Origin: Candidatus Woesearchaeota archaeon
GTDB lineage: Archaea; Nanobdellota; Nanobdellia; Woesearchaeales; GW2011-AR9
Length of the DNA stretch: 64,000 nt
Direction: 5' to 3'
NCBI GenBank assembly: GCA_945861715.1
Contig: CAMAVK010000002.1
Coordinates: 106,662 to 170,661, forward strand
The notes beneath the pieces were generated by a model. The model was not told where the DNA came from. It did no database searches and saw only the letters and a program-made list of their open reading frames with translations. This document shows positions 1 through 64,000 of this stretch, piece after piece. Each line of letters begins with the position of its first letter. Position 1 is the first letter of the stretch. The translations under genes were made by a program, and so were the position numbers.

Positions 1-5
1 CTGCT

Positions 6-1370
6 ATGGGAATTGCGGCTGTTGAGTCTACCGTTATTGAGAATAAAATTTCTTTTGGTAAGGAAGCGACTTATAAATTTATGATTAAGAATACAGCAAC
101 CACCACACAACAATATACGGTCTTTTCTCTTCAATCAGGTCAGGGGTGGAACGTGGCACCGGTTCCTTTAACTGATCGTGTTTTTAGTGTGGCTGCAGGT
201 CAGACTAAGACTATTATTGTTTCTGCACGTCCTATACGTGAGTTACCTGTCGGAATTTATTATTTGCCTGTTTCAGTTGATGGAGATTTGGGTGATAGTT
301 ATTCTGAGTCACTCAAAGTGTATTTAGGAAAGACTGCGCTTGAGACGTATTCACCAAGTATTGCTGCTACTATTAATGTTAATGATCACATGACTCCTGG
401 GGTAGCACAAAGTGTTACTTTGTTTTTAGAAAATAAAAATCGGTTAGATCTTGGTGGTTTAACAGTTAAAATGTCTGGTGATCTTGATGTTTTTAACCAT
501 GAGGTTACTATTGATTTACCATCTCTTTCTCGTAAGACGGTGGAGTTTACTGTGCAGCCAGATCGGTTTGCGCAACCGAAGGAATATGTATTGAAATTTG
601 ATTTTATTAAAGATGGTAAGATTGCAAAAACTATGGATCAAAAAGTTACTATCGAAACAGTTGCATCTCCATTTGCGGTTGTTGCTTCGTCTGAAACGGT
701 GTGGGGTAGGAAGTTAGGTGTCTTGTCTCTCACTAATAATGGTAATGTTCGTAATGAACAACAAGTGTTGTATCCTGTTTCTTGGTTTGGTTCACTTTTG
801 GTTGAGGGTGGTACTCCTGTTGTTGTGGCCGCCGATGGTTCTCGAAATATGGCGTTTACGTTATCTTTGTCTCCAGGTGAGTCGGCTGAAGTGTCTTATG
901 TACTTAATTATCGGTGGGCCATGTATGGTTTGATTTTCCTTGTGCTACTTGTTGGTTTTATTTGGTTTATTCAGTCTCCATTGCGGATGAAAAAAAGGGC
1001 GGTTACAACTCAAACCGATGAAGATGGTGCTCTTGCTGAATTAAAAGTAACTATTGAAGTTGAAAATAAGACGGACAAACCGGTTCGTCATATTACTATT
1101 ACGGATACTGTTCCAGGCATTGTATCGGTTGAGAAAATTTCAGAGATGGGCACACTACGTCCGCTTGAGATTCGTCATCAAGGTGGTAAAACAAAGATTG
1201 TGTGGCTCATTGCTGAACTTGATGCTCGAGAAGATCGTTTGATTACCTATAAGGTTCGCTCAAAGTTGAATATTTTGGGTGCCTTAGGTCTTCCACGTGC
1301 ACAGGCAGAATTTAAACAAGGTAAGGGGATGCGTCGTAAGGCATATTCAAATTCGTTTACGATACGGTAG
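6..1370 (+). CDS. Membrane-anchored Ig-like (NEW3/CARDB/DUF11-like) domain protein, probably 5'-truncated by the window edge
   Basis: Repeated beta-rich modules (IKNT.., LENK.., LTNNGNV.., VENKTD..ITDTVP) and one TM helix (WAMYGLIFLVLLVGFIWFI) before a C-terminal DUF11-like domain. Confidence 0.55.
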   Translation: MGIAAVESTVIENKISFGKEATYKFMIKNTATTTQQYTVFSLQSGQGWNVAPVPLTDRVFSVAAGQTKTIIVSARPIRELPVGIYYLPVSVDGDLGDSYSESLKVYLGKTALETYSPSIAATINVNDHMTPGVAQSVTLFLENKNRLDLGGLTVKMSGDLDVFNHEVTIDLPSLSRKTVEFTVQPDRFAQPKEYVLKFDFIKDGKIAKTMDQKVTIETVASPFAVVASSETVWGRKLGVLSLTNNGNVRNEQQVLYPVSWFGSLLVEGGTPVVVAADGSRNMAFTLSLSPGESAEVSYVLNYRWAMYGLIFLVLLVGFIWFIQSPLRMKKRAVTTQTDEDGALAELKVTIEVENKTDKPVRHITITDTVPGIVSVEKISEMGTLRPLEIRHQGGKTKIVWLIAELDAREDRLITYKVRSKLNILGALGLPRAQAEFKQGKGMRRKAYSNSFTIR

Positions 1371-1390
1371 GGGACTTGTACGGTTTATAC

Positions 1391-1478
1391 TGAAAGACCG
1401 AAATAATCGTACTAAATTGTTCCGTCTTTCAAATAATACTGTGCGGCTATAATTATGAAAATATAGGACGCACAGTAT
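1391..1478. other. Two adjacent long hairpins downstream of the first gene
   Basis: Inverted repeats TGAAAGAC(1391-1398)/GTCTTTCA(1424-1431) and ATACTGTGCG(1436-1445)/CGCACAGTAT(1469-1478), followed by a T-rich tract. Confidence 0.55.
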
Positions 1479-1720
1479 ACAACCTTGTTTTCTTATTGTT
1501 TTTATCTTTTTTTATTCGTGATATTATATAAATGGTTGTTTGATTGTGGTTCTGCGGGGTATATGTTTCATTATGTGGGTGGTGAGGAGTTAGCGTCGTA
1601 GTGGGCTTGTTGTTGCTCTTCGAATTAGACTATTGGATGATAAAAACATTTATATATCAGCGACAATTCAATTTTCTAAAAAAGAAACGTCCACAAATAT
1701 GACGAAGAGAGGGTGTGAAA

Positions 1721-2125
1721 ATGAAAGATTTTTTCTTACAATTAAAAGAGAAGTTAATTGGTCCTGGTGATAATGCTGAGCCTGAGACTCCAGAAGATTT
1801 TGTTGAAGTTGCATCATCAACACAAGGTAAAGAAGAAAAAGCACGAGTTATTGTTCGACCTTTTGTGATGGAAGATTTTGAAGATATTAAAGAAGTTCTT
1901 GATGTTTTACGAGAAGGTAATACTATTGCCCTGGTTAATATTAAACCTTTAAAGGATAAGGATCTTGTTGAGCTTAAGAGAGCTATTTCAAAGCTTCGAA
2001 AGACTTGCGAAGCAATTGATGGTGATATTGCAGGATTTGGGGAGGATTATGTTGTAGCTGTTCCTTATTTTGCGCGAATTCATCGAAGTGGTGGAGCATC
2101 TAAACCAGCTCCGTCTGATCAATAA
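1721..2125 (+). CDS. sepF: Cell division protein SepF (archaeal type)
   Basis: Motif 'FEDIKEVLDVLREGNTIALVNIKPLKDKDLVELKRAISKLRKTCEAIDGDIAG', amphipathic N-terminus, upstream GAGGG RBS. Confidence 0.9.
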   Translation: MKDFFLQLKEKLIGPGDNAEPETPEDFVEVASSTQGKEEKARVIVRPFVMEDFEDIKEVLDVLREGNTIALVNIKPLKDKDLVELKRAISKLRKTCEAIDGDIAGFGEDYVVAVPYFARIHRSGGASKPAPSDQ

Positions 2126-2371
2126 ATTTTTTATTTTTTCTTCTTTTTTAGTGTTTTTTCTTTCGGTGTGTTTGACTTTTTTGTTTGAGATGTGAGTTAA
2201 TGGTTGTTTATATGTGAGTTTGGTTGTTTTAATCTTCTTGTTTGCTAGTGATCTGTGTATATTTTTTGGTCGTGTTTTGTTCGGAGTTTTGCATGATTGG
2301 ATGAAGTAATTAGACGGGGGTATGATGGCCTGGAATGGGTTGTAGGACAAGTGTGGGGGTTGAATAAAAAT

Positions 2372-2430
2372 GGTTATTGTATGATGGTGGTTATTGTATG
2401 AGGGTGGTCATCGTATGGGGGTGGTTGTTA
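2372..2430. repeat. 17-bp degenerate tandem repeat (about 3.5 copies)
   Basis: GGTTATTGTATGATGGT / GGTTATTGTATGAGGGT / GGTCATCGTATGGGGGT / GGTTGTTA. A 12-bp tandem TAATCTATAAGT x2 lies at 2522-2545. Confidence 0.8.
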
Positions 2431-2598
2431 ATTATGATTTGAAGAGAATTAATTTGGTGGTAGGGATTAAAGAGAGTAAAAGAGTATTGTTGTCATCCTC
2501 ATAAAGAAAAGAGAATGGATGTAATCTATAAGTTAATCTATAAGTTATGTTTCTTTCTCTATTTGGTACGAGTTTTTTATGTGTGTTTATGGATTTGT

Positions 2599-3363
2599 CT
2601 ATTCGAGGAGTGTGAGACCATACATAAGCCCAATTCCTACTAGCAGCGCAATGAAGTGCATGACTGATTCTTTTATTCTGGCGTCTTTTTGGAGCTCTGG
2701 GATGAGGTTTGAACCGGCAATATAGAGAAATCCGCCGGCCGCAAATGGAAGAATACTTTTTGTAAAGAGTTCTGAGTTCCCCCCAAAATATAATCCTACT
2801 CCTGCACCAATGATTGCAATAGCACCTGAGAGAAAGTTGAAGAGTAATGCCTTCTTTTTACTAAAACCTGAATATAGTAATACTCCAAAATCGGCTATTT
2901 CTTGAGGTATTTCGTGAACTACTACTGCAATGGTTGTGGCGATGCCTAGTGGGATGTTTATAATATATGCACTTGCGATTACTACGCCATCTAGAAAGTT
3001 GTGAAGACCGTCACCTACCAAATTTAATGGGGCCATGGCTGAGTGTTCATGGTTGTGTTTGTCCTTGCTAAATTGGTGAGAGTGACAATGGTGATAATGG
3101 ATTATTTTTTCTAGGACAAAAAATACGACTACTCCACTTAAAACTAAAAATGATATTCTCGTTGTGAGGCCGCTGTCTCCAACTGCTTCTGGAAGAAGAT
3201 GTAGAAATGCTCCCCCAAAAAGTGTTCCTGCTGATAGACTAACTAATATTAATAGCATTTTTTTAGAAAGATCTTTTTTGATTAGAAGTGTTAATGCACC
3301 TACAAAAGAAATACAGGAGACGATGAAAACACTGGCTATGGTGTACATAATTATTTGGTTCAT
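2599..3363 (-). CDS. ZIP family zinc/metal transporter
   Basis: FLHLLPEA, His-rich loop (HYHHCHSH..HNHEH), GDGLHNFLDG and HEIPQEIADF signature motifs. Confidence 0.93.
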   Translation of the reverse strand: MNQIIMYTIASVFIVSCISFVGALTLLIKKDLSKKMLLILVSLSAGTLFGGAFLHLLPEAVGDSGLTTRISFLVLSGVVVFFVLEKIIHYHHCHSHQFSKDKHNHEHSAMAPLNLVGDGLHNFLDGVVIASAYIINIPLGIATTIAVVVHEIPQEIADFGVLLYSGFSKKKALLFNFLSGAIAIIGAGVGLYFGGNSELFTKSILPFAAGGFLYIAGSNLIPELQKDARIKESVMHFIALLVGIGLMYGLTLLE

Positions 3364-3399
3364 AGATTGATTGTTTACTTATGGTTTTATATACTTTAC

Positions 3400-3414
3400 T
3401 GATTTTCATTCTCA
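3400..3414. promoter_or_regulatory. Putative Fur/Zur-type operator in the divergent ZIP/Fur promoter
   Basis: TGATTTTCATTCTCA resembles the 7-1-7 TGAGAATnATTCTCA box and lies next to a TTTTATATA TATA element (3385-3393) in the 76-bp gap. Confidence 0.45.
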
Positions 3415-3439
3415 TTAAGTAGTTTAATTGGTTTATATT

Positions 3440-3826
3440 ATGGCAATTTCACGTGAAACGCGGCAAAAGGATATTTTATGCGCACAAGTTAGCTTGATGC
3501 ATACCTTTTTTAGTGCACAGGAATTATTTGATAAAGTTTTTTTGTTGGATTCTGGGGTGGGCAAGGCTACCGTATATCGTTTTTTACAGAGGACTCGTGA
3601 TGCGGGGAGTATTCATTCCTTTGAGTGTGGGGGGGTTACAGTTTATTCATTGACAGCTAGGATGCATTGTCATTTTGTGTGTGAGACATGTGGTGATCAG
3701 GAACATTTTTTGCTATCTGATCTTCCTTTTTTAACTCGTGAGATGCAGAAGAGAGCATGTCATATACAAGTGAGTGTTGATGGGGTTTGTAAGAAGTGTG
3801 CGTCTAATCGTATTACTTCCGTTTGA
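3440..3826 (+). CDS. Fur/Zur family transcriptional regulator
   Basis: 'FFSAQELF', 'GKATVYRFL', 'HCHFVCETCG' and C-terminal 'GVCKKC'; divergent from the ZIP transporter. Confidence 0.88.
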   Translation: MAISRETRQKDILCAQVSLMHTFFSAQELFDKVFLLDSGVGKATVYRFLQRTRDAGSIHSFECGGVTVYSLTARMHCHFVCETCGDQEHFLLSDLPFLTREMQKRACHIQVSVDGVCKKCASNRITSV

Positions 3827-3936
3827 GGTAAGTTTAAGTCTTTGAAATTGTTTTTATGATATTCTTTTTTGGAAATTCTTCTTTTGAATATGCTGGTTAC
3901 AAACTATTATAAACCTATTTCTGTTTACTGTGAGGT

Positions 3937-5631
3937 ATGTATGTTGGGGATGATAAGGTTGCAGTTGAACTTCAAGGTTTGATTCAGGGTGAGGTGTGTA
4001 GTTCGGCTGATATCTTGAAAAAATGTAGCAGTGATGCGAGTGCGTTTCGAGTTATGCCACGTCTTGTTGTGTTTCCCTCTAGTGTTGATGATATTTCTTT
4101 GGTTGTAAAATATGTTGCACAGCAGAAGAAAAAAGATAGTTCTTTGTCACTTACGGTTCGATCGGCTGGGACTGATATGACAGGTGGTCCGCTTAATGAG
4201 TCTATTATTCTTGATGTTTCTAAACATATTAATCGGTTGCGTAAACTTGGGAAAGATTATGCTATTGTTGAGCCCGGTTTGTTTTATAGAGATTTAGAGA
4301 AGGCTACTCTTCACAAGAATTTGATTTATCCTAGTTATCCTGCTTCGAAGATGTTATGTAGTGTGGGCGGAATTGTGTCCAACAATTCTGGAGGGGAATT
4401 AAGTTTACGTTATGGTCAAACATGTAAATGGGTGCGTGGATTAAAAGTAATTTTACATGATGGGAAGGAGTATTCTTTTTCTAAAATTTCGGTTGCAGAG
4501 GTTCAGAGGAAGTGTTTGCAAAAAGATTTTGAAGGAGACATTTATCGAAAAATGTTTGCGTTGTTACGTAAACATGATGTTTTGATTAAGAAGTCTAAAC
4601 CACATACGAGTAAGAATTCGACAGGGTACTTGTTGTGGGATATTTATGATGCTGAAGCGGGTACGTTTGATTTGGCGCAGGTGTTTGTTGGCGCTCAAGG
4701 TACTTTGGGTATTGTTACAGAGGAGAAATTGGGGTTGATTTCTGTTGAACCTCATTCGATGATGTATGTTATTTATTTACGAGATTTGGATGTTTTAGGT
4801 GAAATTGTTGACTTGGTTCTTACTACTGGCCCAACTAGTTTTGAATCGTATGATGATAAAACATTGCATTTGGCGATTAAATATGCTGGCGAAATTGGGC
4901 GTATGATCAGCAAGGAAGAAAATATATTTAAGTTTGCGTGGCATATGTTGCCTGATTTTTGGCGAATTATTTCTATGCGTCAAATCCCTAAGTTGGTGTT
5001 GATGGTTGAATTCACCGGCCTTACGTTAGCTGAGGTTAAAGCTAAAATTTGTGTTGTTGATTCTTTGATGCGTCCGTTTGTGTTGAATAATGGAGTTAAA
5101 GTGTATACTACGAAAACAAAGGTTGATGCGAAACGTTATTGGACGATTCGTCGCCAAAGTTTTAATTTGTTACGAAAAAAGATTCAGGGTAAACAAACGG
5201 TTCCATTTATTGATGATATTATTGTTCCTCCTGCTTGTTTGAAGCAGTTTCTTCCGGAGTTAGATGCGGTTTTGAAGGAATATCCTTCCTTAATTTATAC
5301 GATTGCCGGACATATGGGGGATGGTAATTTTCATATTATTCCGTTGATGGATATGGAGGATGCTGCGCAGAGACGAATCATTCCCACACTTTGCGAGAAG
5401 GTGTATTCTCTTGTGTTGAAATATGGTGGGTCTCTTAGTGCGGAGCATAATGAAGGACTGATACGTGGACCATATATGCAGAAGATGTATGGGAAGGAGA
5501 TGTTTGGTCTTTTTTGTGAGGTTAAAAATATTTTTGATCCTGATACTATTTTCAATCCTCATAAGAAAACGGACGCTAATTTGAAATATTCGCTTGCACA
5601 TATTAAAAAAGATAATGTGCACGATGTTTGA
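3937..5631 (+). CDS. FAD-linked oxidase (GlcD / D-lactate dehydrogenase family)
   Basis: RSAGTDMTGG, SVGGIVSNNSGG, GAQGTLGIVT, GHMGDGNFH, SAEHNEG and DPDTIFNP motifs. Confidence 0.9.
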   Translation: MYVGDDKVAVELQGLIQGEVCSSADILKKCSSDASAFRVMPRLVVFPSSVDDISLVVKYVAQQKKKDSSLSLTVRSAGTDMTGGPLNESIILDVSKHINRLRKLGKDYAIVEPGLFYRDLEKATLHKNLIYPSYPASKMLCSVGGIVSNNSGGELSLRYGQTCKWVRGLKVILHDGKEYSFSKISVAEVQRKCLQKDFEGDIYRKMFALLRKHDVLIKKSKPHTSKNSTGYLLWDIYDAEAGTFDLAQVFVGAQGTLGIVTEEKLGLISVEPHSMMYVIYLRDLDVLGEIVDLVLTTGPTSFESYDDKTLHLAIKYAGEIGRMISKEENIFKFAWHMLPDFWRIISMRQIPKLVLMVEFTGLTLAEVKAKICVVDSLMRPFVLNNGVKVYTTKTKVDAKRYWTIRRQSFNLLRKKIQGKQTVPFIDDIIVPPACLKQFLPELDAVLKEYPSLIYTIAGHMGDGNFHIIPLMDMEDAAQRRIIPTLCEKVYSLVLKYGGSLSAEHNEGLIRGPYMQKMYGKEMFGLFCEVKNIFDPDTIFNPHKKTDANLKYSLAHIKKDNVHDV

Positions 5632-5718
5632 TTAATTTAAATACTGTGTGATGTTTGATTAATTAAGATAATTAGGGAGGCTAATCTTATTATCTCTTGT
5701 TATTTTATTTTTCATTGT

Positions 5719-6588
5719 TCAATTTGAATAGTTAATCTTTGAGAATGTGTGGTCTTTGTTTACATCGATGATGCAGTTTGGTTTAATTTTATCGTAGCAT
5801 ACATAAGTTAGGGGTAGGAAGACATCAACGAAATGGTTGATTTGTTGTGTTGTCATACTGCCGCTACTGTTTGTTGATTTTTTAAGTTGTTGTTCGGCTT
5901 GATTACGCCATATTTTGTGCATCTGGGGATTTGGTGGTTTGAGCATGATCATGTAGTTTAGTTTTTTCCAAATGGGTTGGTATTCTTTTATTTGTTGGAT
6001 GAGAATGTTTTGACTTTTTCCAGTGGGGTCTAGTTTCTTTAGGTTGAAGTTATATTTTTTACATGTGGCTTGTAAGACTTTTTTGGTAATATTGGGAATT
6101 GCTACACACCATCCTTCAAAGAGAATTATGTCTTGTGGGCTGCGTACGTTGATTATTTTTTTAATTTGATCACCTTGTCCGTTATGGAGTGATTTGTCAA
6201 ATATGGGGATAGCAAATGGTTGCTTTTTTTGTATTCTGTCTAGTACTTTTGTTAATGTTTTTAGATTGTGTGTTCCAGGCATGCCGCGTGGAATTTGATA
6301 AAATGCATTTGCTGCGTGTTTTTTCCGGAATATTTCTCGGTCTTTGGATGTGGTGTAAAAATCATCTATGGAGAAATGATGTGTTTTGTATCCTTTTGTG
6401 GTTAATATTTGTTCGAGTTCGGTGGTCATAGTACTTTTGCCGGTGCCTTGACCTCCTTGGATACCTATGATGAGTGTCTTTTTTGGATTTTTTTGTTTTT
6501 GTTGAATGAGGATGTTTGAGAGTGGCTCTAGAACGAGATTTTTTTCTTTTTGGGTGATTGGACTTTGTAGATGTTGTGTGGTTTTCAC
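5719..6588 (-). CDS. P-loop kinase, D-glycerate 3-kinase (GLYK)-like
   Basis: GIQGGQGTGKST, SIDDFY, RGMPGTH, PIFDKSLHNGQGD, ILFEGWC and WRNQAE..L motifs match the GLYK/TDA10 family. Confidence 0.8.
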   Translation of the reverse strand: MKTTQHLQSPITQKEKNLVLEPLSNILIQQKQKNPKKTLIIGIQGGQGTGKSTMTTELEQILTTKGYKTHHFSIDDFYTTSKDREIFRKKHAANAFYQIPRGMPGTHNLKTLTKVLDRIQKKQPFAIPIFDKSLHNGQGDQIKKIINVRSPQDIILFEGWCVAIPNITKKVLQATCKKYNFNLKKLDPTGKSQNILIQQIKEYQPIWKKLNYMIMLKPPNPQMHKIWRNQAEQQLKKSTNSSGSMTTQQINHFVDVFLPLTYVCYDKIKPNCIIDVNKDHTFSKINYSN

Positions 6589-6657
6589 AATTGGGATTGT
6601 TTTTTTGGTTTAATATATCTTTTTATGTGGGTGTGGTCATTATTTTAGAAGAATGAA

Positions 6658-6812
6658 CGCCACGGGCCGGACTTTCTCAAGTCAAAACCGGTCTGCTTAA
6701 CTTGCTTTGAACCGGCGATCCCAGAGGGACAGGATAAATGCGGTATTGTAGGAGATCTGATGGACAATAGCCCATAGCAATCCTGCGCAATACCAGATTA
6801 TGCGACCGTGGC
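6658..6812 (-). tRNA. tRNA-Ser(GCT) with two introns (37/38 at 6736-6774; 59/60 at 6672-6705)
   Basis: Acceptor GCCACGG/CCGTGGC+G, anticodon arm CAGGA-TTGCTA^A-TCCTG, long variable arm, T arm GCCGG-TTCAAA^T-CCGGC. Both introns form relaxed BHB motifs, and a TATA box lies about 30 nt upstream. Confidence 0.9.
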
Positions 6813-6950
6813 GCTGTAGGCTTTTTTCAGGGGGATGTTATTTAAATGTTTCTTTTGTGTTGTGGTGTTTTTAGGTGGTTGTTCATGGGAGTTTTTCCGG
6901 TATTTTTATATAGCTAGATTTTCTTCTTTATTTGTATTAGGGGTATAGTT

Positions 6951-9215
6951 GTGAGAAAAAATCATATCAAAAATAAGAGGCTTCATGGACAAAAGATATG
7001 GGCATTTAGTTTGCTCTCTGTTTTGATTGTTGTTGGTTTTGGTGCTCTATTTCACTATTCAAGTTCCTTTTCTTCTCTATCACTTACCGGGCAGGTTACC
7101 GCTGATTCCCCATTTCTTTCTAATGCTCCTTTGGTACCAGTAACAGGCGTGGCTAGTGCTTATTCTCGCGGTTTTATTTCAAATACTGTTCCTTATGTAT
7201 ATTATGTTGGTTCACGAAGACAAGCGATATGTACTTGTCCAAAAAATGTGTGTCCTGCGTTTGCTTCGTGCGGAGTTGCTCTTGCGTCTGCTCCAGCTCT
7301 TATTGCGCAGATTACATCAAATGATGCAAAGTGTTTTGCGGTTACTCAAAAAGCAGGAGTCACATATGGCTCGGCTCCTACTATTACCATCGGTATTTGC
7401 CCTGTTGCGAGTAAAGCTGCAAGTCCACCTCCACCTTCTGCATGTTCATCTATAACGCATGGTACGCTTTGCTCTGGAGATGATATTGGTACTGTTCCTG
7501 CTACTGATTTTTCGTTGCCTGTTCTTAGTTGTACTAATCAACGAAAGTGTGAGTTTACTTGTGGTGCTGGTTATGTTCCGGTTGGAAAACAATGTATTGC
7601 TGTACCTGCAGCCGGCGTATGTGTTGATTCGGATTCGGGCGTTAATGGTGCGGTTCAAGGCTACGGTGTTACTTCAGGATTGGTTAAAGTTGATTCGTGT
7701 TTTAGTGCGACTAGTATGCGTGAAGTAACTTGTTCTAATAACCAAATTAGTACCTCGAATAGTTTTACGTGTTCGGCTCAACAGGGTTGTGTTAACGGGA
7801 TGTGTTCTGCTCGCACTAATTTGTATAATACTGTTCTTGCTGCTCCTGGCCCTTTTGCTCGTTCAGTGTGTGAAAAACGATTGGCTGAGTTAGGTTTGTA
7901 TCCGTCGGATTCCGTTCGAGCTGCGTCATGCCTGGGTACACATGTGGGCGTTCCACTCTTTATGGCAAATACTGGTCGAGTGTATACTGTTGATACTATT
8001 GGTCTTAGTCTTCCTGGTGGGTCCATTGCTGTTCCTACGGGTACACTCAAAGCTATTGGTAATTTTTGTCCAGTGTATCGAAGTTCGCATGCTGCTGAAT
8101 TTGTAACTGACACTGTTGGAGCTAATTCGTTTTATTACCCCACTTCTGCTGTGGCGCTTAAGGGTTGCCTTGGGTCTCTTGATCCAACTCTTCTTATTTC
8201 TTATGATGGTACATCATTAGTTCTTGCGACAAGTAACTCCATGTTTGATATTTTTTCCAATGTTGCCCTTTATCCAACGTACGCAGTGCACGTTGCAGAT
8301 GTTGATGTAGATAGGATTGCTGATGGTGTTGATAATTGTGTAAATATTGCTAATCCTACTCAAACTGATACCGACCGTGATGGTAAGGGAGATTTATGTG
8401 ATAATTGTGTTTCCGTTTCGAATGTAGGCCAACTTGATTCTGATTCTGATCTAGTTGGAAATGCTTGTGACAATTGTGCTGATCTTGCTAATCGTGATCA
8501 GTTAGATTCTGATCGTGATAAAATTGGTGATGTGTGTGAAGTTGTTGCTCCTGCTCGCACGCTGCCTTCTTATTGGGATTTGAATAATGATAATTTAGTA
8601 GATACGAGAGCTGATAGTGTTGGTCCTCCTGCTGTTACTAATTTAGATTCTGCCTGTGCTATGGCAGCGTTTAATTACTTACCCCTTCGTCAATTTCAAC
8701 CGGTCAAGGCTGCATGTGGTAATTCGCTTGTTGGATCTCGGAAAATTGATTTTGATTGTAATGGTCGCGTTAGTTTGAATGAGATGCTCGAAACAATTGC
8801 AGTTATTACTCAAGGACAACCTATCTCTGGTGATCTTAATACTGATACTATCCCAGATTGTACTCTTTTGAATACTGATTCTGACGGTATTGCGTTTGTT
8901 GATGACAATTGTCCTACAGTTTCAAATGTTGATCAAGCAGATGCTGATTCTGATGGAGTTGGGAACGTTTGCGATGCTGATTATGTATCTCCTGCTGCAG
9001 CTGCTCCTACTGGTGGGGCGGGGGCGGGTACTGGTGCTGGTCAGGCACTTGCTCGTCAGGTATTACCTTATGACTTAAATGGAGATGGATGTGTAAATAG
9101 ATCCGATGTTGATGTATTATTTGCAGAGTTTAGTTCTAATCGCAATTCCCGTGCTGTTGCACATAGGTTAACCTTAATAGCTCGCCATATGGGTGAGGGA
9201 TGTGTGGTGGGTTAA
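6951..9215 (+). CDS. Surface protein: N-terminal TM, Cys-rich modules, thrombospondin type-3 repeats, dockerin-like Ca loops
   Basis: DNC..NPTQTDTDRDGKGDLCD repeats; YWDLNNDNLVD, DFDCNGRVS and YDLNGDGCVNRSD loops; a CVDSDSG module. Confidence 0.8.
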   Translation: MRKNHIKNKRLHGQKIWAFSLLSVLIVVGFGALFHYSSSFSSLSLTGQVTADSPFLSNAPLVPVTGVASAYSRGFISNTVPYVYYVGSRRQAICTCPKNVCPAFASCGVALASAPALIAQITSNDAKCFAVTQKAGVTYGSAPTITIGICPVASKAASPPPPSACSSITHGTLCSGDDIGTVPATDFSLPVLSCTNQRKCEFTCGAGYVPVGKQCIAVPAAGVCVDSDSGVNGAVQGYGVTSGLVKVDSCFSATSMREVTCSNNQISTSNSFTCSAQQGCVNGMCSARTNLYNTVLAAPGPFARSVCEKRLAELGLYPSDSVRAASCLGTHVGVPLFMANTGRVYTVDTIGLSLPGGSIAVPTGTLKAIGNFCPVYRSSHAAEFVTDTVGANSFYYPTSAVALKGCLGSLDPTLLISYDGTSLVLATSNSMFDIFSNVALYPTYAVHVADVDVDRIADGVDNCVNIANPTQTDTDRDGKGDLCDNCVSVSNVGQLDSDSDLVGNACDNCADLANRDQLDSDRDKIGDVCEVVAPARTLPSYWDLNNDNLVDTRADSVGPPAVTNLDSACAMAAFNYLPLRQFQPVKAACGNSLVGSRKIDFDCNGRVSLNEMLETIAVITQGQPISGDLNTDTIPDCTLLNTDSDGIAFVDDNCPTVSNVDQADADSDGVGNVCDADYVSPAAAAPTGGAGAGTGAGQALARQVLPYDLNGDGCVNRSDVDVLFAEFSSNRNSRAVAHRLTLIARHMGEGCVVG

Positions 9216-9216
9216 G

Positions 9217-10806
9217 ATGATATCTTCACGTGGGCTTTCAAAGGTTGTACTCATTGGTGTTATGGCTATTTTACTCGTGGGTGTTCTGGTATTTGTTATG
9301 TATAATAAAAGTGCTGTTGGGCAAGCTGTAGCTGTTAACACTGTTAACATTAATACTGTTCATGCGGGTGATGTAGGGCTTAGTGGTCCAGTTGTTGAGG
9401 GTTCAGAGAGCGCTTCAGTTGAAGTAGGACAAGAGTACTTTCTTCGTTTGTTTGCGAATCCCTCCGCTGATTTACATTCCTATGTTTTCACACTACGCTT
9501 TCCAGGGCAGTTTGCGTTTTCTGATACGCCTTATTCTTTCTCTACTCTAAATCCTGATTTTAGTATTCATCAGTCGGTTGTAAGTGGTGCTGATTATACT
9601 GAACTCATAGTAATGGTTAACTCGAATACTGGTGGGGTGATTGATGGCGGGCAGGCACTTTCACTTGGAAGAATATTTATGAGGGCAGTTTCTGAAGGAA
9701 GTACTAATCCTACTTTTTCGTTTAGTGCACTTGATGAGTCTGGAGCTATCATTCTTGGTGAGGATGACCATGTTTTTGTTACACCTATCCGTGCAGTTCT
9801 TCCCGCTGCGCCTCCTGGTTCTGAGGTGGATCCAATTATTGTTGATACTTGTGATGATAATGGGGTGGCTGTTCCAGTTATAACTCAGCGGTGTGGTGCT
9901 CAGGGTGTGGTTGAGTATTGTGCGCAGAATCTTGGTGAGTCTGCACAATGGTCAGTTGATCCTGATATGCAATGTGGTGCGGGTACACATTGTGCTGGTG
10001 CTGGGATGTGTACTGCTGATGTTGCTGCTTCCCCCGCTGTTGCTGTTGTTGGGGGTGTCTGTGTAGTTGGAGACAGTGCGTCGGGTTTAGTTTGTGAGAA
10101 TAGTGTATGGAAGATTGCGAGCGGATGGGATTGTGGATTGCATAGATCTGATTGTGTTTCTGGTACGGCTTGCTCTGCTGATGGGATTTGTCGAGTACCG
10201 GTAGTAGCTGTTGATATGTGTACTGTGGGTGATACTCGTTGTGCAGGTCTGAGTGCTCAAGAAGAATGTGTTCGCGGTGCTGATGGTATACTTGCGTGGG
10301 GCAATATGCAGGGGTGTACCACTCTTATTAGTGGTCAGTTGGGTCGGTCAGTTTCGCACGCGTTTTGTCCGTATGGAGTTCCGGGTGCATCGCAACACTG
10401 TATTGCAGATGAAAACCGTAATGGTATAGAGGATGGACCCAACGATCCTGTTGAAGTTGAAGCTGCTGCGCCTCCTGCTCCTGAGGTTCCTGCAGTTGAG
10501 GAAGTTCCTGCAGTAGTTTGTGTGCTTGGCGATTATAACTCGGATGGACGTGTGTCGATTCAAGACTTTCGTGGATTTCGGTCCCATGTGTTGTCGTGGA
10601 ATGATTTGAGTTCGAACTTGGATTGTGGTTCTGCAGGTCAACAATCCTGTTCCGTTCGTGGTCAGTTCCAATGTGATTCCGGATTAGGGTTTGGTGCTGC
10701 CGTGTCGGCATGTAATCCTGGGTGTGTCGTTGGTGACTTTGATTCCAACGGTCGGGTTTCGATTCAGGATTTTAGAGGATTTAGAAACGCGGTATTGCGT
10801 AGGTAG
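9217..10806 (+). CDS. Surface protein: N-terminal TM, cohesin-like domain, Cys-rich repeats, C-terminal split dockerin
   Basis: 'SVEVGQEYFLRLFAN..SYVFTLRFP..LGRIFMRAVSEG' cohesin-like pattern; two C-terminal GDxxxxGRVSIQD loops; ATG 2 nt after the upstream stop. Confidence 0.75.
   Translation: MISSRGLSKVVLIGVMAILLVGVLVFVMYNKSAVGQAVAVNTVNINTVHAGDVGLSGPVVEGSESASVEVGQEYFLRLFANPSADLHSYVFTLRFPGQFAFSDTPYSFSTLNPDFSIHQSVVSGADYTELIVMVNSNTGGVIDGGQALSLGRIFMRAVSEGSTNPTFSFSALDESGAIILGEDDHVFVTPIRAVLPAAPPGSEVDPIIVDTCDDNGVAVPVITQRCGAQGVVEYCAQNLGESAQWSVDPDMQCGAGTHCAGAGMCTADVAASPAVAVVGGVCVVGDSASGLVCENSVWKIASGWDCGLHRSDCVSGTACSADGICRVPVVAVDMCTVGDTRCAGLSAQEECVRGADGILAWGNMQGCTTLISGQLGRSVSHAFCPYGVPGASQHCIADENRNGIEDGPNDPVEVEAAAPPAPEVPAVEEVPAVVCVLGDYNSDGRVSIQDFRGFRSHVLSWNDLSSNLDCGSAGQQSCSVRGQFQCDSGLGFGAAVSACNPGCVVGDFDSNGRVSIQDFRGFRNAVLRR
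10519..10803 (+). repeat. 285-bp split-dockerin module, copy 1
   Basis: Same length and high similarity to 11416-11700 and 14186-14470. Confidence 0.9.
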
Positions 10807-10812
10807 GGAAGA

Positions 10813-11703
10813 ATGAATTCTACTACTTTTGTTTTTCTTATTTTTGTGCTTCTTTCAACGTTTGTTATTGCCCCACAACAACCTGGTGCTGGAGAAGTTC
10901 CTGTCGTTACTTGTGTTGGAACTCCACTCCCTGGTACTACACCTTGTTGGTCTGGGACTGGTGTTGTAGCTCCTGGTACTCCTATCAGGTATATCACTGC
11001 TGGTAATGCTGTTTGTGGCGATTCATTCGAATGTAAGTATGCTTGTCCTTTGGGCCAAGTGGCTGCTCTTGATGGCTCTGGTTGTCCTACACCGATTAGT
11101 TTTGATTTAACTCCGGGAGCTTCTCAGCTTTTCCGTTGGAATAGCCAGTTGGATTACAAACTGACTCTTACTCCGGAAGGTTTGAATTCGGATGTAGCCA
11201 ATGTAGATATTTTGGAGCGGACTGCTGATGGTGCTTATCACTCGGTTCGCCGGCTGCGCTTGCTATGGGGTGAGCCTCTTACAGTGGATATTTCTGTTGC
11301 AAGGGTGGGTCCAGAGATTTATGTAACATATGATACTGACGCTGGTGGTGTTTATTTTTTCAAATTACAAAGTGTTGACAATTCTCCATTAATTTTGCAG
11401 GCTAACGCGGGTGATTGTCTTCGAGGCGATTATAATGTTGATGGTCGTGTTTCAATTCAAGACTTTCGTGGATTTCGATCGCATGTATTGTCGTGGTCAA
11501 CTTTGAGTGAGGATGCAACTTGTGGTGGAGAAGGGCAACAAAGTTGTGCTGTGCGTGGTCAGTTCCAATGTGATTCCGGGTTAGGGTTTGGTGCTGCCGC
11601 GTTAGTTTGTGCTGCGAGTTGCAATATTGGTGACTTTGATTCTAATGGTCGCGTTTCTATTCGGGATTTTAGAGGATTTCGTAATGCGGTTCTGGGAAGA
11701 TAA
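10813..11703 (+). CDS. Secreted Cys-rich protein with C-terminal split dockerin
   Basis: Signal peptide, a C..ECKYAC module, a beta-rich middle and the shared 95-aa C-terminal module. Confidence 0.8.
   Translation: MNSTTFVFLIFVLLSTFVIAPQQPGAGEVPVVTCVGTPLPGTTPCWSGTGVVAPGTPIRYITAGNAVCGDSFECKYACPLGQVAALDGSGCPTPISFDLTPGASQLFRWNSQLDYKLTLTPEGLNSDVANVDILERTADGAYHSVRRLRLLWGEPLTVDISVARVGPEIYVTYDTDAGGVYFFKLQSVDNSPLILQANAGDCLRGDYNVDGRVSIQDFRGFRSHVLSWSTLSEDATCGGEGQQSCAVRGQFQCDSGLGFGAAALVCAASCNIGDFDSNGRVSIRDFRGFRNAVLGR
11416..11700 (+). repeat. 285-bp split-dockerin module, copy 2
   Basis: Encodes CLRGDYNVDGRVSIQDFRGFRSHVLSW...GDFDSNGRVSIRDFRGFRNAVLGR. Confidence 0.9.
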
Positions 11704-11827
11704 CATTTTTTCCCCTATGCTTTAGATATCTGTCACATTTTCAGTTGAGAGTGTGTTTATCGCTTCAATGTTGTTTTGAATGTAGATTCGTCGAAGACTT
11801 TTTAAATTCCAGTTTTATTGTTATTAT

Positions 11828-14473
11828 ATGCGCTCTGGATGGTTGATGTTTATACTAGTACTTGTTTTAGTGTTAGTCCCCATGGTTGAGGCCATTGAGT
11901 TTTCTGGATGTAATTCGTATTTTTCAAGTGCTACCTGCATATCTCACTCTGAGTGTTTTTGGAGGTATGGTAATTTAGGGGTAGGTAGTTGTCTTACGAA
12001 GGCTGGAACTCCAGCGTCAATTTCGGTTTCTTGTCCGAGTGTGGTGTCTGTTAATCAAACGTTTGAATGCACTTTATCAGGTGAGAATGTTAGGTTGAAT
12101 AATGCGGAGATTGCTATTTTTGCTAATCCATTAGAAATACATGGGACTCCTTCAATCTCAAGCATGCAGTGGTATTCTGCGCAAAATCCTTTTTACACCC
12201 TACTCTCTGATAGGCTTTCGATAGTTTCTCTTGCGGATTATCAACCAGTACTTAATGATAGGATCGCTTCTCCCTATTTTGGTCCAATTATGAGATTTAA
12301 GATAGCATTGTCTCGTAATGTTAATAGGATTTCTGTTTCTGTTACGGGGTCTGACCTTCAACTTGATACTTCAAGTGGTCCTATTACGGTTCAACAAGGT
12401 TCTATTCCAATCACTTTTCCTTGCTATAATTCGTGGAATCGACCAGTATCTTTGGCGCAAGTTTCTACTCTTAATCCTATTTATTGTTCTGTTGTTTTTA
12501 CAAATGATTATTTTGGCAAGAATTTACGGATGTCATTTGGGATTTCTTCAGCTGGGTTGGCTCCGAGTTATATCAACCCCGATACATCGGCCGATTTTGT
12601 CCATTATTACACCACTGGTAAACCAGGGGTTGATATTAATGATAATTTGGTAATTACCAATTTAGATGTTCCTTTTGGTCAACCAATAACCATCACTTCT
12701 TCTGATAGAATACCAAAAGGGGCAGTTTTATCTATGGGGATGTTGTATACTCGTACAGGTTCTATTACTCCAACTCTTAGTACTTTATCTAGTTCTGGTC
12801 CTCCATTCCGTCTAACAGGGTCTCCAATTATGGTAAATTATTTTCTGGGTGGAGGGTGTCAACCGAGAGGGAGAGAGTTAGTACTGGAAGGAGCACATCC
12901 AGGTCAAGTTGTGTGTGGATTAATGAATGGTCAGCAGGGATGGATTTCAAAGATAGGTTCATACTGTGTAGATAATAATAATTGTGGTGATACTGGACGT
13001 TGCCAACAAGGTGTGTGTAAAGTTGCGTCTGGTAGCTCTTGTGTACGAGATTTGGATTGTATGTCGGGTGATGCTTGTGAGTCAAATAGCTGTTCGTTTG
13101 TTAGACTAAATGCTCCTTGTACCGTTGCCGGTAAAACGGTTATTACCCCGATTTTCGGAACTTTGAAATGTGTATTGCGTGAGGGTAATCTGAGATGGCT
13201 CGGGGTACTTTCAACGGGGTGTGATGGGGATGCGTCTTGTGATACGGGTTTATTTTGTTCCAATTCTCGGTGTGCACCTGTTGCGGTTGGTGCTCCTTGC
13301 GTGACTCTTGGTGCTTTTCAGGGAAGAATTCCTTCATATGATGTAGCTACTTCGTTTATCTGTTCAACTGTTCCTGGCTCCTCTCCTTTACGTGAGGAAG
13401 TGCGGTTGAAAAGTAATAGTCCTTGCAGATTAGATTCTGAGTGTGTGTATGGTGATGTGTGCGATGGGGGACGGTGTCGCTTTGTATCCCCTGGGCGTGA
13501 TTGTTTCATTGAAGGTCGTGAGCTTTTTCAAAGTGGTCGATTATATCGATGTGTTCTGGAAGAAGATGGTCTGAGTTGGAAGTCTGTTCCTGGTAATGTT
13601 TGTGCTGCTGATGGTGATTGTGATTCAGATGTGTCTCTTTTTTGTAGTGTAGGGAGGTGTGCAGTTATGGATTCGGGGTTACCTTGCTTTGCAGCTGGTA
13701 CGCGTTTTGTAGAAGGTAGTTCCGACCCTTATCGTTGTATTTCTATTGATGGAACTAATGCGGCGGGATCTTATCGTTTATCAGTTACTAATGGTGGGGC
13801 GTGTGATGCACATTCGGAGTGTATGTCTGGTCAGTGTAATGGTGGGTTCTGTTCTCGGTTTGAAATTTTTCATACTTGTTATCAATTGCATTCAACATGG
13901 ACTCAAGATAGTCGCACTCTTGTTTGCGAGCAGACTTCACAGTTAATCCCAGCGTTTATTTGGAAGGTCCCCGAGGGAGGAAGGTGTCAGGGTGATGATG
14001 GGCTATCGTATCCCAATCGCTGTGCAGCTGAAAATTCGCGTTGTGTGGATGGTCGATGTCTTGCTGAAGGTGAGTTATGCTCTGTTCTTAACTCTCAAAT
14101 TAATGGTGATGTAAATTCTCTTGTGTGTAAAATAGTTGGGGATCATTTAGAATGGGTCTTAGAGGGTGTGGTGGTACAGGGTGAATGTCTCTTGGGTGAT
14201 TATACTGGTGATGGTCGTGTGTCGATTCAAGACTTTCGTGGATTTCGGTCGCATGTGTTGTCATGGAGTGATCTTAGTTCTAATGTTGACTGCGGAGCTG
14301 GGGGTCAGCAATCGTGTGCGGTACGTGGTCAGTTCCAATGTGATTCTGGTTTAGGGTTTGGCGGGGCTGTGTCACAATGTGGCGCTCATTGTAATATTGG
14401 GGATTTTGATTCTAATGGTCGGGTTTCAATTCAGGACTTTCGTGGGTTTAGAAACGCGGTTCTTGTTCGATAA
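11828..14473 (+). CDS. Secreted protein: beta-sandwich (possibly cohesin-like) domains, about 6 Cys-rich repeats, C-terminal split dockerin
   Basis: Signal peptide; repeats of the form C..G....L.C......W....G..C..D.DC..G..C..G.C; shared C-terminal module; TATA TTTTTAAA about 25 nt upstream. Confidence 0.8.
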   Translation: MRSGWLMFILVLVLVLVPMVEAIEFSGCNSYFSSATCISHSECFWRYGNLGVGSCLTKAGTPASISVSCPSVVSVNQTFECTLSGENVRLNNAEIAIFANPLEIHGTPSISSMQWYSAQNPFYTLLSDRLSIVSLADYQPVLNDRIASPYFGPIMRFKIALSRNVNRISVSVTGSDLQLDTSSGPITVQQGSIPITFPCYNSWNRPVSLAQVSTLNPIYCSVVFTNDYFGKNLRMSFGISSAGLAPSYINPDTSADFVHYYTTGKPGVDINDNLVITNLDVPFGQPITITSSDRIPKGAVLSMGMLYTRTGSITPTLSTLSSSGPPFRLTGSPIMVNYFLGGGCQPRGRELVLEGAHPGQVVCGLMNGQQGWISKIGSYCVDNNNCGDTGRCQQGVCKVASGSSCVRDLDCMSGDACESNSCSFVRLNAPCTVAGKTVITPIFGTLKCVLREGNLRWLGVLSTGCDGDASCDTGLFCSNSRCAPVAVGAPCVTLGAFQGRIPSYDVATSFICSTVPGSSPLREEVRLKSNSPCRLDSECVYGDVCDGGRCRFVSPGRDCFIEGRELFQSGRLYRCVLEEDGLSWKSVPGNVCAADGDCDSDVSLFCSVGRCAVMDSGLPCFAAGTRFVEGSSDPYRCISIDGTNAAGSYRLSVTNGGACDAHSECMSGQCNGGFCSRFEIFHTCYQLHSTWTQDSRTLVCEQTSQLIPAFIWKVPEGGRCQGDDGLSYPNRCAAENSRCVDGRCLAEGELCSVLNSQINGDVNSLVCKIVGDHLEWVLEGVVVQGECLLGDYTGDGRVSIQDFRGFRSHVLSWSDLSSNVDCGAGGQQSCAVRGQFQCDSGLGFGGAVSQCGAHCNIGDFDSNGRVSIQDFRGFRNAVLVR
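14186..14470 (+). repeat. 285-bp split-dockerin module, copy 3
   Basis: Encodes CLLGDYTGDGRVSIQDFRGFRSHVLSW...GDFDSNGRVSIQDFRGFRNAVLVR. Confidence 0.9.
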
Positions 14474-14553
14474 TACTATTTTTGATATTACGAAAGGTTT
14501 ATATTTACTAATTGAATACATTAATCAAGTTTTACTACTACGAGGGATGATGG

Positions 14554-15336
14554 ATGGCTAAGTTTTACTCACTGTTAATACTATTTTTACTAATGCTTGG
14601 TTCTGTGGTTTTGGCAGATGCAACGTTTACACTTAGTCCGAATCCAGCGACGGCAAGTGTAGGTGATACGGTGACTGTTACACTGGCCTTTGATGCTGGT
14701 GGCGCAGTTAATCCTTTTAGTACTGCATATGTTTTAACTTCGCAGCAGCTTACTTTTGATGATCCGGCTGGGCCGCAATGCGGGTTAGAAGATAACTCCG
14801 ACTCTCATATTTTAAATTGTGATTATATGGAGGCCTTCGCTCCAAATTCTTTTGTGATTACTGCTCGGGTTGTTTCAGTACCTATAACTATCAATCTCGA
14901 GCAAGCCTATGTAGATCTTTATAATCCTAATAATGATGATGAGTCTATTTCGGTGAATGTGGCGCCTGTTCCTCCGTTAATTATTCCTGCTGCTAATGCT
15001 GCTGCTGGTGGTGGTGTACCTGCTGCTTGTCAAGAATCTTGGGCATGCTCCGACTTCTCAAATTGTGCAAATGGGCAAGAAACACGAACTTGCGAAGATA
15101 CTAATCATTGTGGGACTCAAGTATCTCAGCCTGTACCTTCGCGTGCCTGTGTGGATGGTCCATCTTGTCATGAGGGAACTCATAATGAAGGTGGTAGTTG
15201 TGTTGCTGATGTTGCTCCTCTCTCTCAAGAAGATTTGCTTGCACAATTAGAAACTGTTCTTGGTGGATCTGGGTTGAATAGATTACAGCAAATCTCACAT
15301 ATCGCCCGATTATTAATGCAGGGTGGTGTACAATGA
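14554..15336 (+). CDS. Secreted protein: cohesin-like N-domain, TSP1-like Cys module, C-terminal helical motif
   Basis: Signal peptide; 'TFTLSPNPATASVGDTVTVTL'; 'CQESWACSDFSNCANGQETRTCEDTNHCGT'. Confidence 0.7.
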   Translation: MAKFYSLLILFLLMLGSVVLADATFTLSPNPATASVGDTVTVTLAFDAGGAVNPFSTAYVLTSQQLTFDDPAGPQCGLEDNSDSHILNCDYMEAFAPNSFVITARVVSVPITINLEQAYVDLYNPNNDDESISVNVAPVPPLIIPAANAAAGGGVPAACQESWACSDFSNCANGQETRTCEDTNHCGTQVSQPVPSRACVDGPSCHEGTHNEGGSCVADVAPLSQEDLLAQLETVLGGSGLNRLQQISHIARLLMQGGVQ

Positions 15337-18300
15337 AGTTTCGTGCATTTTCTTTTTGTGTACTCCTTTTAGCTCTTAGTCTGGGTTCTTTGGCTGCGAC
15401 TACTGTATTTTTTCAGCCTTCCACACTATCTCTAGCTCAAGGTGAAGTAAAAGAAGTAACGGTTATAATAAATTCTGATCTACCACTCAACAGCATACAA
15501 ATTGCTGGTACATATGATCCAGCTAAGGTGTCTGTTGTTGCAACAAAATTGCCTTTGGTGGGTGCAAATGGTGTGGCATGGCCCGTTGCTACTATAGGGG
15601 CTCCCGTATTTGCTCCGCCTAGCAATCGCTTTGCTTATAATGCTGTTCTTAATCCAGATGTTCCTGCGCAATACCTTGCTCCTGGTCAGACGCGTCTTTT
15701 TACCTTGCGGTTTACTGGTATTGCTGCTGGTGTTAGTACAGTTTCTATGGCTTCAGCATTTTATAGGACGGGGGCAGTTAACCCTATTGCTATTGCTGTT
15801 TTACCCACTGTTTCTGTAACCGGTCCAGTTGCTCGTTTTAATCCTTTTCCTGGAACTCCATTTGATAATGCTCCTGTCACTCCTCGTGCAGCAGGGACAG
15901 TAGATCAGGAAAATTGTGAGTTTCGATCATCTGCGGGTATAATCTCTGCTGGTTTCAACAGCGATAGGGATAATATTATGCGTGATTCTCAAGATCCTGA
16001 TTGTTTGAATCAAGCATGCGATGTTGCTGCTCCAACTAAAAAATGGACGTGGTCTTATTATTTAGGTGATACGGCTCGTACTGCTCCTCCTTCGGCTTTA
16101 GGTACTGGTTGTTGTGCTCCAAATCAATGTGCTCTTGCAGGTCAATGTATGAACCCAGGTTCTATTGATGAATCTAGCGGTCATTCAATGGTATGTTTGG
16201 GTCATGATAATGCGGTTTTGAGTTCGGCGACTGTTGTTGCGGTAGCGGGTGCGGTTGCTCCAATTGATTCTAATCCGTCGGTTAATTCATGGCTAGTATG
16301 TACTCCTGGTAGTCGATCTGTTACGGTAGGTGGTATCGTGTATACCTGTGCAAATGGTCATTGGACTTCACCTGCGTGTAGAGCTCCAGATCCTGCTGCC
16401 TTTGCTCATTCTAGTTTCTGTGCTGGTGATGATGTAGGCGTGGTTGGTGCGCCTCTTGCGCCTGCTCTTGTTGGGTATGATATTTCAATGAATAGAGGTA
16501 TGTGTACTGCTGAGCGAAAGTGTGAGTATGCCTGTCAACAAGGATATCGGTTAGGAACAAATGCGAATGGTGCGCCTGCGTGTGTTTTAGATGTTCCATG
16601 TACTCCTACGCAAAATCCAGGTACAAATCCTAAACAATGTAAGGTAGGTAGTCCTACTGTTCTTCAGTATTGTGCAAATGTAAATAATTTAGTGCAGTGG
16701 GTTGATTCACCTTGTAGTGCAGGACAGACATGTCATGCTGCTGATGCGCAACATACACTTGCGTATTGTACTTTAGATGTTGATGCTGATGGTGTTGATG
16801 ATTCAATTGATAATTGTCGTATGATTGCTAATCCCAATCAAGCTAACGCGCGTTTAGGTACACCTCAAAATAATGGGTATGGTGATGCTTGTCAAGCAAA
16901 TGCTGCTTGTACTATGGTTAATGGTGCTGCTTCTGGTTTTGTTTGGAGTTATGATTCTAGAGAGAATCCTGGTATAAATCCTTTAATTGGATGTTGTGCT
17001 GCTGGATCTTGTGCAGATCGAAGAGGACTGTGTTTTACTTTTAATCCTGGAAACCCACAAACAATCAATGGATTTTGTAAGCCAGGTGGCAATTGGGAAA
17101 TCTGTGACATTAATACTCATGGACTTGTGAGTTCAACTAATCCTGACTATAGATGTTTAAGTAAGCAAATTGCTGTTCCTGGACAAATTGTCCCTGCGGT
17201 TCCTGACCCTGTTTGGGTAAGATGTATGCCTAGTAATTTCATCTCTTTTGCGGGATCAAAGTTGGCGACTCCTGGTAATGCAGCTTTTGTTGGTGATACT
17301 GAAGCTGGTGGGGTTGTTTGTGATGCTAATGGAGATTGGCACCCGTCACCATGTACAGGTATTATTCCTAACTCTAAGGTATGTACTGGTGATGATGTAG
17401 GTGTTGTTGATCAAACTCCTAAACTACTTGTTGCATCGTGTGATGCTCTTCCTCAAGCAAAGTGTCAATATGTGTGCTTGCGAGGATATATGAAGTCTGG
17501 TGGTAGTTGTGTTCCTGACTTAGATAATGATGCTATTGCTGACCCGGTTGATAACTGTCCTTCGGTTTATAACCCTGATCAAAATGCTGCAAGTTGTGTT
17601 GAAGGCAATGCTTGTATTTCGAAAATTGATGTTGATAAATATCTAAATGTTCCTTCTGTTGCTCTTCCTATTCCTCCGAATTCGGCTGCTGTTTGGACTT
17701 ATACCAATTCCCGAGATAATGTTGCTTCCAAAGTAGTTGCTTGTTGTAATGGTTACTTCAATCCTAATCCAGTATCCAATGATTGTGCACTTCCTAATGG
17801 ATATTGTATGAGAGAAAATGAAGTTTCTCGAGAGAAGTTATGCGGCGATAACCATATTATGGAAGTTTGTGATGCGCAGCATGATGGTGTAATCTCAAAA
17901 TCTAATCCTCTTGTGCGCTGTAAATTTACGAAGCAAGTTGATGCTTGTCGAGCAGGTGAACGTCTAGCAGGAGATATGTGTATAAATGATATTACCAGGA
18001 CAGCTCATGCTGCTGATTTCTGGGTTCCACAATGGCAAGTTTGTAATGAAGCAAATGTAGCGGATTATAATGATGGATCATCATGTCAAGCGAGTGGTGC
18101 ATGGCAGAGAGAAGAGTGTACTCTTGCGAAAGATGGCCAGGTTGGTTTAATGGATCATACCCTTCGGTGTAAGCATGACTGGATGGGTAGTCCTGCATGG
18201 ATTCAATGTAATACTGCAAATCTACAAATTTTCAATACTTTGAAGGATCAATACAATATTAATATTCGTAACCTTGTTCCTTCTCAAGGTTTTAATGATG

Positions 18301-18872
18301 GAAGTAGTTGTTCAGCAGCAGGTGATTGGATTTTGGAGCCATGTGGCCCCTCTAATCATGCTGATGTTCATACATTGAACCGCAAATTGCGTTGCCGAGC
18401 AGGTTTCGCACCTGAGGGACAAGTTGTGGCGCACCCAGTTTGGGTCCAATGTAATACTGCGAATTTAGTATTATTCAATGATAATCCTTCATGTGATGCT
18501 AGTGGATTTTGGCAAAGTGCAGAAATTGAGGCTAATCATGATTGTAATTTGGATCGTACTTGTACACCTGGTGATCCATGTTCACTAGATTCTGATTGTG
18601 CTGATGGTGCGTGTTCTAATGGAATTTGTGAACCAATTCAGGATGCAGATAATGATGGTGTTCCTGATGTTTTTGATCAATGTCCGGATACTTCTCCAGA
18701 TGAAATTAATATTGTAAATGGGGTTGGCTGTGTTGCGGGGGATAGCGAGGGTACAGTTGATGATTTTATAGAACTTGTTCGCGCGATACTCAATGATGAT
18801 TCAAATGATCATAAAATACAATCCATTGCAGAATTATTTAGGACTCATTTGGATGTCCTTGCAGTTAATTAA
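15333..18872 (+). CDS. Large secreted protein: N-terminal cohesin-like domain, many Cys-rich modules, TSP3 repeats
   Basis: 'VFFQPSTLSLAQGEVKEVTVIINSD..SIQIAGTYDPAKVSVV..LFTLRFTGIAAGVSTVSM' is a typical cohesin pattern; DxDxDGVxDxxDxC repeats; ATGA overlap with the upstream gene. Confidence 0.8.
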   Translation: MKFRAFSFCVLLLALSLGSLAATTVFFQPSTLSLAQGEVKEVTVIINSDLPLNSIQIAGTYDPAKVSVVATKLPLVGANGVAWPVATIGAPVFAPPSNRFAYNAVLNPDVPAQYLAPGQTRLFTLRFTGIAAGVSTVSMASAFYRTGAVNPIAIAVLPTVSVTGPVARFNPFPGTPFDNAPVTPRAAGTVDQENCEFRSSAGIISAGFNSDRDNIMRDSQDPDCLNQACDVAAPTKKWTWSYYLGDTARTAPPSALGTGCCAPNQCALAGQCMNPGSIDESSGHSMVCLGHDNAVLSSATVVAVAGAVAPIDSNPSVNSWLVCTPGSRSVTVGGIVYTCANGHWTSPACRAPDPAAFAHSSFCAGDDVGVVGAPLAPALVGYDISMNRGMCTAERKCEYACQQGYRLGTNANGAPACVLDVPCTPTQNPGTNPKQCKVGSPTVLQYCANVNNLVQWVDSPCSAGQTCHAADAQHTLAYCTLDVDADGVDDSIDNCRMIANPNQANARLGTPQNNGYGDACQANAACTMVNGAASGFVWSYDSRENPGINPLIGCCAAGSCADRRGLCFTFNPGNPQTINGFCKPGGNWEICDINTHGLVSSTNPDYRCLSKQIAVPGQIVPAVPDPVWVRCMPSNFISFAGSKLATPGNAAFVGDTEAGGVVCDANGDWHPSPCTGIIPNSKVCTGDDVGVVDQTPKLLVASCDALPQAKCQYVCLRGYMKSGGSCVPDLDNDAIADPVDNCPSVYNPDQNAASCVEGNACISKIDVDKYLNVPSVALPIPPNSAAVWTYTNSRDNVASKVVACCNGYFNPNPVSNDCALPNGYCMRENEVSREKLCGDNHIMEVCDAQHDGVISKSNPLVRCKFTKQVDACRAGERLAGDMCINDITRTAHAADFWVPQWQVCNEANVADYNDGSSCQASGAWQREECTLAKDGQVGLMDHTLRCKHDWMGSPAWIQCNTANLQIFNTLKDQYNINIRNLVPSQGFNDGSSCSAAGDWILEPCGPSNHADVHTLNRKLRCRAGFAPEGQVVAHPVWVQCNTANLVLFNDNPSCDASGFWQSAEIEANHDCNLDRTCTPGDPCSLDSDCADGACSNGICEPIQDADNDGVPDVFDQCPDTSPDEINIVNGVGCVAGDSEGTVDDFIELVRAILNDDSNDHKIQSIAELFRTHLDVLAVN

Positions 18873-18885
18873 CTAGGTGATACTT

Positions 18886-20901
18886 ATGGCTTCAATGCAA
18901 CAAAAACAATCTGTGCAATCAAAACCGGTTGCGAGACCAGCTGCTAAGCAAGTTGGTAGTATAAACAATAACGTGGGTGCGTCTGCTAGCGCTACACCTG
19001 CTGTTCCTTCAGCGAGCAGTCCATTAAAGTTTGTGGTTATTGCGGTTGTTGCTATTGTTGCAATAGCGTTGTTGCTCTTCTTTGTGAATAAAGGTACAGG
19101 TCATGCGATTAACTTTGGTGATGATGCTGGGATTGCGGCAAATATGGGTGGTGTATTTCTAGCTGATGGCAGTACCATTCCGGTTGATAATGGGGCAGCT
19201 GATCTCTTATTACCGTTGAAAATTAATTTTGAGTCTCGTTCCGTTGCAGTGCAAGTTAATTATCACATTGAAGCATCTGAAGGTGCAATTTTTGAGTGTG
19301 ATTTTGCATTACGTTCTGATTTGCAGGAGAGTGGACTTGTGGTGTTGAATGATCAATTCTGCTCTTTAGGTCAAGATAGTCATGTTGAAATTGCATTTTT
19401 ATGTGCTGATGCAGAGTGCAGTAATGCCTTTTCTGGTGTTGAAGAAATTGGTCAGTTGCGGTTAACACCTGATGCCGATAATACTGAACCTATTTCAGTT
19501 ACTTTTGATAGTATTTCGTATGTTGATTTTGAAGATGTTGAAGATAGGATTGTTGATGTTGCTGTTCAAAATGCTGCGCTTAATTATGCTGGTGAGCCAC
19601 CTGCTTGTCCTCCGACTGATTGTGCGTCTGAAGGTCAGAGTGCGTGTCAAGGTAATTCGGCATGGGGTACTTGTTCAGTGAATGTAAACACAGGTTGTTT
19701 AGAAGTTTCAAATGTTCCTGATGAGAATAGGTGTGGTCTAACTCGACATTGTGAGGTCGGAGCTTGCGTTGATAATCCACCGTTTGTTTGTGTTGCTGCA
19801 GAGGGATGTATTGTTGAAGCTCAGTGTACTTTAGGTGGATTTTACTGGTATGCTGATGTGAATGGTGTTGAGACATGTCATGCTGAAGATGCTCCTCAAT
19901 GTGATAATACCATTGATGCTGATAGTGATGGTGTTGGAGATGCTTGTGACAACTGTCCTGCTCTTGGTAATGGTAATCAGATTGATCTTGATGCTGACAG
20001 TATCGGTGACTCTTGTGATAATGATAAAGATGGCGATACTATTCCTAACAGTGATGAAATTGCAGGATGTGATATTGATAATAGTCCAGAATGTGGTTCA
20101 GATAATACGGATTTTGATAGTGATGGGGTCTTAAATGATGTTGATAACTGTCCAAATCTAACGAATGCAAATCAAGCGGACTCGGATGCTGATAGAGTCG
20201 GCGATGCATGTGACGGTGAAGCGGGACCAAATAGTGATTTTGATGTTGATGGTGTTATTGATACTGGTGATAATTGTCCTCGTGTTGCAAATGCGGATCA
20301 AGCGGATCTGGATGCTGATGGTGTAGGAGATAACTGTGACAATTGCCGCAGTAATTCGAATGCTGATCAGGTGAATGCTGATAGTGATGCACTCGGTGAT
20401 GCTTGTGATGTTTGTTCTCAAGATGACCAGAATGATCGCGATGCCGACGGTATTTGTGGTAATGTAGATAATTGTCCTGCAACTTCTAATCCTCTTCAAG
20501 AAGATGTAGATGCCGATGGTATTGGGGAAGCTTGTAATGGTATTCCTCGAGTAGTTGATAATGAGGTTGTCCAATCAATGGACGGTCTGAAGGTTAAGGT
20601 TGTAGAGGGTGGAAAACAAGGAAGTGTGTTTACTACTTTAGTTATTGCTTTGGAACCTATTGACACCCCTTTTACGGTTTATACTACCTTACTTGATGCA
20701 GATGGAGTTACAATCGTGTTTGAGAGTCGAACTATTCAATCATTGGAACCAGGAAATTCATTTAGGGTACATACTGATGGGGGTGTCCTTGAAGTTGTTA
20801 AAAAAGAAGTCATTGTTAATGATAATCTTGACCCTGCAACATCTCTTGTCCATCTTAACGGTAAGTTTTCAGTGAGTTATGGTAATGTGGGGGTAAATTA
20901 G
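18886..20901 (+). CDS. Membrane-anchored thrombospondin type-3 repeat protein with possible cohesin-like domain
   Basis: N-terminal TM; long run of DNCP..NxxQxDxDxDGxGDACD repeats (about 19900-20540); AGGTGA RBS. Confidence 0.85.
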   Translation: MASMQQKQSVQSKPVARPAAKQVGSINNNVGASASATPAVPSASSPLKFVVIAVVAIVAIALLLFFVNKGTGHAINFGDDAGIAANMGGVFLADGSTIPVDNGAADLLLPLKINFESRSVAVQVNYHIEASEGAIFECDFALRSDLQESGLVVLNDQFCSLGQDSHVEIAFLCADAECSNAFSGVEEIGQLRLTPDADNTEPISVTFDSISYVDFEDVEDRIVDVAVQNAALNYAGEPPACPPTDCASEGQSACQGNSAWGTCSVNVNTGCLEVSNVPDENRCGLTRHCEVGACVDNPPFVCVAAEGCIVEAQCTLGGFYWYADVNGVETCHAEDAPQCDNTIDADSDGVGDACDNCPALGNGNQIDLDADSIGDSCDNDKDGDTIPNSDEIAGCDIDNSPECGSDNTDFDSDGVLNDVDNCPNLTNANQADSDADRVGDACDGEAGPNSDFDVDGVIDTGDNCPRVANADQADLDADGVGDNCDNCRSNSNADQVNADSDALGDACDVCSQDDQNDRDADGICGNVDNCPATSNPLQEDVDADGIGEACNGIPRVVDNEVVQSMDGLKVKVVEGGKQGSVFTTLVIALEPIDTPFTVYTTLLDADGVTIVFESRTIQSLEPGNSFRVHTDGGVLEVVKKEVIVNDNLDPATSLVHLNGKFSVSYGNVGVN

Positions 20902-20902
20902 G

Positions 20903-22036
20903 ATGAGACGACTCATTCTTGCGATTTTCATTTTTGCTTTTTTTTCTTTTAGCGTTGCCGCAGTTGATGTTTCGCTTTCCGCAACTGAATTAGCGCGAGG
21001 ACAGGTTTTGGTTTCTACTGTTACAAGTTGTGCTAATATTGCTACGTTGCAACTTAAGAATCCAGACGGACAATTAGTATATGTTGATCAAGGAAATGCT
21101 GATTGGGAGTCTCGGTATAACACTAATTCCAATGGAGCACGGGGTAAATATTCTTTGAAAGTGCTTTGTCAGGATACAACTTCTACAGAGAAATTCTTTT
21201 GTGTAGAAGCTCCTGGTTGTACTGATGTTGCTATTAATAATGTACCACCTCCTCCTCCAGCTGATGATGGTAATGCTAATGCTGGGTCACCAAGTGGGAA
21301 TAGTGGTGGAGGAGGACGACGTTGTAACCCAAAATGGCAATGTGATAATTATTGGACGCAATGTGATGTTACTTTACAACAAAGTCGAAATTGTTTTGAT
21401 ACCACCAAATGTGCACCGCAGAAATTAGAGAATCGAACTTGTGCGCCATGTCAAGAGTCATGGGCTTGTTCAGCTTGGAGTCCATGTGAGGGTGGCATGG
21501 AGGGTCGAACTTGTTTAGATGATAAGGATTGTGGCACCGCAACGTACAAACCAGTTGAGGAGCGGCCATGTGGCGCTGATATCGGTGGATATGAACCTGA
21601 TCGATATACTTCGCAAGTTCCTCCACCGTCCGCTGCTGCACCAAGCCGACTGCAATATCCTGCAGTGCAAAAAGTGGTTGCACCTGTAGCTAGTGTATCG
21701 TTTTGGGATGAGTGGGGCTTTTTGATCCTTGCTTTGCTTGCGTTGTTGTTGCTTGTGGGTATTATTTTATATCTACTTCATATGAAGAACAATAAACATG
21801 CAGCATATAATTCGGATGAGTTGAAGATTTGGATGCTTAAAGAAAAAGAAGCTGGTTCGTCTGAAGGTGATATTCGTCAGATTTTAATGGAACAAACAGG
21901 TTGGACCAAAGAAGATGTGGATTTGGCGTTTGAAGAGTTGGCCAAATCTCAAACTCCTGCTGGGGTTGTACCTCCGTCGGTTGCATCTGTTGCTCCTGTG
22001 GAGCCGGTTAAGTCTGTTGAGAAAGGGAAGAAGTAG
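20903..22036 (+). CDS. Single-pass membrane protein with two TSP1-like Cys modules and a cytoplasmic helical domain
   Basis: Signal peptide; CxxxWxCxxWxxC..R.C modules; TM 'WGFLILALLALLLLVGIILYLL'; C-terminal 'ELKIWM..G.SEGDIRQILMEQTGWTKEDVDLAF'. Confidence 0.75.
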   Translation: MRRLILAIFIFAFFSFSVAAVDVSLSATELARGQVLVSTVTSCANIATLQLKNPDGQLVYVDQGNADWESRYNTNSNGARGKYSLKVLCQDTTSTEKFFCVEAPGCTDVAINNVPPPPPADDGNANAGSPSGNSGGGGRRCNPKWQCDNYWTQCDVTLQQSRNCFDTTKCAPQKLENRTCAPCQESWACSAWSPCEGGMEGRTCLDDKDCGTATYKPVEERPCGADIGGYEPDRYTSQVPPPSAAAPSRLQYPAVQKVVAPVASVSFWDEWGFLILALLALLLLVGIILYLLHMKNNKHAAYNSDELKIWMLKEKEAGSSEGDIRQILMEQTGWTKEDVDLAFEELAKSQTPAGVVPPSVASVAPVEPVKSVEKGKK

Positions 22037-22049
22037 TTTTTTTGTTTTT

Positions 22050-22586
22050 TTACAATAATTTTTTCATTTCAAATACAAATTCTTTTGCTCGTTCTATGGA
22101 AGTTATTGCTTTAGAACGTTTTGCTTGATTATCCATATTATATTGGAATCTTGATCGTTTTTCTCGTTCTTGATCTAATGATGAGATCAATTCATCTGCA
22201 CGTTGTGAGGTTAACTCTAATGCGTCATTTTTTGCGGATTCATATTCTTCTAACAAACTTGCTTTTAATTTGTTTCGTGCAAGTACTATAATTGCATCCG
22301 CTGTGATTTTGTGGCTAATTTTATCACCCACTTTATAACCTAATTTTAGTAAAATTGCGTTAGATATGTAGTACATGGAGTAATAGGAGGTCACAATTAT
22401 CCATAGTGATGGTTGATAATTTACATTTTCTAAAGTAAGGATTTTTTGAGCGGTTTGTAATGAGAGTTCTGCATTTTCAATATACATTTCTATTGCAGTT
22501 TGATTTGTTTGCTTCTTTAGCATACCCTCTAGTAAATAGGTACGTACGTTTGATTCCGCTTCTTTAATTCGTTTTTCGTCAAGCAT
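22050..22586 (-). CDS. HEPN domain protein (putative toxin)
   Basis: 'WIIVTSYYSMYYISNAIL', 'KISHKIT' and 'EREKRSRFQY' archaeal HEPN pattern; overlaps the MNT gene. Confidence 0.85.
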   Translation of the reverse strand: MLDEKRIKEAESNVRTYLLEGMLKKQTNQTAIEMYIENAELSLQTAQKILTLENVNYQPSLWIIVTSYYSMYYISNAILLKLGYKVGDKISHKITADAIIVLARNKLKASLLEEYESAKNDALELTSQRADELISSLDQEREKRSRFQYNMDNQAKRSKAITSIERAKEFVFEMKKLL

Positions 22587-23154
22587 TTTTCAAGTGGTAA
22601 TATGTCTCAATTCCATATAAAATAATATTATTGTTGAGTACTTCTTGTATGATATTGGATTTTTTTGAGTCTTTCATTCGAATAAATTCTTCTTCAGTGA
22701 CTATCACTGGGTGTATTTTGAGGGGTATTATTGATATGATACTTGTAATTTTGCTTTCAAATAGGGGGTCATTTGAAATGAATAAAATATCAATATCTGA
22801 GGTTCTCGTTTGAGTTCCTTTGACATATGAACCGAATAACACCATTACAAATAAGCTCGTTTTAATTTTAGTGGTTATCTCTTTGTACATTTGGGTGATA
22901 TTTTTGATTTTAAGAATGTTTTCTCTTTGTTCATATTCTGCTTCAATTATTTCGATGGTAATATTCTTCTCATTCATGCTACAAAGAGTGCTTTTCCCTA
23001 TTTTTTTGGTGTATAAAATGTTTTTTTCGATGAGTTTTTGTGTTGCGATATAGGTTATTTTATAGTCTGATCTAATTCTTTTACTTAATTCTCGGATTGT
23101 TCTTGGTTCCTTGTTTTGAATAAATTCCTTAAGTATTTTTATCTCTGTTTTCAT
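22579..23154 (-). CDS. wHTH + minimal nucleotidyltransferase (MNT) antitoxin
   Basis: N-terminal 'TIRELSKRI..DYKITY' HTH and 'LFGSYVKGTQTRTSDIDILFI' NTase motif. Confidence 0.88.
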   Translation of the reverse strand: MKTEIKILKEFIQNKEPRTIRELSKRIRSDYKITYIATQKLIEKNILYTKKIGKSTLCSMNEKNITIEIIEAEYEQRENILKIKNITQMYKEITTKIKTSLFVMVLFGSYVKGTQTRTSDIDILFISNDPLFESKITSIISIIPLKIHPVIVTEEEFIRMKDSKKSNIIQEVLNNNIILYGIETYYHLKNA

Positions 23155-23157
23155 TAT

Positions 23158-23169
23158 GTACTTAAGTAC
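23158..23169. promoter_or_regulatory. Perfect 12-bp palindrome, putative autoregulatory operator of MNT-HEPN
   Basis: GTACTTAAGTAC lies between the minus-strand TATA (about 23181-23188) and the MNT start codon. Confidence 0.5.
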
Positions 23170-23250
23170 TTAATATTATGTATATAAATCTTCCTTTTTG
23201 TTTTGGTGTTTTAATTTGATTTAGTAGGGGAATGAGGGGGCCAAGGATGA

Positions 23251-23330
23251 ATGTGGATTTGGCGTTTGAAGAGTTGGCCAGATCTTAAACTCCTGCTGGA
23301 GTTGGGCCGGTTGAGAAAGGGAAGAAGTAA
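23251..23330 (+). repeat. Degenerate duplicate of the 3' end of gene 20903-22036
   Basis: 23251-23280 is identical to 21915-21944 (30 bp) and 23310-23329 is identical to 22016-22035 (20 bp); the middle is partly deleted. Confidence 0.9.
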
Positions 23331-23560
23331 TTTTTTAACTTAGCTATTTTTTTTGATGGCTAGTATTGTTGGTAACGATGTCGTTTTTACATTGGTATTT
23401 CTTCTTTATGATCAATAAAAAAAGATTGATTTCCATTTAGTATTAATTGCGTTTAACAGAGGTTTTGAGGTGGTTAGAGCTTTCTTTCAAAAAAGTAACA
23501 TTTATATATCTATAATATAGAACATGGTTCTAGAATAATGATTATTAGTAAAAATTAGAG

Positions 23561-25327
23561 GTGATTAATGTGAAGAATAAATGTTTTATGTTTTTGTTAT
23601 TGTCTGTGTTAACGGCGGCATTAGTGTTTGCAGCTATTGATTTGTTTCCTTCTTCAAAGGTAAGTTTGATTAGTCCAAATAGCACATTTAAGAACATTTC
23701 AGGATTAATAACTTTAAATGCGACGATGAACGACTCAAGGTCGAATATTACCAACGTGACGTTTAGATTTATACAAACAAACGCTAGCCTCTATAATGCT
23801 ACCATTTTTAGCGATGCTAATAACGATACTATTTTTGACAATACCTCATTTAATAGTTCACTTGTGCCTGATGGGTTGTATAATATATCACTTATTGCGT
23901 ACAATGCAACGAATAATGATACCGGTGCTTTTTTGCTTAATTCAACCATTATGGGAGTAATAGTAGATAATACAGCTCCAAACGTGACGATGAATACAAC
24001 ATCATTTAACACGACAAATACTATCCCCAATTTTACAATGTTCATGAAGGATACTATTGCTCTCACATCAAACTGTGCTTTGTTATTTAATGGCGTATCT
24101 TATAATACTACCAATATCACCAGTGGTACATCAAATGTTATCAAAGTGAATGCATCTGGATTATCTGATGGAAGTTATTCAGTTATTGCGAGTTGTACTG
24201 ATTGGGCGGGTAATAATGGTAATAGTACAGGCAATACTTCGATAATTAACCTCTCGGTTGATAATGCTGCACCACGTATTACCTCAGCTAGTGTTGGTTC
24301 ACTCACTACTACTGCTGGTACTTTGACTGTTGTTGCTGATGATGCTGTTACTGGAGTTAGTTTATGTAACGTAACTGGTCCAGTTAGTCCAACATCTTTA
24401 ACACGATCGGGAAGTACAACTACCTATACTCTTGGTTTAGCTAGTTTGAATGAAGGAATTACCTATAGTGCAAATGTAAGTTGTAGCGATTTCAATGGAT
24501 TTACCAATTCGACTATAGTAAGCTTTACTACAGCTGTTACTGCTGCTTCTAGCTCATCATCATCATCAAGTGGTGGAAGTGGTGGATCATCAAGTAGTGC
24601 TGTGACTTCAGGAGTTACAGGTCAATTCCAAAAGCAATTTTGGGCAACTGCTGCTGCTGGTGAGAAAAATACTTTAGTGGTTTCAAAAGGCGATATTGGT
24701 GTAACTGAAGTTGCTTTTGAGTTGTCTGTGATGACGTATGGAGTATCTATGCAAGTAAAGAAGGTTGAATCCGCACCTGCAGATGCACCTAAGATTACAT
24801 CGAAAGTCTTTCAACTCGTTGAAATTACCCAAGTTAATGTTGCAAAGTCATTAAGTGGAACAGCTGGTATTACCTTTAAGGTTCCAGTTAGTTGGCTTAC
24901 CACTAATAATGTGGATGCATCAAATGTGGCATTACTTCGATACCATGATGGTAAGTGGGTAGCACTTCCAACTGTTGTAGGTGAAAAATCTGGTGACTTT
25001 GTGTCTTTCACAGCTCAAACACCTGGATTTAGCTTCTTTGCAATTAGTGGGACCCCTGGTGCTGCATCAACACCAGCTCCAGTTGCTCCTGTTGCATCAA
25101 CACCAGCTCCAGTTGCTCCTGTTGCATCAGCACCTGCTCCTGCTGCGCCAGTTGCATCCGCTCCGGCTGCTGAAGTTACATCTACACCTGTGACAAGTGA
25201 TGATAGTTCCAATGGGTTCCCAATGTGGGCTATTGTTATCCTTGTAATTCTTGGTGTGGTTGTGATTGTTGTTATTGTTAAAACAATTCGAGCTAAGCCT
25301 GTACAGAAATCGTGGAATAAGAAGTAA
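23561..25327 (+). CDS. PGF-pre-PGF domain surface glycoprotein (S-layer-like)
   Basis: Signal peptide; dense N-x-S/T sequons; Ig-like VDNTAP/VDNAAP modules; Ser/Gly linker; 'TAQTPGFSFFAISG'; Pro/Ala stalk; C-terminal TM followed by basic residues. Confidence 0.85.
   Translation: MINVKNKCFMFLLLSVLTAALVFAAIDLFPSSKVSLISPNSTFKNISGLITLNATMNDSRSNITNVTFRFIQTNASLYNATIFSDANNDTIFDNTSFNSSLVPDGLYNISLIAYNATNNDTGAFLLNSTIMGVIVDNTAPNVTMNTTSFNTTNTIPNFTMFMKDTIALTSNCALLFNGVSYNTTNITSGTSNVIKVNASGLSDGSYSVIASCTDWAGNNGNSTGNTSIINLSVDNAAPRITSASVGSLTTTAGTLTVVADDAVTGVSLCNVTGPVSPTSLTRSGSTTTYTLGLASLNEGITYSANVSCSDFNGFTNSTIVSFTTAVTAASSSSSSSSGGSGGSSSSAVTSGVTGQFQKQFWATAAAGEKNTLVVSKGDIGVTEVAFELSVMTYGVSMQVKKVESAPADAPKITSKVFQLVEITQVNVAKSLSGTAGITFKVPVSWLTTNNVDASNVALLRYHDGKWVALPTVVGEKSGDFVSFTAQTPGFSFFAISGTPGAASTPAPVAPVASTPAPVAPVASAPAPAAPVASAPAAEVTSTPVTSDDSSNGFPMWAIVILVILGVVVIVVIVKTIRAKPVQKSWNKK
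25064..25140 (+). repeat. 30-bp coding tandem repeat (ASTPAPVAPV)
   Basis: GCATCAACACCAGCTCCAGTTGCTCCTGTT twice, plus a degenerate third copy. Confidence 0.85.
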
Positions 25328-25492
25328 ATTTTTTCTTTTTTTCTTTTTTAATATTTTTTATATTGGTTTTTTATTGAATGAGATTGTTTCTTGAATTTGA
25401 GCTCATTTTTTGGTTTTTGTAATTATTTTTTTTGTCTATCTATTCTGCTGCATCGCAAACTATAAATATAACTTCATTCTTCTTTTTTCTAT

Positions 25493-25903
25493 ATGGCAGC
25501 TGGTCCGATTGGTGTTGGTGTGAAGGCGACGTGTCGCGCGTGCGGCGGTTCCGCTATGGCTGATTCTTTCAAATTGCATTATATCATGAAGATGATGGTT
25601 TGTCCTCCTTGTTTTTCTGGTAAGACACAAAAAGAAAAAGAACAAAAAGATGTTCAAAAGGCGGCTGAGCCCCTTCGTCCCGCTGGGTGGGATAAGGAAG
25701 ATGATTATCTTGAGAAGGCAGCTCGGATGAAAAAAGATAGTGCTCAACCTCAATTTGCTCGTATTGCAGGAACAGATTTTGTTAAACATACTTGTATGTC
25801 TTGTAAATATCAGTTCAAATATGATCCTCAAGCAAAAGTTCCTCGGTCATGTCCGTATTGTAATTATCCAGTTCCGGTGATGAAGGCGTCGTATTTGGTA
25901 TAG
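25493..25903 (+). CDS. Double zinc-ribbon protein
   Basis: CRAC..CPPC and CMSCKYQF..CPYC; TATA about 30 nt upstream. Confidence 0.75.
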   Translation: MAAGPIGVGVKATCRACGGSAMADSFKLHYIMKMMVCPPCFSGKTQKEKEQKDVQKAAEPLRPAGWDKEDDYLEKAARMKKDSAQPQFARIAGTDFVKHTCMSCKYQFKYDPQAKVPRSCPYCNYPVPVMKASYLV

Positions 25904-25973
25904 GTTTCATAATTTCTTGGATTTCTTTTTCCTTTGGTGATTTTTATTAGGTAGAGATTTAGTTTTTGTCAGA

Positions 25974-26435
25974 TTGTTTTTCTCGAAAGGTATAAAAGGC
26001 TATATTGTTGGTGTTGTTCTTGTGAAAACAGCAACATCTTCTTTGTCGGACAAGGATAGTTTTGCGGTGCATCTCTTGTTTTGGTTGCATTTGCCTGTTG
26101 TGATTTTGTATTTCGGGTTGCTTTTTGTTCCTCTTTCTGCGTGGCCTGAGAAAGTGGTATTTCATTTTTGGGTGTTTGTGATAATTGTCGGGGCAGAAGT
26201 TTTATGGGGATTGTATATGCGACGGAATAGTCGCAAGATGGATATTGTATGCCCTCTTACTTCGTGGATGCAATTTCTTCGTGGCTATCGATTATCTGAT
26301 GTGCGTAATTATGGTCACTCGTATATTGCTGAGTTGCTTGGTGTTTTTGGTTTTCGAGTTCGATATAGTGTGGTGAATTACTTTATGATGGGGGCGGGCG
26401 CGATAATTTTAATAGAATATTTGGTATTTGCTTAA
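25974..26435 (+). CDS. Membrane protein (DUF2784-like); start uncertain
   Basis: Three hydrophobic segments and a 'CPLTSWMQFLRG' motif. Confidence 0.5.
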   Translation: MFFSKGIKGYIVGVVLVKTATSSLSDKDSFAVHLLFWLHLPVVILYFGLLFVPLSAWPEKVVFHFWVFVIIVGAEVLWGLYMRRNSRKMDIVCPLTSWMQFLRGYRLSDVRNYGHSYIAELLGVFGFRVRYSVVNYFMMGAGAIILIEYLVFA

Positions 26436-26562
26436 ATGATTTAATTTCGATGTTTTTTCAGAAAAATAGGCTTTATTGTGTGTTTGAGTATCGTGTATTT
26501 GCTCAAGGTGGTATTTGTTTTTTGAAAATTCGGTGGTTTGTTTTTTGATAGTTGAGTAGTTC

Positions 26563-27573
26563 TTATTTTTGAATATGAATAAATTGGTTTAGAATAGGAA
26601 GATATACCCATTGATCATTGTCTTCAAAGTTGGCAATGATCATTGGCATTTCAATTGTTGCATAGGCTTGGATAACCATCTCGCCAATAAGGTCCCTTTT
26701 TGTAATTTCAGTTTGTTCTTTGTCAAATTCCTTTTTGATACTTTCTCTTATTGTTTTGTTTTTTTCTACTAATTCTTGGTGTTTTTTCTTTAATTCTCTA
26801 ATTTTGTCGTCGCAATTTCTTCTCGTGTCAAAGTTTGAAGCGCGTACAGATTTTTCTTTGAGTTCTTCTATTTTGTTAATGATTGCGTCTTCTTTTTGTT
26901 GAAGTTCGGTGTATTTATCAATGCTATTATCTTGGGTAATTGAAGCGAGTTCTGTCACTTTTTCTTGATGTTGTTCTTCGATAACGTCCAGTTCTTTCTT
27001 ACAAGAGGTGGGGATGTTGAGTATGATTTCATTTATTTGAGTTTGGCAGTTGATTGTATCTTTTCCTTGTATTGTGTGGTCTAGGTCAATGTTTTTTGCG
27101 CATGTGGTGATGTTTGTTTGGAGGAGGTTTGACTTTTGGATGTGGAGGATGGGGATGAGTGTTGTTTTTGCACCATTGCTTCCAATGACGGTGAGCTCGG
27201 TGAAGAGATATTGCGCAGTGGTAGAAACAACTTCCAGATGATATTTGATCCCTTTTTTGGGCAGTTCTAAGAGTTTTTCGTTAGCATCGAGAAGTTGATG
27301 TTTCGTTTTAGGGAATATGAGAGAGGTAACTGTTGTTCTGGTTATGTAATTTGCCGTTAGTGTGTGAAGGATGGAGCTGGTAGCGTCGATGAGATGGATT
27401 TTTTTAGATTTTGGGAGATTTTGATCAAATGTGATGTTGAGTTCTTTTTCACCAAACCATTTTTGATGTGCGGCGTTGAGAGTGATTGTGTATATTCTGT
27501 TCTTTTGAGAGTATTTCAACTTATGTTCGGTACAATAGGTGAGTACAAATTGTTCTATTTTTTCGCTATCCAT
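26563..27573 (-). CDS. Hypothetical coiled-coil protein, probable partner of the SNF2 helicase (YqhG-like position)
   Basis: Directly downstream of the helicase; N-terminal 'LNITFD' motif and a long C-terminal coiled coil. Confidence 0.55.
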   Translation of the reverse strand: MDSEKIEQFVLTYCTEHKLKYSQKNRIYTITLNAAHQKWFGEKELNITFDQNLPKSKKIHLIDATSSILHTLTANYITRTTVTSLIFPKTKHQLLDANEKLLELPKKGIKYHLEVVSTTAQYLFTELTVIGSNGAKTTLIPILHIQKSNLLQTNITTCAKNIDLDHTIQGKDTINCQTQINEIILNIPTSCKKELDVIEEQHQEKVTELASITQDNSIDKYTELQQKEDAIINKIEELKEKSVRASNFDTRRNCDDKIRELKKKHQELVEKNKTIRESIKKEFDKEQTEITKRDLIGEMVIQAYATIEMPMIIANFEDNDQWVYLPILNQFIHIQK

Positions 27574-27621
27574 ATTGGTTTACATCCGTGGTGTTAATTG
27601 GTGATGATTATTTTTTTATTT

Positions 27622-29409
27622 TTACTTTTTAGGTGCATTGAGTTGCATGCTGTCAAAGAGTTCGAAGTCAAGTTGTTTTGTTTGTTCAGCTTCTTGTTTT
27701 GCTTGTGTGAGGTCTTGTTCTATTTCGTCCTTTTGTTCTAAGGCGTTTTCAAATATGGCATATTCAATACTTTGTTTGCCTTTGAGGTGGCTTAAAATTA
27801 AATCCATTTCCCCAATTGAGACTTGGAATAAATTTATTTTTTCGTATAGACGGTTTAAGATGTAGCCTTCAATAGTGTCCTTGATGGCTAGGTTGTGGAT
27901 GATAACGTCATGTTCTTGACCAATTCGGTGTACTCGACCAATGCGTTGTTCGATACGCATGGGATTCCAGGGGAGGTCGTAGTTGATTAAGATATGAGCA
28001 AATTGGAGATTTCGACCTTCGGAGCCTGCATCGGTACAAATTAGGATTTGTTTTGATGTTTTGAAATCCAATATTGCTTTTTCTTTTTCTTCTGGTGTCA
28101 TACTTCCATTGAAGACGATCGTTGAGAAACCTTGTAATTTGAGTTCCATCTCAAGCATTTTTTGAGTATGTAGGAAGGTTGTGAAGATTATTATTTTGTC
28201 TTTTTCTTTTTTTATTAGTTTGAGAAGGTATTCTTTTTTGCTGTCTTTGCTGATTTTCTTGGCTTGGTAGAGGAGGGCGTCACAAAGGGTTATTTTCTTT
28301 TTGTCTTCTAGAGTTTGCTGGTAGCGTTTAATTGCTTCTATTCCAGTTGAGATGCTGCTTGTGAGTTGCCTGGTGAGCATGATGAGTGCGAAAGTGAGGA
28401 GTCCTTTTTGACGATATACTATGGCCATGTTTTTTAGGTCTTCTTCTGATACGTTTTCTATGTCTTCTACTTCTTGACCTTGTTCTTTCTTTTTGACTTG
28501 GTTGTATTCTGTTTTGATGAATGAGATTGCATCTTGATAGAAATCTGATTCTTCTTTTGTGTAGTCTAATAGGTGCGTTTTTACGTCTCGTTTGGCGAAA
28601 TTCAGCCCGGTATTTTTTCGCATATTTCGAATCATGACTTTTGATAATTTTTCTTGGAGAATTTCTTTATTATTTATTTTGAGTCCTTCTTTATCAGCTA
28701 GGAATTCTGATGTGAATTTTGCTTTTGTTCCCATCAGCCCCGGATGAAGAAGATCAAGGAGGGCCCATAATTCGAATATATTATTTTGCAAAGGAGTGGC
28801 CGTGAGCATGAGGCAACGATCTTTGTGGATGGATTTGACGAGTTGGTAATTTTGGGTTTGGCTATTTTTTAGCTTGTGTGCTTCGTCGATCACTAGCAGG
28901 TCCCAGTCTCTTGTCTCGATGATTGCTTTGTATCGCTCGGTTTTTGCAGTATCAATAGAGATGATGATTTTATCATAAGTGGTAATGTCATCAGGATTTG
29001 AAGCGACAATGAAGTGTTCGTCAAACTTAGAGCGGAGTTCTTCTTGCCATTGGTATTTGAGTGTTGCGGGGGTCAAAATGAGGACACTTTTTGCCATACC
29101 TCTTGTGAGATATTCTTTGATGATGATTGCGGTTTCAATGGTTTTACCTAAACCTACTTCGTCCGCAAGTAAGGCGCGGTGGGAGAAGTTGTTTAATACA
29201 TGAAGGGCAGTTTGAACTTGATGAGGTAAAATTTGGATGTTTTTTTCGTATAATGGTTGCGCTAAAAGAGAAGTTATTTTTTCTGATTTGGATAGTTCTT
29301 TTGCAAGAATTGCTAAGATAAATTGTTCTTTTGTTGCTTGATTTTTTGGAGGTATAATTTGCTCTAAAAATGCACTTTTTTGTAACTCAATTTTAATCAT
29401 GTAATTCAC
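27622..29409 (-). CDS. SNF2/RapA-family helicase (YqhH-like)
   Basis: LLADEVGLGKT, DEAH, LTATPLQN, EGRNLQ, YDLPWNPMRIEQRIGRVHRIGQ. Confidence 0.93.
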   Translation of the reverse strand: MNYMIKIELQKSAFLEQIIPPKNQATKEQFILAILAKELSKSEKITSLLAQPLYEKNIQILPHQVQTALHVLNNFSHRALLADEVGLGKTIETAIIIKEYLTRGMAKSVLILTPATLKYQWQEELRSKFDEHFIVASNPDDITTYDKIIISIDTAKTERYKAIIETRDWDLLVIDEAHKLKNSQTQNYQLVKSIHKDRCLMLTATPLQNNIFELWALLDLLHPGLMGTKAKFTSEFLADKEGLKINNKEILQEKLSKVMIRNMRKNTGLNFAKRDVKTHLLDYTKEESDFYQDAISFIKTEYNQVKKKEQGQEVEDIENVSEEDLKNMAIVYRQKGLLTFALIMLTRQLTSSISTGIEAIKRYQQTLEDKKKITLCDALLYQAKKISKDSKKEYLLKLIKKEKDKIIIFTTFLHTQKMLEMELKLQGFSTIVFNGSMTPEEKEKAILDFKTSKQILICTDAGSEGRNLQFAHILINYDLPWNPMRIEQRIGRVHRIGQEHDVIIHNLAIKDTIEGYILNRLYEKINLFQVSIGEMDLILSHLKGKQSIEYAIFENALEQKDEIEQDLTQAKQEAEQTKQLDFELFDSMQLNAPKK

Positions 29410-29656
29410 TCGCTTTGATTTTGGTAATTGTTTTTATTTTGTTTATTATAAGGGTGTTTTTTATGATTGTAAGAGTCAAGATGTTCGATTTTGATTGGTG
29501 TTTTAGAACAGTTGAACAATTAGCTAAAAATAGATACTTAAGGTTATATATTGGTTTTAGATTTATAAATGTATGTGGATTATTTTTTGAAGCATGTTCA
29601 AGAGTTTCTGAAACTTTATAAATAGGTACTATATTAGAATTTCGAGGTATTTTATT

Positions 29657-29962
29657 ATGGTTCATGAATATAGAGGAAAGTCACACGATGAAGTGTTGGG
29701 TCAATATTTGGCTGCTCAAATTACTGGAAAACCAACTGAAATGTATCAAATTACACTTAATGGAGTTGCGGGAGAGAGATTATCTCGTTATGAAGATGCG
29801 TTTAAATCTGCTCTTAGTGCTGCTAAAGTAGAGGTATACATCCCTGGTGTTCAATCTCTTGAGGTATTACTTGTTGTTGATAATACTCAAAGAACACCGG
29901 GACAGGCATCAGGTGCCGCTCCTAAGGTTGCTCGAGGGCGAGAGTTGTCCGATAAATTTTAA
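29657..29962 (+). CDS. Hypothetical protein
   Basis: GAGG RBS, upstream TATA and downstream T-tract. Confidence 0.6.
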   Translation: MVHEYRGKSHDEVLGQYLAAQITGKPTEMYQITLNGVAGERLSRYEDAFKSALSAAKVEVYIPGVQSLEVLLVVDNTQRTPGQASGAAPKVARGRELSDKF

Positions 29963-30024
29963 TTTTTTTTTTTTGATTATGTTTTTTTCTGGTGTGGATG
30001 TGTTAATTATCGGTATTACACTAT

Positions 30025-31605
30025 ATGGCTACGTTTCCACAAGAATTACATGATTTAGTTGCGCTTCACTTAAATCGAGATCGCGCCGTAGATCCTTCTT
30101 TTTATTTGCGTGCAAAGGGTGATACCTTAGTTCGACATTTATATCAAAAAATGGAAGGGGTAGGTTATGGATTTCAAGATAATTTGATCACTGGACAGTA
30201 TGCATTATATGCACCTGAAATGAGGGCGTTGAATGTAAGTGGTTATAATTGTACCACTGTTGTTCCTACCATGTATGTTTATGCGCAGCAACTGGGGCTT
30301 AATCCGCAAATAGTGCAGTTTTTCAATTTTAAAGATTTACGTTCCTATGATGACCCAGAGAGGGAAGATTTGAGTTCGTCACATTTTTCTCTTATTTTGT
30401 CTAAGGATACTAAACGTTATTTATTTGATCCTTTTTATCATGTTGCTGCTCCTATTCTTGAAGAGAGTTCTCATTCGTTCAGGTTAGGCAAGACAAACTC
30501 TACCTCTAAGGTACTGCGGACATTTGAAGAAAAGGTTGAGTATAGTGAAGATGACTTTGCGTCGATGATGTTTCGTTTTAAAGAGGAGGGGACATCTTTA
30601 GATATGCTAATTTGTGGTCAACGATTGTTTAGGAAATGGGAAGTTCATGCGTCTCCTGTATCGGGGATGGTATATTTCAAGGAACCAAATGAAGTTTGCT
30701 TTCGCTTTGAGATACCACAGATGGGTATACGGTCAAAAGTTGTTATGATGCGCCAGATTTATGATCTTGAAAAATCTGCTTGGAATACTTCTGTTGAGTT
30801 GTATCTTGCAAGAGATTGTAATTGGGATTCCATGGTTGATCCTATTTTAGTAGGGGCGTTTACTCCAAAGGAGATGAAGAATCTGCGTCGTTCTTTTTCT
30901 AAAATGGGTAAAGTAGAGCGTTTTCCACGTTATAGTCAGTCTTTTGAAGAACATCCAGATGTGGCTTCTTGTGTGTTGCGTGATGCAACTTTTAGTTTGT
31001 CTAAGCTAGGTAAAGATCAGCTAGAGTTATTGCTTCCTTTGCTTCGAATGAGATATGGATATGAAGAGTGTAATCCATTAATGGAATACTTGTACCCACT
31101 TGAAAAGCGGGCATCATTTTATGTTGATGCCAAAGCGCGTGAGACGTCTATTTTGCGAGATGGGCTTGAGGTAGGCAGAAAAATGAATTTGCATGATGCG
31201 TCTTTGTTGTTACTTGATTCAACAGAACGTCGTAGATTGAGATCAAAGTTATTGCGACTTAAATCCGAGCAGGATATTGTATCTAAGGAAGTAGACTCAT
31301 ATGTATTGTACAAAGGTAAGAATTTGTTGTATCATCGCACGATGGATAAAGTATTATTTGCTCAGGAACATGCTCAAGACGTGAACAATCTTGTTCTTGA
31401 TGAGAAAAAACTTGCAATGGCTTATGGCGCAACAGTTGCTGATTTTATTCCGTACATTCATTCTTTGCGGGATTATTTGTCCTTTAGCGCATATAGAGAA
31501 ATGTTTGAGAGAAAAATTATTACTCGGGCGTTAGTGGGTGGATTTAAAGGTTTACTTGAAAGCAAGGATGGTATTTCGGTTCTAGGAGGAACAATTTTTA
31601 AATAG
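30025..31605 (+). CDS. Hypothetical protein with N-terminal transglutaminase/NAT-like Cys-His-Asp domain
   Basis: Triad spacing 'YNCTT', 'SHFSLIL', 'YLFDPF'. Confidence 0.55.
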   Translation: MATFPQELHDLVALHLNRDRAVDPSFYLRAKGDTLVRHLYQKMEGVGYGFQDNLITGQYALYAPEMRALNVSGYNCTTVVPTMYVYAQQLGLNPQIVQFFNFKDLRSYDDPEREDLSSSHFSLILSKDTKRYLFDPFYHVAAPILEESSHSFRLGKTNSTSKVLRTFEEKVEYSEDDFASMMFRFKEEGTSLDMLICGQRLFRKWEVHASPVSGMVYFKEPNEVCFRFEIPQMGIRSKVVMMRQIYDLEKSAWNTSVELYLARDCNWDSMVDPILVGAFTPKEMKNLRRSFSKMGKVERFPRYSQSFEEHPDVASCVLRDATFSLSKLGKDQLELLLPLLRMRYGYEECNPLMEYLYPLEKRASFYVDAKARETSILRDGLEVGRKMNLHDASLLLLDSTERRRLRSKLLRLKSEQDIVSKEVDSYVLYKGKNLLYHRTMDKVLFAQEHAQDVNNLVLDEKKLAMAYGATVADFIPYIHSLRDYLSFSAYREMFERKIITRALVGGFKGLLESKDGISVLGGTIFK

Positions 31606-31626
31606 GTCCCTTTTTGATAATTTAGT

Positions 31627-31757
31627 GCCCTCGTAGTCTAGCCTGGATAGAACATGAGCTTGCGGTATTTTCATGTAAATAGCTTAGAACCGGAGTTCGA
31701 ATCTATTGCGGCTTGCCGAAATGGCGAGAACGTGTAGTGATCTTCTCCGCGAGGGCG
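31627..31757 (+). tRNA. tRNA-Arg(GCG) with two introns (37/38 at 31666-31680; 59/60 at 31702-31743)
   Basis: Acceptor GCCCTCG/CGAGGGC+G, anticodon arm TGAGC-TTGCGG^A-GCTTA, T arm CGGAG-TTCGAA^T-CTCCG. BHB motifs at both introns, upstream TTTTAAA and downstream T-run. Confidence 0.9.
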
Positions 31758-31784
31758 CTTTTTTTTCTTTCAGTTTAGGTTATT

Positions 31785-32822
31785 TTAGATGTTATATCTG
31801 TTTCTGGCAGAATTGATGACTTCACCAATTAGTTTTTCATATGTCCAACCTGCGGCATAGGCGGCACGAGGTAGTCTTGAATTATGAAGTGGGTCTTTTA
31901 CAAATCCTGGTAGTGCGTTAATATCTAGCACATTTGGGATGTCATTTGCGTCAAGGCGGAAATCCATTCTTGCCCAGTCTCGGCAATCAAATGCGAGATA
32001 TGTTTGTCGTGCTAGAGTACCTATATGGATTCTTAGATTTTCGGAAATTTTTGCAGGACAAACAAGTGGATCATGTCCGCCTGCTGGATTGTCATATTTC
32101 CACTTTACTTCTTTGGATTCGAAATGGTGAATCCCTTTTGGAAGATGGTCAAAGGTGATTTCTACAATTGGAAGAACGAATGGATTCTTGTAACCTATTA
32201 ATCCAACTGTGAATTCTCGACCAGGCATGAATTCTTCAGCTATAGCAGGTTGATTATGTTGAGTTAGAACGCGATTTACTACACGTATCAGATCTTGCTG
32301 GTTATCTACAAGACTATCGTTGTAGATTCCAATTGATGATCCTTCTAAGGTTGGTTTTACTATTATTGGGTATTTGACAAGGTTGATCTTTTGGTTTGTG
32401 ACATCAAGTACTTGCTCAATTGTAGTTGTGAAGATTTGTGAACGTGGTGTTGGTATGCCGTAGTTTTGAAGAATTTGTTTGGTTCTTGCTTTGTCAAGAG
32501 TGTTAATGCAAGTTCGGGGTGAAGCGGCCGTGTAGGGTATATGGAGTCTTTCGCAGATATCGGGTACTAAGGCTTCGCGGTTTATACCTTCCATTCCTTC
32601 GGCTACGTTGAAAATTAAATCAATTCTATCTCTTCTAGATTGTAGATACTGTTCGGTGGTATCTATATTTTTGACATCTATGATAGAAACGTTGTGGTTA
32701 TTTGCTTTGATTGCGTCTGCTAAATCCATAATTGCTTCAGGTGAGTCATGTTCGGCGTATTTTTCTTCTTCTCCTGCGGAAATGTTTTGTGGTTTGATGC
32801 TACACGTTATTGCGATATTCAT
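31785..32822 (-). CDS. ATP-grasp ligase, D-Ala-D-Ala ligase-like
   Basis: FNVAEG, LDKARTK, VKPTLEGSSIGI, EEFMPGREFTVG, RMDFRLD and DINALPG motifs. Confidence 0.88.
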   Translation of the reverse strand: MNIAITCSIKPQNISAGEEEKYAEHDSPEAIMDLADAIKANNHNVSIIDVKNIDTTEQYLQSRRDRIDLIFNVAEGMEGINREALVPDICERLHIPYTAASPRTCINTLDKARTKQILQNYGIPTPRSQIFTTTIEQVLDVTNQKINLVKYPIIVKPTLEGSSIGIYNDSLVDNQQDLIRVVNRVLTQHNQPAIAEEFMPGREFTVGLIGYKNPFVLPIVEITFDHLPKGIHHFESKEVKWKYDNPAGGHDPLVCPAKISENLRIHIGTLARQTYLAFDCRDWARMDFRLDANDIPNVLDINALPGFVKDPLHNSRLPRAAYAAGWTYEKLIGEVINSARNRYNI

Positions 32823-32928
32823 AGAATTTTTTATTGGGCTGTTTTTTTAAACTTTTTGAATATTTTTGCTGATTATTTGTTGAATAGAAATTTCTGGAAA
32901 GAAATTTGTGGTTATGATTTTGGGAAGG

Positions 32929-33729
32929 TTATGGTTTTTTGATTTGAGCGCCACCAGAAGGTACAAATGGCATGATTTCGTCGATATCTCCACCTGCTAA
33001 TTTTTGTTTTATTTTTTTGCAGGTATCACTTTTTTTCTCGTCGCCAGGGGTTAGGGTGATATAGTTTTTTGTTTTGAGTTCCATTGCAGTTTTTGGTGCT
33101 CCAATTATTATAGGTATTTGGTCATCTGTTGCTTGCAATAATCCGATGCAATATTCGAGTTTGATTCTGATATATTCTCGCTTTCCGTAAATCATGAAAG
33201 CCCCTTTGCTCATGTATTCTCCTGCTTTTGCTTCTTTTGTTACTTGGTCTGATTTTACATAGAATACTTCAGTTGAGGCGTGGCCTTGTTTCCATGCTTT
33301 TGAATATACTGCGACGGCTTGTGCTGTTTCTTGGATGGTTGCGTCTGTTGCCTTTATTCCGTTTTTGATTATGAAAAAGGGCGAACCTGAGGCGTCTGTG
33401 TGAAAAACGAGGTCATCGTTTTCAAGGTGTTTTTTGATGACTATCTCGTTGGATGTTGCATCACGTCCGCCGATACACAGAAATCCTTCGGAGGACTCGA
33501 ACCAATGAAATTTTTCAAACCATTCTTTTGGCCGGATTATTTTTGATGTTTTGATATGTTCTTCTTCTCGGAATTCTGCTTCTTGTGTTAGAAGGAGTTT
33601 TAGTTTTTTTTTAGCGTCTACAACGGTTTCAAGAGCTCCAATACGTTTCTTTTTTTGTTTTTTAGCTAGGTCGAAGTATTTCCCGGCGTTTTCATCTACT
33701 GATTTTGTGAGGTCAAATTCGATTAGCAT
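32929..33729 (-). CDS. NFACT RNA-binding domain protein (short Rqc2/FbpA-like)
   Basis: 'ENAGKYFDLAKKQKKK', 'WFEKFHWF.SSEGFLCIGGRDATSNE', 'GEYMSKGAFMIYGKR'; lacks the N-terminal NFACT-N/HhH part. Confidence 0.88.
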   Translation of the reverse strand: MLIEFDLTKSVDENAGKYFDLAKKQKKKRIGALETVVDAKKKLKLLLTQEAEFREEEHIKTSKIIRPKEWFEKFHWFESSEGFLCIGGRDATSNEIVIKKHLENDDLVFHTDASGSPFFIIKNGIKATDATIQETAQAVAVYSKAWKQGHASTEVFYVKSDQVTKEAKAGEYMSKGAFMIYGKREYIRIKLEYCIGLLQATDDQIPIIIGAPKTAMELKTKNYITLTPGDEKKSDTCKKIKQKLAGGDIDEIMPFVPSGGAQIKKP

Positions 33730-33853
33730 GATTGTATGGTTGGCGGGAGAGGTATTTATAAGTTACTTCTATTCCTTACGTTTAGTTGTTTTTTGGTTCA
33801 TTTTCGTTTTCACTTCTCACAATATTTATATACCTACTTTCTCTAGTTATTGT

Positions 33854-34468
33854 ATGCCTTCATTTGAAATAAAAAGGGATGTTGATATAGAAGCGGCAGC
33901 TATTAAGCTCAAATACAAGGATGTTTTAGATTTTGGTGAGTTTTATACCGCGATTTATTATTGGATGATGCAGCATGGATGGCGTGATGAGGATACTGGT
34001 GATGAGTTTTGGGAGCCTTATTATGGTGAAAAAGTAAGTCAATCTGGTTCTAAAGAAATATGGTCCCGGTGGCGTGTGTTTCGCAACGCGGATGATGGTC
34101 AGTTTTTTAAGTTTTATTTGGATATGGATATTCATTGTATTGGTTTGTCTCCTATTGAGATTGTGAAAGATGGACGAAAAATAAAAGCGATGAAGGGTGA
34201 AGTGGAGATATCTATTCGAGGTTACGTTCATCAAAAATTTGTTGGTGAGTTTGCAAAGAATGATATTTTAAAACATTTTTCTTCGTTGTTTACAAAGAAA
34301 ATTTACAAAGCAACTATTGATGCTCGTACAAAACAAATGTATCATGAAGTGTATGAATTTCAACATTTCTTGAAACAATGGTTGAAATTGAAGCGATCAA
34401 GTCCGTATGGCGAGACGCGTCAGTTCCATCCTACATATGCGTATCCTTCATTTGGTAAGGATGAATAA
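33854..34468 (+). CDS. Conserved hypothetical protein (paralog of 62708-63232)
   Basis: ATG at 33854 follows a TTTATATA box; colinear similarity to the 62708 ORF. Confidence 0.75.
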   Translation: MPSFEIKRDVDIEAAAIKLKYKDVLDFGEFYTAIYYWMMQHGWRDEDTGDEFWEPYYGEKVSQSGSKEIWSRWRVFRNADDGQFFKFYLDMDIHCIGLSPIEIVKDGRKIKAMKGEVEISIRGYVHQKFVGEFAKNDILKHFSSLFTKKIYKATIDARTKQMYHEVYEFQHFLKQWLKLKRSSPYGETRQFHPTYAYPSFGKDE

Positions 34469-34578
34469 AGTGTTTAATTTTTCTTTAGATTTGATATTAT
34501 TTTTTGATGTATTGATTTGACTTTGTTCGACGATGGTAATTAGACCTATTAAATGATAGATAGAAATGATTATTCTTG

Positions 34579-35004
34579 CTATTTTTTGTTGTATCTGAAA
34601 GAATGTACTTTTCGTTTTACTTTGTTTTTTGTCTCAGTAACTTTTGTGCGAAATTTGGCATTGGTGTCTTTAATTTTTCCCTTTAATTTTGTTTGTGTTT
34701 CTTTTACATGTACTCTCATATTATGTGATTTTGCATATGCAATGCCCGCTTGTTTTTGTACAGCATTTTTGTAGTATGTTGGTGAAGAAAATCTGCGCAT
34801 TTTTTCAACGTATTCTTGCCCTGACCAATATGCTCCTAAAATTAAAATTGGCCAACTTACAAGGTATAATATTAAGGAGAGGTATCGGATGAATGTATCG
34901 TCCCAAAATGTTACCATTAATATTGTTGTTATTTTCCCCATTATGAGACTTAAAGTTACAAGAACAATTCCAATATAGAATCTCGCTGAATATTGAAGGG
35001 GCAT
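34579..35004 (-). CDS. Hypothetical membrane protein
   Basis: Two TM helices and a basic C-terminus. Confidence 0.6.
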   Translation of the reverse strand: MPLQYSARFYIGIVLVTLSLIMGKITTILMVTFWDDTFIRYLSLILYLVSWPILILGAYWSGQEYVEKMRRFSSPTYYKNAVQKQAGIAYAKSHNMRVHVKETQTKLKGKIKDTNAKFRTKVTETKNKVKRKVHSFRYNKK

Positions 35005-35079
35005 AGAGTATCTATGTTGAATCGAGTATTTAACTTCTTTGGAGAAATTTATTTAATATTCATTAATAGAAGTAACTGA

Positions 35080-35367
35080 TTACAATAGATCTTTGACAGA
35101 GATATTGCCTGTTGTAACTTTATCTGTTTTGGAACAATAAGGACATAGGTTTGTTCGAGATTTGAATTTATAATTGCACCTTTCACAGTATAAATCGATT
35201 TTTTCGCCACTTCGATCGACGTGTTTTACAGTATTATTTTTATTTTTGTAGCAATTGAAACATTCATATTGTTTTTCAGTTCCGTTTGAGCCTACAAAGA
35301 GTGTTTGAGAACGTTCTACATTTCGTTGGCATCTGCAACAGGTAACCTGTGCTCGTAAGACTGGCAT
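35080..35367 (-). CDS. Double zinc-ribbon protein
   Basis: CCRC..CFNC and CERCNYKF..CPYC; start MPVL after a TTTAAA box. Confidence 0.75.
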   Translation of the reverse strand: MPVLRAQVTCCRCQRNVERSQTLFVGSNGTEKQYECFNCYKNKNNTVKHVDRSGEKIDLYCERCNYKFKSRTNLCPYCSKTDKVTTGNISVKDLL

Positions 35368-35532
35368 GTGGTTTTTGAGTGACTTGAGATTTAAATAGAT
35401 ATCGCATATGCAATGGTTATTATGGGAGGGAGATGGTGAGAAGTGCAAATCATGGTTTATAGTGGGTTACTTTTGGGGTATAGATGCTTTTTGTTGGTAA
35501 CATTAATATAGCAATTGTTGTGTTGGAGTGCT

Positions 35533-36807
35533 ATGGTACTTGGGACTGCTGCTCTATTTCGAGATATTTTGTCTAATATTAAACCTACTACTATTCAAAA
35601 ATCTGAATTTTCTCGCATTAGTACTCTTTTTATTTCAAAATTGCAAAAGCACGCTGGTGGGGATGCAACGGTCATCATTGGTGGTTCTGGAGCTAAAGAT
35701 ACATGGCTTGCTATGAGTTATGATGCAGATATTTTTGTGGTGTTTAATAAGGACAAATACGCTGCTAAAACCAATGAGTTGTCTGAAATTGTTGAGAAAT
35801 GGATGAAAAAGGCATTTTCTGGGTTTGATGTTGAGCGTATACACGGTAGTAGGGATTATTTTGCGGTGATGTTTGAAGGAATACGATTTGAAGTGGTTCC
35901 CATTATTGGGATTGCATCGGCTGCGGAAGCTCTTAACATTACTGATATTTCTCCGTTACATAGTATTTGGGTTGCTAAGAAAGGTAGAGATCTAACAGAT
36001 GAGATTCGCCTTGCCAAACAATTTTGTCGCGCTCAAGGTGTGTATGGTGCGGAGTCACATATTCGGGGGTTTTCAGGTTATATCCTTGAGATTTTAGTTA
36101 TTCATTATGGTGGGTTTGAGAAGTTTATTGCGGCTGCTGCGAAATGGAAAATGCCAGTTATATGTGATGTTGAAGGTTATTATCCTAAAAAAACAGTTTT
36201 TTTTGAGTTGAATAAGTCGAAGTTACAGTCACCTTTAGTGGTGGTTGATCCTGTTGATAAATCACGAAATGCGTCGGCTGCGTTGTCAGATGAGAAGTTT
36301 TTCACGTTAATACAAGGGGCGAAGAAGTGGTTAAAAACACATGATAGTCATATGTTTGATCAGAATCCGGTTACAGTGGAATCTTTGAAAAAAGAACATA
36401 AAAAAGATGTATTACTCGCAATTGAAGTTGTGATGCTCTCAGGAAAGGATGATGTTGTTGGAGTGAAAATTCTTAAGGCTCAGGAGCATATGGAGAGAGC
36501 ATTGAAACATTTTGATGTTCACGCAAAGGGTTGTGTTTTTGAAGGCAGAAAAGCGATTATTTGGTTTGTTCTTGGTGTTATGAAGTTGCCAGAGAGTTTT
36601 GAACAAGTTGGACCTCCTGTTGATAAAGTTAAATTTGCAAGTGATTTTAAAGATCAACATGCTGGTGCGTTTGAGAAAGGGGGGATATTATATGCGCGCG
36701 TTGACCATACAGTGCGTGATTTGAGTGATTTTATTTCGCGGGTTTTAGCTCATAAATACGTAGTTGAGCGAATTTCTAAGGTTGAAAAAGTGCATATTTT
36801 GAAGTGA
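35533..36807 (+). CDS. cca: CCA-adding tRNA nucleotidyltransferase (archaeal class I)
   Basis: GGSGAKDTWL..DADIF, TDISPLH, GVYGAESHIRGFSGY..E, DPVDKSRNASAA; both tRNAs in the window lack encoded CCA. Confidence 0.93.
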   Translation: MVLGTAALFRDILSNIKPTTIQKSEFSRISTLFISKLQKHAGGDATVIIGGSGAKDTWLAMSYDADIFVVFNKDKYAAKTNELSEIVEKWMKKAFSGFDVERIHGSRDYFAVMFEGIRFEVVPIIGIASAAEALNITDISPLHSIWVAKKGRDLTDEIRLAKQFCRAQGVYGAESHIRGFSGYILEILVIHYGGFEKFIAAAAKWKMPVICDVEGYYPKKTVFFELNKSKLQSPLVVVDPVDKSRNASAALSDEKFFTLIQGAKKWLKTHDSHMFDQNPVTVESLKKEHKKDVLLAIEVVMLSGKDDVVGVKILKAQEHMERALKHFDVHAKGCVFEGRKAIIWFVLGVMKLPESFEQVGPPVDKVKFASDFKDQHAGAFEKGGILYARVDHTVRDLSDFISRVLAHKYVVERISKVEKVHILK

Positions 36808-37031
36808 ATAGCTTGATTGGTTTATGTGAGTTATTGTGTACTTTTTCTATGAAAGTGTTTTTATTATTGTCCTTGTTGAAATAACGAAAAACCGTTCATT
36901 CGGGGTCGACCACGGACTTTATTTTTCAAATTTACCACTAAATCTACCTTTAAATTCACTTCTAAATTCACCTCAGTATTATCCTTCTCAATACACAAAT
37001 CTATTTAAACTAACATTCCCCCTTCATTATC

Positions 37032-37349
37032 ATGATACCTTACACCTTTTTTATGGATTTAGCCGGAAAAGACCGCATCCTCACCGGTGGTTACCACGGC
37101 AAGAACAACCTCCATTTGGAAGCCAGAATAATGAGAGATGTATCTCCTAGTGAATTGGAAGTAGCAGTATCACTTGATGAAGGAGACGTATTTAGTCATA
37201 CCTATGATTCACGTACTCATTCTTTAGATATACTCTACAATAATGATCAACCAGACATTGCTCGGATTGCAGTATTAACTATGGTGGATTTCAAAGTACC
37301 TAGTACGATTCAATCAATTAACATCTACGACAAAGACCAAACAAGATAG
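37032..37349 (+). CDS. Hypothetical protein in a skew-reversed cassette
   Basis: 105-aa ORF after a TTTAAA box, with C/A-ending codons unlike neighbouring + strand genes. Confidence 0.6.
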   Translation: MIPYTFFMDLAGKDRILTGGYHGKNNLHLEARIMRDVSPSELEVAVSLDEGDVFSHTYDSRTHSLDILYNNDQPDIARIAVLTMVDFKVPSTIQSINIYDKDQTR

Positions 37350-37353
37350 TTTT

Positions 37354-37487
37354 ATTACTCGCTGGGTCTAATACTCCGTTGCTTGCAACGGAGCGAGTAA
37401 TTTATAAATGAACTTCGTCCGTGGTTTTAGACCAACAAAAGAAAGCTTTGCTTTCTGTGCAGACAGTGAAACGACCCTGTCTTGCAC
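37354..37487. repeat. Cluster of REP/IS200-IS605-end-like hairpins
   Basis: Perfect stem CTCCGTTGC-TT-GCAACGGAG (37374-37393) nested in ATTACTCGCT/AGCGAGTAAT; further stems AGAAAGC/GCTTTCT and GTGCAGACAG/CTGTCTTGCAC. Confidence 0.6.
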
Positions 37488-37503
37488 CATTTCTAATAAG
37501 TGA

Positions 37504-38013
37504 TTAGAAATATTTTGCGATGTTGCGTTTGAATCGTCTAAGGTTTATGGATTTGCTTATTACTCTTGTTACTCTCACTCCTACTTTTACTTCTCTTGCT
37601 ATTTTAGCTAGCTTTTCTGTTTTGGATGCGGCTTTACCTAGTTCAATTGATTCATGTACTACTCCTTGACCTAGGGTTACTTGTTCTGCTGCGGTCACGG
37701 CGATGGCGGTTCTTCCTATTCCTTGGACCATTAAGCCAAAAGGTAACACTGCGAGGATATCAAGCCAATATTTTTTAATAAAAAATTTGTTGTCATGTCC
37801 TTGTTCGTGTGCTCGTTTGTAGAGGAATAGGAGGTCTATAATAAAAATACTAATGACGATTATATCTGCGAATTTCAACATTAATTTTATTTGTTCATCT
37901 TCGGGATGAACAAATACTTCTAGGATGATAATCACTAGAAGAATAGCTATGCAAAAAGGAATCAATTTACTGTTGTATCGTTCTACTTTGTTCCAAAATT
38001 CACTGTTTAACAT
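37504..38013 (-). CDS. Ion-transport voltage-sensor-like membrane protein without a pore domain
   Basis: S1-S3 pattern ('ILEV', 'DIIVISIFIIDL', 'KKYWLDILAVLPF') and a periodic basic C-terminal helix; no GYG filter. Confidence 0.6.
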   Translation of the reverse strand: MLNSEFWNKVERYNSKLIPFCIAILLVIIILEVFVHPEDEQIKLMLKFADIIVISIFIIDLLFLYKRAHEQGHDNKFFIKKYWLDILAVLPFGLMVQGIGRTAIAVTAAEQVTLGQGVVHESIELGKAASKTEKLAKIAREVKVGVRVTRVISKSINLRRFKRNIAKYF

Positions 38014-38120
38014 GATATGTGATGAATTTTTTAGGTTTTTAAGGATTGTGCTTGGTGGGGGCGGACTTTTTTGTTTATTTGAGAGGAATCTTTTTATGTG
38101 GAATCATTTCAGGGTATGAT

Positions 38121-38426
38121 ATGGATACCTTTGAAGATTCTTCTGAAGTGCATATTTTTGTTTGTACAAATGACCGGTCTGGTATAGCTGGAAATACTAA
38201 GCCTTGTTGTGCTTCGCTTGTTGGTGAGAGTGGAGTTAAGGTTTTGAAAGAGTGGGTGCGAGAACGTGGGCTTGGGGGAAGAGTAATTGTGACAAAAACC
38301 GGTTGTTTAGGATATTGTAATGAGATTGGTGCAGTTGCTTGTGTGTATCCTAAAGGATATTTTGTTCGAGGGTTACAATCAGTGGATGATGTGAAAAAAG
38401 TGATATTGTCTGAGATTAAGAAATAA
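38121..38426 (+). CDS. Thioredoxin-like [2Fe-2S] ferredoxin
   Basis: HIFVCTNDR..PCCA..TKTGCLGYC..GAVACVYPKG. Confidence 0.88.
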   Translation: MDTFEDSSEVHIFVCTNDRSGIAGNTKPCCASLVGESGVKVLKEWVRERGLGGRVIVTKTGCLGYCNEIGAVACVYPKGYFVRGLQSVDDVKKVILSEIKK

Positions 38427-38469
38427 TTTTTGTTTGTTTCTGATATTCATTAATTTTATTGGGTGCTGT

Positions 38470-39021
38470 TTAGCAAGGAGGAATTTTTTCTATTATAATT
38501 GCTTTTTCCGTGCAAATTTGTTCTTCATCGTACATGTTCACTTTTGGTATTATTTTTACTTGTTTTATTTGGCCTGCGATTGCTGGGTTATAAGGTACAT
38601 TTCCTACGTACATGCCTGCTTTTGGAATGATGGCATCGTTTAGTTCACTTGTTTGAGCTTTTTTAGCTCCTAGGGTGTTTACTAAGAGACCTTCAACTTT
38701 GATATTTTTTCCGTTTTCTAATGTGAAGTCGATTGTTTTGGTTGCAGTGTTTAGACAGAGTTGATCTTTACCACTTAGTTGGGTGATTTTTAGATTGATG
38801 TCAATAGCACATTCGGCTTGGTCTTCTACTTGTGCGCTCCCAAGTTTCATTACGACAGATCCTGCAGCAACGCCAAGAGATACAAGCAGAGCGAATCCCA
38901 TTATTATTGTAATTGCCTTTCTGTTTAACTGGAATTGTCCGAGGTTCTTTTTAGAGGGAATTGACTTTTCTTTGCGCTTTGTTCGTGATGAAGTGATATG
39001 TTTTTTATTACTCATCGTCAT
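38470..39021 (-). CDS. Type IV pilin/archaellin-like protein (class III signal peptide)
   Basis: 'NRKA|ITIIMGFALLVSLGVAAGSVVM' followed by a Cys-paired beta domain. Confidence 0.65.
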   Translation of the reverse strand: MTMSNKKHITSSRTKRKEKSIPSKKNLGQFQLNRKAITIIMGFALLVSLGVAAGSVVMKLGSAQVEDQAECAIDINLKITQLSGKDQLCLNTATKTIDFTLENGKNIKVEGLLVNTLGAKKAQTSELNDAIIPKAGMYVGNVPYNPAIAGQIKQVKIIPKVNMYDEEQICTEKAIIIEKIPPC

Positions 39022-39478
39022 CCTCCGACTTTGCTGCTTGTTGTTTTAACCAATGTGGTTGTCCCTTGTATAATGTATGGGAAATTCTACTTAAGGGGAT
39101 AAATAACTCGTGATTTTGTTCTCCTTCTATTACAAGGAATCCCTTTTCTATTCTTTTTACTTTGATTGCATGAATGGGGATTTTTTTATGTGCAATTTTG
39201 TCATCATAAATAATGTGAAATTCGTGTTTTTCAGGGTGTGTATGTATCTCTTTTAGGACGTTGGTTGTCATTTCTTCAATAGTTTCAAAGGTTGCGCTTA
39301 GTTTGTAGATATAACCTGAACATGCTAACATCACAAGACCAATAACTAAACTAACGTACCAATAGTCTATGATGGGTAGTCCTCCTATGCCCCCATATAC
39401 TCCGTCAAAAAAGAGAACAATTGCAATAAAACCCACCATGGAGTATCCAATTTTTTTGAGGTCTGCTGTGTCTACCAT
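39008..39478 (-). CDS. Two-TM protein with C-terminal MJ1316 (DUF504)-like domain
   Basis: 'EFHIIYDDK..FIPLSRISHTLYKGQPHW' pattern; paralog of the adjacent gene. Confidence 0.55.
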   Translation of the reverse strand: MVDTADLKKIGYSMVGFIAIVLFFDGVYGGIGGLPIIDYWYVSLVIGLVMLACSGYIYKLSATFETIEEMTTNVLKEIHTHPEKHEFHIIYDDKIAHKKIPIHAIKVKRIEKGFLVIEGEQNHELFIPLSRISHTLYKGQPHWLKQQAAKSEDDDE

Positions 39479-39919
39479 TTATTGTCTCCAAAATGTTCTT
39501 TGTTTGAATTTTATTTCGTCAACTTTGTTCGATGGTATGAAGAATTCTTGTTTTTGTACTTTATTCTCAAAGATGAGAGTGCCTTTTTCAATTTCGATGA
39601 GGTTTTCCGCACTTAAAGTTACTTGTTGGTTTAGAGAGTCGTCCTGGTATATTATTTGATATTCTTTTTTATTTTGAGATCGTAGTACGTGGTGCAGTAC
39701 TTTGTTGCTGGCTTTTTCAAGACTGCCAAGAGGGTCGTAGTCTCTCATGATTATTCCCGAAAATGTAAGAATGCTAAAACTAATGAATAGAACAACCCAT
39801 GGGTCGTCGAGAAATGGAATGGTTGCAAAGCCTTGACTTACTCCTTTCCATGTTAAAATTACGGCAAGTGCGACATAGATAGACCATAAAAAATGTTTAT
39901 CTTGTTCGCGTAATATCAT
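39479..39919 (-). CDS. Two-TM protein with C-terminal MJ1316 (DUF504)-like domain
   Basis: 'EYQIIYQDD..FFIPSNKVDEIKFKQRTFW'; its stop codon abuts the next start. Confidence 0.55.
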   Translation of the reverse strand: MILREQDKHFLWSIYVALAVILTWKGVSQGFATIPFLDDPWVVLFISFSILTFSGIIMRDYDPLGSLEKASNKVLHHVLRSQNKKEYQIIYQDDSLNQQVTLSAENLIEIEKGTLIFENKVQKQEFFIPSNKVDEIKFKQRTFWRQ

Positions 39920-40035
39920 TCTATCCCGGTTGATTAAGGTGTTTGGGGTTTAAAAGTGTTTGTGTTTGTTGAAGTTGAATTAATGGTCTTGATAATGAGA
40001 TGAAGATGAATTATCGAAGTCGCTATTATGATGTA

Positions 40036-40554
40036 TTAGAATTGGATTCTTTTCTTCCACCATAAGTAAAATAAAAATCCTGCTCCTAACGCCATGTCTA
40101 CTACGGCAAGTTTTAGGGATGTTTGTAATCCTGCTGTTCCTTGATGTAAGAAGCTGGGATTTGTTAGTGCGTTTTCATTTATTCCATATATTGAGAAATG
40201 GGTGAGGTTTGGATAGAGTAATGGAATTCCTTGGGTTGTACAAAAATCTAGGGTTAGATGTGATGCAATTCCTAGCATGAGGGCGAGAGCGAATATTTTT
40301 TTGTTTGGATTTTTGATTAGATGAAAGATTGCTAAGATTAGCAAAGGGGTTGCGATTAGAAATAGGAAGGAATGTGTGAGTAGTCTATGAGCATCGATTT
40401 TGAAGACCCATTCAATTATAAGATCTGCGTCGGGTAAAAGTGCACCAAAGATTATGAAGAACCACGCACTTTGTGGTATTTTGAGATGTTTTATTTTTTC
40501 GTAGATTTTACCGAAGGTGTATCCACCGATGATATGACCTGAGGCAAATGACAT
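40036..40554 (-). CDS. Membrane-bound metal-dependent hydrolase (YdjM/DUF457)
   Basis: GH, GALLPDAD, HRLLTHS, SHLTLD..T..GIPLLYP motifs. Confidence 0.88.
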   Translation of the reverse strand: MSFASGHIIGGYTFGKIYEKIKHLKIPQSAWFFIIFGALLPDADLIIEWVFKIDAHRLLTHSFLFLIATPLLILAIFHLIKNPNKKIFALALMLGIASHLTLDFCTTQGIPLLYPNLTHFSIYGINENALTNPSFLHQGTAGLQTSLKLAVVDMALGAGFLFYLWWKKRIQF

Positions 40555-40713
40555 GGGTTGGGAGTTTTTTACGTGTTTAAATATGTGATGTTTGCAGGTG
40601 AATTTATTTTGGTTTGAAATCTGTTTTTTGTTCGTGTTTTTTGGTAATTTTGTTTTTAATTGGAATGTTTTATCGCGAAAGCCTAATAAATAAAGCTGGT
40701 TATCTCTTTTTTT

Positions 40714-41913
40714 ATGTTAGTTGGAATTGTGGGTAAACCAAACGTTGGGAAAAGTACGTTTTTTAAGGCCGCGTCGCTCGCTGATGCGCTTATTGCTAAT
40801 TATCCGTTTGCAACGATTAAACCTAATTCTGGTGTTGGGTTTGTGAAGATTGATTGTGCAGATAAAGATTTTCAAAAACAATGTAATCCACGTATGGGGT
40901 ATTGTGTAGGTGGTTTTCGTTTTCTTCCTGTTCAATTAATTGATGTTGCGGGTCTTGTTCCTGGGGCTCATGAAGGTCTTGGTATGGGTAATCAATTTCT
41001 TGATGATTTGCGTCAAGCGGATGTCTTGGTTCATGTTATTGATGTTGCAGGATCAACGAATGAGAAAGGTGAGACGGTTGCGTTAGGTTCTTATGATCCT
41101 GCTGCAGATGTTACGTTTCTTGAGGTAGAGTTGGATATGTGGTATTTGGGCATTCTTACCAAGGGTTGGGAAAAATTTGCTCGTACTGTTGTGCAGGAAA
41201 AAGTCTCTATTAACATTGCGCTAGCAAAGCAACTTTCTGGTCTTGGAGTTAATGAAGCTTTGATGGAAGATGCGGTGGAAAAGTTAGCACTTAACCCTGA
41301 AAAGCCGCAGTTGTGGGTTGATGACGATCTATTGCGGTTGGCGAAATTTTTACGAAGTTCTACTAAACCTATGGTTATGGCATGTAATAAAGTTGATTTG
41401 CCAGGAGCTCGAGAGAATTTTAACAGACTTTGTACTCAATTTCCTCAGTATACTTTTATTGCGTGTAGTGGAGATTATGAACTTGCACTTAAAGAAGCGA
41501 ATAAGGCAGGATTGATTTCATATATCCCTGGAAGTTCGTCATTTGATATTTTGCATCCTGAAAAGTTGAATGAGAAACAAATTGCTGCTCTTGACGATAT
41601 ACAGAAGACAGTACTTTCTGCTCCGGGTGGGACGGGAGTTCAAAAAGTAATTGATGTTGCTGTTTTGGATGTGTTAAAATATATGGCGATATTTCCAGGT
41701 GGTGTAACAAAGCTTGAAGATAAGGATGGAAATGTGCTTCCAGATTGCTTTTTGATGAAGAGTGAGTCGACAGCACTCGATTTTGCATATCGGCTACATA
41801 CAGATTTAGGTAAAGGTTTCATTTGTGCTAAGGACGTTCATACAAAACGAACAGTGGGTCGTGATCATATTTTGCATCATAGGGATGTTATTGAGATTGT
41901 AAGTGGGAAATAA
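40714..41913 (+). CDS. ychF: YchF/Obg-family ATPase (archaeal type, TGS domain)
   Basis: GKPNVGKST, NYPFATI, DVAGLVPGAHEG.G.GNQFLDDL, NKVD and a C-terminal TGS domain. Confidence 0.92.
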   Translation: MLVGIVGKPNVGKSTFFKAASLADALIANYPFATIKPNSGVGFVKIDCADKDFQKQCNPRMGYCVGGFRFLPVQLIDVAGLVPGAHEGLGMGNQFLDDLRQADVLVHVIDVAGSTNEKGETVALGSYDPAADVTFLEVELDMWYLGILTKGWEKFARTVVQEKVSINIALAKQLSGLGVNEALMEDAVEKLALNPEKPQLWVDDDLLRLAKFLRSSTKPMVMACNKVDLPGARENFNRLCTQFPQYTFIACSGDYELALKEANKAGLISYIPGSSSFDILHPEKLNEKQIAALDDIQKTVLSAPGGTGVQKVIDVAVLDVLKYMAIFPGGVTKLEDKDGNVLPDCFLMKSESTALDFAYRLHTDLGKGFICAKDVHTKRTVGRDHILHHRDVIEIVSGK

Positions 41914-41976
41914 AAGCTAGTTATTTTGTCTTTTTTAAGTGATAACTTTATAAATATGGTGTTTGTTTTACCTTTT

Positions 41977-43005
41977 ATGGGAAAATCTGTCGCTGTTGAA
42001 TTACAAGTGACTTGTTCTGTTGTTGAACCACATAACTTGGGAACTCGTCGCTATTTTCTTTCTCAATCTGCACTTGTTGGGGGGTTTTCCAATTATGGCT
42101 ATTTTGATCTTAAGGATCGTTTCTGCAAGGAGATGTATTTGGGAGGGGTAGAAAGTGCTGTTTTGTTGCCTGATCCTTATCTTTCATCATGTCATGCTCG
42201 TATTTCACGTGGATTATATGGTGGTTTGCGGGTACGAGATTTAGGCAGCACGAATGGGAGTTATGTCACATCGAAAAACGGCCTAGAATGTTTATTGCCA
42301 GCTGATGAAAATAATCCACTTGAGATAGGAGATTCTTTTACCCTTGGGAAATCTCGTTTTGAAATTATTGGAGAACGTGAGGTTCCTCGTCGTTTCTTTG
42401 TTTTTGTATGTGGATCTGACTCGAATATATCTTCATCAATAGGGGTTGGGATGTCGCTTCTTGAACCAGAATTTCGTTCTCGTGGATATACGCTTCTCCC
42501 ATTGATTGGAGATGTAGTTTCTACCAAAAGTGTTCTTGATACTATTGGTCGTTTGCATTCGCAGGGTGGTATTGATGACTTGTGGGTTCATTTTCATGGA
42601 CATGGTGCTCAAGATGGGTTTGCTACCCAGTTCAATGTCATTCTCCCTGATTATTTTTTACGAAAGGTGAGTACAATGGCAGAGCGAAAGGTTATTTCGA
42701 TTGATTCTTGTTATTCTGGGGTTTGGATGAGTGGTTATAATTCTCGTGATTGTTCTTCAATGGCGGTTGCATGTGCTAGTGCTCCATCTAAAGTTGCATA
42801 TTGTCATAGAACTCAGACGGTTGATGTTGGGGAACCAGTTGGAAATTTAACTAACTTGATTTATAAATTTCTTCGTAGTGGTCGTGGTTCGATGCCTATT
42901 CACTCTCTATTTTCACCTTCCAATGTTGCTGTTTATGATCGGTTAGCTCTTCAGGGTGGAGATATGGTTGGGGATAATGTTGTTATCCCTCGAAGAATTA
43001 TTTAA
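41977..43005 (+). CDS. FHA domain + caspase-like (C14) peptidase fusion
   Basis: FHA 'LSSCHARI..VRDLGSTNGSYV..IGDSFTLG'; catalytic dyad contexts 'VHFHGHG' and 'IDSCYSG'. Confidence 0.8.
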   Translation: MGKSVAVELQVTCSVVEPHNLGTRRYFLSQSALVGGFSNYGYFDLKDRFCKEMYLGGVESAVLLPDPYLSSCHARISRGLYGGLRVRDLGSTNGSYVTSKNGLECLLPADENNPLEIGDSFTLGKSRFEIIGEREVPRRFFVFVCGSDSNISSSIGVGMSLLEPEFRSRGYTLLPLIGDVVSTKSVLDTIGRLHSQGGIDDLWVHFHGHGAQDGFATQFNVILPDYFLRKVSTMAERKVISIDSCYSGVWMSGYNSRDCSSMAVACASAPSKVAYCHRTQTVDVGEPVGNLTNLIYKFLRSGRGSMPIHSLFSPSNVAVYDRLALQGGDMVGDNVVIPRRII

Positions 43006-43010
43006 AGAGT

Positions 43011-43514
43011 TTATTCTGATATTGCAGTTTTGTGAGTGCTTGCGTTCCAGAGTTTTCGCCATTGATGCAAGAATTTTCTATATGGGTATGCTGAGAGAAT
43101 AACGACTGGGAGGCTACTTAGTAAGGCGGTTGTTGAGGTGGTAAGGGAATCTGATGTGGCTGCGAGAATTGCGCTGTACAAAGGGATATGGGGTATTAAG
43201 AGTCCTGAGATGTCAATTGCACATTGGCTTTGCCATGGTTTTTGGTTATAGCTGTGTTTTTGTTGCCAATAATCTGCGAATTTGGTGAGGGGATATGCGG
43301 TTGCGAGTGAAAGTGTTGCAGCGGTAATCCTTGAAGTTGTTACTTCATGAAATGGTTTGGATGCTATGAAGTGTTCTAGGGCAGCCATTATAGGTGTATA
43401 AAAAAGGTTTCCAGCAGTTATTGCAATTGTGTAATCTTTAATGAATTGGCCTACTTGGTGGTGTTTTTTCTGGACATTCACTGGTTCGTTTGAGAGAAGT
43501 TCATCAATTGTCAT
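43011..43514 (-). CDS. AlaE (L-alanine exporter)-like membrane protein
   Basis: 'LEHFIA..TSR..AYPL..FADYW' and 'PLYSAIL..PYRKFLHQWRKL' pattern with four hydrophobic helices. Confidence 0.55.
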   Translation of the reverse strand: MTIDELLSNEPVNVQKKHHQVGQFIKDYTIAITAGNLFYTPIMAALEHFIASKPFHEVTTSRITAATLSLATAYPLTKFADYWQQKHSYNQKPWQSQCAIDISGLLIPHIPLYSAILAATSDSLTTSTTALLSSLPVVILSAYPYRKFLHQWRKLWNASTHKTAISE

Positions 43515-43661
43515 TTGTAATATGGAGAATGGGGTTTATTTATAATGAAATCCCTCGTAATTCTCATATTTGTTAGGAATTTCACATAGAATTCCTTTCA
43601 TTTTTGTTTGGTTTGTAGGGAAAGGAATTATAAATGCGTTTAGGGTTGATTTTGTGTGTCC

Positions 43662-44003
43662 TTACTTGAGCTTTATTTCAGTTGCTAGGATTTCTTCTTG
43701 TCCGTTTCGTATTTGAGTTGTTCCACTTATTTCTACATGGTCGCCTTGTTTTACACCTGTTGGTTCACTTGTGAACACAATTACTTTTTTGGTTTGGGTC
43801 GTTTGTCCTTCGATCTCAAGAAATAATGCTTTGTCAACGGTTGTCATTTTTGTGATTGTTCCGCTGATAGTGGTTATTGTTGTTTGGTCTAATTTTGTTT
43901 CTGGAAGTACATTTGGGATAATATCTTGAGCTATTATGTAGAGGAAAAGAAGTCCAATGATGGTGGTTAGAAGTGCTATTTTTTCAATCGTTTTTTCATC
44001 CAT
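43662..44003 (-). CDS. Membrane-anchored OB-fold protein
   Basis: N-terminal TM, then 'ISGTI..LFLEI..KVIVF..GDHVEISG..EILATEI'. Confidence 0.75.
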   Translation of the reverse strand: MDEKTIEKIALLTTIIGLLFLYIIAQDIIPNVLPETKLDQTTITTISGTITKMTTVDKALFLEIEGQTTQTKKVIVFTSEPTGVKQGDHVEISGTTQIRNGQEEILATEIKLK

Positions 44004-44136
44004 TTTTTTGCTATTAAAGTTATCATTGATATATATTTGCTGTTTACTTTGTTTTTGAATATTGGTATATATGGCCTTATTGTCGTCAAACAGTTGTTAC
44101 ATATTATTATAAAGGAGTGGAGTTTGTTTATTTGTT

Positions 44137-44571
44137 ATGAATATCAAAGAATTAGGTCATGTGGTGTTATATGTTACTGATGTAGAACTTGTTGGTTCTT
44201 TTTATCGCGATGTGCTTGGGTTTCGAGTGGTTGCTGCCCAGAAAGGTATGATGGCATTTTCTGGTGGTAGAACGCATCATGAATTACTTCTTGTTGAAGT
44301 AGGTGGGGAGAAGCAGAAGCGAGGGGTTAAACCGGGTTTATATCATATTGGGTTTAAAATTGGAACAACTAAAGAAGATTTGAAGGATGCTATTACTGTT
44401 CTTGAGAGAAAGGGAAAACCAATTGGTGGGTTTGCGGATCATTATGTTACGCAAAGTGTTTATACCATGGATCCGGATGGGAATGAGGTTGAGTTGTATG
44501 TTGATGTGTCTGATGAGTGGAAGATTGATCCATCAGTGATTATGCGACCGACACGAAAGTTGAATTTTTAA
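44137..44571 (+). CDS. VOC/glyoxalase family protein
   Basis: LGHVVLYV, FYRDVLGF, HHEL, GLYHIGF, DPDGNEVELY. Confidence 0.92.
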   Translation: MNIKELGHVVLYVTDVELVGSFYRDVLGFRVVAAQKGMMAFSGGRTHHELLLVEVGGEKQKRGVKPGLYHIGFKIGTTKEDLKDAITVLERKGKPIGGFADHYVTQSVYTMDPDGNEVELYVDVSDEWKIDPSVIMRPTRKLNF

Positions 44572-44823
44572 TTTTGTTTGTTTCTTTTTCTTTTGCGTGA
44601 TTCTTATGGGTTTGAAGTTGCTCATGCTGAGGGGAGATATACTATCGTTCCGGCACGAACATTACGGTAGTATTTTTTGATATTTGTTATATTGGAAGTT
44701 CGGGTTTTAGATATTTTTACCAACAGCTTTTTAAATTAGGATTAGTTTTTTAGGTTATAATTGCTGAGGCCGCCGTTTGAGCGTGGGCTTGTTAAGGTCC
44801 TTTAGTCTTGGGAGATATTTATT

Positions 44824-45219
44824 ATGGATATTGTACTTGTAATGGGTGCCAAAGATGGCAAATGTTATCAAAAGAAGGTAACTGGTGAAGCAGGAGATTT
44901 CTTTGTTAATAAGCGTCTTGGTGAAGCTGTTGTTGGCGATAAATTTGGCCTTGCAGGATATGAATTTCTTATTACTGGCGGATCTGATAATGCAGGATTT
45001 CCTATGCGACGAGGTATTCCTCAAGCGCGTAAGCGAATTTTGACTGGTAAAGGAGTAGGTTTTAGTGGTTACGATCGAAATGGAAAGAAGCAACCTGGTC
45101 TTGTTCGCAGACGTACCGTTTGTGGAGATGCTGTTACTCGCTCAACTCAACAAATTAATTTGAAAGTAACAAAGGAAGGTCCAGAAGCTCTTCCTCATGA
45201 GCCTGCTTCTAAGAAGTAA
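44824..45219 (+). CDS. rps6e: 30S ribosomal protein S6e
   Basis: 'GLAGYEFLITGGSDNAGFPMR', 'GLVRRRTVCG', 'QINLKV'. Confidence 0.95.
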   Translation: MDIVLVMGAKDGKCYQKKVTGEAGDFFVNKRLGEAVVGDKFGLAGYEFLITGGSDNAGFPMRRGIPQARKRILTGKGVGFSGYDRNGKKQPGLVRRRTVCGDAVTRSTQQINLKVTKEGPEALPHEPASKK

Positions 45220-45390
45220 TTTTTTTAGTTGATGGTTCGTTGAATTAAGGTTGTTTTTCTTTTTTTTACTTTCTTTTTTTATGATATATTATGTTCTCAT
45301 TTTGACGTTTTTGTTGTAGTAAGGCTTCTTGAGGCGCAAAAACTTTTTATACTCATCTTGAATGTATCATTTAATTAGTGAATTGGTGAT

Positions 45391-45555
45391 ATGGTGGCTG
45401 ATATACAACTGGCAGTAGGTGGGTTTATGGAATATCTTAATGGTATTTTACGTGGATTTTCCTATGCGGATACAGATGAGAAGGTAGCAGTTGTGTGTTT
45501 GTTTTTTGGTCTCTTTCTGTTGCTTACATCAGTGGTATTGTTTATTGTTTTATGA
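45391..45555 (+). CDS. Small membrane protein (54 aa), absent from the ORF track
   Basis: GGTGAT RBS and upstream TATA; MVADIQLAVGGFMEYLNG...EKVAVVCLFFGLFLLLTSVVLFIVL*. Confidence 0.65.
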   Translation: MVADIQLAVGGFMEYLNGILRGFSYADTDEKVAVVCLFFGLFLLLTSVVLFIVL

Positions 45556-45638
45556 GGTTTATGAATGCTTTTACATATTCTCAGTTTAAAATAATGTTAA
45601 ATAGAATGTTAAAAAATGTTAAGATAAGGTGATTAATT

Positions 45639-46469
45639 ATGACACATGAAAAATGGGATGCTCCTCATCATAAAGAGGAAAAAGGGCTTATGGATAAAAA
45701 AGTTACATTTCAATTTAGTATTGGGGCGTTTTTGAAAATAATTTTAGTGGTGGCGGTGTTAACCGGTGTATTTCTGTTAGGTCGTTGGAGTGTTGACCCA
45801 GTTGTTTCAAATGATGTTGCGGGACAAGCTGTTTCCCTTGAATCTAAATCTGAGCCGGGATTTTTTTCGAGGATTTTCGGAGGGAGTTCTGAAGGTAGTC
45901 AATCGGGCATTACTGTGAGTGTGGTGCATAATGACACTGATAGTACGGGTTTGAATAGTTCATCATCCGCGAATGCCTCTGCAGTTGTTGCAGTGGCACC
46001 AGTTGTTGAAGCTCCTGTTGTTGCTCCTGTGGTTGCTAATAGTTCTCCTGTTGTGGTAGCAAATGCGAGTGAGGAAACGGTTCTTACTGCCTATCCTACT
46101 GGGACGCTCGCGTTTAGTGTTGTGAATGTGCAAAAAGAATGGTTTGATACTTGGGGCAAAATAACTCGCTTGGAAGTATCTTTTAAAAATAATGCGGAAG
46201 GAACGGTTAAGGCTAAATATATTACCATTAATGTGGAAGGGTATGATTATGATAAGAAAGTGCCTTTGGTTGAAGAAGGGACGGTTGCAATTAAGGCAGG
46301 TCAAACGAAGAGTTTGTTTGTTGTGGTTCCGGGTGGTTTTGCTTATAATAAACTTACAGCGGGTGATTTGAAGAGTGTTCGAATTATTGCGATATTATTT
46401 GATGAGAAGGATGTTCAAATTGCAACAGATAATAAGGATTATGATATAGAAGGACCAGCTCCTAAATAG
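45639..46469 (+). CDS. Membrane-anchored protein with low-complexity stalk and C-terminal Ig-like domain
   Basis: TM 'IILVVAVLTGVFLLGRW', AGQAV motif, AGGTGA RBS. Confidence 0.7.
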   Translation: MTHEKWDAPHHKEEKGLMDKKVTFQFSIGAFLKIILVVAVLTGVFLLGRWSVDPVVSNDVAGQAVSLESKSEPGFFSRIFGGSSEGSQSGITVSVVHNDTDSTGLNSSSSANASAVVAVAPVVEAPVVAPVVANSSPVVVANASEETVLTAYPTGTLAFSVVNVQKEWFDTWGKITRLEVSFKNNAEGTVKAKYITINVEGYDYDKKVPLVEEGTVAIKAGQTKSLFVVVPGGFAYNKLTAGDLKSVRIIAILFDEKDVQIATDNKDYDIEGPAPK

Positions 46470-46495
46470 AGCTTGAAAGGATGTTTTTTTTCTTT

Positions 46496-47254
46496 TTATT
46501 CTATTTTTTGTGAAGGTTGATTTTGGAAGTATTTAGTGTGTTGAAGTGGTTCTGGTTTTATTTGGTATCCCCATTCCTGTGCTTTTTTTGCAACTTCGTT
46601 CTTAAAGGTTATTCGGTCAGTGTAGAAGGGGACAATTTTTCCATTATTTTGTACAAATTGTGTTACGGTGGGGTCTACTGTATCTTGAGTGATCTTTTGA
46701 TATTGATCTTTAGAAATAATGATAATATATCCTACTGCAGTGCCAAAGAAATCTTCAATTGGGTTAAGTTTTCGTTGATATAAATCTGGTCTTAGATTAT
46801 TTTTGGTGCAGGTACCTTTTTCTAGTGTGTATGATCCATCAGCTTGTCTTCTTTTTCTTATTTTTCCTTTATCCCACGCACGGAGTTTCATTTCTAATAT
46901 GACTGGTGTTTGAGCAACTTTGATTATTTGGTCATACTCCCACAGTCCGTGAGTTTTTGATTTTAGAATTATTCGGTTACCGTTACTTCGAAATAGGGCG
47001 TCTTTTTTATTTATTTTGGATCTGGCATAATCACGAAATAATTCTATTTCTTGAGACATGGCTTGATTTGCTATGTTTTCAATTATTAAATCAAGGTAAA
47101 TTTCACTGAAATCTTGAGTGTATTGTTGTAGTAATCGTGGTGCTGCTATGATATTGGAAGGTAATTGGTTATATCTTTCTTGTATTTTTCCCCATGAAGG
47201 TTTTTCTTGAGATAAAAGTGTGCACAGTGTGTCTATAGGGGGTGTTAATATCAT
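46496..47254 (-). CDS. Hypothetical protein, possible PD-(D/E)XK nuclease
   Basis: 'FSEIY..WEYDQII..VILEMKL' fits the E..(E)xD..ExK pattern. Confidence 0.5.
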   Translation of the reverse strand: MILTPPIDTLCTLLSQEKPSWGKIQERYNQLPSNIIAAPRLLQQYTQDFSEIYLDLIIENIANQAMSQEIELFRDYARSKINKKDALFRSNGNRIILKSKTHGLWEYDQIIKVAQTPVILEMKLRAWDKGKIRKRRQADGSYTLEKGTCTKNNLRPDLYQRKLNPIEDFFGTAVGYIIIISKDQYQKITQDTVDPTVTQFVQNNGKIVPFYTDRITFKNEVAKKAQEWGYQIKPEPLQHTKYFQNQPSQKIE

Positions 47255-47430
47255 TATTTTTTATTTTTGTAACTCAAATGTGGGCTTTTAATGATTTCGT
47301 GTGTGAAGGAGATAATTCACAGTTTTGTTACGTATCCTTTTGAAAAACAATAATTCTTATAAACGTAGTCTGGTGGGAAGTTGTTATTTGATTTTGGTCA
47401 AAATTTATTGAACTTAAAGGAAGTGGTTTT

Positions 47431-48858
47431 GTGGCAAATGTAATTTATGAGCAAGTGGGTCAGAATATAAGAATTCCTAGTATTCCTTATGATAGTCGTT
47501 ATGATTTGGTGCATGTTTTCTTTACTTCGGATGTGCCATCGGTATCGGATTTAGAACAGATTTTAGCACAAGGAACAGATAAAATTTTGTGTGCTCCGTG
47601 GTCAGTTGATGTAGTGCGTGGTTTTAAGGATTATGTGCCAACGACGTTTAGTATGGTTACTAAAGATATGCCTAAAGAGTTAATTAGTTCTTATTTTGGT
47701 GCTCCTGCCGGAAAAAAAGAACAACGTGATCGAGTTTTATTGCAGTTGCAGTCTGAATTAGATGCTAAATCGGCTACTATTGATGCGGCAATAATCCATA
47801 ACCGCAAGGATTATGGTGGAATTATTAACAAAACGCACTTAGTAAATCGTATTTATAATATTGGTCGATTACATGAGGATTTGTCAGATAGAACTGATGC
47901 GTATCCTTTTCTCTTTGGAGGAGATTTTGAAAATCTAGCGCGTTGGGATGATATTCTTATTGGTATAAAGAAGTTATTTATTGAGTATGTAAGTGAGGTT
48001 TCTTTAGGTGAGAGATGGTATGAACTCCGTGTGCGGACACCTGATGTAACAAGTAAGGATCTTAAGAAAAGATATGTGTATGTTGATTGGCTTAAGGAGA
48101 AGTTAGGCGATGATCTTTTAGGGGTGCTATTGTATGGGTCTGCTGCTCGAACTGATGATCCTGCGGGGTATTCTGATTTTGATAATTGGGTTCGTGTTAA
48201 AGATGTTGCTAAAGCCCAACGAATTTTAGCTAATACTTCACCTGCTGTTGTTGGTGGTAAGGTGGTAGAGTTAACTCATGGTGAACATCCTGAGGGAGCT
48301 AAACACTTGGGTATTCATTTGTTTCCAGAAGATGATAATTATATGCTTCGTTTTATTCGATTTTTGCATGATTCAAGGGAGTTTTTGAAACATACGAAAG
48401 TGTTGTATGGTGAGATGCCGTTTATTAAGGTGCGTCAGGACGAGGTTGTTGAGAGGGGTGTATCTCACGCTTACATCAAACTTAAAACTATTGCAGGAGC
48501 GCTTAATTGGGCTTATACTTATCCTGATAAGATGATGGGACGTCCTGCTCTTTTTGAGTTTATAGTTAAGAATGTTCGGTTTTTCTTTCAACATGCGTTA
48601 AATGCGGTTGAGGGACCACAACTTCGAACTAAGGCTGAACTTAATGCGAGACTTGCGGATAGGGGACTCCATATTCCTGAGTATAAAGAAGATCCAGAAC
48701 ATATTCGAAAGTCAGTTCTGTATGCAATGTATAGTGTTCTTACTCTGCAGAGTGAGTTTTTGAAATCTAATCGGCAACCTAATCTTCGTTTTCTTACGGA
48801 AAAGAAGAATTATGCTTGGGATGATCCTTCAATTGACTCTTTAGTTGATTCTCCTTGA
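47431..48858 (+). CDS. Large Pol-beta-superfamily nucleotidyltransferase domain protein
   Basis: Central 'LLYGSAAR..YSDFDNWV' motif with a helical C-terminal region. Confidence 0.75.
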   Translation: MANVIYEQVGQNIRIPSIPYDSRYDLVHVFFTSDVPSVSDLEQILAQGTDKILCAPWSVDVVRGFKDYVPTTFSMVTKDMPKELISSYFGAPAGKKEQRDRVLLQLQSELDAKSATIDAAIIHNRKDYGGIINKTHLVNRIYNIGRLHEDLSDRTDAYPFLFGGDFENLARWDDILIGIKKLFIEYVSEVSLGERWYELRVRTPDVTSKDLKKRYVYVDWLKEKLGDDLLGVLLYGSAARTDDPAGYSDFDNWVRVKDVAKAQRILANTSPAVVGGKVVELTHGEHPEGAKHLGIHLFPEDDNYMLRFIRFLHDSREFLKHTKVLYGEMPFIKVRQDEVVERGVSHAYIKLKTIAGALNWAYTYPDKMMGRPALFEFIVKNVRFFFQHALNAVEGPQLRTKAELNARLADRGLHIPEYKEDPEHIRKSVLYAMYSVLTLQSEFLKSNRQPNLRFLTEKKNYAWDDPSIDSLVDSP

Positions 48859-48921
48859 TTAGAGTACGTTACTTTTCTTTTTTCCATTAGGTTTATAGCT
48901 TGGTCTTTCTTTGTTTAGGAT

Positions 48922-49095
48922 ATGTATTCTATTGATGATTCTGTACGAGGTACGTGTGGGTATGATTCTTCGGTTCGGGCTATGTATAATGTTGATTCGG
49001 TGCGGTTGTATGCTGTGAAGCGTCCAACTCATTGTTGTGGGGCGTGGAGTCGGGGTATGCGATGTAGGGGTTGTGTGAATGGGGGTGAGAAGTAG
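48922..49095 (+). CDS. Small Cys-rich protein (57 aa), absent from the ORF track
   Basis: MYSIDDSVRGTCGYDSSVRAMYNVDSVRLYAVKRPTHCCGAWSRGMRCRGCVNGGEK*, with TTTATA about 30 nt upstream. Confidence 0.5.
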   Translation: MYSIDDSVRGTCGYDSSVRAMYNVDSVRLYAVKRPTHCCGAWSRGMRCRGCVNGGEK

Positions 49096-49109
49096 TTTAG
49101 GTTGTTTCG

Positions 49110-49694
49110 TTATTCTTTGGGGTTCGTTGGATCAAAGTATAGCTTACTAATTCGGTGCCATGCGTCATCCGGTTGAACGGCCACCTTAACGCTTCCTCCA
49201 AAGCCCACTGATCTCTCTAAACCTGCATAGGCAGCAAGCTCAGCTAAAGAACGTATTTCTCTAGGTCCGCCATACATTTCAAGCAGGGTTATGGCATTTT
49301 GAGAAACATTCTCTTTGAAATTGATTTTACCAACATCATGCAAAAGTGTCCATAGAAAACGACTATCCTGAGATGGATCCTCAATTAATCTTAAACCTTT
49401 TCCCTGGTATGTTCTTAATGAATCTACATCTCTCTTTAATATGGGTAGAATTTCATCATCAAAGGCCCTAGGGAAATCACTCACAATAGAATCACTCAAA
49501 TTTGCCTTTAATAGAACATATTCACGAATGGATGCATTAATATGCCTGGTATAAAGGGGGTGGAGTAGTTTATTGGCTTCGATAAAAATTGGATTTGATG
49601 ACCGATTCATCAAAGCATTCACAAGAGAAGTATTAAATGAACCTCGCGAAGCAACAGGTAAAAGTTGAAAGATAATTGGTTTAGAGTATTCCAT
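49110..49694 (-). CDS. Hypothetical protein in a skew-reversed segment
   Basis: 194-aa ORF with no recognised motif. Confidence 0.55.
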   Translation of the reverse strand: MEYSKPIIFQLLPVASRGSFNTSLVNALMNRSSNPIFIEANKLLHPLYTRHINASIREYVLLKANLSDSIVSDFPRAFDDEILPILKRDVDSLRTYQGKGLRLIEDPSQDSRFLWTLLHDVGKINFKENVSQNAITLLEMYGGPREIRSLAELAAYAGLERSVGFGGSVKVAVQPDDAWHRISKLYFDPTNPKE

Positions 49695-49877
49695 ATTTTA
49701 AGGTTGGAAATGACTCCATAAAAAGATATCGATACTTGGGCCATAGATTTGAGCCATTTTTTCACAACTTGGTCTGAGCGTATCTTCTCAACCTTTCCCG
49801 CTTCTAAAGAACTTAGTCTCAATTGTCCAATCCGCATTACCTCCAACTGCATTACTTGGTTAATTAGTGATATGGTT

Positions 49878-50399
49878 TTATTTTAGAATTTTCTTTTCGC
49901 CGCTGTAGAGTCCCATGGTTACCATGCGGTCATATTGTTCTTTGGTTAAGGCTAGGTAGCTGATGTCCGCTCCCCGATCTTTGAGGGTGTTCTTTAGTGG
50001 TTCAAGGGATGTGGCGTTTATGGATTCTCCAATAAGTAGGATGTTGGCTTTTCCTTTTTTAGCGGAACCGTATAAAATGATACTTTGGACTCCCGGGATG
50101 CTTTGGGCTGCCTGGGAGAATTCGGCTACGGCATCCACTTCTTCATCAAAGAGGGTTCGTAAGAATTCAACTTTTTCGTTTTCATGGGGTTTGTATACTT
50201 TGGAATTTTTCCATTCCCGGCGGTTGAGAATTTCCATGGCAGCGAGGTCTTGGAGTATGCGGTAGGTGGAGGCTGGGGACACCAGTGATTTTTGAGAAAT
50301 TTCTTGAAGGGTCAATTCTTCTTGGGTTCGAAGTACGATGCGAAGTATGGATGCGATTTTTGGATCGATGAGTTTTCCTAGTAATTCTTTTTTCACCAT
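49878..50399 (-). CDS. wHTH regulator fused to a degenerate nucleotidyltransferase-like domain
   Basis: 'LTLQEISQKSLVSPASTYRIL' HTH; 'ILYGSAKKGKANILLIG' lacks the DxD. Confidence 0.7.
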   Translation of the reverse strand: MVKKELLGKLIDPKIASILRIVLRTQEELTLQEISQKSLVSPASTYRILQDLAAMEILNRREWKNSKVYKPHENEKVEFLRTLFDEEVDAVAEFSQAAQSIPGVQSIILYGSAKKGKANILLIGESINATSLEPLKNTLKDRGADISYLALTKEQYDRMVTMGLYSGEKKILK

Positions 50400-50587
50400 G
50401 GGGTTCTGTTGGGGTCACTGGTTTATATTGTTTTCTTTTTTGGAATTGAATTTCTATTTTGGTATTTGATTTCATTTTTGAAATTGGCATTCAGCATTTG
50501 AAATCCCCCTTCAAATCCAAAGATATATTAAGGAAAAGGGCTTTCTTTGCCTATGGAAGGGGTGTTTAATCCTTTCAATTTGGTGAT

Positions 50588-51262
50588 ATGGTGGCAGATA
50601 TACTTGATCTTATTAAGTCCAGACGGACAATAAAGAATTTTTCTTCTCAATATGTTTCATGGGAAAACATTGCTCGTATTATTGATGCAGGGCGTCATGC
50701 GCCAAGTTGTGGTAATGTGCAAAACTGGAAGTTTATCGTCGTAGATGATGCGGGTAAAAAGAAGGCGATTGCTGATGCGTGTTACGAGCAATTTGAGATT
50801 GTTTCGGCTCATTGTTTGATCATTATTTGTGCAGAGCCTGAGAAGGCCGAGCGTTATTATGGTATGCGTGGTGAGCGACTTTATACAGTTCAAAATTGTG
50901 CTGCAGCAGCTCAAAATATGTTATTAGAAGCTCATTCTTTAGGCTTAGGATCAGCATGGATAGGCGCATTTGATGAAGAAGCGGTGAAAGGCGTGTTAGG
51001 AATTCCTGAGGAAGTACGTCCGCAAATTATTATACCTATTGGTTATGCACGTGATGTTCCGCCAAAGCCACCAAAATATCCACTTGAAACCGTCGTATAC
51101 CTGAATCGATGGCGCGGTAAGATGCGTGATTTCACGACGTATACTCATGATGTTGCAATTATTCTTGAACGTAAAGTAGGTGATGTTCACTCTGTTACCT
51201 CTAGTGCGGTTAAGAAGGTTGTTGAATCTGTATCTAAGGTCTTGCAACGTGAGAAAAAGTAA
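50588..51262 (+). CDS. Nitroreductase family protein
   Basis: RRTIK, APSCGNVQNWKF, AAQNMLLEAHSLGLGSAWIG. Confidence 0.93.
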   Translation: MVADILDLIKSRRTIKNFSSQYVSWENIARIIDAGRHAPSCGNVQNWKFIVVDDAGKKKAIADACYEQFEIVSAHCLIIICAEPEKAERYYGMRGERLYTVQNCAAAAQNMLLEAHSLGLGSAWIGAFDEEAVKGVLGIPEEVRPQIIIPIGYARDVPPKPPKYPLETVVYLNRWRGKMRDFTTYTHDVAIILERKVGDVHSVTSSAVKKVVESVSKVLQREKK

Positions 51263-51707
51263 TATTTAAATCGGTTATTTTTGGCTTCTTTTTTCTTAAT
51301 TGTTTTATTTTTGCGGTTAAATGCAATCACAACTATTTTGTTTTTTGAATGTTTATGTTTTAAGAAGCTTGTTGAAATATATACTGTCCTCTAGAAAACT
51401 TTATATAGTAGTTTGCTATCTGTAAAATTGGGTTTAGGGTTCGGGTTTACAGGTTTAGGTTAAAAGTTTCGTGTACAGTTGTTTTCTGCACATTATCGAT
51501 GTTTAGTTTGTACTCGGTTTGGGTTTGTTCTAGAAGTAAGAAAGATGTACTAGTATATAATAGTTTGTATACTGCGGAATATAATTGCATTTAACGTCAG
51601 TAGAAACTATTAGTTCCCATAGGGAATTTATTGGTACAGTTCACGATCCTCACATCATGAAGAGAGAGGAAACAAAAAAATAAGGGAAAAATAGGGGTGT
51701 AAAGAAC

Positions 51708-52772
51708 ATGGAATTTATCGTAGAGAAGGCGCTTCAAAGCGCACCAGAGTATGACTTTGAGAACATGAACCAAGCTAATATTAAAGTTATTGGCGTTGGT
51801 GGTGCTGGTAACAATATGGTTGGCTGGCTATACAAGAAGGGAATCAAAGGCGCTGAGATTATTGCAACTAACACTGATTACCAACACTTGAACATCACTG
51901 GAGCTGATCGAAAGTTCCTTATTGGAAAAGACTGTACAAGAGGTCTTGGCTGTGGTGGATTTCCTAACAAAGGAGCTGAAGCTGCTCAAGAGTCACTTAT
52001 CCAAATTAAGGAAGCTTTGAAAGGATCAGATATGGTCTTTGTTTGCGCAGGTATGGGTGGTGGAACAGGAACAGGAGCTGCTCCAGTTGTAGCTCAAGTA
52101 GCTAAGGACACAGGTGCTATTGTTATTGGAACTGTAACTATGCCATTTAACATAGAAAGAGCTCGATGTGATAAGGCTGAGTTTGGTCTTCAACAACTTC
52201 GACAAGTGTCAGACACTGTTATTGTAATTGATAACAACCGACTTGTTCAAATTGCTGGTAACTTGCCAATTCAACAAGCATTTGCTGTAGCTAACGAACT
52301 TATTGCAACCATGATTAAGGGTATTGTTGAAACTATTGCAGTTCCTTCCTTAGTTAACCTGGATTATGCAGACGTTAAGGCAATTATGTCAAATGGTGGA
52401 GTAGCAGCTATTGGTGTTGGAAGTTCAGACACTAACAACAGAGTTGAAGAAGCAGTTAAGGGAGCATTGTCAAACCCACTTCTTGATATCAACTACGAAG
52501 GCGCAACTGGTGCTTTGATTCATATCACAGGTGGACCTGATATGACTCTTGATGAAGTTAGCCGTATTGGTGAGTTAGTTACTGAGTCTCTTGATGATGA
52601 CGCAAACGTTATCTGGGGAGCTCGTGTAGCTGATGAGATGAAAGGTAAGTTGACTGTTATGACCATTATCACCGGTGTTAACAGCCCATGGATCCTTGGT
52701 AAGGTAGACAATAGAAAGAGCGAGCAACGAGCTAAGTCTCTCTCACGAGAGCTTGGAATCGAATTAGTTTAA
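51708..52772 (+). CDS. ftsZ: Cell division protein FtsZ
   Basis: GVGGAGNN, GMGGGTGTGAAP, DNNRL, NLDYADV; C-terminal LGIELV tail. Confidence 0.97.
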   Translation: MEFIVEKALQSAPEYDFENMNQANIKVIGVGGAGNNMVGWLYKKGIKGAEIIATNTDYQHLNITGADRKFLIGKDCTRGLGCGGFPNKGAEAAQESLIQIKEALKGSDMVFVCAGMGGGTGTGAAPVVAQVAKDTGAIVIGTVTMPFNIERARCDKAEFGLQQLRQVSDTVIVIDNNRLVQIAGNLPIQQAFAVANELIATMIKGIVETIAVPSLVNLDYADVKAIMSNGGVAAIGVGSSDTNNRVEEAVKGALSNPLLDINYEGATGALIHITGGPDMTLDEVSRIGELVTESLDDDANVIWGARVADEMKGKLTVMTIITGVNSPWILGKVDNRKSEQRAKSLSRELGIELV

Positions 52773-52788
52773 GTGTGTGGCAATGAGC

Positions 52789-52918
52789 AAAGAAGGCGAG
52801 TTTTGCCTTCTTTCTCTTTTCTTTTCCTATTTTTTAGGAAAACTCTGCCACGCTCTTTCTCCTCTACACCCCCTGTAGATTCTGAATCCCCTGCGGGCAG
52901 GGTTTTTCCTTCTTTTTT
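52789..52918 (+). terminator. Hairpins with T-tracts after ftsZ (convergent terminator region)
   Basis: AAAGAAGGCGAG/TTGCCTTCTTT and AGGAAAACTCTGCC/GGCAGGGTTTTTCCT, each followed by T-runs. Confidence 0.55.
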
Positions 52919-52974
52919 AGTTCTTTTTTTATTGTGTTTCAAAGTTCTTTTTGAGTGGTGTTTTTTACTTTTAC

Positions 52975-54375
52975 TTATCGATCAAATGGTACGAGCATAT
53001 TGAAAATTTCAACTAATTGGCTGGACTTAACCATTAATTCATCGAGGGAAGATACAACAGGAAGTAATGGGGTGGTGACACAATGGCCGCTTGGGGAAAG
53101 TTTTCTGATAATCTCGAGATATGCTTGGTTTACTTCCTGACGAAAATCGGCGTTCGGGTGAGTCAATGGGGAAGCGAGTGCTACAAAATCAAGATTGTAA
53201 AATAATTTTGTATCATTGAAGAGCATTTGTCGTTGTGGTTCCCAACATTCGTACAGCCATCCATCGTTTCCTGGCACGACATCTTTTGCGATATGAGGAC
53301 GTGCTACGACTCCATATTGCTCAGTACAGTGAATCGCATATTCTACATTTTTTTGGAGACTTTGTGGTGTATCAACAGGTTGACCATTTTGGTTGTGAAA
53401 ACCCATGACCAACAGTGCTTCAGGCGTAATTCCTAATTTGAGGCATTGAGCAAAGGTGTTATCTACTGCAGTAAGACTCATTTTTCCTTTATGTTGGCTA
53501 CGCCACACTTCCTCAGTTGTTCCATCCACTCCAAACCCGACGATTTTTAGTCCTGCATTTGGGATGAGATCATGGAGGGCTGGTTCTTGTTTTAGTGCAT
53601 TAAGAAATGAATCAACCCGACTTAAGCCGCGTAGGGTTATGTCCATTTTGTACTCTTTGCGTGCTTGAGCAAAATATTGTAGTACTTGACTGAGGGACCT
53701 GGGGTTTTGAAAAAGATCAAGTGGACTAAGGTACATTTTTAAGTGAGGAATTTTGAGTTGAATGGCTTTTTCACAAAGTGTGTGGAGGTCTGGTAGTATT
53801 GTCTGGCTAAAGGTTTCTGTAACTCTTTTTCCTATTCGGCTGCGTGGTGCTGCACAAAATGTGCATGCTTTTTTACAGCCTTGTGATATAAAAAAACTAA
53901 ATTCCGATTGTAAATATTTCTCTGCTTTGTTAGTCTCCATATTTTTGATTTGTAGTCCAATGCTCGCTTGATACATACTCGGTACTTCTTGCTGTAGTAT
54001 TCTGGCTAGATCTGCGTCATCTCTCATTTGGTGAGCTATTGGAAATATAGTGCTGAATTGCTCAGGTGTGAAATATTCAACTCCGTGTCCGCCTAACGAT
54101 GGAATTTTACCATGTTCACGATAAATCTTGGCAGCGAGATTTTGGGCGCTGGGTATGTAGGGCGGTCCTACTACTCCTATACCGATGAAGTCATACAAGT
54201 CGATATTTTTGGGTAATGCTTCAAAATTTAGGTCTATGATTTCAGTGTTGATTCCTGTTGCATCTAGTTTAGCTGCTACGTTGTATAAGTCCATAGGAAG
54301 CCAGGTTTGAGATTTACCATAGGGATAGGCCAAGCGTAGGAGAAGAGCTTTTTTTTGGGAGGGAGGTGGAGACAT
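52975..54375 (-). CDS. B12-binding-like radical SAM protein
   Basis: 'SQGCKKACTFC' CxxxCxxC motif, with an N-terminal cobalamin-binding-like domain (P..L..VAA.L..IIDLN..GG). Confidence 0.8.
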   Translation of the reverse strand: MSPPPSQKKALLLRLAYPYGKSQTWLPMDLYNVAAKLDATGINTEIIDLNFEALPKNIDLYDFIGIGVVGPPYIPSAQNLAAKIYREHGKIPSLGGHGVEYFTPEQFSTIFPIAHQMRDDADLARILQQEVPSMYQASIGLQIKNMETNKAEKYLQSEFSFFISQGCKKACTFCAAPRSRIGKRVTETFSQTILPDLHTLCEKAIQLKIPHLKMYLSPLDLFQNPRSLSQVLQYFAQARKEYKMDITLRGLSRVDSFLNALKQEPALHDLIPNAGLKIVGFGVDGTTEEVWRSQHKGKMSLTAVDNTFAQCLKLGITPEALLVMGFHNQNGQPVDTPQSLQKNVEYAIHCTEQYGVVARPHIAKDVVPGNDGWLYECWEPQRQMLFNDTKLFYNLDFVALASPLTHPNADFRQEVNQAYLEIIRKLSPSGHCVTTPLLPVVSSLDELMVKSSQLVEIFNMLVPFDR

Positions 54376-54492
54376 TTTGGTGTTACCTTGCAGTAATAAC
54401 CTTCATTGCGCTGTTGTTAATTATAAAGTAATGTTGTTAGAAATTTTTATTTTTACATAAAATTTATAACTATAATCGTAATTATTCCATTT

Positions 54493-55443
54493 ATGGACCG
54501 TTATGATCAACTCATCCTCTATGAATTAGATAAAAGGGCCAATTTGCCACTTGCAGATCTCGCCAAGAAGGTACGGCGCTCGAAACAGTTCATACTTTAT
54601 CGAATGAAGAAATTAGAGGAACAAGGGATTATCACGGGGTATAATGCCATTGTGGATATGTCAAAGTTAGGATACTTTACGTTTCGTGTTTATTTCAAAT
54701 TACAAGCAGTTACCGCAGAGGAAAGCTTGGCGTTTGTTAAATTTGTGAAAGATACCTATTCGCATGTTTGGACGATTACCACAATGCATGAGAAATGGGA
54801 TTATGCTCTTTTTTTGGGAGTGAAAACGATTATGGAATTTCATGAAATATGGGATGGAATTATGCTTCACTTCAAAGAAAAGATTAAGCGCTATAATGTG
54901 GCAGTGTATGCGCCAATCTATAATTTTAATCGGACGTTCTTTGTTCCGGAGAAAAAAGAGGTTATTGTGCGTACGTATGGAGGTGGTACTCCGGAAGTTG
55001 TGGATGATCTTGATCGACGGCTTATTGAGATTTATGCTGCAAATGTGCGACTTTCTTCACTTGAAATGAGCAAGAGGTTAGGAGTCAGTGCGGATACGGT
55101 GCGAGCACGTATCAAGAAACTTGAAGAGCGTAAAATTATTTGTGGGTATAAAATTGGACTTGATGTACATAGCTTGGGATATGTGGGATATCGAGTTGAT
55201 TTAGAGTTGTGTTCAACGAAGAAAAATGTGGCGCTCTTTGAGTTTTGTAAACAACATTCATATATTTATCAGATCAACAAGTCAATTGGTGGCGCTAATT
55301 TTGAAATTGAAGTCATTGTCAAAAATTTTCAGGATTTGTTGCGGGTTATTAATGAACTTAAGACAGAGTTTCATGATGTGATTGATGATGTGGAGTATTT
55401 TGGCTTTTCAACATTTCATATTTTAAATTATATTCCTGATTAG
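54493..55443 (+). CDS. Tandem Lrp/AsnC family regulator
   Basis: Two HTH-RAM units (MDRYDQLILYEL.. and DDLDRRLIEI..); divergent from the radical SAM gene. Confidence 0.9.
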   Translation: MDRYDQLILYELDKRANLPLADLAKKVRRSKQFILYRMKKLEEQGIITGYNAIVDMSKLGYFTFRVYFKLQAVTAEESLAFVKFVKDTYSHVWTITTMHEKWDYALFLGVKTIMEFHEIWDGIMLHFKEKIKRYNVAVYAPIYNFNRTFFVPEKKEVIVRTYGGGTPEVVDDLDRRLIEIYAANVRLSSLEMSKRLGVSADTVRARIKKLEERKIICGYKIGLDVHSLGYVGYRVDLELCSTKKNVALFEFCKQHSYIYQINKSIGGANFEIEVIVKNFQDLLRVINELKTEFHDVIDDVEYFGFSTFHILNYIPD

Positions 55444-55559
55444 TTCCTCGATGATTTGTTGATTGGAGTTTCTAATCCTGATTTTGTGTTAGGCGTTCGC
55501 TTAGTGATGTTATTATCTTATAATTGAGAGTGAATGTAGATTACCCTTTTAGAACTATT

Positions 55560-56021
55560 TTAGAAGTTTGGCAAGGTGCCATGTGAGTATTTTGCTTTGG
55601 CTTCGTTGAACTGGTCAAGGTGCCCTGTTTCCTTTGCCGCGAGGTAGACACCTTGGCGGATGCAGTATGTTACCGTTCCTTTTTTCTTTTCAAGTGTTAC
55701 TTTGAGGAAGCGGTCATCAAATTTTCCATTTTCTTTAATGTGATCTTTAGTTCGAAGGTAATATTCATTGGTGTGACAACCAGCTGCGGTTGCTAAAATA
55801 CAAAATCCTCCAAAACCGAGGGTCATGCCAACACCTATGACTGCGGCTAATGGGTCTGTTGGTTGTTGCTCTATGAGCATTACAGTCCCTCCAGCTAAGG
55901 TGATATAACCTAACGCGGTTACGCGATTGCCTACTGAAGTTATATACAGTTGGTTGATTCTTTCACAAAGAGTTGACATGTCTATAGTTTTTGTGGTTTC
56001 TTTCAAAAAGTTTTGCTTCAT
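55560..56021 (-). CDS. Hypothetical two-TM protein
   Basis: Two hydrophobic helices; last gene of a three-gene minus-strand run. Confidence 0.6.
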   Translation of the reverse strand: MKQNFLKETTKTIDMSTLCERINQLYITSVGNRVTALGYITLAGGTVMLIEQQPTDPLAAVIGVGMTLGFGGFCILATAAGCHTNEYYLRTKDHIKENGKFDDRFLKVTLEKKKGTVTYCIRQGVYLAAKETGHLDQFNEAKAKYSHGTLPNF

Positions 56022-56056
56022 TTTTGAAATTTTGGTTAGCTGTGCTTTTACAAATG

Positions 56057-56827
56057 TTAGAATTCGTTGTTTGTTTGGAGGATGGTGTCAAGCGTGGAGA
56101 TGGTGATGGATTTATCAGGGGAGAGGTGCTCGGCGGCGTTTATATCGTACACCCAGGGTCCGAGACTATCTACTTTTCGAAGAAAAAAATAAGAGGTGAT
56201 TGGATCGAATGGGAAAGCTGTGAGCATGTTTTCTAAAGCCGCTTGGGGTGTTGGAAATATTGGTTGTGATACTTCGTCATTACTTGTGAAGCCCCAATAA
56301 TTGTTCATTTCAAATAAGGTGAAGGCATGTCCTAGCGGTTGGTCACCAGATACTAAACCTACATACGTTTGCTGTATTTCAGGTATTTGAAGTAATCCGT
56401 AAAGTGCGAGGAGGGCAAATTCGTCACATACCCCAAACCCTAATTTGAGTGATTCTGTTGGTGGGTAGAATCGGGTTGTAAGGGCCAAATCGAATTCGGC
56501 TGAATCTAATTCAGGGTAGATTATATTTTGTGTTCCTAGAAATGTTCTCAGATTTGGGAGGTTCCATTGGGGCGATGGGTCTACAATAGTATTACTTTTC
56601 CAGAGGTTGTAGCTGCGTATTGGATTTTTTGGTTCAAAGAATGGGAATGGTGTTTGAAGGTGTTCGCTGAATGTGATGGTTGGTATGTCATTACTTGGTT
56701 CTCTAAGTGCGATTGATTTTTGGGTGAATTGGCTTGAGTTTTCTAATTTGGTTGTTTGATTTGAAATGTATACGAGGCCGAGATGGAGTGCTGCTGTTGG
56801 AATGATGGTTTTTGTGAATAGTTCCAT
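56057..56827 (-). CDS. Secreted transglutaminase-like (Cys-His-Asx) protein
   Basis: 'GFGVCDEFA', 'GHAFTLF', 'WGFTSND'. Confidence 0.7.
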   Translation of the reverse strand: MELFTKTIIPTAALHLGLVYISNQTTKLENSSQFTQKSIALREPSNDIPTITFSEHLQTPFPFFEPKNPIRSYNLWKSNTIVDPSPQWNLPNLRTFLGTQNIIYPELDSAEFDLALTTRFYPPTESLKLGFGVCDEFALLALYGLLQIPEIQQTYVGLVSGDQPLGHAFTLFEMNNYWGFTSNDEVSQPIFPTPQAALENMLTAFPFDPITSYFFLRKVDSLGPWVYDINAAEHLSPDKSITISTLDTILQTNNEF

Positions 56828-56902
56828 TTTAAGCTTATTTTTGTGTTCTTTTTTGAATGTTTTTGTCTTTTCTTAGTTTGTTTTGTGATACTAAGTATTA
56901 TG

Positions 56903-57481
56903 TTAAGGGTAGGATTTTTGCGTGGGGTTTAGTCTGGAAGCCAGTTGATCGTTGTAGAGCCATGGGCCTGGTTTGGTGATTTGTCGTTGACTTATCGAAA
57001 AGGTGGGGGTATTAATGTTCATCCCACTTCGTTTGATAGGTTGGAGTAGTGCTTGGCCTTTGGTGAGATAGGTGGTGTCTGAAACCGTAGTATTATTTGC
57101 GTAGCCCCACATGTTGTTATTGTCTTTAAAAACTACGTATGTGTGATGTGCGGTGTTGCCATTGACATCGGCTGCGACTTGGATGAGTTGGATTTCAGTT
57201 ATATAGGGGACTTGAAGGAGCATGGATGAAGTTAACATGGAAAGATCGTCACATATTCCGAAGCCTCTTTTGAGGGTAGTGTTTGGGGAAGTGTATAGTG
57301 ATAAGTAGGCGATATCATAGTTTTCTGAGTTTACTTGTGGGTAGATCACTTCTTGGTTTTGGTAGAATTCTTGGATTTCAGTTATGGTGTGGATGTTGTG
57401 AATTTTATGAAGTGGAAGGGTAGGTGTGCTTACTTGTGTTGCTGCAAGAGTTTGGGCGAGCAGGAGCGTGGTGAGGGACAT
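56903..57481 (-). CDS. Secreted transglutaminase-like protein (paralog of the adjacent gene)
   Basis: 'GFGICDDLS', 'HHTYVVF', 'WGYANN'; shares IYP and GPW.Y motifs with 56057-56827. Confidence 0.7.
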   Translation of the reverse strand: MSLTTLLLAQTLAATQVSTPTLPLHKIHNIHTITEIQEFYQNQEVIYPQVNSENYDIAYLSLYTSPNTTLKRGFGICDDLSMLTSSMLLQVPYITEIQLIQVAADVNGNTAHHTYVVFKDNNNMWGYANNTTVSDTTYLTKGQALLQPIKRSGMNINTPTFSISQRQITKPGPWLYNDQLASRLNPTQKSYP

Positions 57482-57634
57482 ACTTTTGTTAATGGTCTGG
57501 GTAGATTTAGATATGTGCTATAGATATTTAATTGAGTTTTGGAGTTTGTGAGTAATGTCTTTGGTCTACCGTGTTGTCCCTCAATAGTAATTAAACTAGA
57601 AATATTTATAAAGAATAGGCTCTTTTGTAGACGT

Positions 57635-58792
57635 ATGGTTATTCAGGGTCGCACGGGGAGGGTAGAGAAAGTTCAAGTAGGTGAAACTTCGTACTTTTTG
57701 AAGCGAAATGATGATGAACGTGTGACTGATTTAGAGGTTCGGATGTATGATGCTCTTCGAGCTGATTCTGGGTTAAGGGCTTCTGGTGTTCGTATTCCTA
57801 CTACTCTTGCTGGACCGGACGCTGCGTCTTTTTATGTGGAAGATTGTGGTCCGACGTATTCGGATCATTTACATTCTGGAGAAGGTGAGGCTGATTTGGG
57901 AAGTTTGTCTTATGCTCAGAATCTTGTTTCTGTTCGAGCTGATGTGAGTGCTGTTGTAAATTCTGCTCTTACTTCTTCGGATAAAGAGTATCTTACAGCT
58001 CGTGCTCAGGAACAACTTCGAGAGCGAACGGCTCAATTGATGGGGTATGTCGTGGATGACTCTGAATTGGAGAAACATAAATGGGCATATCGCGTGATGG
58101 GGGCTCTTGGAATTACGGATAATGCCTTTAAAGAGTTGTACACTTCAACTGTTGGTTCAGTGTTGGATTCTGGTCATGCTAAATATGGGACTTGGCTTAC
58201 AGATAATTGTATTCGTAATAATGCAATTGGAAAAGATGGGGTTGGCGTTATTCCGTTTGATTTCAATAGTTTACGCTATGGATTGAAGCAGATGGATGAG
58301 GGTGCGATGTTGGGGATGTATCTATTCAATAGTACTGTTGAGTTGTCGGAGTTGGATGGTCAAGAGTTGGTGCGCTCTGTTTGTGGTACTGTTGATGGTA
58401 TGTTGGATACAGAATATCATGATTTATTGATGGCGTCGATGTTTCATACGAATGCAATGCATGCGGGATATAGGACTCAGGATAGTCGGGAGTTATTTGC
58501 TTCACTTGTACATGATGTTGAGCGGGGTTATATTCGTACTCGCGATCCTGAGTTTTTAGAGCAATATTTTGAGTTTCGAACTGCGTTTGATGAAATAGAA
58601 ATTAATTCTTCTATTGTTAGTTTTATTGCGCGTGGTGAATATGGTTCTTTTGGTGAAGGGAAGGGATGGGATGTGAATAAGTTAGATCAGGCTATTACTC
58701 AAGCTACGTTTGGTCGTCGGTTTCCTTTTGTGTGTCATCCTTTGTATCAAGAGGGTGAATCACGGTGGTTTCAAAGTCGGGATGCGAAATAG
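57635..58792 (+). CDS. Kinase-fold (APH/phosphotransferase-like) protein
   Basis: 'YFLKR', 'LEVRMY', 'YVEDCG', catalytic-loop-like 'TDNCIRN' and 'PFDFN'. Confidence 0.6.
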   Translation: MVIQGRTGRVEKVQVGETSYFLKRNDDERVTDLEVRMYDALRADSGLRASGVRIPTTLAGPDAASFYVEDCGPTYSDHLHSGEGEADLGSLSYAQNLVSVRADVSAVVNSALTSSDKEYLTARAQEQLRERTAQLMGYVVDDSELEKHKWAYRVMGALGITDNAFKELYTSTVGSVLDSGHAKYGTWLTDNCIRNNAIGKDGVGVIPFDFNSLRYGLKQMDEGAMLGMYLFNSTVELSELDGQELVRSVCGTVDGMLDTEYHDLLMASMFHTNAMHAGYRTQDSRELFASLVHDVERGYIRTRDPEFLEQYFEFRTAFDEIEINSSIVSFIARGEYGSFGEGKGWDVNKLDQAITQATFGRRFPFVCHPLYQEGESRWFQSRDAK

Positions 58793-58802
58793 GTTTGGTT
58801 GT

Positions 58803-59744
58803 TTATTCTAGATAATATCCAATGGCAGCTGGTGAGCACATGTGTATTAATCTGATAATTTCTCGTGCGTAGGCGAGGATGATGTTTTGTGTGCCTTTTG
58901 ATTTTTCCAAAAGGGTGTCGTTTTCGTGTTGAAGTTGTTCTTTTTCATTGCTAATGTTGTTTAAGAGGTCTAGATCTTTTTTATAGAATGCTTCGTAGAA
59001 TTGTCTGAGGTAGGTATTTGTCTTTTGGATGTGAAATTCTATTTCTTTTGGGATTTGTGATGGTTTCTTGTGATGCGTGTTGTACAGGTAGATATAGGCG
59101 TGACTTATTAATGATAGTTTCGAGAGGATGTCATACAGAAATACCGTTTTGGGGTTAGAGAGTTGGGATCTAAGTACGGTTCGTCTGCAATAATTTGTGA
59201 GTTTATCGATTTGATGCTTGGTGGTTGCGAAGTCTTCTTTATTTTTGGTTGATTTTTTGTCTTGATGCGATTTTTCTTTTGCGATGAGGGATTCTGTTGT
59301 TTTGGTGCTTAATTCAAGTATTTGAAGGAAGACTTTTCTCATGATTATGTCGAATTTTTCTGGGTCGGGTTCGGCAATGTTTTGAATAATACAAAATTTA
59401 TCTTTGTTGGTTGTGATCTCAAATCCTAATAGTACGTCTCTGGCTATTTCTTCGACTATTTTTAGTTGTTCGTTCTTTGTGTATTTTATGTGAATAGTGT
59501 CAGAACCCAACCGGTATGATTGGTTTAGGATGTTTAATATCATTCGTTTATCATAGTTTTTGAGGTCGACGTTGATTGTTTTTTCACGTTTGGCAATTTC
59601 TGCAGTGATAAGAATACCTTGTGGTGTTTGAGTGAGTTCGATTTCTTGCGATGGATTTGAATCTAGGTTGTACTCTCGAATCCATTTGATAGGGAGAGTG
59701 ATGGTGAGACCGCCTTGACCTTGTTTGATGAGTTTGCGTTTCAT
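58803..59744 (-). CDS. AbrB-PhoU phosphate uptake regulator-like protein
   Basis: 'KRKLIKQG..LTITLPIKW' AbrB N-terminus, 'YRLGSDTIHI', 'LGFEI' and PhoU-like helices. Confidence 0.85.
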   Translation of the reverse strand: MKRKLIKQGQGGLTITLPIKWIREYNLDSNPSQEIELTQTPQGILITAEIAKREKTINVDLKNYDKRMILNILNQSYRLGSDTIHIKYTKNEQLKIVEEIARDVLLGFEITTNKDKFCIIQNIAEPDPEKFDIIMRKVFLQILELSTKTTESLIAKEKSHQDKKSTKNKEDFATTKHQIDKLTNYCRRTVLRSQLSNPKTVFLYDILSKLSLISHAYIYLYNTHHKKPSQIPKEIEFHIQKTNTYLRQFYEAFYKKDLDLLNNISNEKEQLQHENDTLLEKSKGTQNIILAYAREIIRLIHMCSPAAIGYYLE

Positions 59745-59829
59745 TTTTTGTTGTTTGGATTGTTTTTTGGGTGATGTTCTTTTTCTTTTTTGGTTAAATT
59801 GGCTTTATTCTTTATAATATTTGCTATTT

Positions 59830-59855
59830 TCATATTAATTATATTTTTAATATGA
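59830..59855. promoter_or_regulatory. 9-bp inverted repeat in the divergent promoter
   Basis: TCATATTAA-N8-TTAATATGA between the PhoU-like gene and the 59945 ORF; AT-rich, so weak evidence. Confidence 0.35.
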
Positions 59856-59944
59856 GTAAATTATAACTTGTGTCATGTTGTTACTTCATAATAACTAATT
59901 CAAGAATGCATAGATGTGCAATTTGAGAAATGGAGGAGAATAAA

Positions 59945-60445
59945 ATGGAAAATGAAAGTTGGGCAACAGTAGGTAAGGTAGCTGGATTTATTGTGGCTGG
60001 CGGTTTGGCTGTTGGAGGAATTTATAAGGTGGGTAGTTTTATTCACGACGAAGGATTCAGAGCAGGAAAGTATAAGGGTCAAGACGAGGCTCGTGCAGAT
60101 GCTGAAAAGGTTCTTGCACAGAAAGCGCAAAATGGTCAGATTTTTGGAATTGGATCTTGTATGCAATATGCATCTGCTGATACTGATAAGATTTCTCGGT
60201 TTGTTGGTAAGAATAATACTCCATGTGATGGACTTGAAGTTGTTGTATCACCAGAATCATTTTCAGTTCGGTCTCCAAAGTATGCTACTAGTTTTGATCT
60301 TGTTGATACTTTGAGAAATCCAGCTGTTCTTGTGTCTAAGGACTATAAGATCGAGTTGGGTGCGGGTAAATCACTTCCCGTGGTTTATGCATCTAATCCT
60401 GAAGCAAAGGATCCTTGGGTTAAAATTCAAGCGGATAAACAATAA
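59945..60445 (+). CDS. Hypothetical membrane-anchored protein
   Basis: GGAGG RBS before ATG 59945 and an N-terminal hydrophobic helix. Confidence 0.65.
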   Translation: MENESWATVGKVAGFIVAGGLAVGGIYKVGSFIHDEGFRAGKYKGQDEARADAEKVLAQKAQNGQIFGIGSCMQYASADTDKISRFVGKNNTPCDGLEVVVSPESFSVRSPKYATSFDLVDTLRNPAVLVSKDYKIELGAGKSLPVVYASNPEAKDPWVKIQADKQ

Positions 60446-60520
60446 TTTTTTCATAATTTTTTTATTTAGTTTGGAATTTGACTCCAAATATTTATAATCT
60501 CATTGAAATTCTTATTTTTT

Positions 60521-62107
60521 ATGACAAAGGGAATTTCATCTAAACCTACGGGGAGTGCCGTTTCTAACGGAAATGTTAACGTACAATCTAAGGCTTCATC
60601 TAAGCCTACTTCACAAGTACCTAACCCCCCTAAAGTAATAGCTGGTGGGGCTAGTTCTTCGGGTAAGGATATTAAGGGGCTTACAGCGACTAAAGATGAG
60701 GATTTTTCAGAGTGGTTTACACAGCTTATTCAGAAGGCGGAACTTATTGAATATAGTCCAGTATCTGGATGTTATATTTTACGACCAAACTCATATGCTA
60801 TTTGGGAGAAGGTTCAAGCTTTTTTTGATGGGTTGATTAAGGATGATGGCGTTAAGAATTGTTATTTCCCTATGCTCATTCCAGAATCCTTGCTTACAAA
60901 GGAGAAAAATCACGTGGAAGGGTTTGCTCCTGAAGTTGCGTGGGTTGATTATGGTGGAGACACGAAACTTGGTGAACGTCTTGCTATTCGACCTACATCT
61001 GAGACTATTATGTATGATGCGTATGCGAAGTGGATTCGATCCCATAAAGATTTGCCTTTACGTTTGAATCAGTGGTGCAGTGTTGTTCGCTGGGAGTTTA
61101 AGCATTGCACTCCGTTTTTACGTTCACGGGAGTTTTTATGGCAGGAAGGTCACACTGTCTTTGCAACGAAGGATGAAGCAGTAACTGAGGCACGTCGAAT
61201 TTTAGGATTTTATGAGCGAGTGTTTCGAGAGATGTATGCTGTTCCGGTTCTTTTAGGGACAAAATCTGAAGGAGAGAAATTCGCAGGAGCAGATTTTACA
61301 TTGTCTTGTGAAGCGTTTTTACCAAATGGAAAAGCAATTCAAGGGAGTACGTCTCATTATTTAGGTCAGAATTTTGCGAAAGCTTTTGGGATTGAGTTTG
61401 TTGATGAGAAGCAACAAAAGCAGTTTGGCCATCAAAATTCATGGGGTATTACAACTCGTTCAATTGGAGTTTGTATTTTAATGCATTCTGATGACAAAGG
61501 GTTAGTTCTCCCTCCCAAAGTTGCTCCAACTCCAGTTGTTATTGTTCCTTTGCTGTTTGACAAGGGTTCTGCTGAAGTGAAGAATGCCGTCGAAGGTGCT
61601 CGACTTCGATTGAAATCTGCTGGTGTTGTGTGTCATGTTGATGATCGAGAAGGCTATACTCCGGGATGGAAATATAATGAATGGGAAGTCAAGGGTGTTC
61701 CAATTCGTATTGAAATTGGTCCCAAGGATGTAGAGAAGAATCAAGCAATGGTTGTACGACGTGATACTGGTTTGAAAGTTGCAGTTGCGTTGGCTTCGCT
61801 TGGAGTTGAGATTCCTCGTATGCTTGAACTAATGCAATCTGACATGTTGGCTAAGGCTTCGCAGCTGCTTGAGTCAAGTATTGTACGCGCTGAGAGTGCT
61901 GCTGAGGTTGAGAAAGCATGTGGAAATAAGAAAATGGCTCTTGTTCCGTGGTGTGGTGGAAAGGAATGCGAGGAGAAGTTTAAGGAGAAGAGTGGCATTA
62001 AGTCTTTGAATGCTCCGTTTGATCAGTCACCGCTTAAGAAGGGGCAGAAATGTTTTGCTTGCAGTTCGGTTGCTATTCGATACCACTATTTTGGAAAGAG
62101 TTATTAG
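60521..62107 (+). CDS. proS: Proline--tRNA ligase (archaeal/eukaryote type)
   Basis: GFAPEVAWV, RPTSET, RWEFK..PFLRSREFLWQEGH, SWGITTR, GVPIRIEIGPKD and a C-terminal Cys/Zn domain ending FGKSY. Confidence 0.97.
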   Translation: MTKGISSKPTGSAVSNGNVNVQSKASSKPTSQVPNPPKVIAGGASSSGKDIKGLTATKDEDFSEWFTQLIQKAELIEYSPVSGCYILRPNSYAIWEKVQAFFDGLIKDDGVKNCYFPMLIPESLLTKEKNHVEGFAPEVAWVDYGGDTKLGERLAIRPTSETIMYDAYAKWIRSHKDLPLRLNQWCSVVRWEFKHCTPFLRSREFLWQEGHTVFATKDEAVTEARRILGFYERVFREMYAVPVLLGTKSEGEKFAGADFTLSCEAFLPNGKAIQGSTSHYLGQNFAKAFGIEFVDEKQQKQFGHQNSWGITTRSIGVCILMHSDDKGLVLPPKVAPTPVVIVPLLFDKGSAEVKNAVEGARLRLKSAGVVCHVDDREGYTPGWKYNEWEVKGVPIRIEIGPKDVEKNQAMVVRRDTGLKVAVALASLGVEIPRMLELMQSDMLAKASQLLESSIVRAESAAEVEKACGNKKMALVPWCGGKECEEKFKEKSGIKSLNAPFDQSPLKKGQKCFACSSVAIRYHYFGKSY

Positions 62108-62306
62108 GTTATTTTTTCTTTTTATGTTTTTTTAATTATTGTTTTTAGAGAATTTGTCTGTGTTGCTATGGACTTTTGTGAAGAAACTGGTTTAATTTTT
62201 AATTGATTGACGGCTTATAGCTGGGGTATGATATAACTATTATTGTACAAGCAGATATTAATATAATTATAACCTAAAACTAATCAGAATCAAAGAGAAG
62301 TGGAGA

Positions 62307-62627
62307 TTATTCTTTTGCAGTTGTAATGGGGTTTTCTGAAGTTTTTAAGATCGTTATTCTTTGATGATGATTTCGTGCGTTCATCACGCTTGATGCCATT
62401 TCAAATGTTGTGAGATTGTTTCGGAACTGAATGTGGTTATCTATTTCGTGTGCTCTTTGGTTAGATGATTCTTGTATTTCTGATTGCAAGGTATTTATTA
62501 AGGATGCATTTAGGGTGATGTGAGTTTTATTGGGGTTAATGTTATTTTGTATAGGTTTAATGGAGTTTAATTTAGGAGAGGTTGATAATTCTTGTAATTG
62601 AAACTGTGGTAATAGATTTTGGCTCAT
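62307..62627 (-). CDS. Hypothetical protein
   Basis: 106-aa low-complexity ORF with a TATA-like element upstream. Confidence 0.4.
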   Translation of the reverse strand: MSQNLLPQFQLQELSTSPKLNSIKPIQNNINPNKTHITLNASLINTLQSEIQESSNQRAHEIDNHIQFRNNLTTFEMASSVMNARNHHQRITILKTSENPITTAKE

Positions 62628-62707
62628 GGTATGTTTGCGAACGCTTTGGTATTTATGTATTCTGGTTTTGAGCCTGATGAATTACATGGGTTGGGATGGA
62701 GTTGAGA

Positions 62708-63232
62708 TTAGTTTTCGCCCAAGTATTTTTTGTAATGGTTATTTTTGCTTTGCATATCGAAGTATTTCTTGACCATACCGTGAAGTCCCCATACCCTATA
62801 ATATAATGTATCCCAATGATATACACTGCCGGAGATAAAAAAATATTTGTCAGCTAGATTTTGTAAGAATTTACTTCCTAAAAATCTATTTTGCCAGTCA
62901 TATTCTAATTTTGCATCAATGATAATGTACACACGTGCACTGGTTAATGTTCGTTTTTTGCCGTTGACATCTACATCTACATCTATCATATCCCATGTAT
63001 GGACGTTAATAGTAATGTGGTATTTGAGATATTCTGTTGCTTTTGTTTCTAATACCCATTCAATTTCTTCTTCAGCACCTGCGGGGGATGGGACTTTATG
63101 TTTGTAGGCCTTTTCAGTCCATTTATATGAATGGAGTTTTGCCCAATCGATAATTGCGGCGTATAATCCATCCCAATCAAAAATGCCACTGTACCTTAAG
63201 GTCATCTGAGGAAGTTTAGCATCTTTGGACAT
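62708..63232 (-). CDS. Conserved hypothetical protein (paralog of 33854-34468)
   Basis: 'LRYSGIFDWDGLYAAIIDW..EKAYKHKV..IEW' aligns by eye with 'LKYKDVLDFGEFYTAIYYW..EPYYGEKV..SRW'. Confidence 0.75.
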   Translation of the reverse strand: MSKDAKLPQMTLRYSGIFDWDGLYAAIIDWAKLHSYKWTEKAYKHKVPSPAGAEEEIEWVLETKATEYLKYHITINVHTWDMIDVDVDVNGKKRTLTSARVYIIIDAKLEYDWQNRFLGSKFLQNLADKYFFISGSVYHWDTLYYRVWGLHGMVKKYFDMQSKNNHYKKYLGEN

Positions 63233-63306
63233 ATGTTCTAGATGAAGAATTGGCTTTTTAAATATATAGTTTGGGTAAGGGGGTGATGCTTATTTTTTTA
63301 TATTTT

Positions 63307-63948
63307 TTAGTTTGTGTTGTCCTGGTATTCCTTTGCGAGTTTCATTGCATAGGTGGCTGCTTGACTTTTGCTTCCTTCCATTAATTTTATTCGAACATTT
63401 TTCAATGGACTTGATGAAATTTGAGAGAATTGCTCTTTTTGAGTTAATTCTATAGGTAGGGCAGTTACTGCTACTAAAAAACGGTTGTTGTAGTGTAGTT
63501 CTCGAACATAGCTTGTAATTTGCTGTGATGGTTGCGTATTTATTTGGGTAATTATTGAACATGCTTCTTCTGTGGGAGATGCGTTTAACATGTTGCCTGT
63601 GTCTAATGAATGATCTCGGACAATTTTGGCCCGGATGTGATGTATAACGCCTAGTTCTTTGCGAAGATAATCATGTATATAGTTAAAAAGCAATGATGCA
63701 TTGTGATGATTTGATTCGTGTTTTATTTGGTGATAATAGGTAAAATCAGTTTGAGAATCAGCAATAAAAGCCTGTATTGTGTGGGTATTGGCGGTTGGTT
63801 GATCCCAAAATATAATCCCATGTCGATTGGTATTTTGTGCTATATAGGTTATATTTCGACAACCTGCTAATTGTTGTGATTCAGGGTGTTTGTGGTCTTC
63901 ACTTAAGACGTCGACAATTTCACCAGGAAGTATTAATCGGGTATGCAT
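63307..63948 (-). CDS. Hypothetical protein
   Basis: 213-aa ORF with no recognised motif. Confidence 0.55.
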   Translation of the reverse strand: MHTRLILPGEIVDVLSEDHKHPESQQLAGCRNITYIAQNTNRHGIIFWDQPTANTHTIQAFIADSQTDFTYYHQIKHESNHHNASLLFNYIHDYLRKELGVIHHIRAKIVRDHSLDTGNMLNASPTEEACSIITQINTQPSQQITSYVRELHYNNRFLVAVTALPIELTQKEQFSQISSSPLKNVRIKLMEGSKSQAATYAMKLAKEYQDNTN

Positions 63949-64000
63949 TTGGAGGTCACTTTGGTTATTTTTATTTGTGTTCTGATAGGGAAATATTAAT

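What the first reader, a model, noticed from the sequence alone, without database searches (positions are those of the whole stretch)
6951..22036. Candidate cohesin-dockerin surface scaffold (cellulosome-like but enzyme-free) in a DPANN-type archaeon
Seen: eight co-oriented genes with tight junctions (9215/9217, 10806/10813, ATGA overlap at 15333, 20901/20903), all encoding signal-peptide or TM proteins. Cohesin-like N-terminal beta-sandwiches are clearest in 15333 and 9217 and plausible in 14554, 18886 and 11828. Dockerin-like Ca loops occur in 6951, 9217, 10813 and 11828, and TSP3 Ca repeats in 6951, 15333 and 18886. Membrane anchors are in 6951, 9217, 18886 and 20903. No glycoside hydrolase or other catalytic motif is visible. 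Known: cohesin-dockerin pairs build cellulosomes and also occur non-cellulosomally in Archaeoglobus. Inference: the subunits plug into each other to form an extended Ca- and disulfide-stabilised appendage, plausibly for host attachment. Proteins carrying both a cohesin and a dockerin (9217, perhaps 11828) could chain into a polymer.
Basis: partly seen in the sequence, partly recalled or inferred. Interest (0 to 1): 0.85.

Follow-up and report, generated by a model that had tools for sequence, protein, structure and literature searches.

The report
Cohesin-dockerin surface locus in a Woesearchaeote
A tiny symbiont-type archaeon carries a cluster of eight secreted or membrane-anchored, enzyme-free proteins built from very divergent cohesin and dockerin "socket and plug" modules: a known kind of surface assembly kit, seen here in an unusual variant.

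Summary
The eight co-oriented genes and their junctions are real. All eight proteins have an N-terminal hydrophobic segment and 3.8-6.4% Cys, against a genome median of 1.14%.

Cohesins:
- g15333 N-terminus: supported. hhalign 93%, E 2.5e-7 against 23 cohesins of the same order. The model's top 17 matches are all cohesins, Z 10.6-13.9.
- g18877: supported through positional orthologs. hhalign 96.7%, E 3.9e-10.
- g9217: moderately supported.
- g14554 and g11828: not supported.

Dockerins: g9217, g10813 and g11828 end in one shared module. It aligns with both F-hand repeats of 12 genuine dockerins, but carries a 34-residue Cys-rich insert and stays below Pfam's cut-off. It is under purifying selection.

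TSP_3 repeats pass Pfam in three proteins, and no catalytic family was found.

Context: the g20903 membrane protein occurs in 53 of 61 genomes of the family. Cohesin or dockerin genes lie beside it in 10 of 24 loci. In the order, Cohesin occurs in 26 and Dockerin_1 in 53 of 201 genomes.

Binding between the modules was not shown. Verdict: a new variant of non-cellulosomal cohesin-dockerin systems.

The parts
6951..9215 (+). g6951: N-terminal hydrophobic anchor (aa 16-34), Cys-rich region, TSP_3 repeats, and two F-hand-like Ca loops at aa 600-611 and 708-719 (about nt 8748-8783 and 9072-9107). This may be a degenerate or split dockerin.
   Evidence: TSP_3 43.9 bits; Dockerin_1 23.1 bits summed with neighbours; hhalign E 8.6e-4, one repeat.
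9217..10806 (+). g9217: N-terminal hydrophobic anchor (aa 10-28), cohesin-like domain (aa ~64-200, nt ~9406-9816), Cys-rich middle, C-terminal dockerin module.
   Evidence: hhalign against 23 cohesins: E 1.3e-3, 102 columns, 0 of 70 shuffles reach it; 28 of 30 Atlas feature hits are Cohesin clusters.
10516..10803 (+). Dockerin module of g9217: F-hand repeat 1, a 34-aa four-Cys insert, F-hand repeat 2.
10813..11703 (+). g10813: signal peptide, Cys-rich N-terminus, beta domain, and the C-terminal dockerin module (nt 11413-11700).
   Evidence: (Dockerin_1 17.7 bits, under the 22.9 cut-off).
11828..14473 (+). g11828: signal peptide, two beta domains with a 'C-P..V..G..F.C' start (not shown to be cohesins), Cys-rich repeats, and the C-terminal dockerin module (nt 14183-14470).
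14554..15336 (+). g14554: signal peptide, beta domain (cohesin not supported), TSR-like Cys motif shared with g20903, and a C-terminal two-helix 'C-tail' module (nt ~15202-15333).
15333..18872 (+). g15333: signal peptide, cohesin (aa 23-165, nt 15399-15827), Cys-rich repeats, TSP_3 repeats, and a C-tail module (nt ~18732-18869).
18877..20901 (+). g18877: ~50-aa cytoplasmic N-terminus, TM helix (aa 52-70), divergent cohesin (aa ~74-222, nt ~19096-19542), six TSP_3 stretches, and a C-terminal beta domain. It forms a conserved gene pair with g20903.
20903..22036 (+). g20903: type I membrane protein with a signal peptide, N-terminal beta domain, two TSR-like Cys motifs, a TM helix at aa 274-292 and an ~85-aa cytoplasmic tail. 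It is the conserved core of the locus type.
   Evidence: 5 of 5 genomes; 53 of 61 genomes.

Best explanation
The locus encodes an enzyme-free, non-cellulosomal cohesin-dockerin assembly on the cell surface of a Woesearchaeota-type archaeon.

Shown:
- Cohesins. Two proteins carry a cohesin directly after an N-terminal membrane helix (g18877, g9217). A third cohesin heads a large secreted protein (g15333).
- Dockerins. Three proteins (g9217, g10813, g11828) end in one conserved dockerin type. Its two Ca-binding F-hand repeats are nearly identical to each other and are split by a 34-residue, four-Cys insert.
- Other content. The ectodomains are Cys-rich and TSP_3-rich and carry no enzyme.
- Conservation. 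g18877 and g20903 form a gene pair that recurs in the family, with canonical cohesin and dockerin genes at the same positions in other genera.

Inferred:
- The dockerins plug, Ca-dependently, into one or more of the locus's cohesins. Secreted Cys-rich proteins are thereby tethered to the membrane-anchored ones.
- g9217 has both a socket and a plug, so it can bridge or chain.
- The assembly serves adhesion, plausibly to a host cell or a surface.
For: g15333 cohesin:
- Its small family (P0006, P0010) against 23 Pfam-positive cohesins of the same order: hhalign 93.4%, E 2.5e-7, 119 columns.
- AF2 model: pLDDT 84.5.
- Foldseek: all but one of the 40 listed rows are cohesin or scaffoldin entries, best E 1.3e-7.
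- VIA-align over 48,161 chains: ranks 1-17 are all cohesins, Z 13.9-10.6, including A. fulgidus 2xdh at Z 12.3. Pilin and Ig-like domains score Z <= 9.4.
- Atlas features: 26 of 30 hits are Cohesin clusters.

g18877 cohesin:
- With two same-genus orthologs, against the positional equivalents in four other genera (each positive with the cohesin HMM): hhalign 96.7%, E 3.9e-10, 135 columns.

g9217 cohesin:
- hhalign E 1.3e-3 over 102 in-register columns; 0 of 70 shuffles reach the score.
- 28 of 30 Atlas feature hits are Cohesin clusters.

Dockerin module:
- All 6 of 6 PDB sequence hits are dockerins, best E 0.004.
- It aligns with both repeats of 12 genuine dockerins, with the Ca ligands D6, D17, D74 and D85 invariant.
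- hhalign 73.6%, E 2.9e-5, for one repeat.
- In the same-genus genome G002, a weakly similar (E 0.002-0.009), roughly collinear protein ends in a canonical dockerin.

Constraint on the module:
- The three copies are only 74-76% identical in DNA. 21-33 codons differ synonymously and 17-23 non-synonymously, of 96. In repeat 2 the counts are 9-11 against 2-4.
- The two repeats share 15-17 of 23 residues. This internal symmetry is typical of dual-binding dockerins (the comparison is recalled).

System level:
- g20903 homologs occur in 53 of 61 genomes of the family.
- Of 24 loci around them, 4 have a cohesin, 7 a dockerin and 10 either one. In 3 loci the cohesin gene lies directly upstream on the same strand, with the cohesin at aa ~85-215 as in g18877.
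- In the own genome these modules occur only in this locus.
Against: No cohesin-dockerin pair was shown to bind.

Curated thresholds:
- Cohesin PF00963: no hit at E <= 0.1 in 8 of 8 proteins, and 0 matches in the genome.
- Dockerin_1: 16.2 and 17.7 bits against a cut-off of 22.9, and no hit in g11828.
- An HMM of 12 dockerins of the order finds nothing in this genome at E <= 1.

Plain sequence searches of the N-terminal domains against PDB found no cohesin.

Model caveats:
- The g15333 model used an alignment that contained 23 cohesins, so it leans toward that fold.
- The dockerin model is poor: pLDDT 60.9, with the insert under 50. Its Foldseek matches, though all dockerins in the first 20 listed rows, have E >= 0.16.
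- For g9217, the Atlas structure rows with equal TM (0.73-0.74) include ASH/HYDIN Ig-like clusters.

Other points:
- The three cohesins are not detectably related to one another, so it is open which one, if any, takes the shared dockerin.
- The insert-bearing dockerin was found in only 2 of 41 genomes: this one and a contig-end fragment in G001.
- Adhesion or host attachment rests on analogy alone.
Confidence: 0.55

Rival explanations
1. The modules are real, but the dockerins do not pair with cohesins of this locus. They act as outward-facing adhesins that bind host-cell or environmental ligands, and the cohesins bind something else or are only structural spacers.
For: Non-cellulosomal dockerins have been proposed as adhesins in their own right (PMC10066038, section 12, passage read). 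In the order, dockerins occur in about twice as many genomes as cohesins: 53 against 26 of 201. Of the 24 related loci, 7 have a dockerin but only 1 has both a dockerin and a cohesin by HMM. The Cys-rich insert could change what the module binds.
Against: The HMMs miss divergent cohesins such as those of this window, so the 'dockerin without cohesin' counts are upper bounds. Three dockerins kept nearly identical by purifying selection, beside three cohesins in one gene cluster, fit a shared in-locus partner. Archaeal cohesin-dockerin pairs have been verified to bind, as stated in PMC9012536, section 32.
Confidence: 0.2
2. These are generic Ca- and disulfide-stabilised surface or S-layer-associated proteins. 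The cohesin-like sandwiches and F-hand loops are only stabilising building blocks without specific plug-and-socket pairing.
For: Curated Pfam thresholds are not met for cohesin or dockerin. TSP_3 repeats and a high Cys content dominate the proteins. The beta domains of g11828 and g14554 show no cohesin signal.
Against: Profile-profile and fold evidence place g15333 and g18877 with true cohesins, above generic Ig domains. The dockerin module keeps all four loop-end Asp ligands and its internal symmetry under purifying selection. Canonical cohesins and dockerins occupy the same positions in related genera.
Confidence: 0.17
3. The locus is an assembly artefact, or a decaying or foreign island that makes no functional system.
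For: GC is higher here (0.41-0.45) than in the rest of the window. Public contigs break inside two dockerin modules at a 35-nt exact repeat.
Against: The GC excess lies in codon positions 1 and 2, while GC3 is lower than in housekeeping genes (0.24 against 0.32). This is an amino-acid composition effect and not foreign DNA. All eight frames are open and strongly periodic. The three contig pieces have equal depth and overlap in a single linear path in two runs. The g18877-g20903 pair is syntenic in same-genus genomes.
Confidence: 0.03

Closest known systems
Non-cellulosomal cohesin and dockerin modules of archaea (Archaeoglobus fulgidus cohesin, PDB 2xdh; ANME archaea, PMC9012536 section 32)
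   Same: Both are archaeal, enzyme-free or non-cellulolytic, and use cohesin and dockerin on surface proteins. The g15333 model matches 2xdh at Z 12.3, rmsd 3.4, 124 aligned residues. Proteins with one dockerin plus cohesin(s) are described in ANME, like g9217.
   Different: Here the cohesins fall below Pfam detection. The dockerin has a 34-aa four-Cys insert. The partner domains are TSP_3 and Cys-rich repeats rather than ABC-transporter binding proteins or S-layer domains. The host is a 1.3-Mb DPANN genome. The anchor is an N-terminal TM helix directly followed by the cohesin.
Cellulosome anchoring scaffoldins and type I cohesin-dockerin pairs of Clostridia (e.g. 1ohz, 2vn5, 4dh2, 3ul4)
   Same: A cell-bound cohesin takes dockerin-tagged secreted proteins. 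The dockerin has two F-hand repeats with internal symmetry. The best PDB sequence hit of the module is the C. cellulolyticum Cel5A dockerin, 2vn5_B, E 0.004. The best fold matches of the cohesin are type I cohesins, Z 13.4-13.9.
   Different: There are no glycoside hydrolases or CBMs, no multi-cohesin scaffoldin and no SLH or sortase anchor. The inter-repeat linker is about 46 aa in place of the short linker of classical dockerins (linker length recalled).
Canonical cohesin/dockerin loci of other Woesearchaeales genomes
   Same: The locus type is the same: a g20903-family membrane gene preceded by a TM-anchored protein with an N-terminal cohesin, and flanked by dockerin- or C-tail-bearing secreted proteins.
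   Different: In those genomes the modules pass the cohesin and dockerin HMMs, and the dockerins have no insert. In this genome all modules have diverged beyond those models.
Thrombospondin type 3 (TSP_3, PF02412) Ca-binding repeats
   Same: Over Pfam's cut-off in g6951, g15333 and g18877.
   Different: They sit in archaeal surface proteins next to cohesins, not in the eukaryotic thrombospondin signature domain.

Membership tests
Cohesin (PF00963) | Score over Pfam's gathering threshold (24.1 bits). | tested here: not met
   No hit at E <= 0.1 in 8 of 8 proteins. 0 matches at E <= 1 in the whole genome.
Cohesin (PF00963) | Homology to bona fide cohesins by profile-profile comparison. | tested here: met
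   g15333 family against 23 Pfam-positive cohesins: 93.4%, E 2.5e-7. g18877 family against 4 HMM-positive positional equivalents: 96.7%, E 3.9e-10. g9217 is weaker: 18%, E 1.3e-3, 0 of 70 shuffles. g14554 and g11828: no significant signal.
Cohesin (PF00963) | A ~140-aa nine-stranded beta-sandwich jelly-roll fold, distinct from plain Ig domains. | tested here: met
   Tested for g15333 only. Model pLDDT is 84.5. VIA-align ranks 1-17 are all cohesins, Z 13.9-10.6, rmsd 2.3-5.6. Foldseek gives 91 matches at E <= 0.001 with cohesins on top. Caveat: the MSA contained cohesins. For g9217 only the Atlas's ESMFold model was available, TM 0.74 to Cohesin clusters but an equal TM to ASH Ig-like clusters: inconclusive for that protein.
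Cohesin (PF00963) | Binds a dockerin. | not testable with these tools
   Needs ITC, pull-down or array work with expressed modules.
Dockerin type I (PF00404) | Score over Pfam's gathering threshold (22.9 bits). | tested here: not met
   g9217 16.2 bits, g10813 17.7 bits, g11828 no hit. g6951 reaches 23.1 bits only when neighbouring partial matches are summed. An HMM of 12 dockerins of the order gives no hit at E <= 1.
Dockerin type I (PF00404) | Two tandem F-hand segments. Each is a 12-residue Ca loop with Asp/Asn at positions 1, 3 and 5 and Asp at position 12, followed by a helix. | tested here: met
   The loops are DYNSDGRVSIQD and DFDSNGRVSIQD in g9217, and alike in g10813 and g11828. They align with both repeats of 12 genuine dockerins, with D6, D17, D74 and D85 invariant. 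Helices are predicted after each loop, at aa 15-30 and 84-94. All 6 of 6 PDB sequence hits are dockerins.
Dockerin type I (PF00404) | A compact ~60-70-aa module with a short inter-repeat linker. | tested here: not met
   The module is ~95 aa. All 12 reference dockerins have a 34-column gap where the window's modules carry a four-Cys insert. The insert is modelled with pLDDT under 50.
Dockerin type I (PF00404) | Ca-dependent binding to a cohesin. | not testable with these tools
   Needs experiment.
TSP_3 (PF02412) | Score over Pfam's gathering threshold (25 bits). | tested here: met
   g6951 43.9, g15333 33.4 and g18877 105.5 bits, the last with 6 stretches.
Cellulosome | Dockerin-borne carbohydrate-active enzymes and a multi-cohesin scaffoldin. 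| tested here: not met
   No catalytic or CBM Pfam family in 8 of 8 proteins at E <= 0.1. No protein has more than one supported cohesin.

The most novel reading that the evidence does not exclude
Woesearchaeales of this family share a dedicated modular 'adhesome' locus. Its conserved membrane core is a TM-anchored cohesin protein plus the g20903-family protein with a cytoplasmic tail. A fast-evolving, strain-specific set of secreted Cys-rich, Ca-binding proteins is hung onto this core through two plug systems. One is the dockerin, here a disulfide-clasped insert variant. The other is a previously undescribed C-terminal two-helix 'C-tail' module. With g9217 able to chain, this would build the contact structure by which these episymbiont-type archaea attach to hosts.
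Probability: 0.25. Interest if true: 0.7.

Novelty: new variant of a known kind. Interest (0 to 1): 0.5.

Why it matters
How DPANN archaea hold on to other cells is largely unknown. Their surface proteins are mostly unannotated because they evolve beyond the reach of family models.

This locus shows that plug-and-socket cohesin-dockerin parts can hide below Pfam thresholds in such genomes. It also shows that they sit in a locus type conserved across a Woesearchaeal family, around a membrane protein present in 53 of 61 genomes searched. That gives concrete, expressible domain pairs to test for binding. It also gives a defined gene set to look for in surface proteomics or cryo-ET of DPANN-host co-cultures.

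The dockerin with a Cys-rich insert, and the recurrent C-tail module, are candidate new interaction modules.

The general principle of non-cellulosomal cohesin-dockerin systems in archaea is already known. The gain is therefore in extent and variant, not in kind.

Tried and rejected
No earlier findings were seen.

Complex prediction. Complex prediction of the g15333 cohesin (A7) with the dockerin module (A9) gave 'no answer': ipSAE 0.00 in two runs, controls not folded, partner fold uncertain. This is not evidence either way.

Sequence-only searches that found no cohesin:
- phmmer of g15333 N against PDB: 1 hit, a Fab light chain, E 0.25.
- g9217 N against PDB: 0 hits.
- A 2-sequence profile against PDB: 8 hits, all 7-alpha-HSDH, E >= 0.86.

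Homolog searches:
- Whole g9217 found only itself and its two paralogs.
- The exhaustive representative search with g15333 N gave 6 proteins at E <= 0.001. I kept only P0006 as a true relative. P0005 and P0007-P0009 matched in many short stretches and carry unrelated repeat families.
- The profile search added P0010.
- The g15333 N domain was found in 1 of 201 genomes of the order, its own.
- Whole g15333 was found in 0 of 5 close genomes at E <= 1e-5.

Alignments and scans that led nowhere:
- A combined alignment of full-length g9217 with cohesins (A8) smeared the cohesins over the whole protein and was discarded.
- tblastn of the g18877 C-terminal domain found it directly upstream of the g20903 homolog in only 4 of 29 loci. 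This was low sensitivity, replaced by the HMM survey.
- A regex census of the C-tail motif was too strict and missed g15333. It was replaced by an HMM.
- The sigma-70 promoter and terminator scan showed no excess over shuffles and does not apply to archaea.
- Rfam found no match in the window.

Sequencing runs. 4 DNA runs of one lake-water study hold the stretch, and no RNA holder is listed. Parts of the locus have no cover in runs X3 and X4. Neither is evidence about expression or absence.

Script time-out.

Literature. These searches found no paper on cohesin-dockerin in DPANN archaea:
- 'cohesin, dockerin, DPANN': 3 papers.
- 'dockerin, Woesearchaeota': 4 papers.
- 'dockerin, Nanoarchaeota': 3 papers.
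- One search was badly designed: none of its 25 listed papers holds 'dockerin'.
Supplementary files, for example S4 Data of PMC9012536, were closed and might list more archaeal architectures. That dockerins of Ruminococcus flavefaciens carry inserts is recalled and not checked.

Full report
ORGANISM AND LOCUS

The window is part of a 1.30-Mb, 8-contig genome of 39% GC that is 98% complete. It encodes an archaeal CCA-adding enzyme. Most of the closest relatives of its ProRS are records titled Woesearchaeota, with some titled Nanoarchaeota or Micrarchaeota and some 'uncultured Methanosarcinales'. 'DPANN-type archaeon' is therefore right.

The ATGA overlap at 15333 is read directly. The locus has a higher GC than its surroundings. 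The excess is in codon positions 1 and 2 (0.56 and 0.48, against 0.51 and 0.35 in ten housekeeping genes), and GC3 is lower (0.24 against 0.32). This is an amino-acid composition effect and not foreign DNA.

All eight proteins start with a hydrophobic segment, and g20903 has a second one near its C-terminus. Cys is 3.8-6.4%, against a median of 1.14% in 624 long ORFs of the genome.

WHAT PFAM SEES

TSP_3 passes its cut-off in g6951, g15333 and g18877. Dockerin_1 is below its cut-off in g9217 (16.2 bits) and g10813 (17.7 bits; cut-off 22.9) and is not seen in g11828. Cohesin is not seen at all, and no catalytic family is found. The whole genome has no Cohesin match at E <= 1, and only marginal Dockerin_1 matches. 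By curated thresholds the cohesin-dockerin reading therefore fails, and the case rests on more sensitive tests.

COHESINS

g15333.
- The exhaustive search with g15333 aa 23-176 found one true relative, P0006. A profile search added P0010. Both are ~270-aa secreted proteins with the same N-terminal domain.
- I collected 23 Pfam-positive cohesins from other genomes of the same order (alignment A4). The g15333 family matches this set at 93.4% probability, E 2.5e-7, over 119 of 135 columns.
- An AF2 model has pLDDT 84.5. Its alignment included those cohesins, which is a caveat.
- Foldseek returns cohesins almost exclusively.
- In the Foldseek-independent VIA-align search of 48,161 chains, ranks 1-17 are all cohesins, Z 13.9-10.6. 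Generic pilin and Ig domains follow at Z <= 9.4.
- The Atlas feature search agrees: 26 of 30 hits are Cohesin clusters.

g9217.
- The N-terminal domain gives a weaker, full-length, in-register match: E 1.3e-3 over 102 columns, which none of 70 shuffles reaches.
- 28 of 30 Atlas feature hits are Cohesin clusters. An MSA-free ESMFold model has TM 0.74 to Cohesin clusters, but an equal TM to ASH-type Ig clusters.

g18877.
- Alone it gives nothing.
- With its two same-genus orthologs it matches the positionally equivalent domains of four other genera at 96.7%, E 3.9e-10. Each of those four is positive with the cohesin HMM.

g14554 and g11828.
- Their beta domains belong to another small family that starts 'C-P..V..G..F.C' and shows no significant cohesin signal.

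The three supported cohesins are not detectably related to each other.

DOCKERINS

g9217, g10813 and g11828 share only their last ~95 residues, at 71-83% identity.

- Against PDB sequences the module hits six entries, all dockerins, best E 0.004.
- Aligned with 12 Pfam-positive dockerins of the order, both of its repeats fall on the two dockerin repeats. The loop-end aspartates D6, D17, D74 and D85 are invariant. All 12 references have a 34-column gap where the window's modules carry a four-Cys insert.
- hhalign, which is local, aligns one repeat at 73.6%, E 2.9e-5.
- The AF2 model is poor: pLDDT 60.9, with the insert under 50. It places a helix after each loop. Its first 20 listed Foldseek rows are all dockerins, but at E 0.16-1.6.
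- An HMM of the 12 references finds nothing in this genome at E <= 1, so the divergence is real.

The module is under constraint.
- The copies are only 74-76% identical in DNA.
- 21-33 codons differ synonymously and 17-23 non-synonymously, of 96. In repeat 2 the counts are 9-11 against 2-4.
- The two repeats of one module share 15-17 of 23 residues at only 62-65% DNA identity.

In the same-genus genome G002, an 816-aa protein ends in a canonical, insert-free dockerin. It is weakly similar to, and roughly collinear with, g11828 and g9217 (BLASTP E 0.009 and 0.002).

g6951 has two F-hand-like loops about 100 residues apart with a TSP_3 repeat between them. One aligns to a dockerin repeat at E 8.6e-4. 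I call this a possible degenerate dockerin.

COMPARATIVE CONTEXT

In 201 genomes of the order, Cohesin occurs in 26 (23 over the cut-off) and Dockerin_1 in 53 (48 over the cut-off), often on the same contigs.

g20903 has homologs in 5 of 5 close genomes and in 53 of 61 genomes of the family. I fetched up to 8 kb on each side of the homolog (less at contig ends), or a first stretch of the contig, in 24 genomes. The results:
- 4 loci have an HMM-positive cohesin, 7 a dockerin, 10 either one, and 1 both.
- In 3 loci (G004, G021, G014) the cohesin gene lies directly upstream on the same strand. It has a cytoplasmic N-terminus, a TM helix and a cohesin at aa ~85-215, which is the architecture of g18877.
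- In G002 the order is dockerin protein, small C-tail protein, g18877 ortholog, g20903 ortholog.

This is the strongest system-level support. The same locus type carries canonical modules elsewhere, and this genome holds a diverged edition. Within this genome the modules occur only here.

MECHANISM

Shown: the identity of the modules, their anchors, the constraint on them and their synteny.

Inferred: that the shared dockerin plugs into one or more of the three cohesins in a Ca-dependent way; that this tethers g10813 and g11828 (and g9217 itself) to membrane-bound g18877 or g9217, or to secreted g15333; and that the whole serves adhesion.

The one complex prediction allowed gave no answer (see Tried and rejected). 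I put 0.55 on in-locus cohesin-dockerin assembly. I put 0.2 on dockerins acting as outward adhesins with other ligands, 0.17 on purely structural modules and 0.03 on an artefact.

COMPARISON AND NOVELTY

Non-cellulosomal cohesin and dockerin modules are established in archaea. PMC9012536, section 32 (passages read), covers the verified A. fulgidus pair, the ANME proteins with a dockerin plus cohesins, and the proposed roles in surface attachment and cell-cell interaction. PMC10066038, section 12 (passage read), covers dockerins as adhesins in ultra-small Omnitrophota. Both cite Peer et al. 2009, which I did not read.

My three targeted searches found no paper that treats them in DPANN archaea.

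What is new here:
- A dockerin with a 34-residue Cys-rich insert.
- Cohesins beyond Pfam's reach.
- A conserved Woesearchaeal locus type around the g18877/g20903 pair.
- A recurrent C-terminal two-helix module.

This is a new variant of a known kind, of moderate interest.

Noticed in passing
window 15202-15333 (g14554 C-terminus) and 18732-18869 (g15333 C-terminus); also P0006, P0010, L136:2443-3090, L139:10753-12309, L139:14628-16184: A ~45-aa C-terminal two-helix 'C-tail' module ends secreted proteins of these loci. An HMM built from 7 examples finds it in 10 of 24 related loci. Two of those loci held training members; the non-training hits have E 1e-4 to 5e-6. In this genome it is found only in g14554 and g15333. 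It could be a second docking or sorting element.
   Followed up: partly
window 20903-22036: g20903 is a type I membrane protein with a ~85-aa cytoplasmic tail and no Pfam family. It has homologs in 53 of 61 genomes of the family, often in several copies or fused to larger ectodomains. Its function is unknown.
   Followed up: partly
window ~19030-19110 (g18877) and ~9244-9330 (g9217); L136, L137, L138, L139, L172, L178 orthologs: The N-terminal TM helix of the cohesin-bearing anchors is followed within 5-10 residues by a small conserved motif of the form G-[HKRQ]-A-[IVF], just before the cohesin. It might be a signal-peptidase site or a juxtamembrane element. The RG-LS start of g9217 could also be read as a pilin-like class III signal.
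   Followed up: no
window 15022-15150 (g14554 aa 157-199) and 21443-21571 (g20903 aa 181-223): A shared Cys motif, 'C.ESWACS.[FW]S.C..G.[EQ].R.C.D...CG', is 56% identical over 43 aa. It resembles thrombospondin type 1 repeats (recalled). P0006 and P0010 have a similar stretch after their cohesin.
   Followed up: no
window 10549-10583 and 14216-14250: A 35-nt exact repeat lies inside the dockerin modules of g9217 and g11828. Public contigs of two runs break exactly there, with equal depth on all three pieces. Related populations in two further runs of the same study carry 90-97% similar versions of parts of g10813, g11828 and g14554.
   Followed up: partly
G000 contig C1: 120648-122087(-), 44051-45955(-), 63365-65080(+): Three further TSP_3-type proteins lie elsewhere in the genome. 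One is 45% identical to g6951 aa 541-675, the stretch that holds its first F-hand-like loop.
   Followed up: no
window 6-1370 (+) and 23561-25327 (+): ORFs flanking the locus at a distance have weak Ig-like Pfam matches (FixG_C E 4.4e-4; Big_13 E 6.3e-4). They may be further surface proteins.
   Followed up: no
window 31785-32822 (-): A D-Ala-D-Ala ligase family gene (Dala_Dala_lig_C, E 3.1e-33) in an archaeal genome.
   Followed up: no
L004 (G001:C155:1153-2746), ORF 664-1593: The same-genus genome G001 has a TM-anchored Cys-rich protein that breaks off at the contig end just inside a dockerin-like first repeat whose helix start resembles that of the window's module. Such repeats probably fragment these assemblies.
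   Followed up: partly
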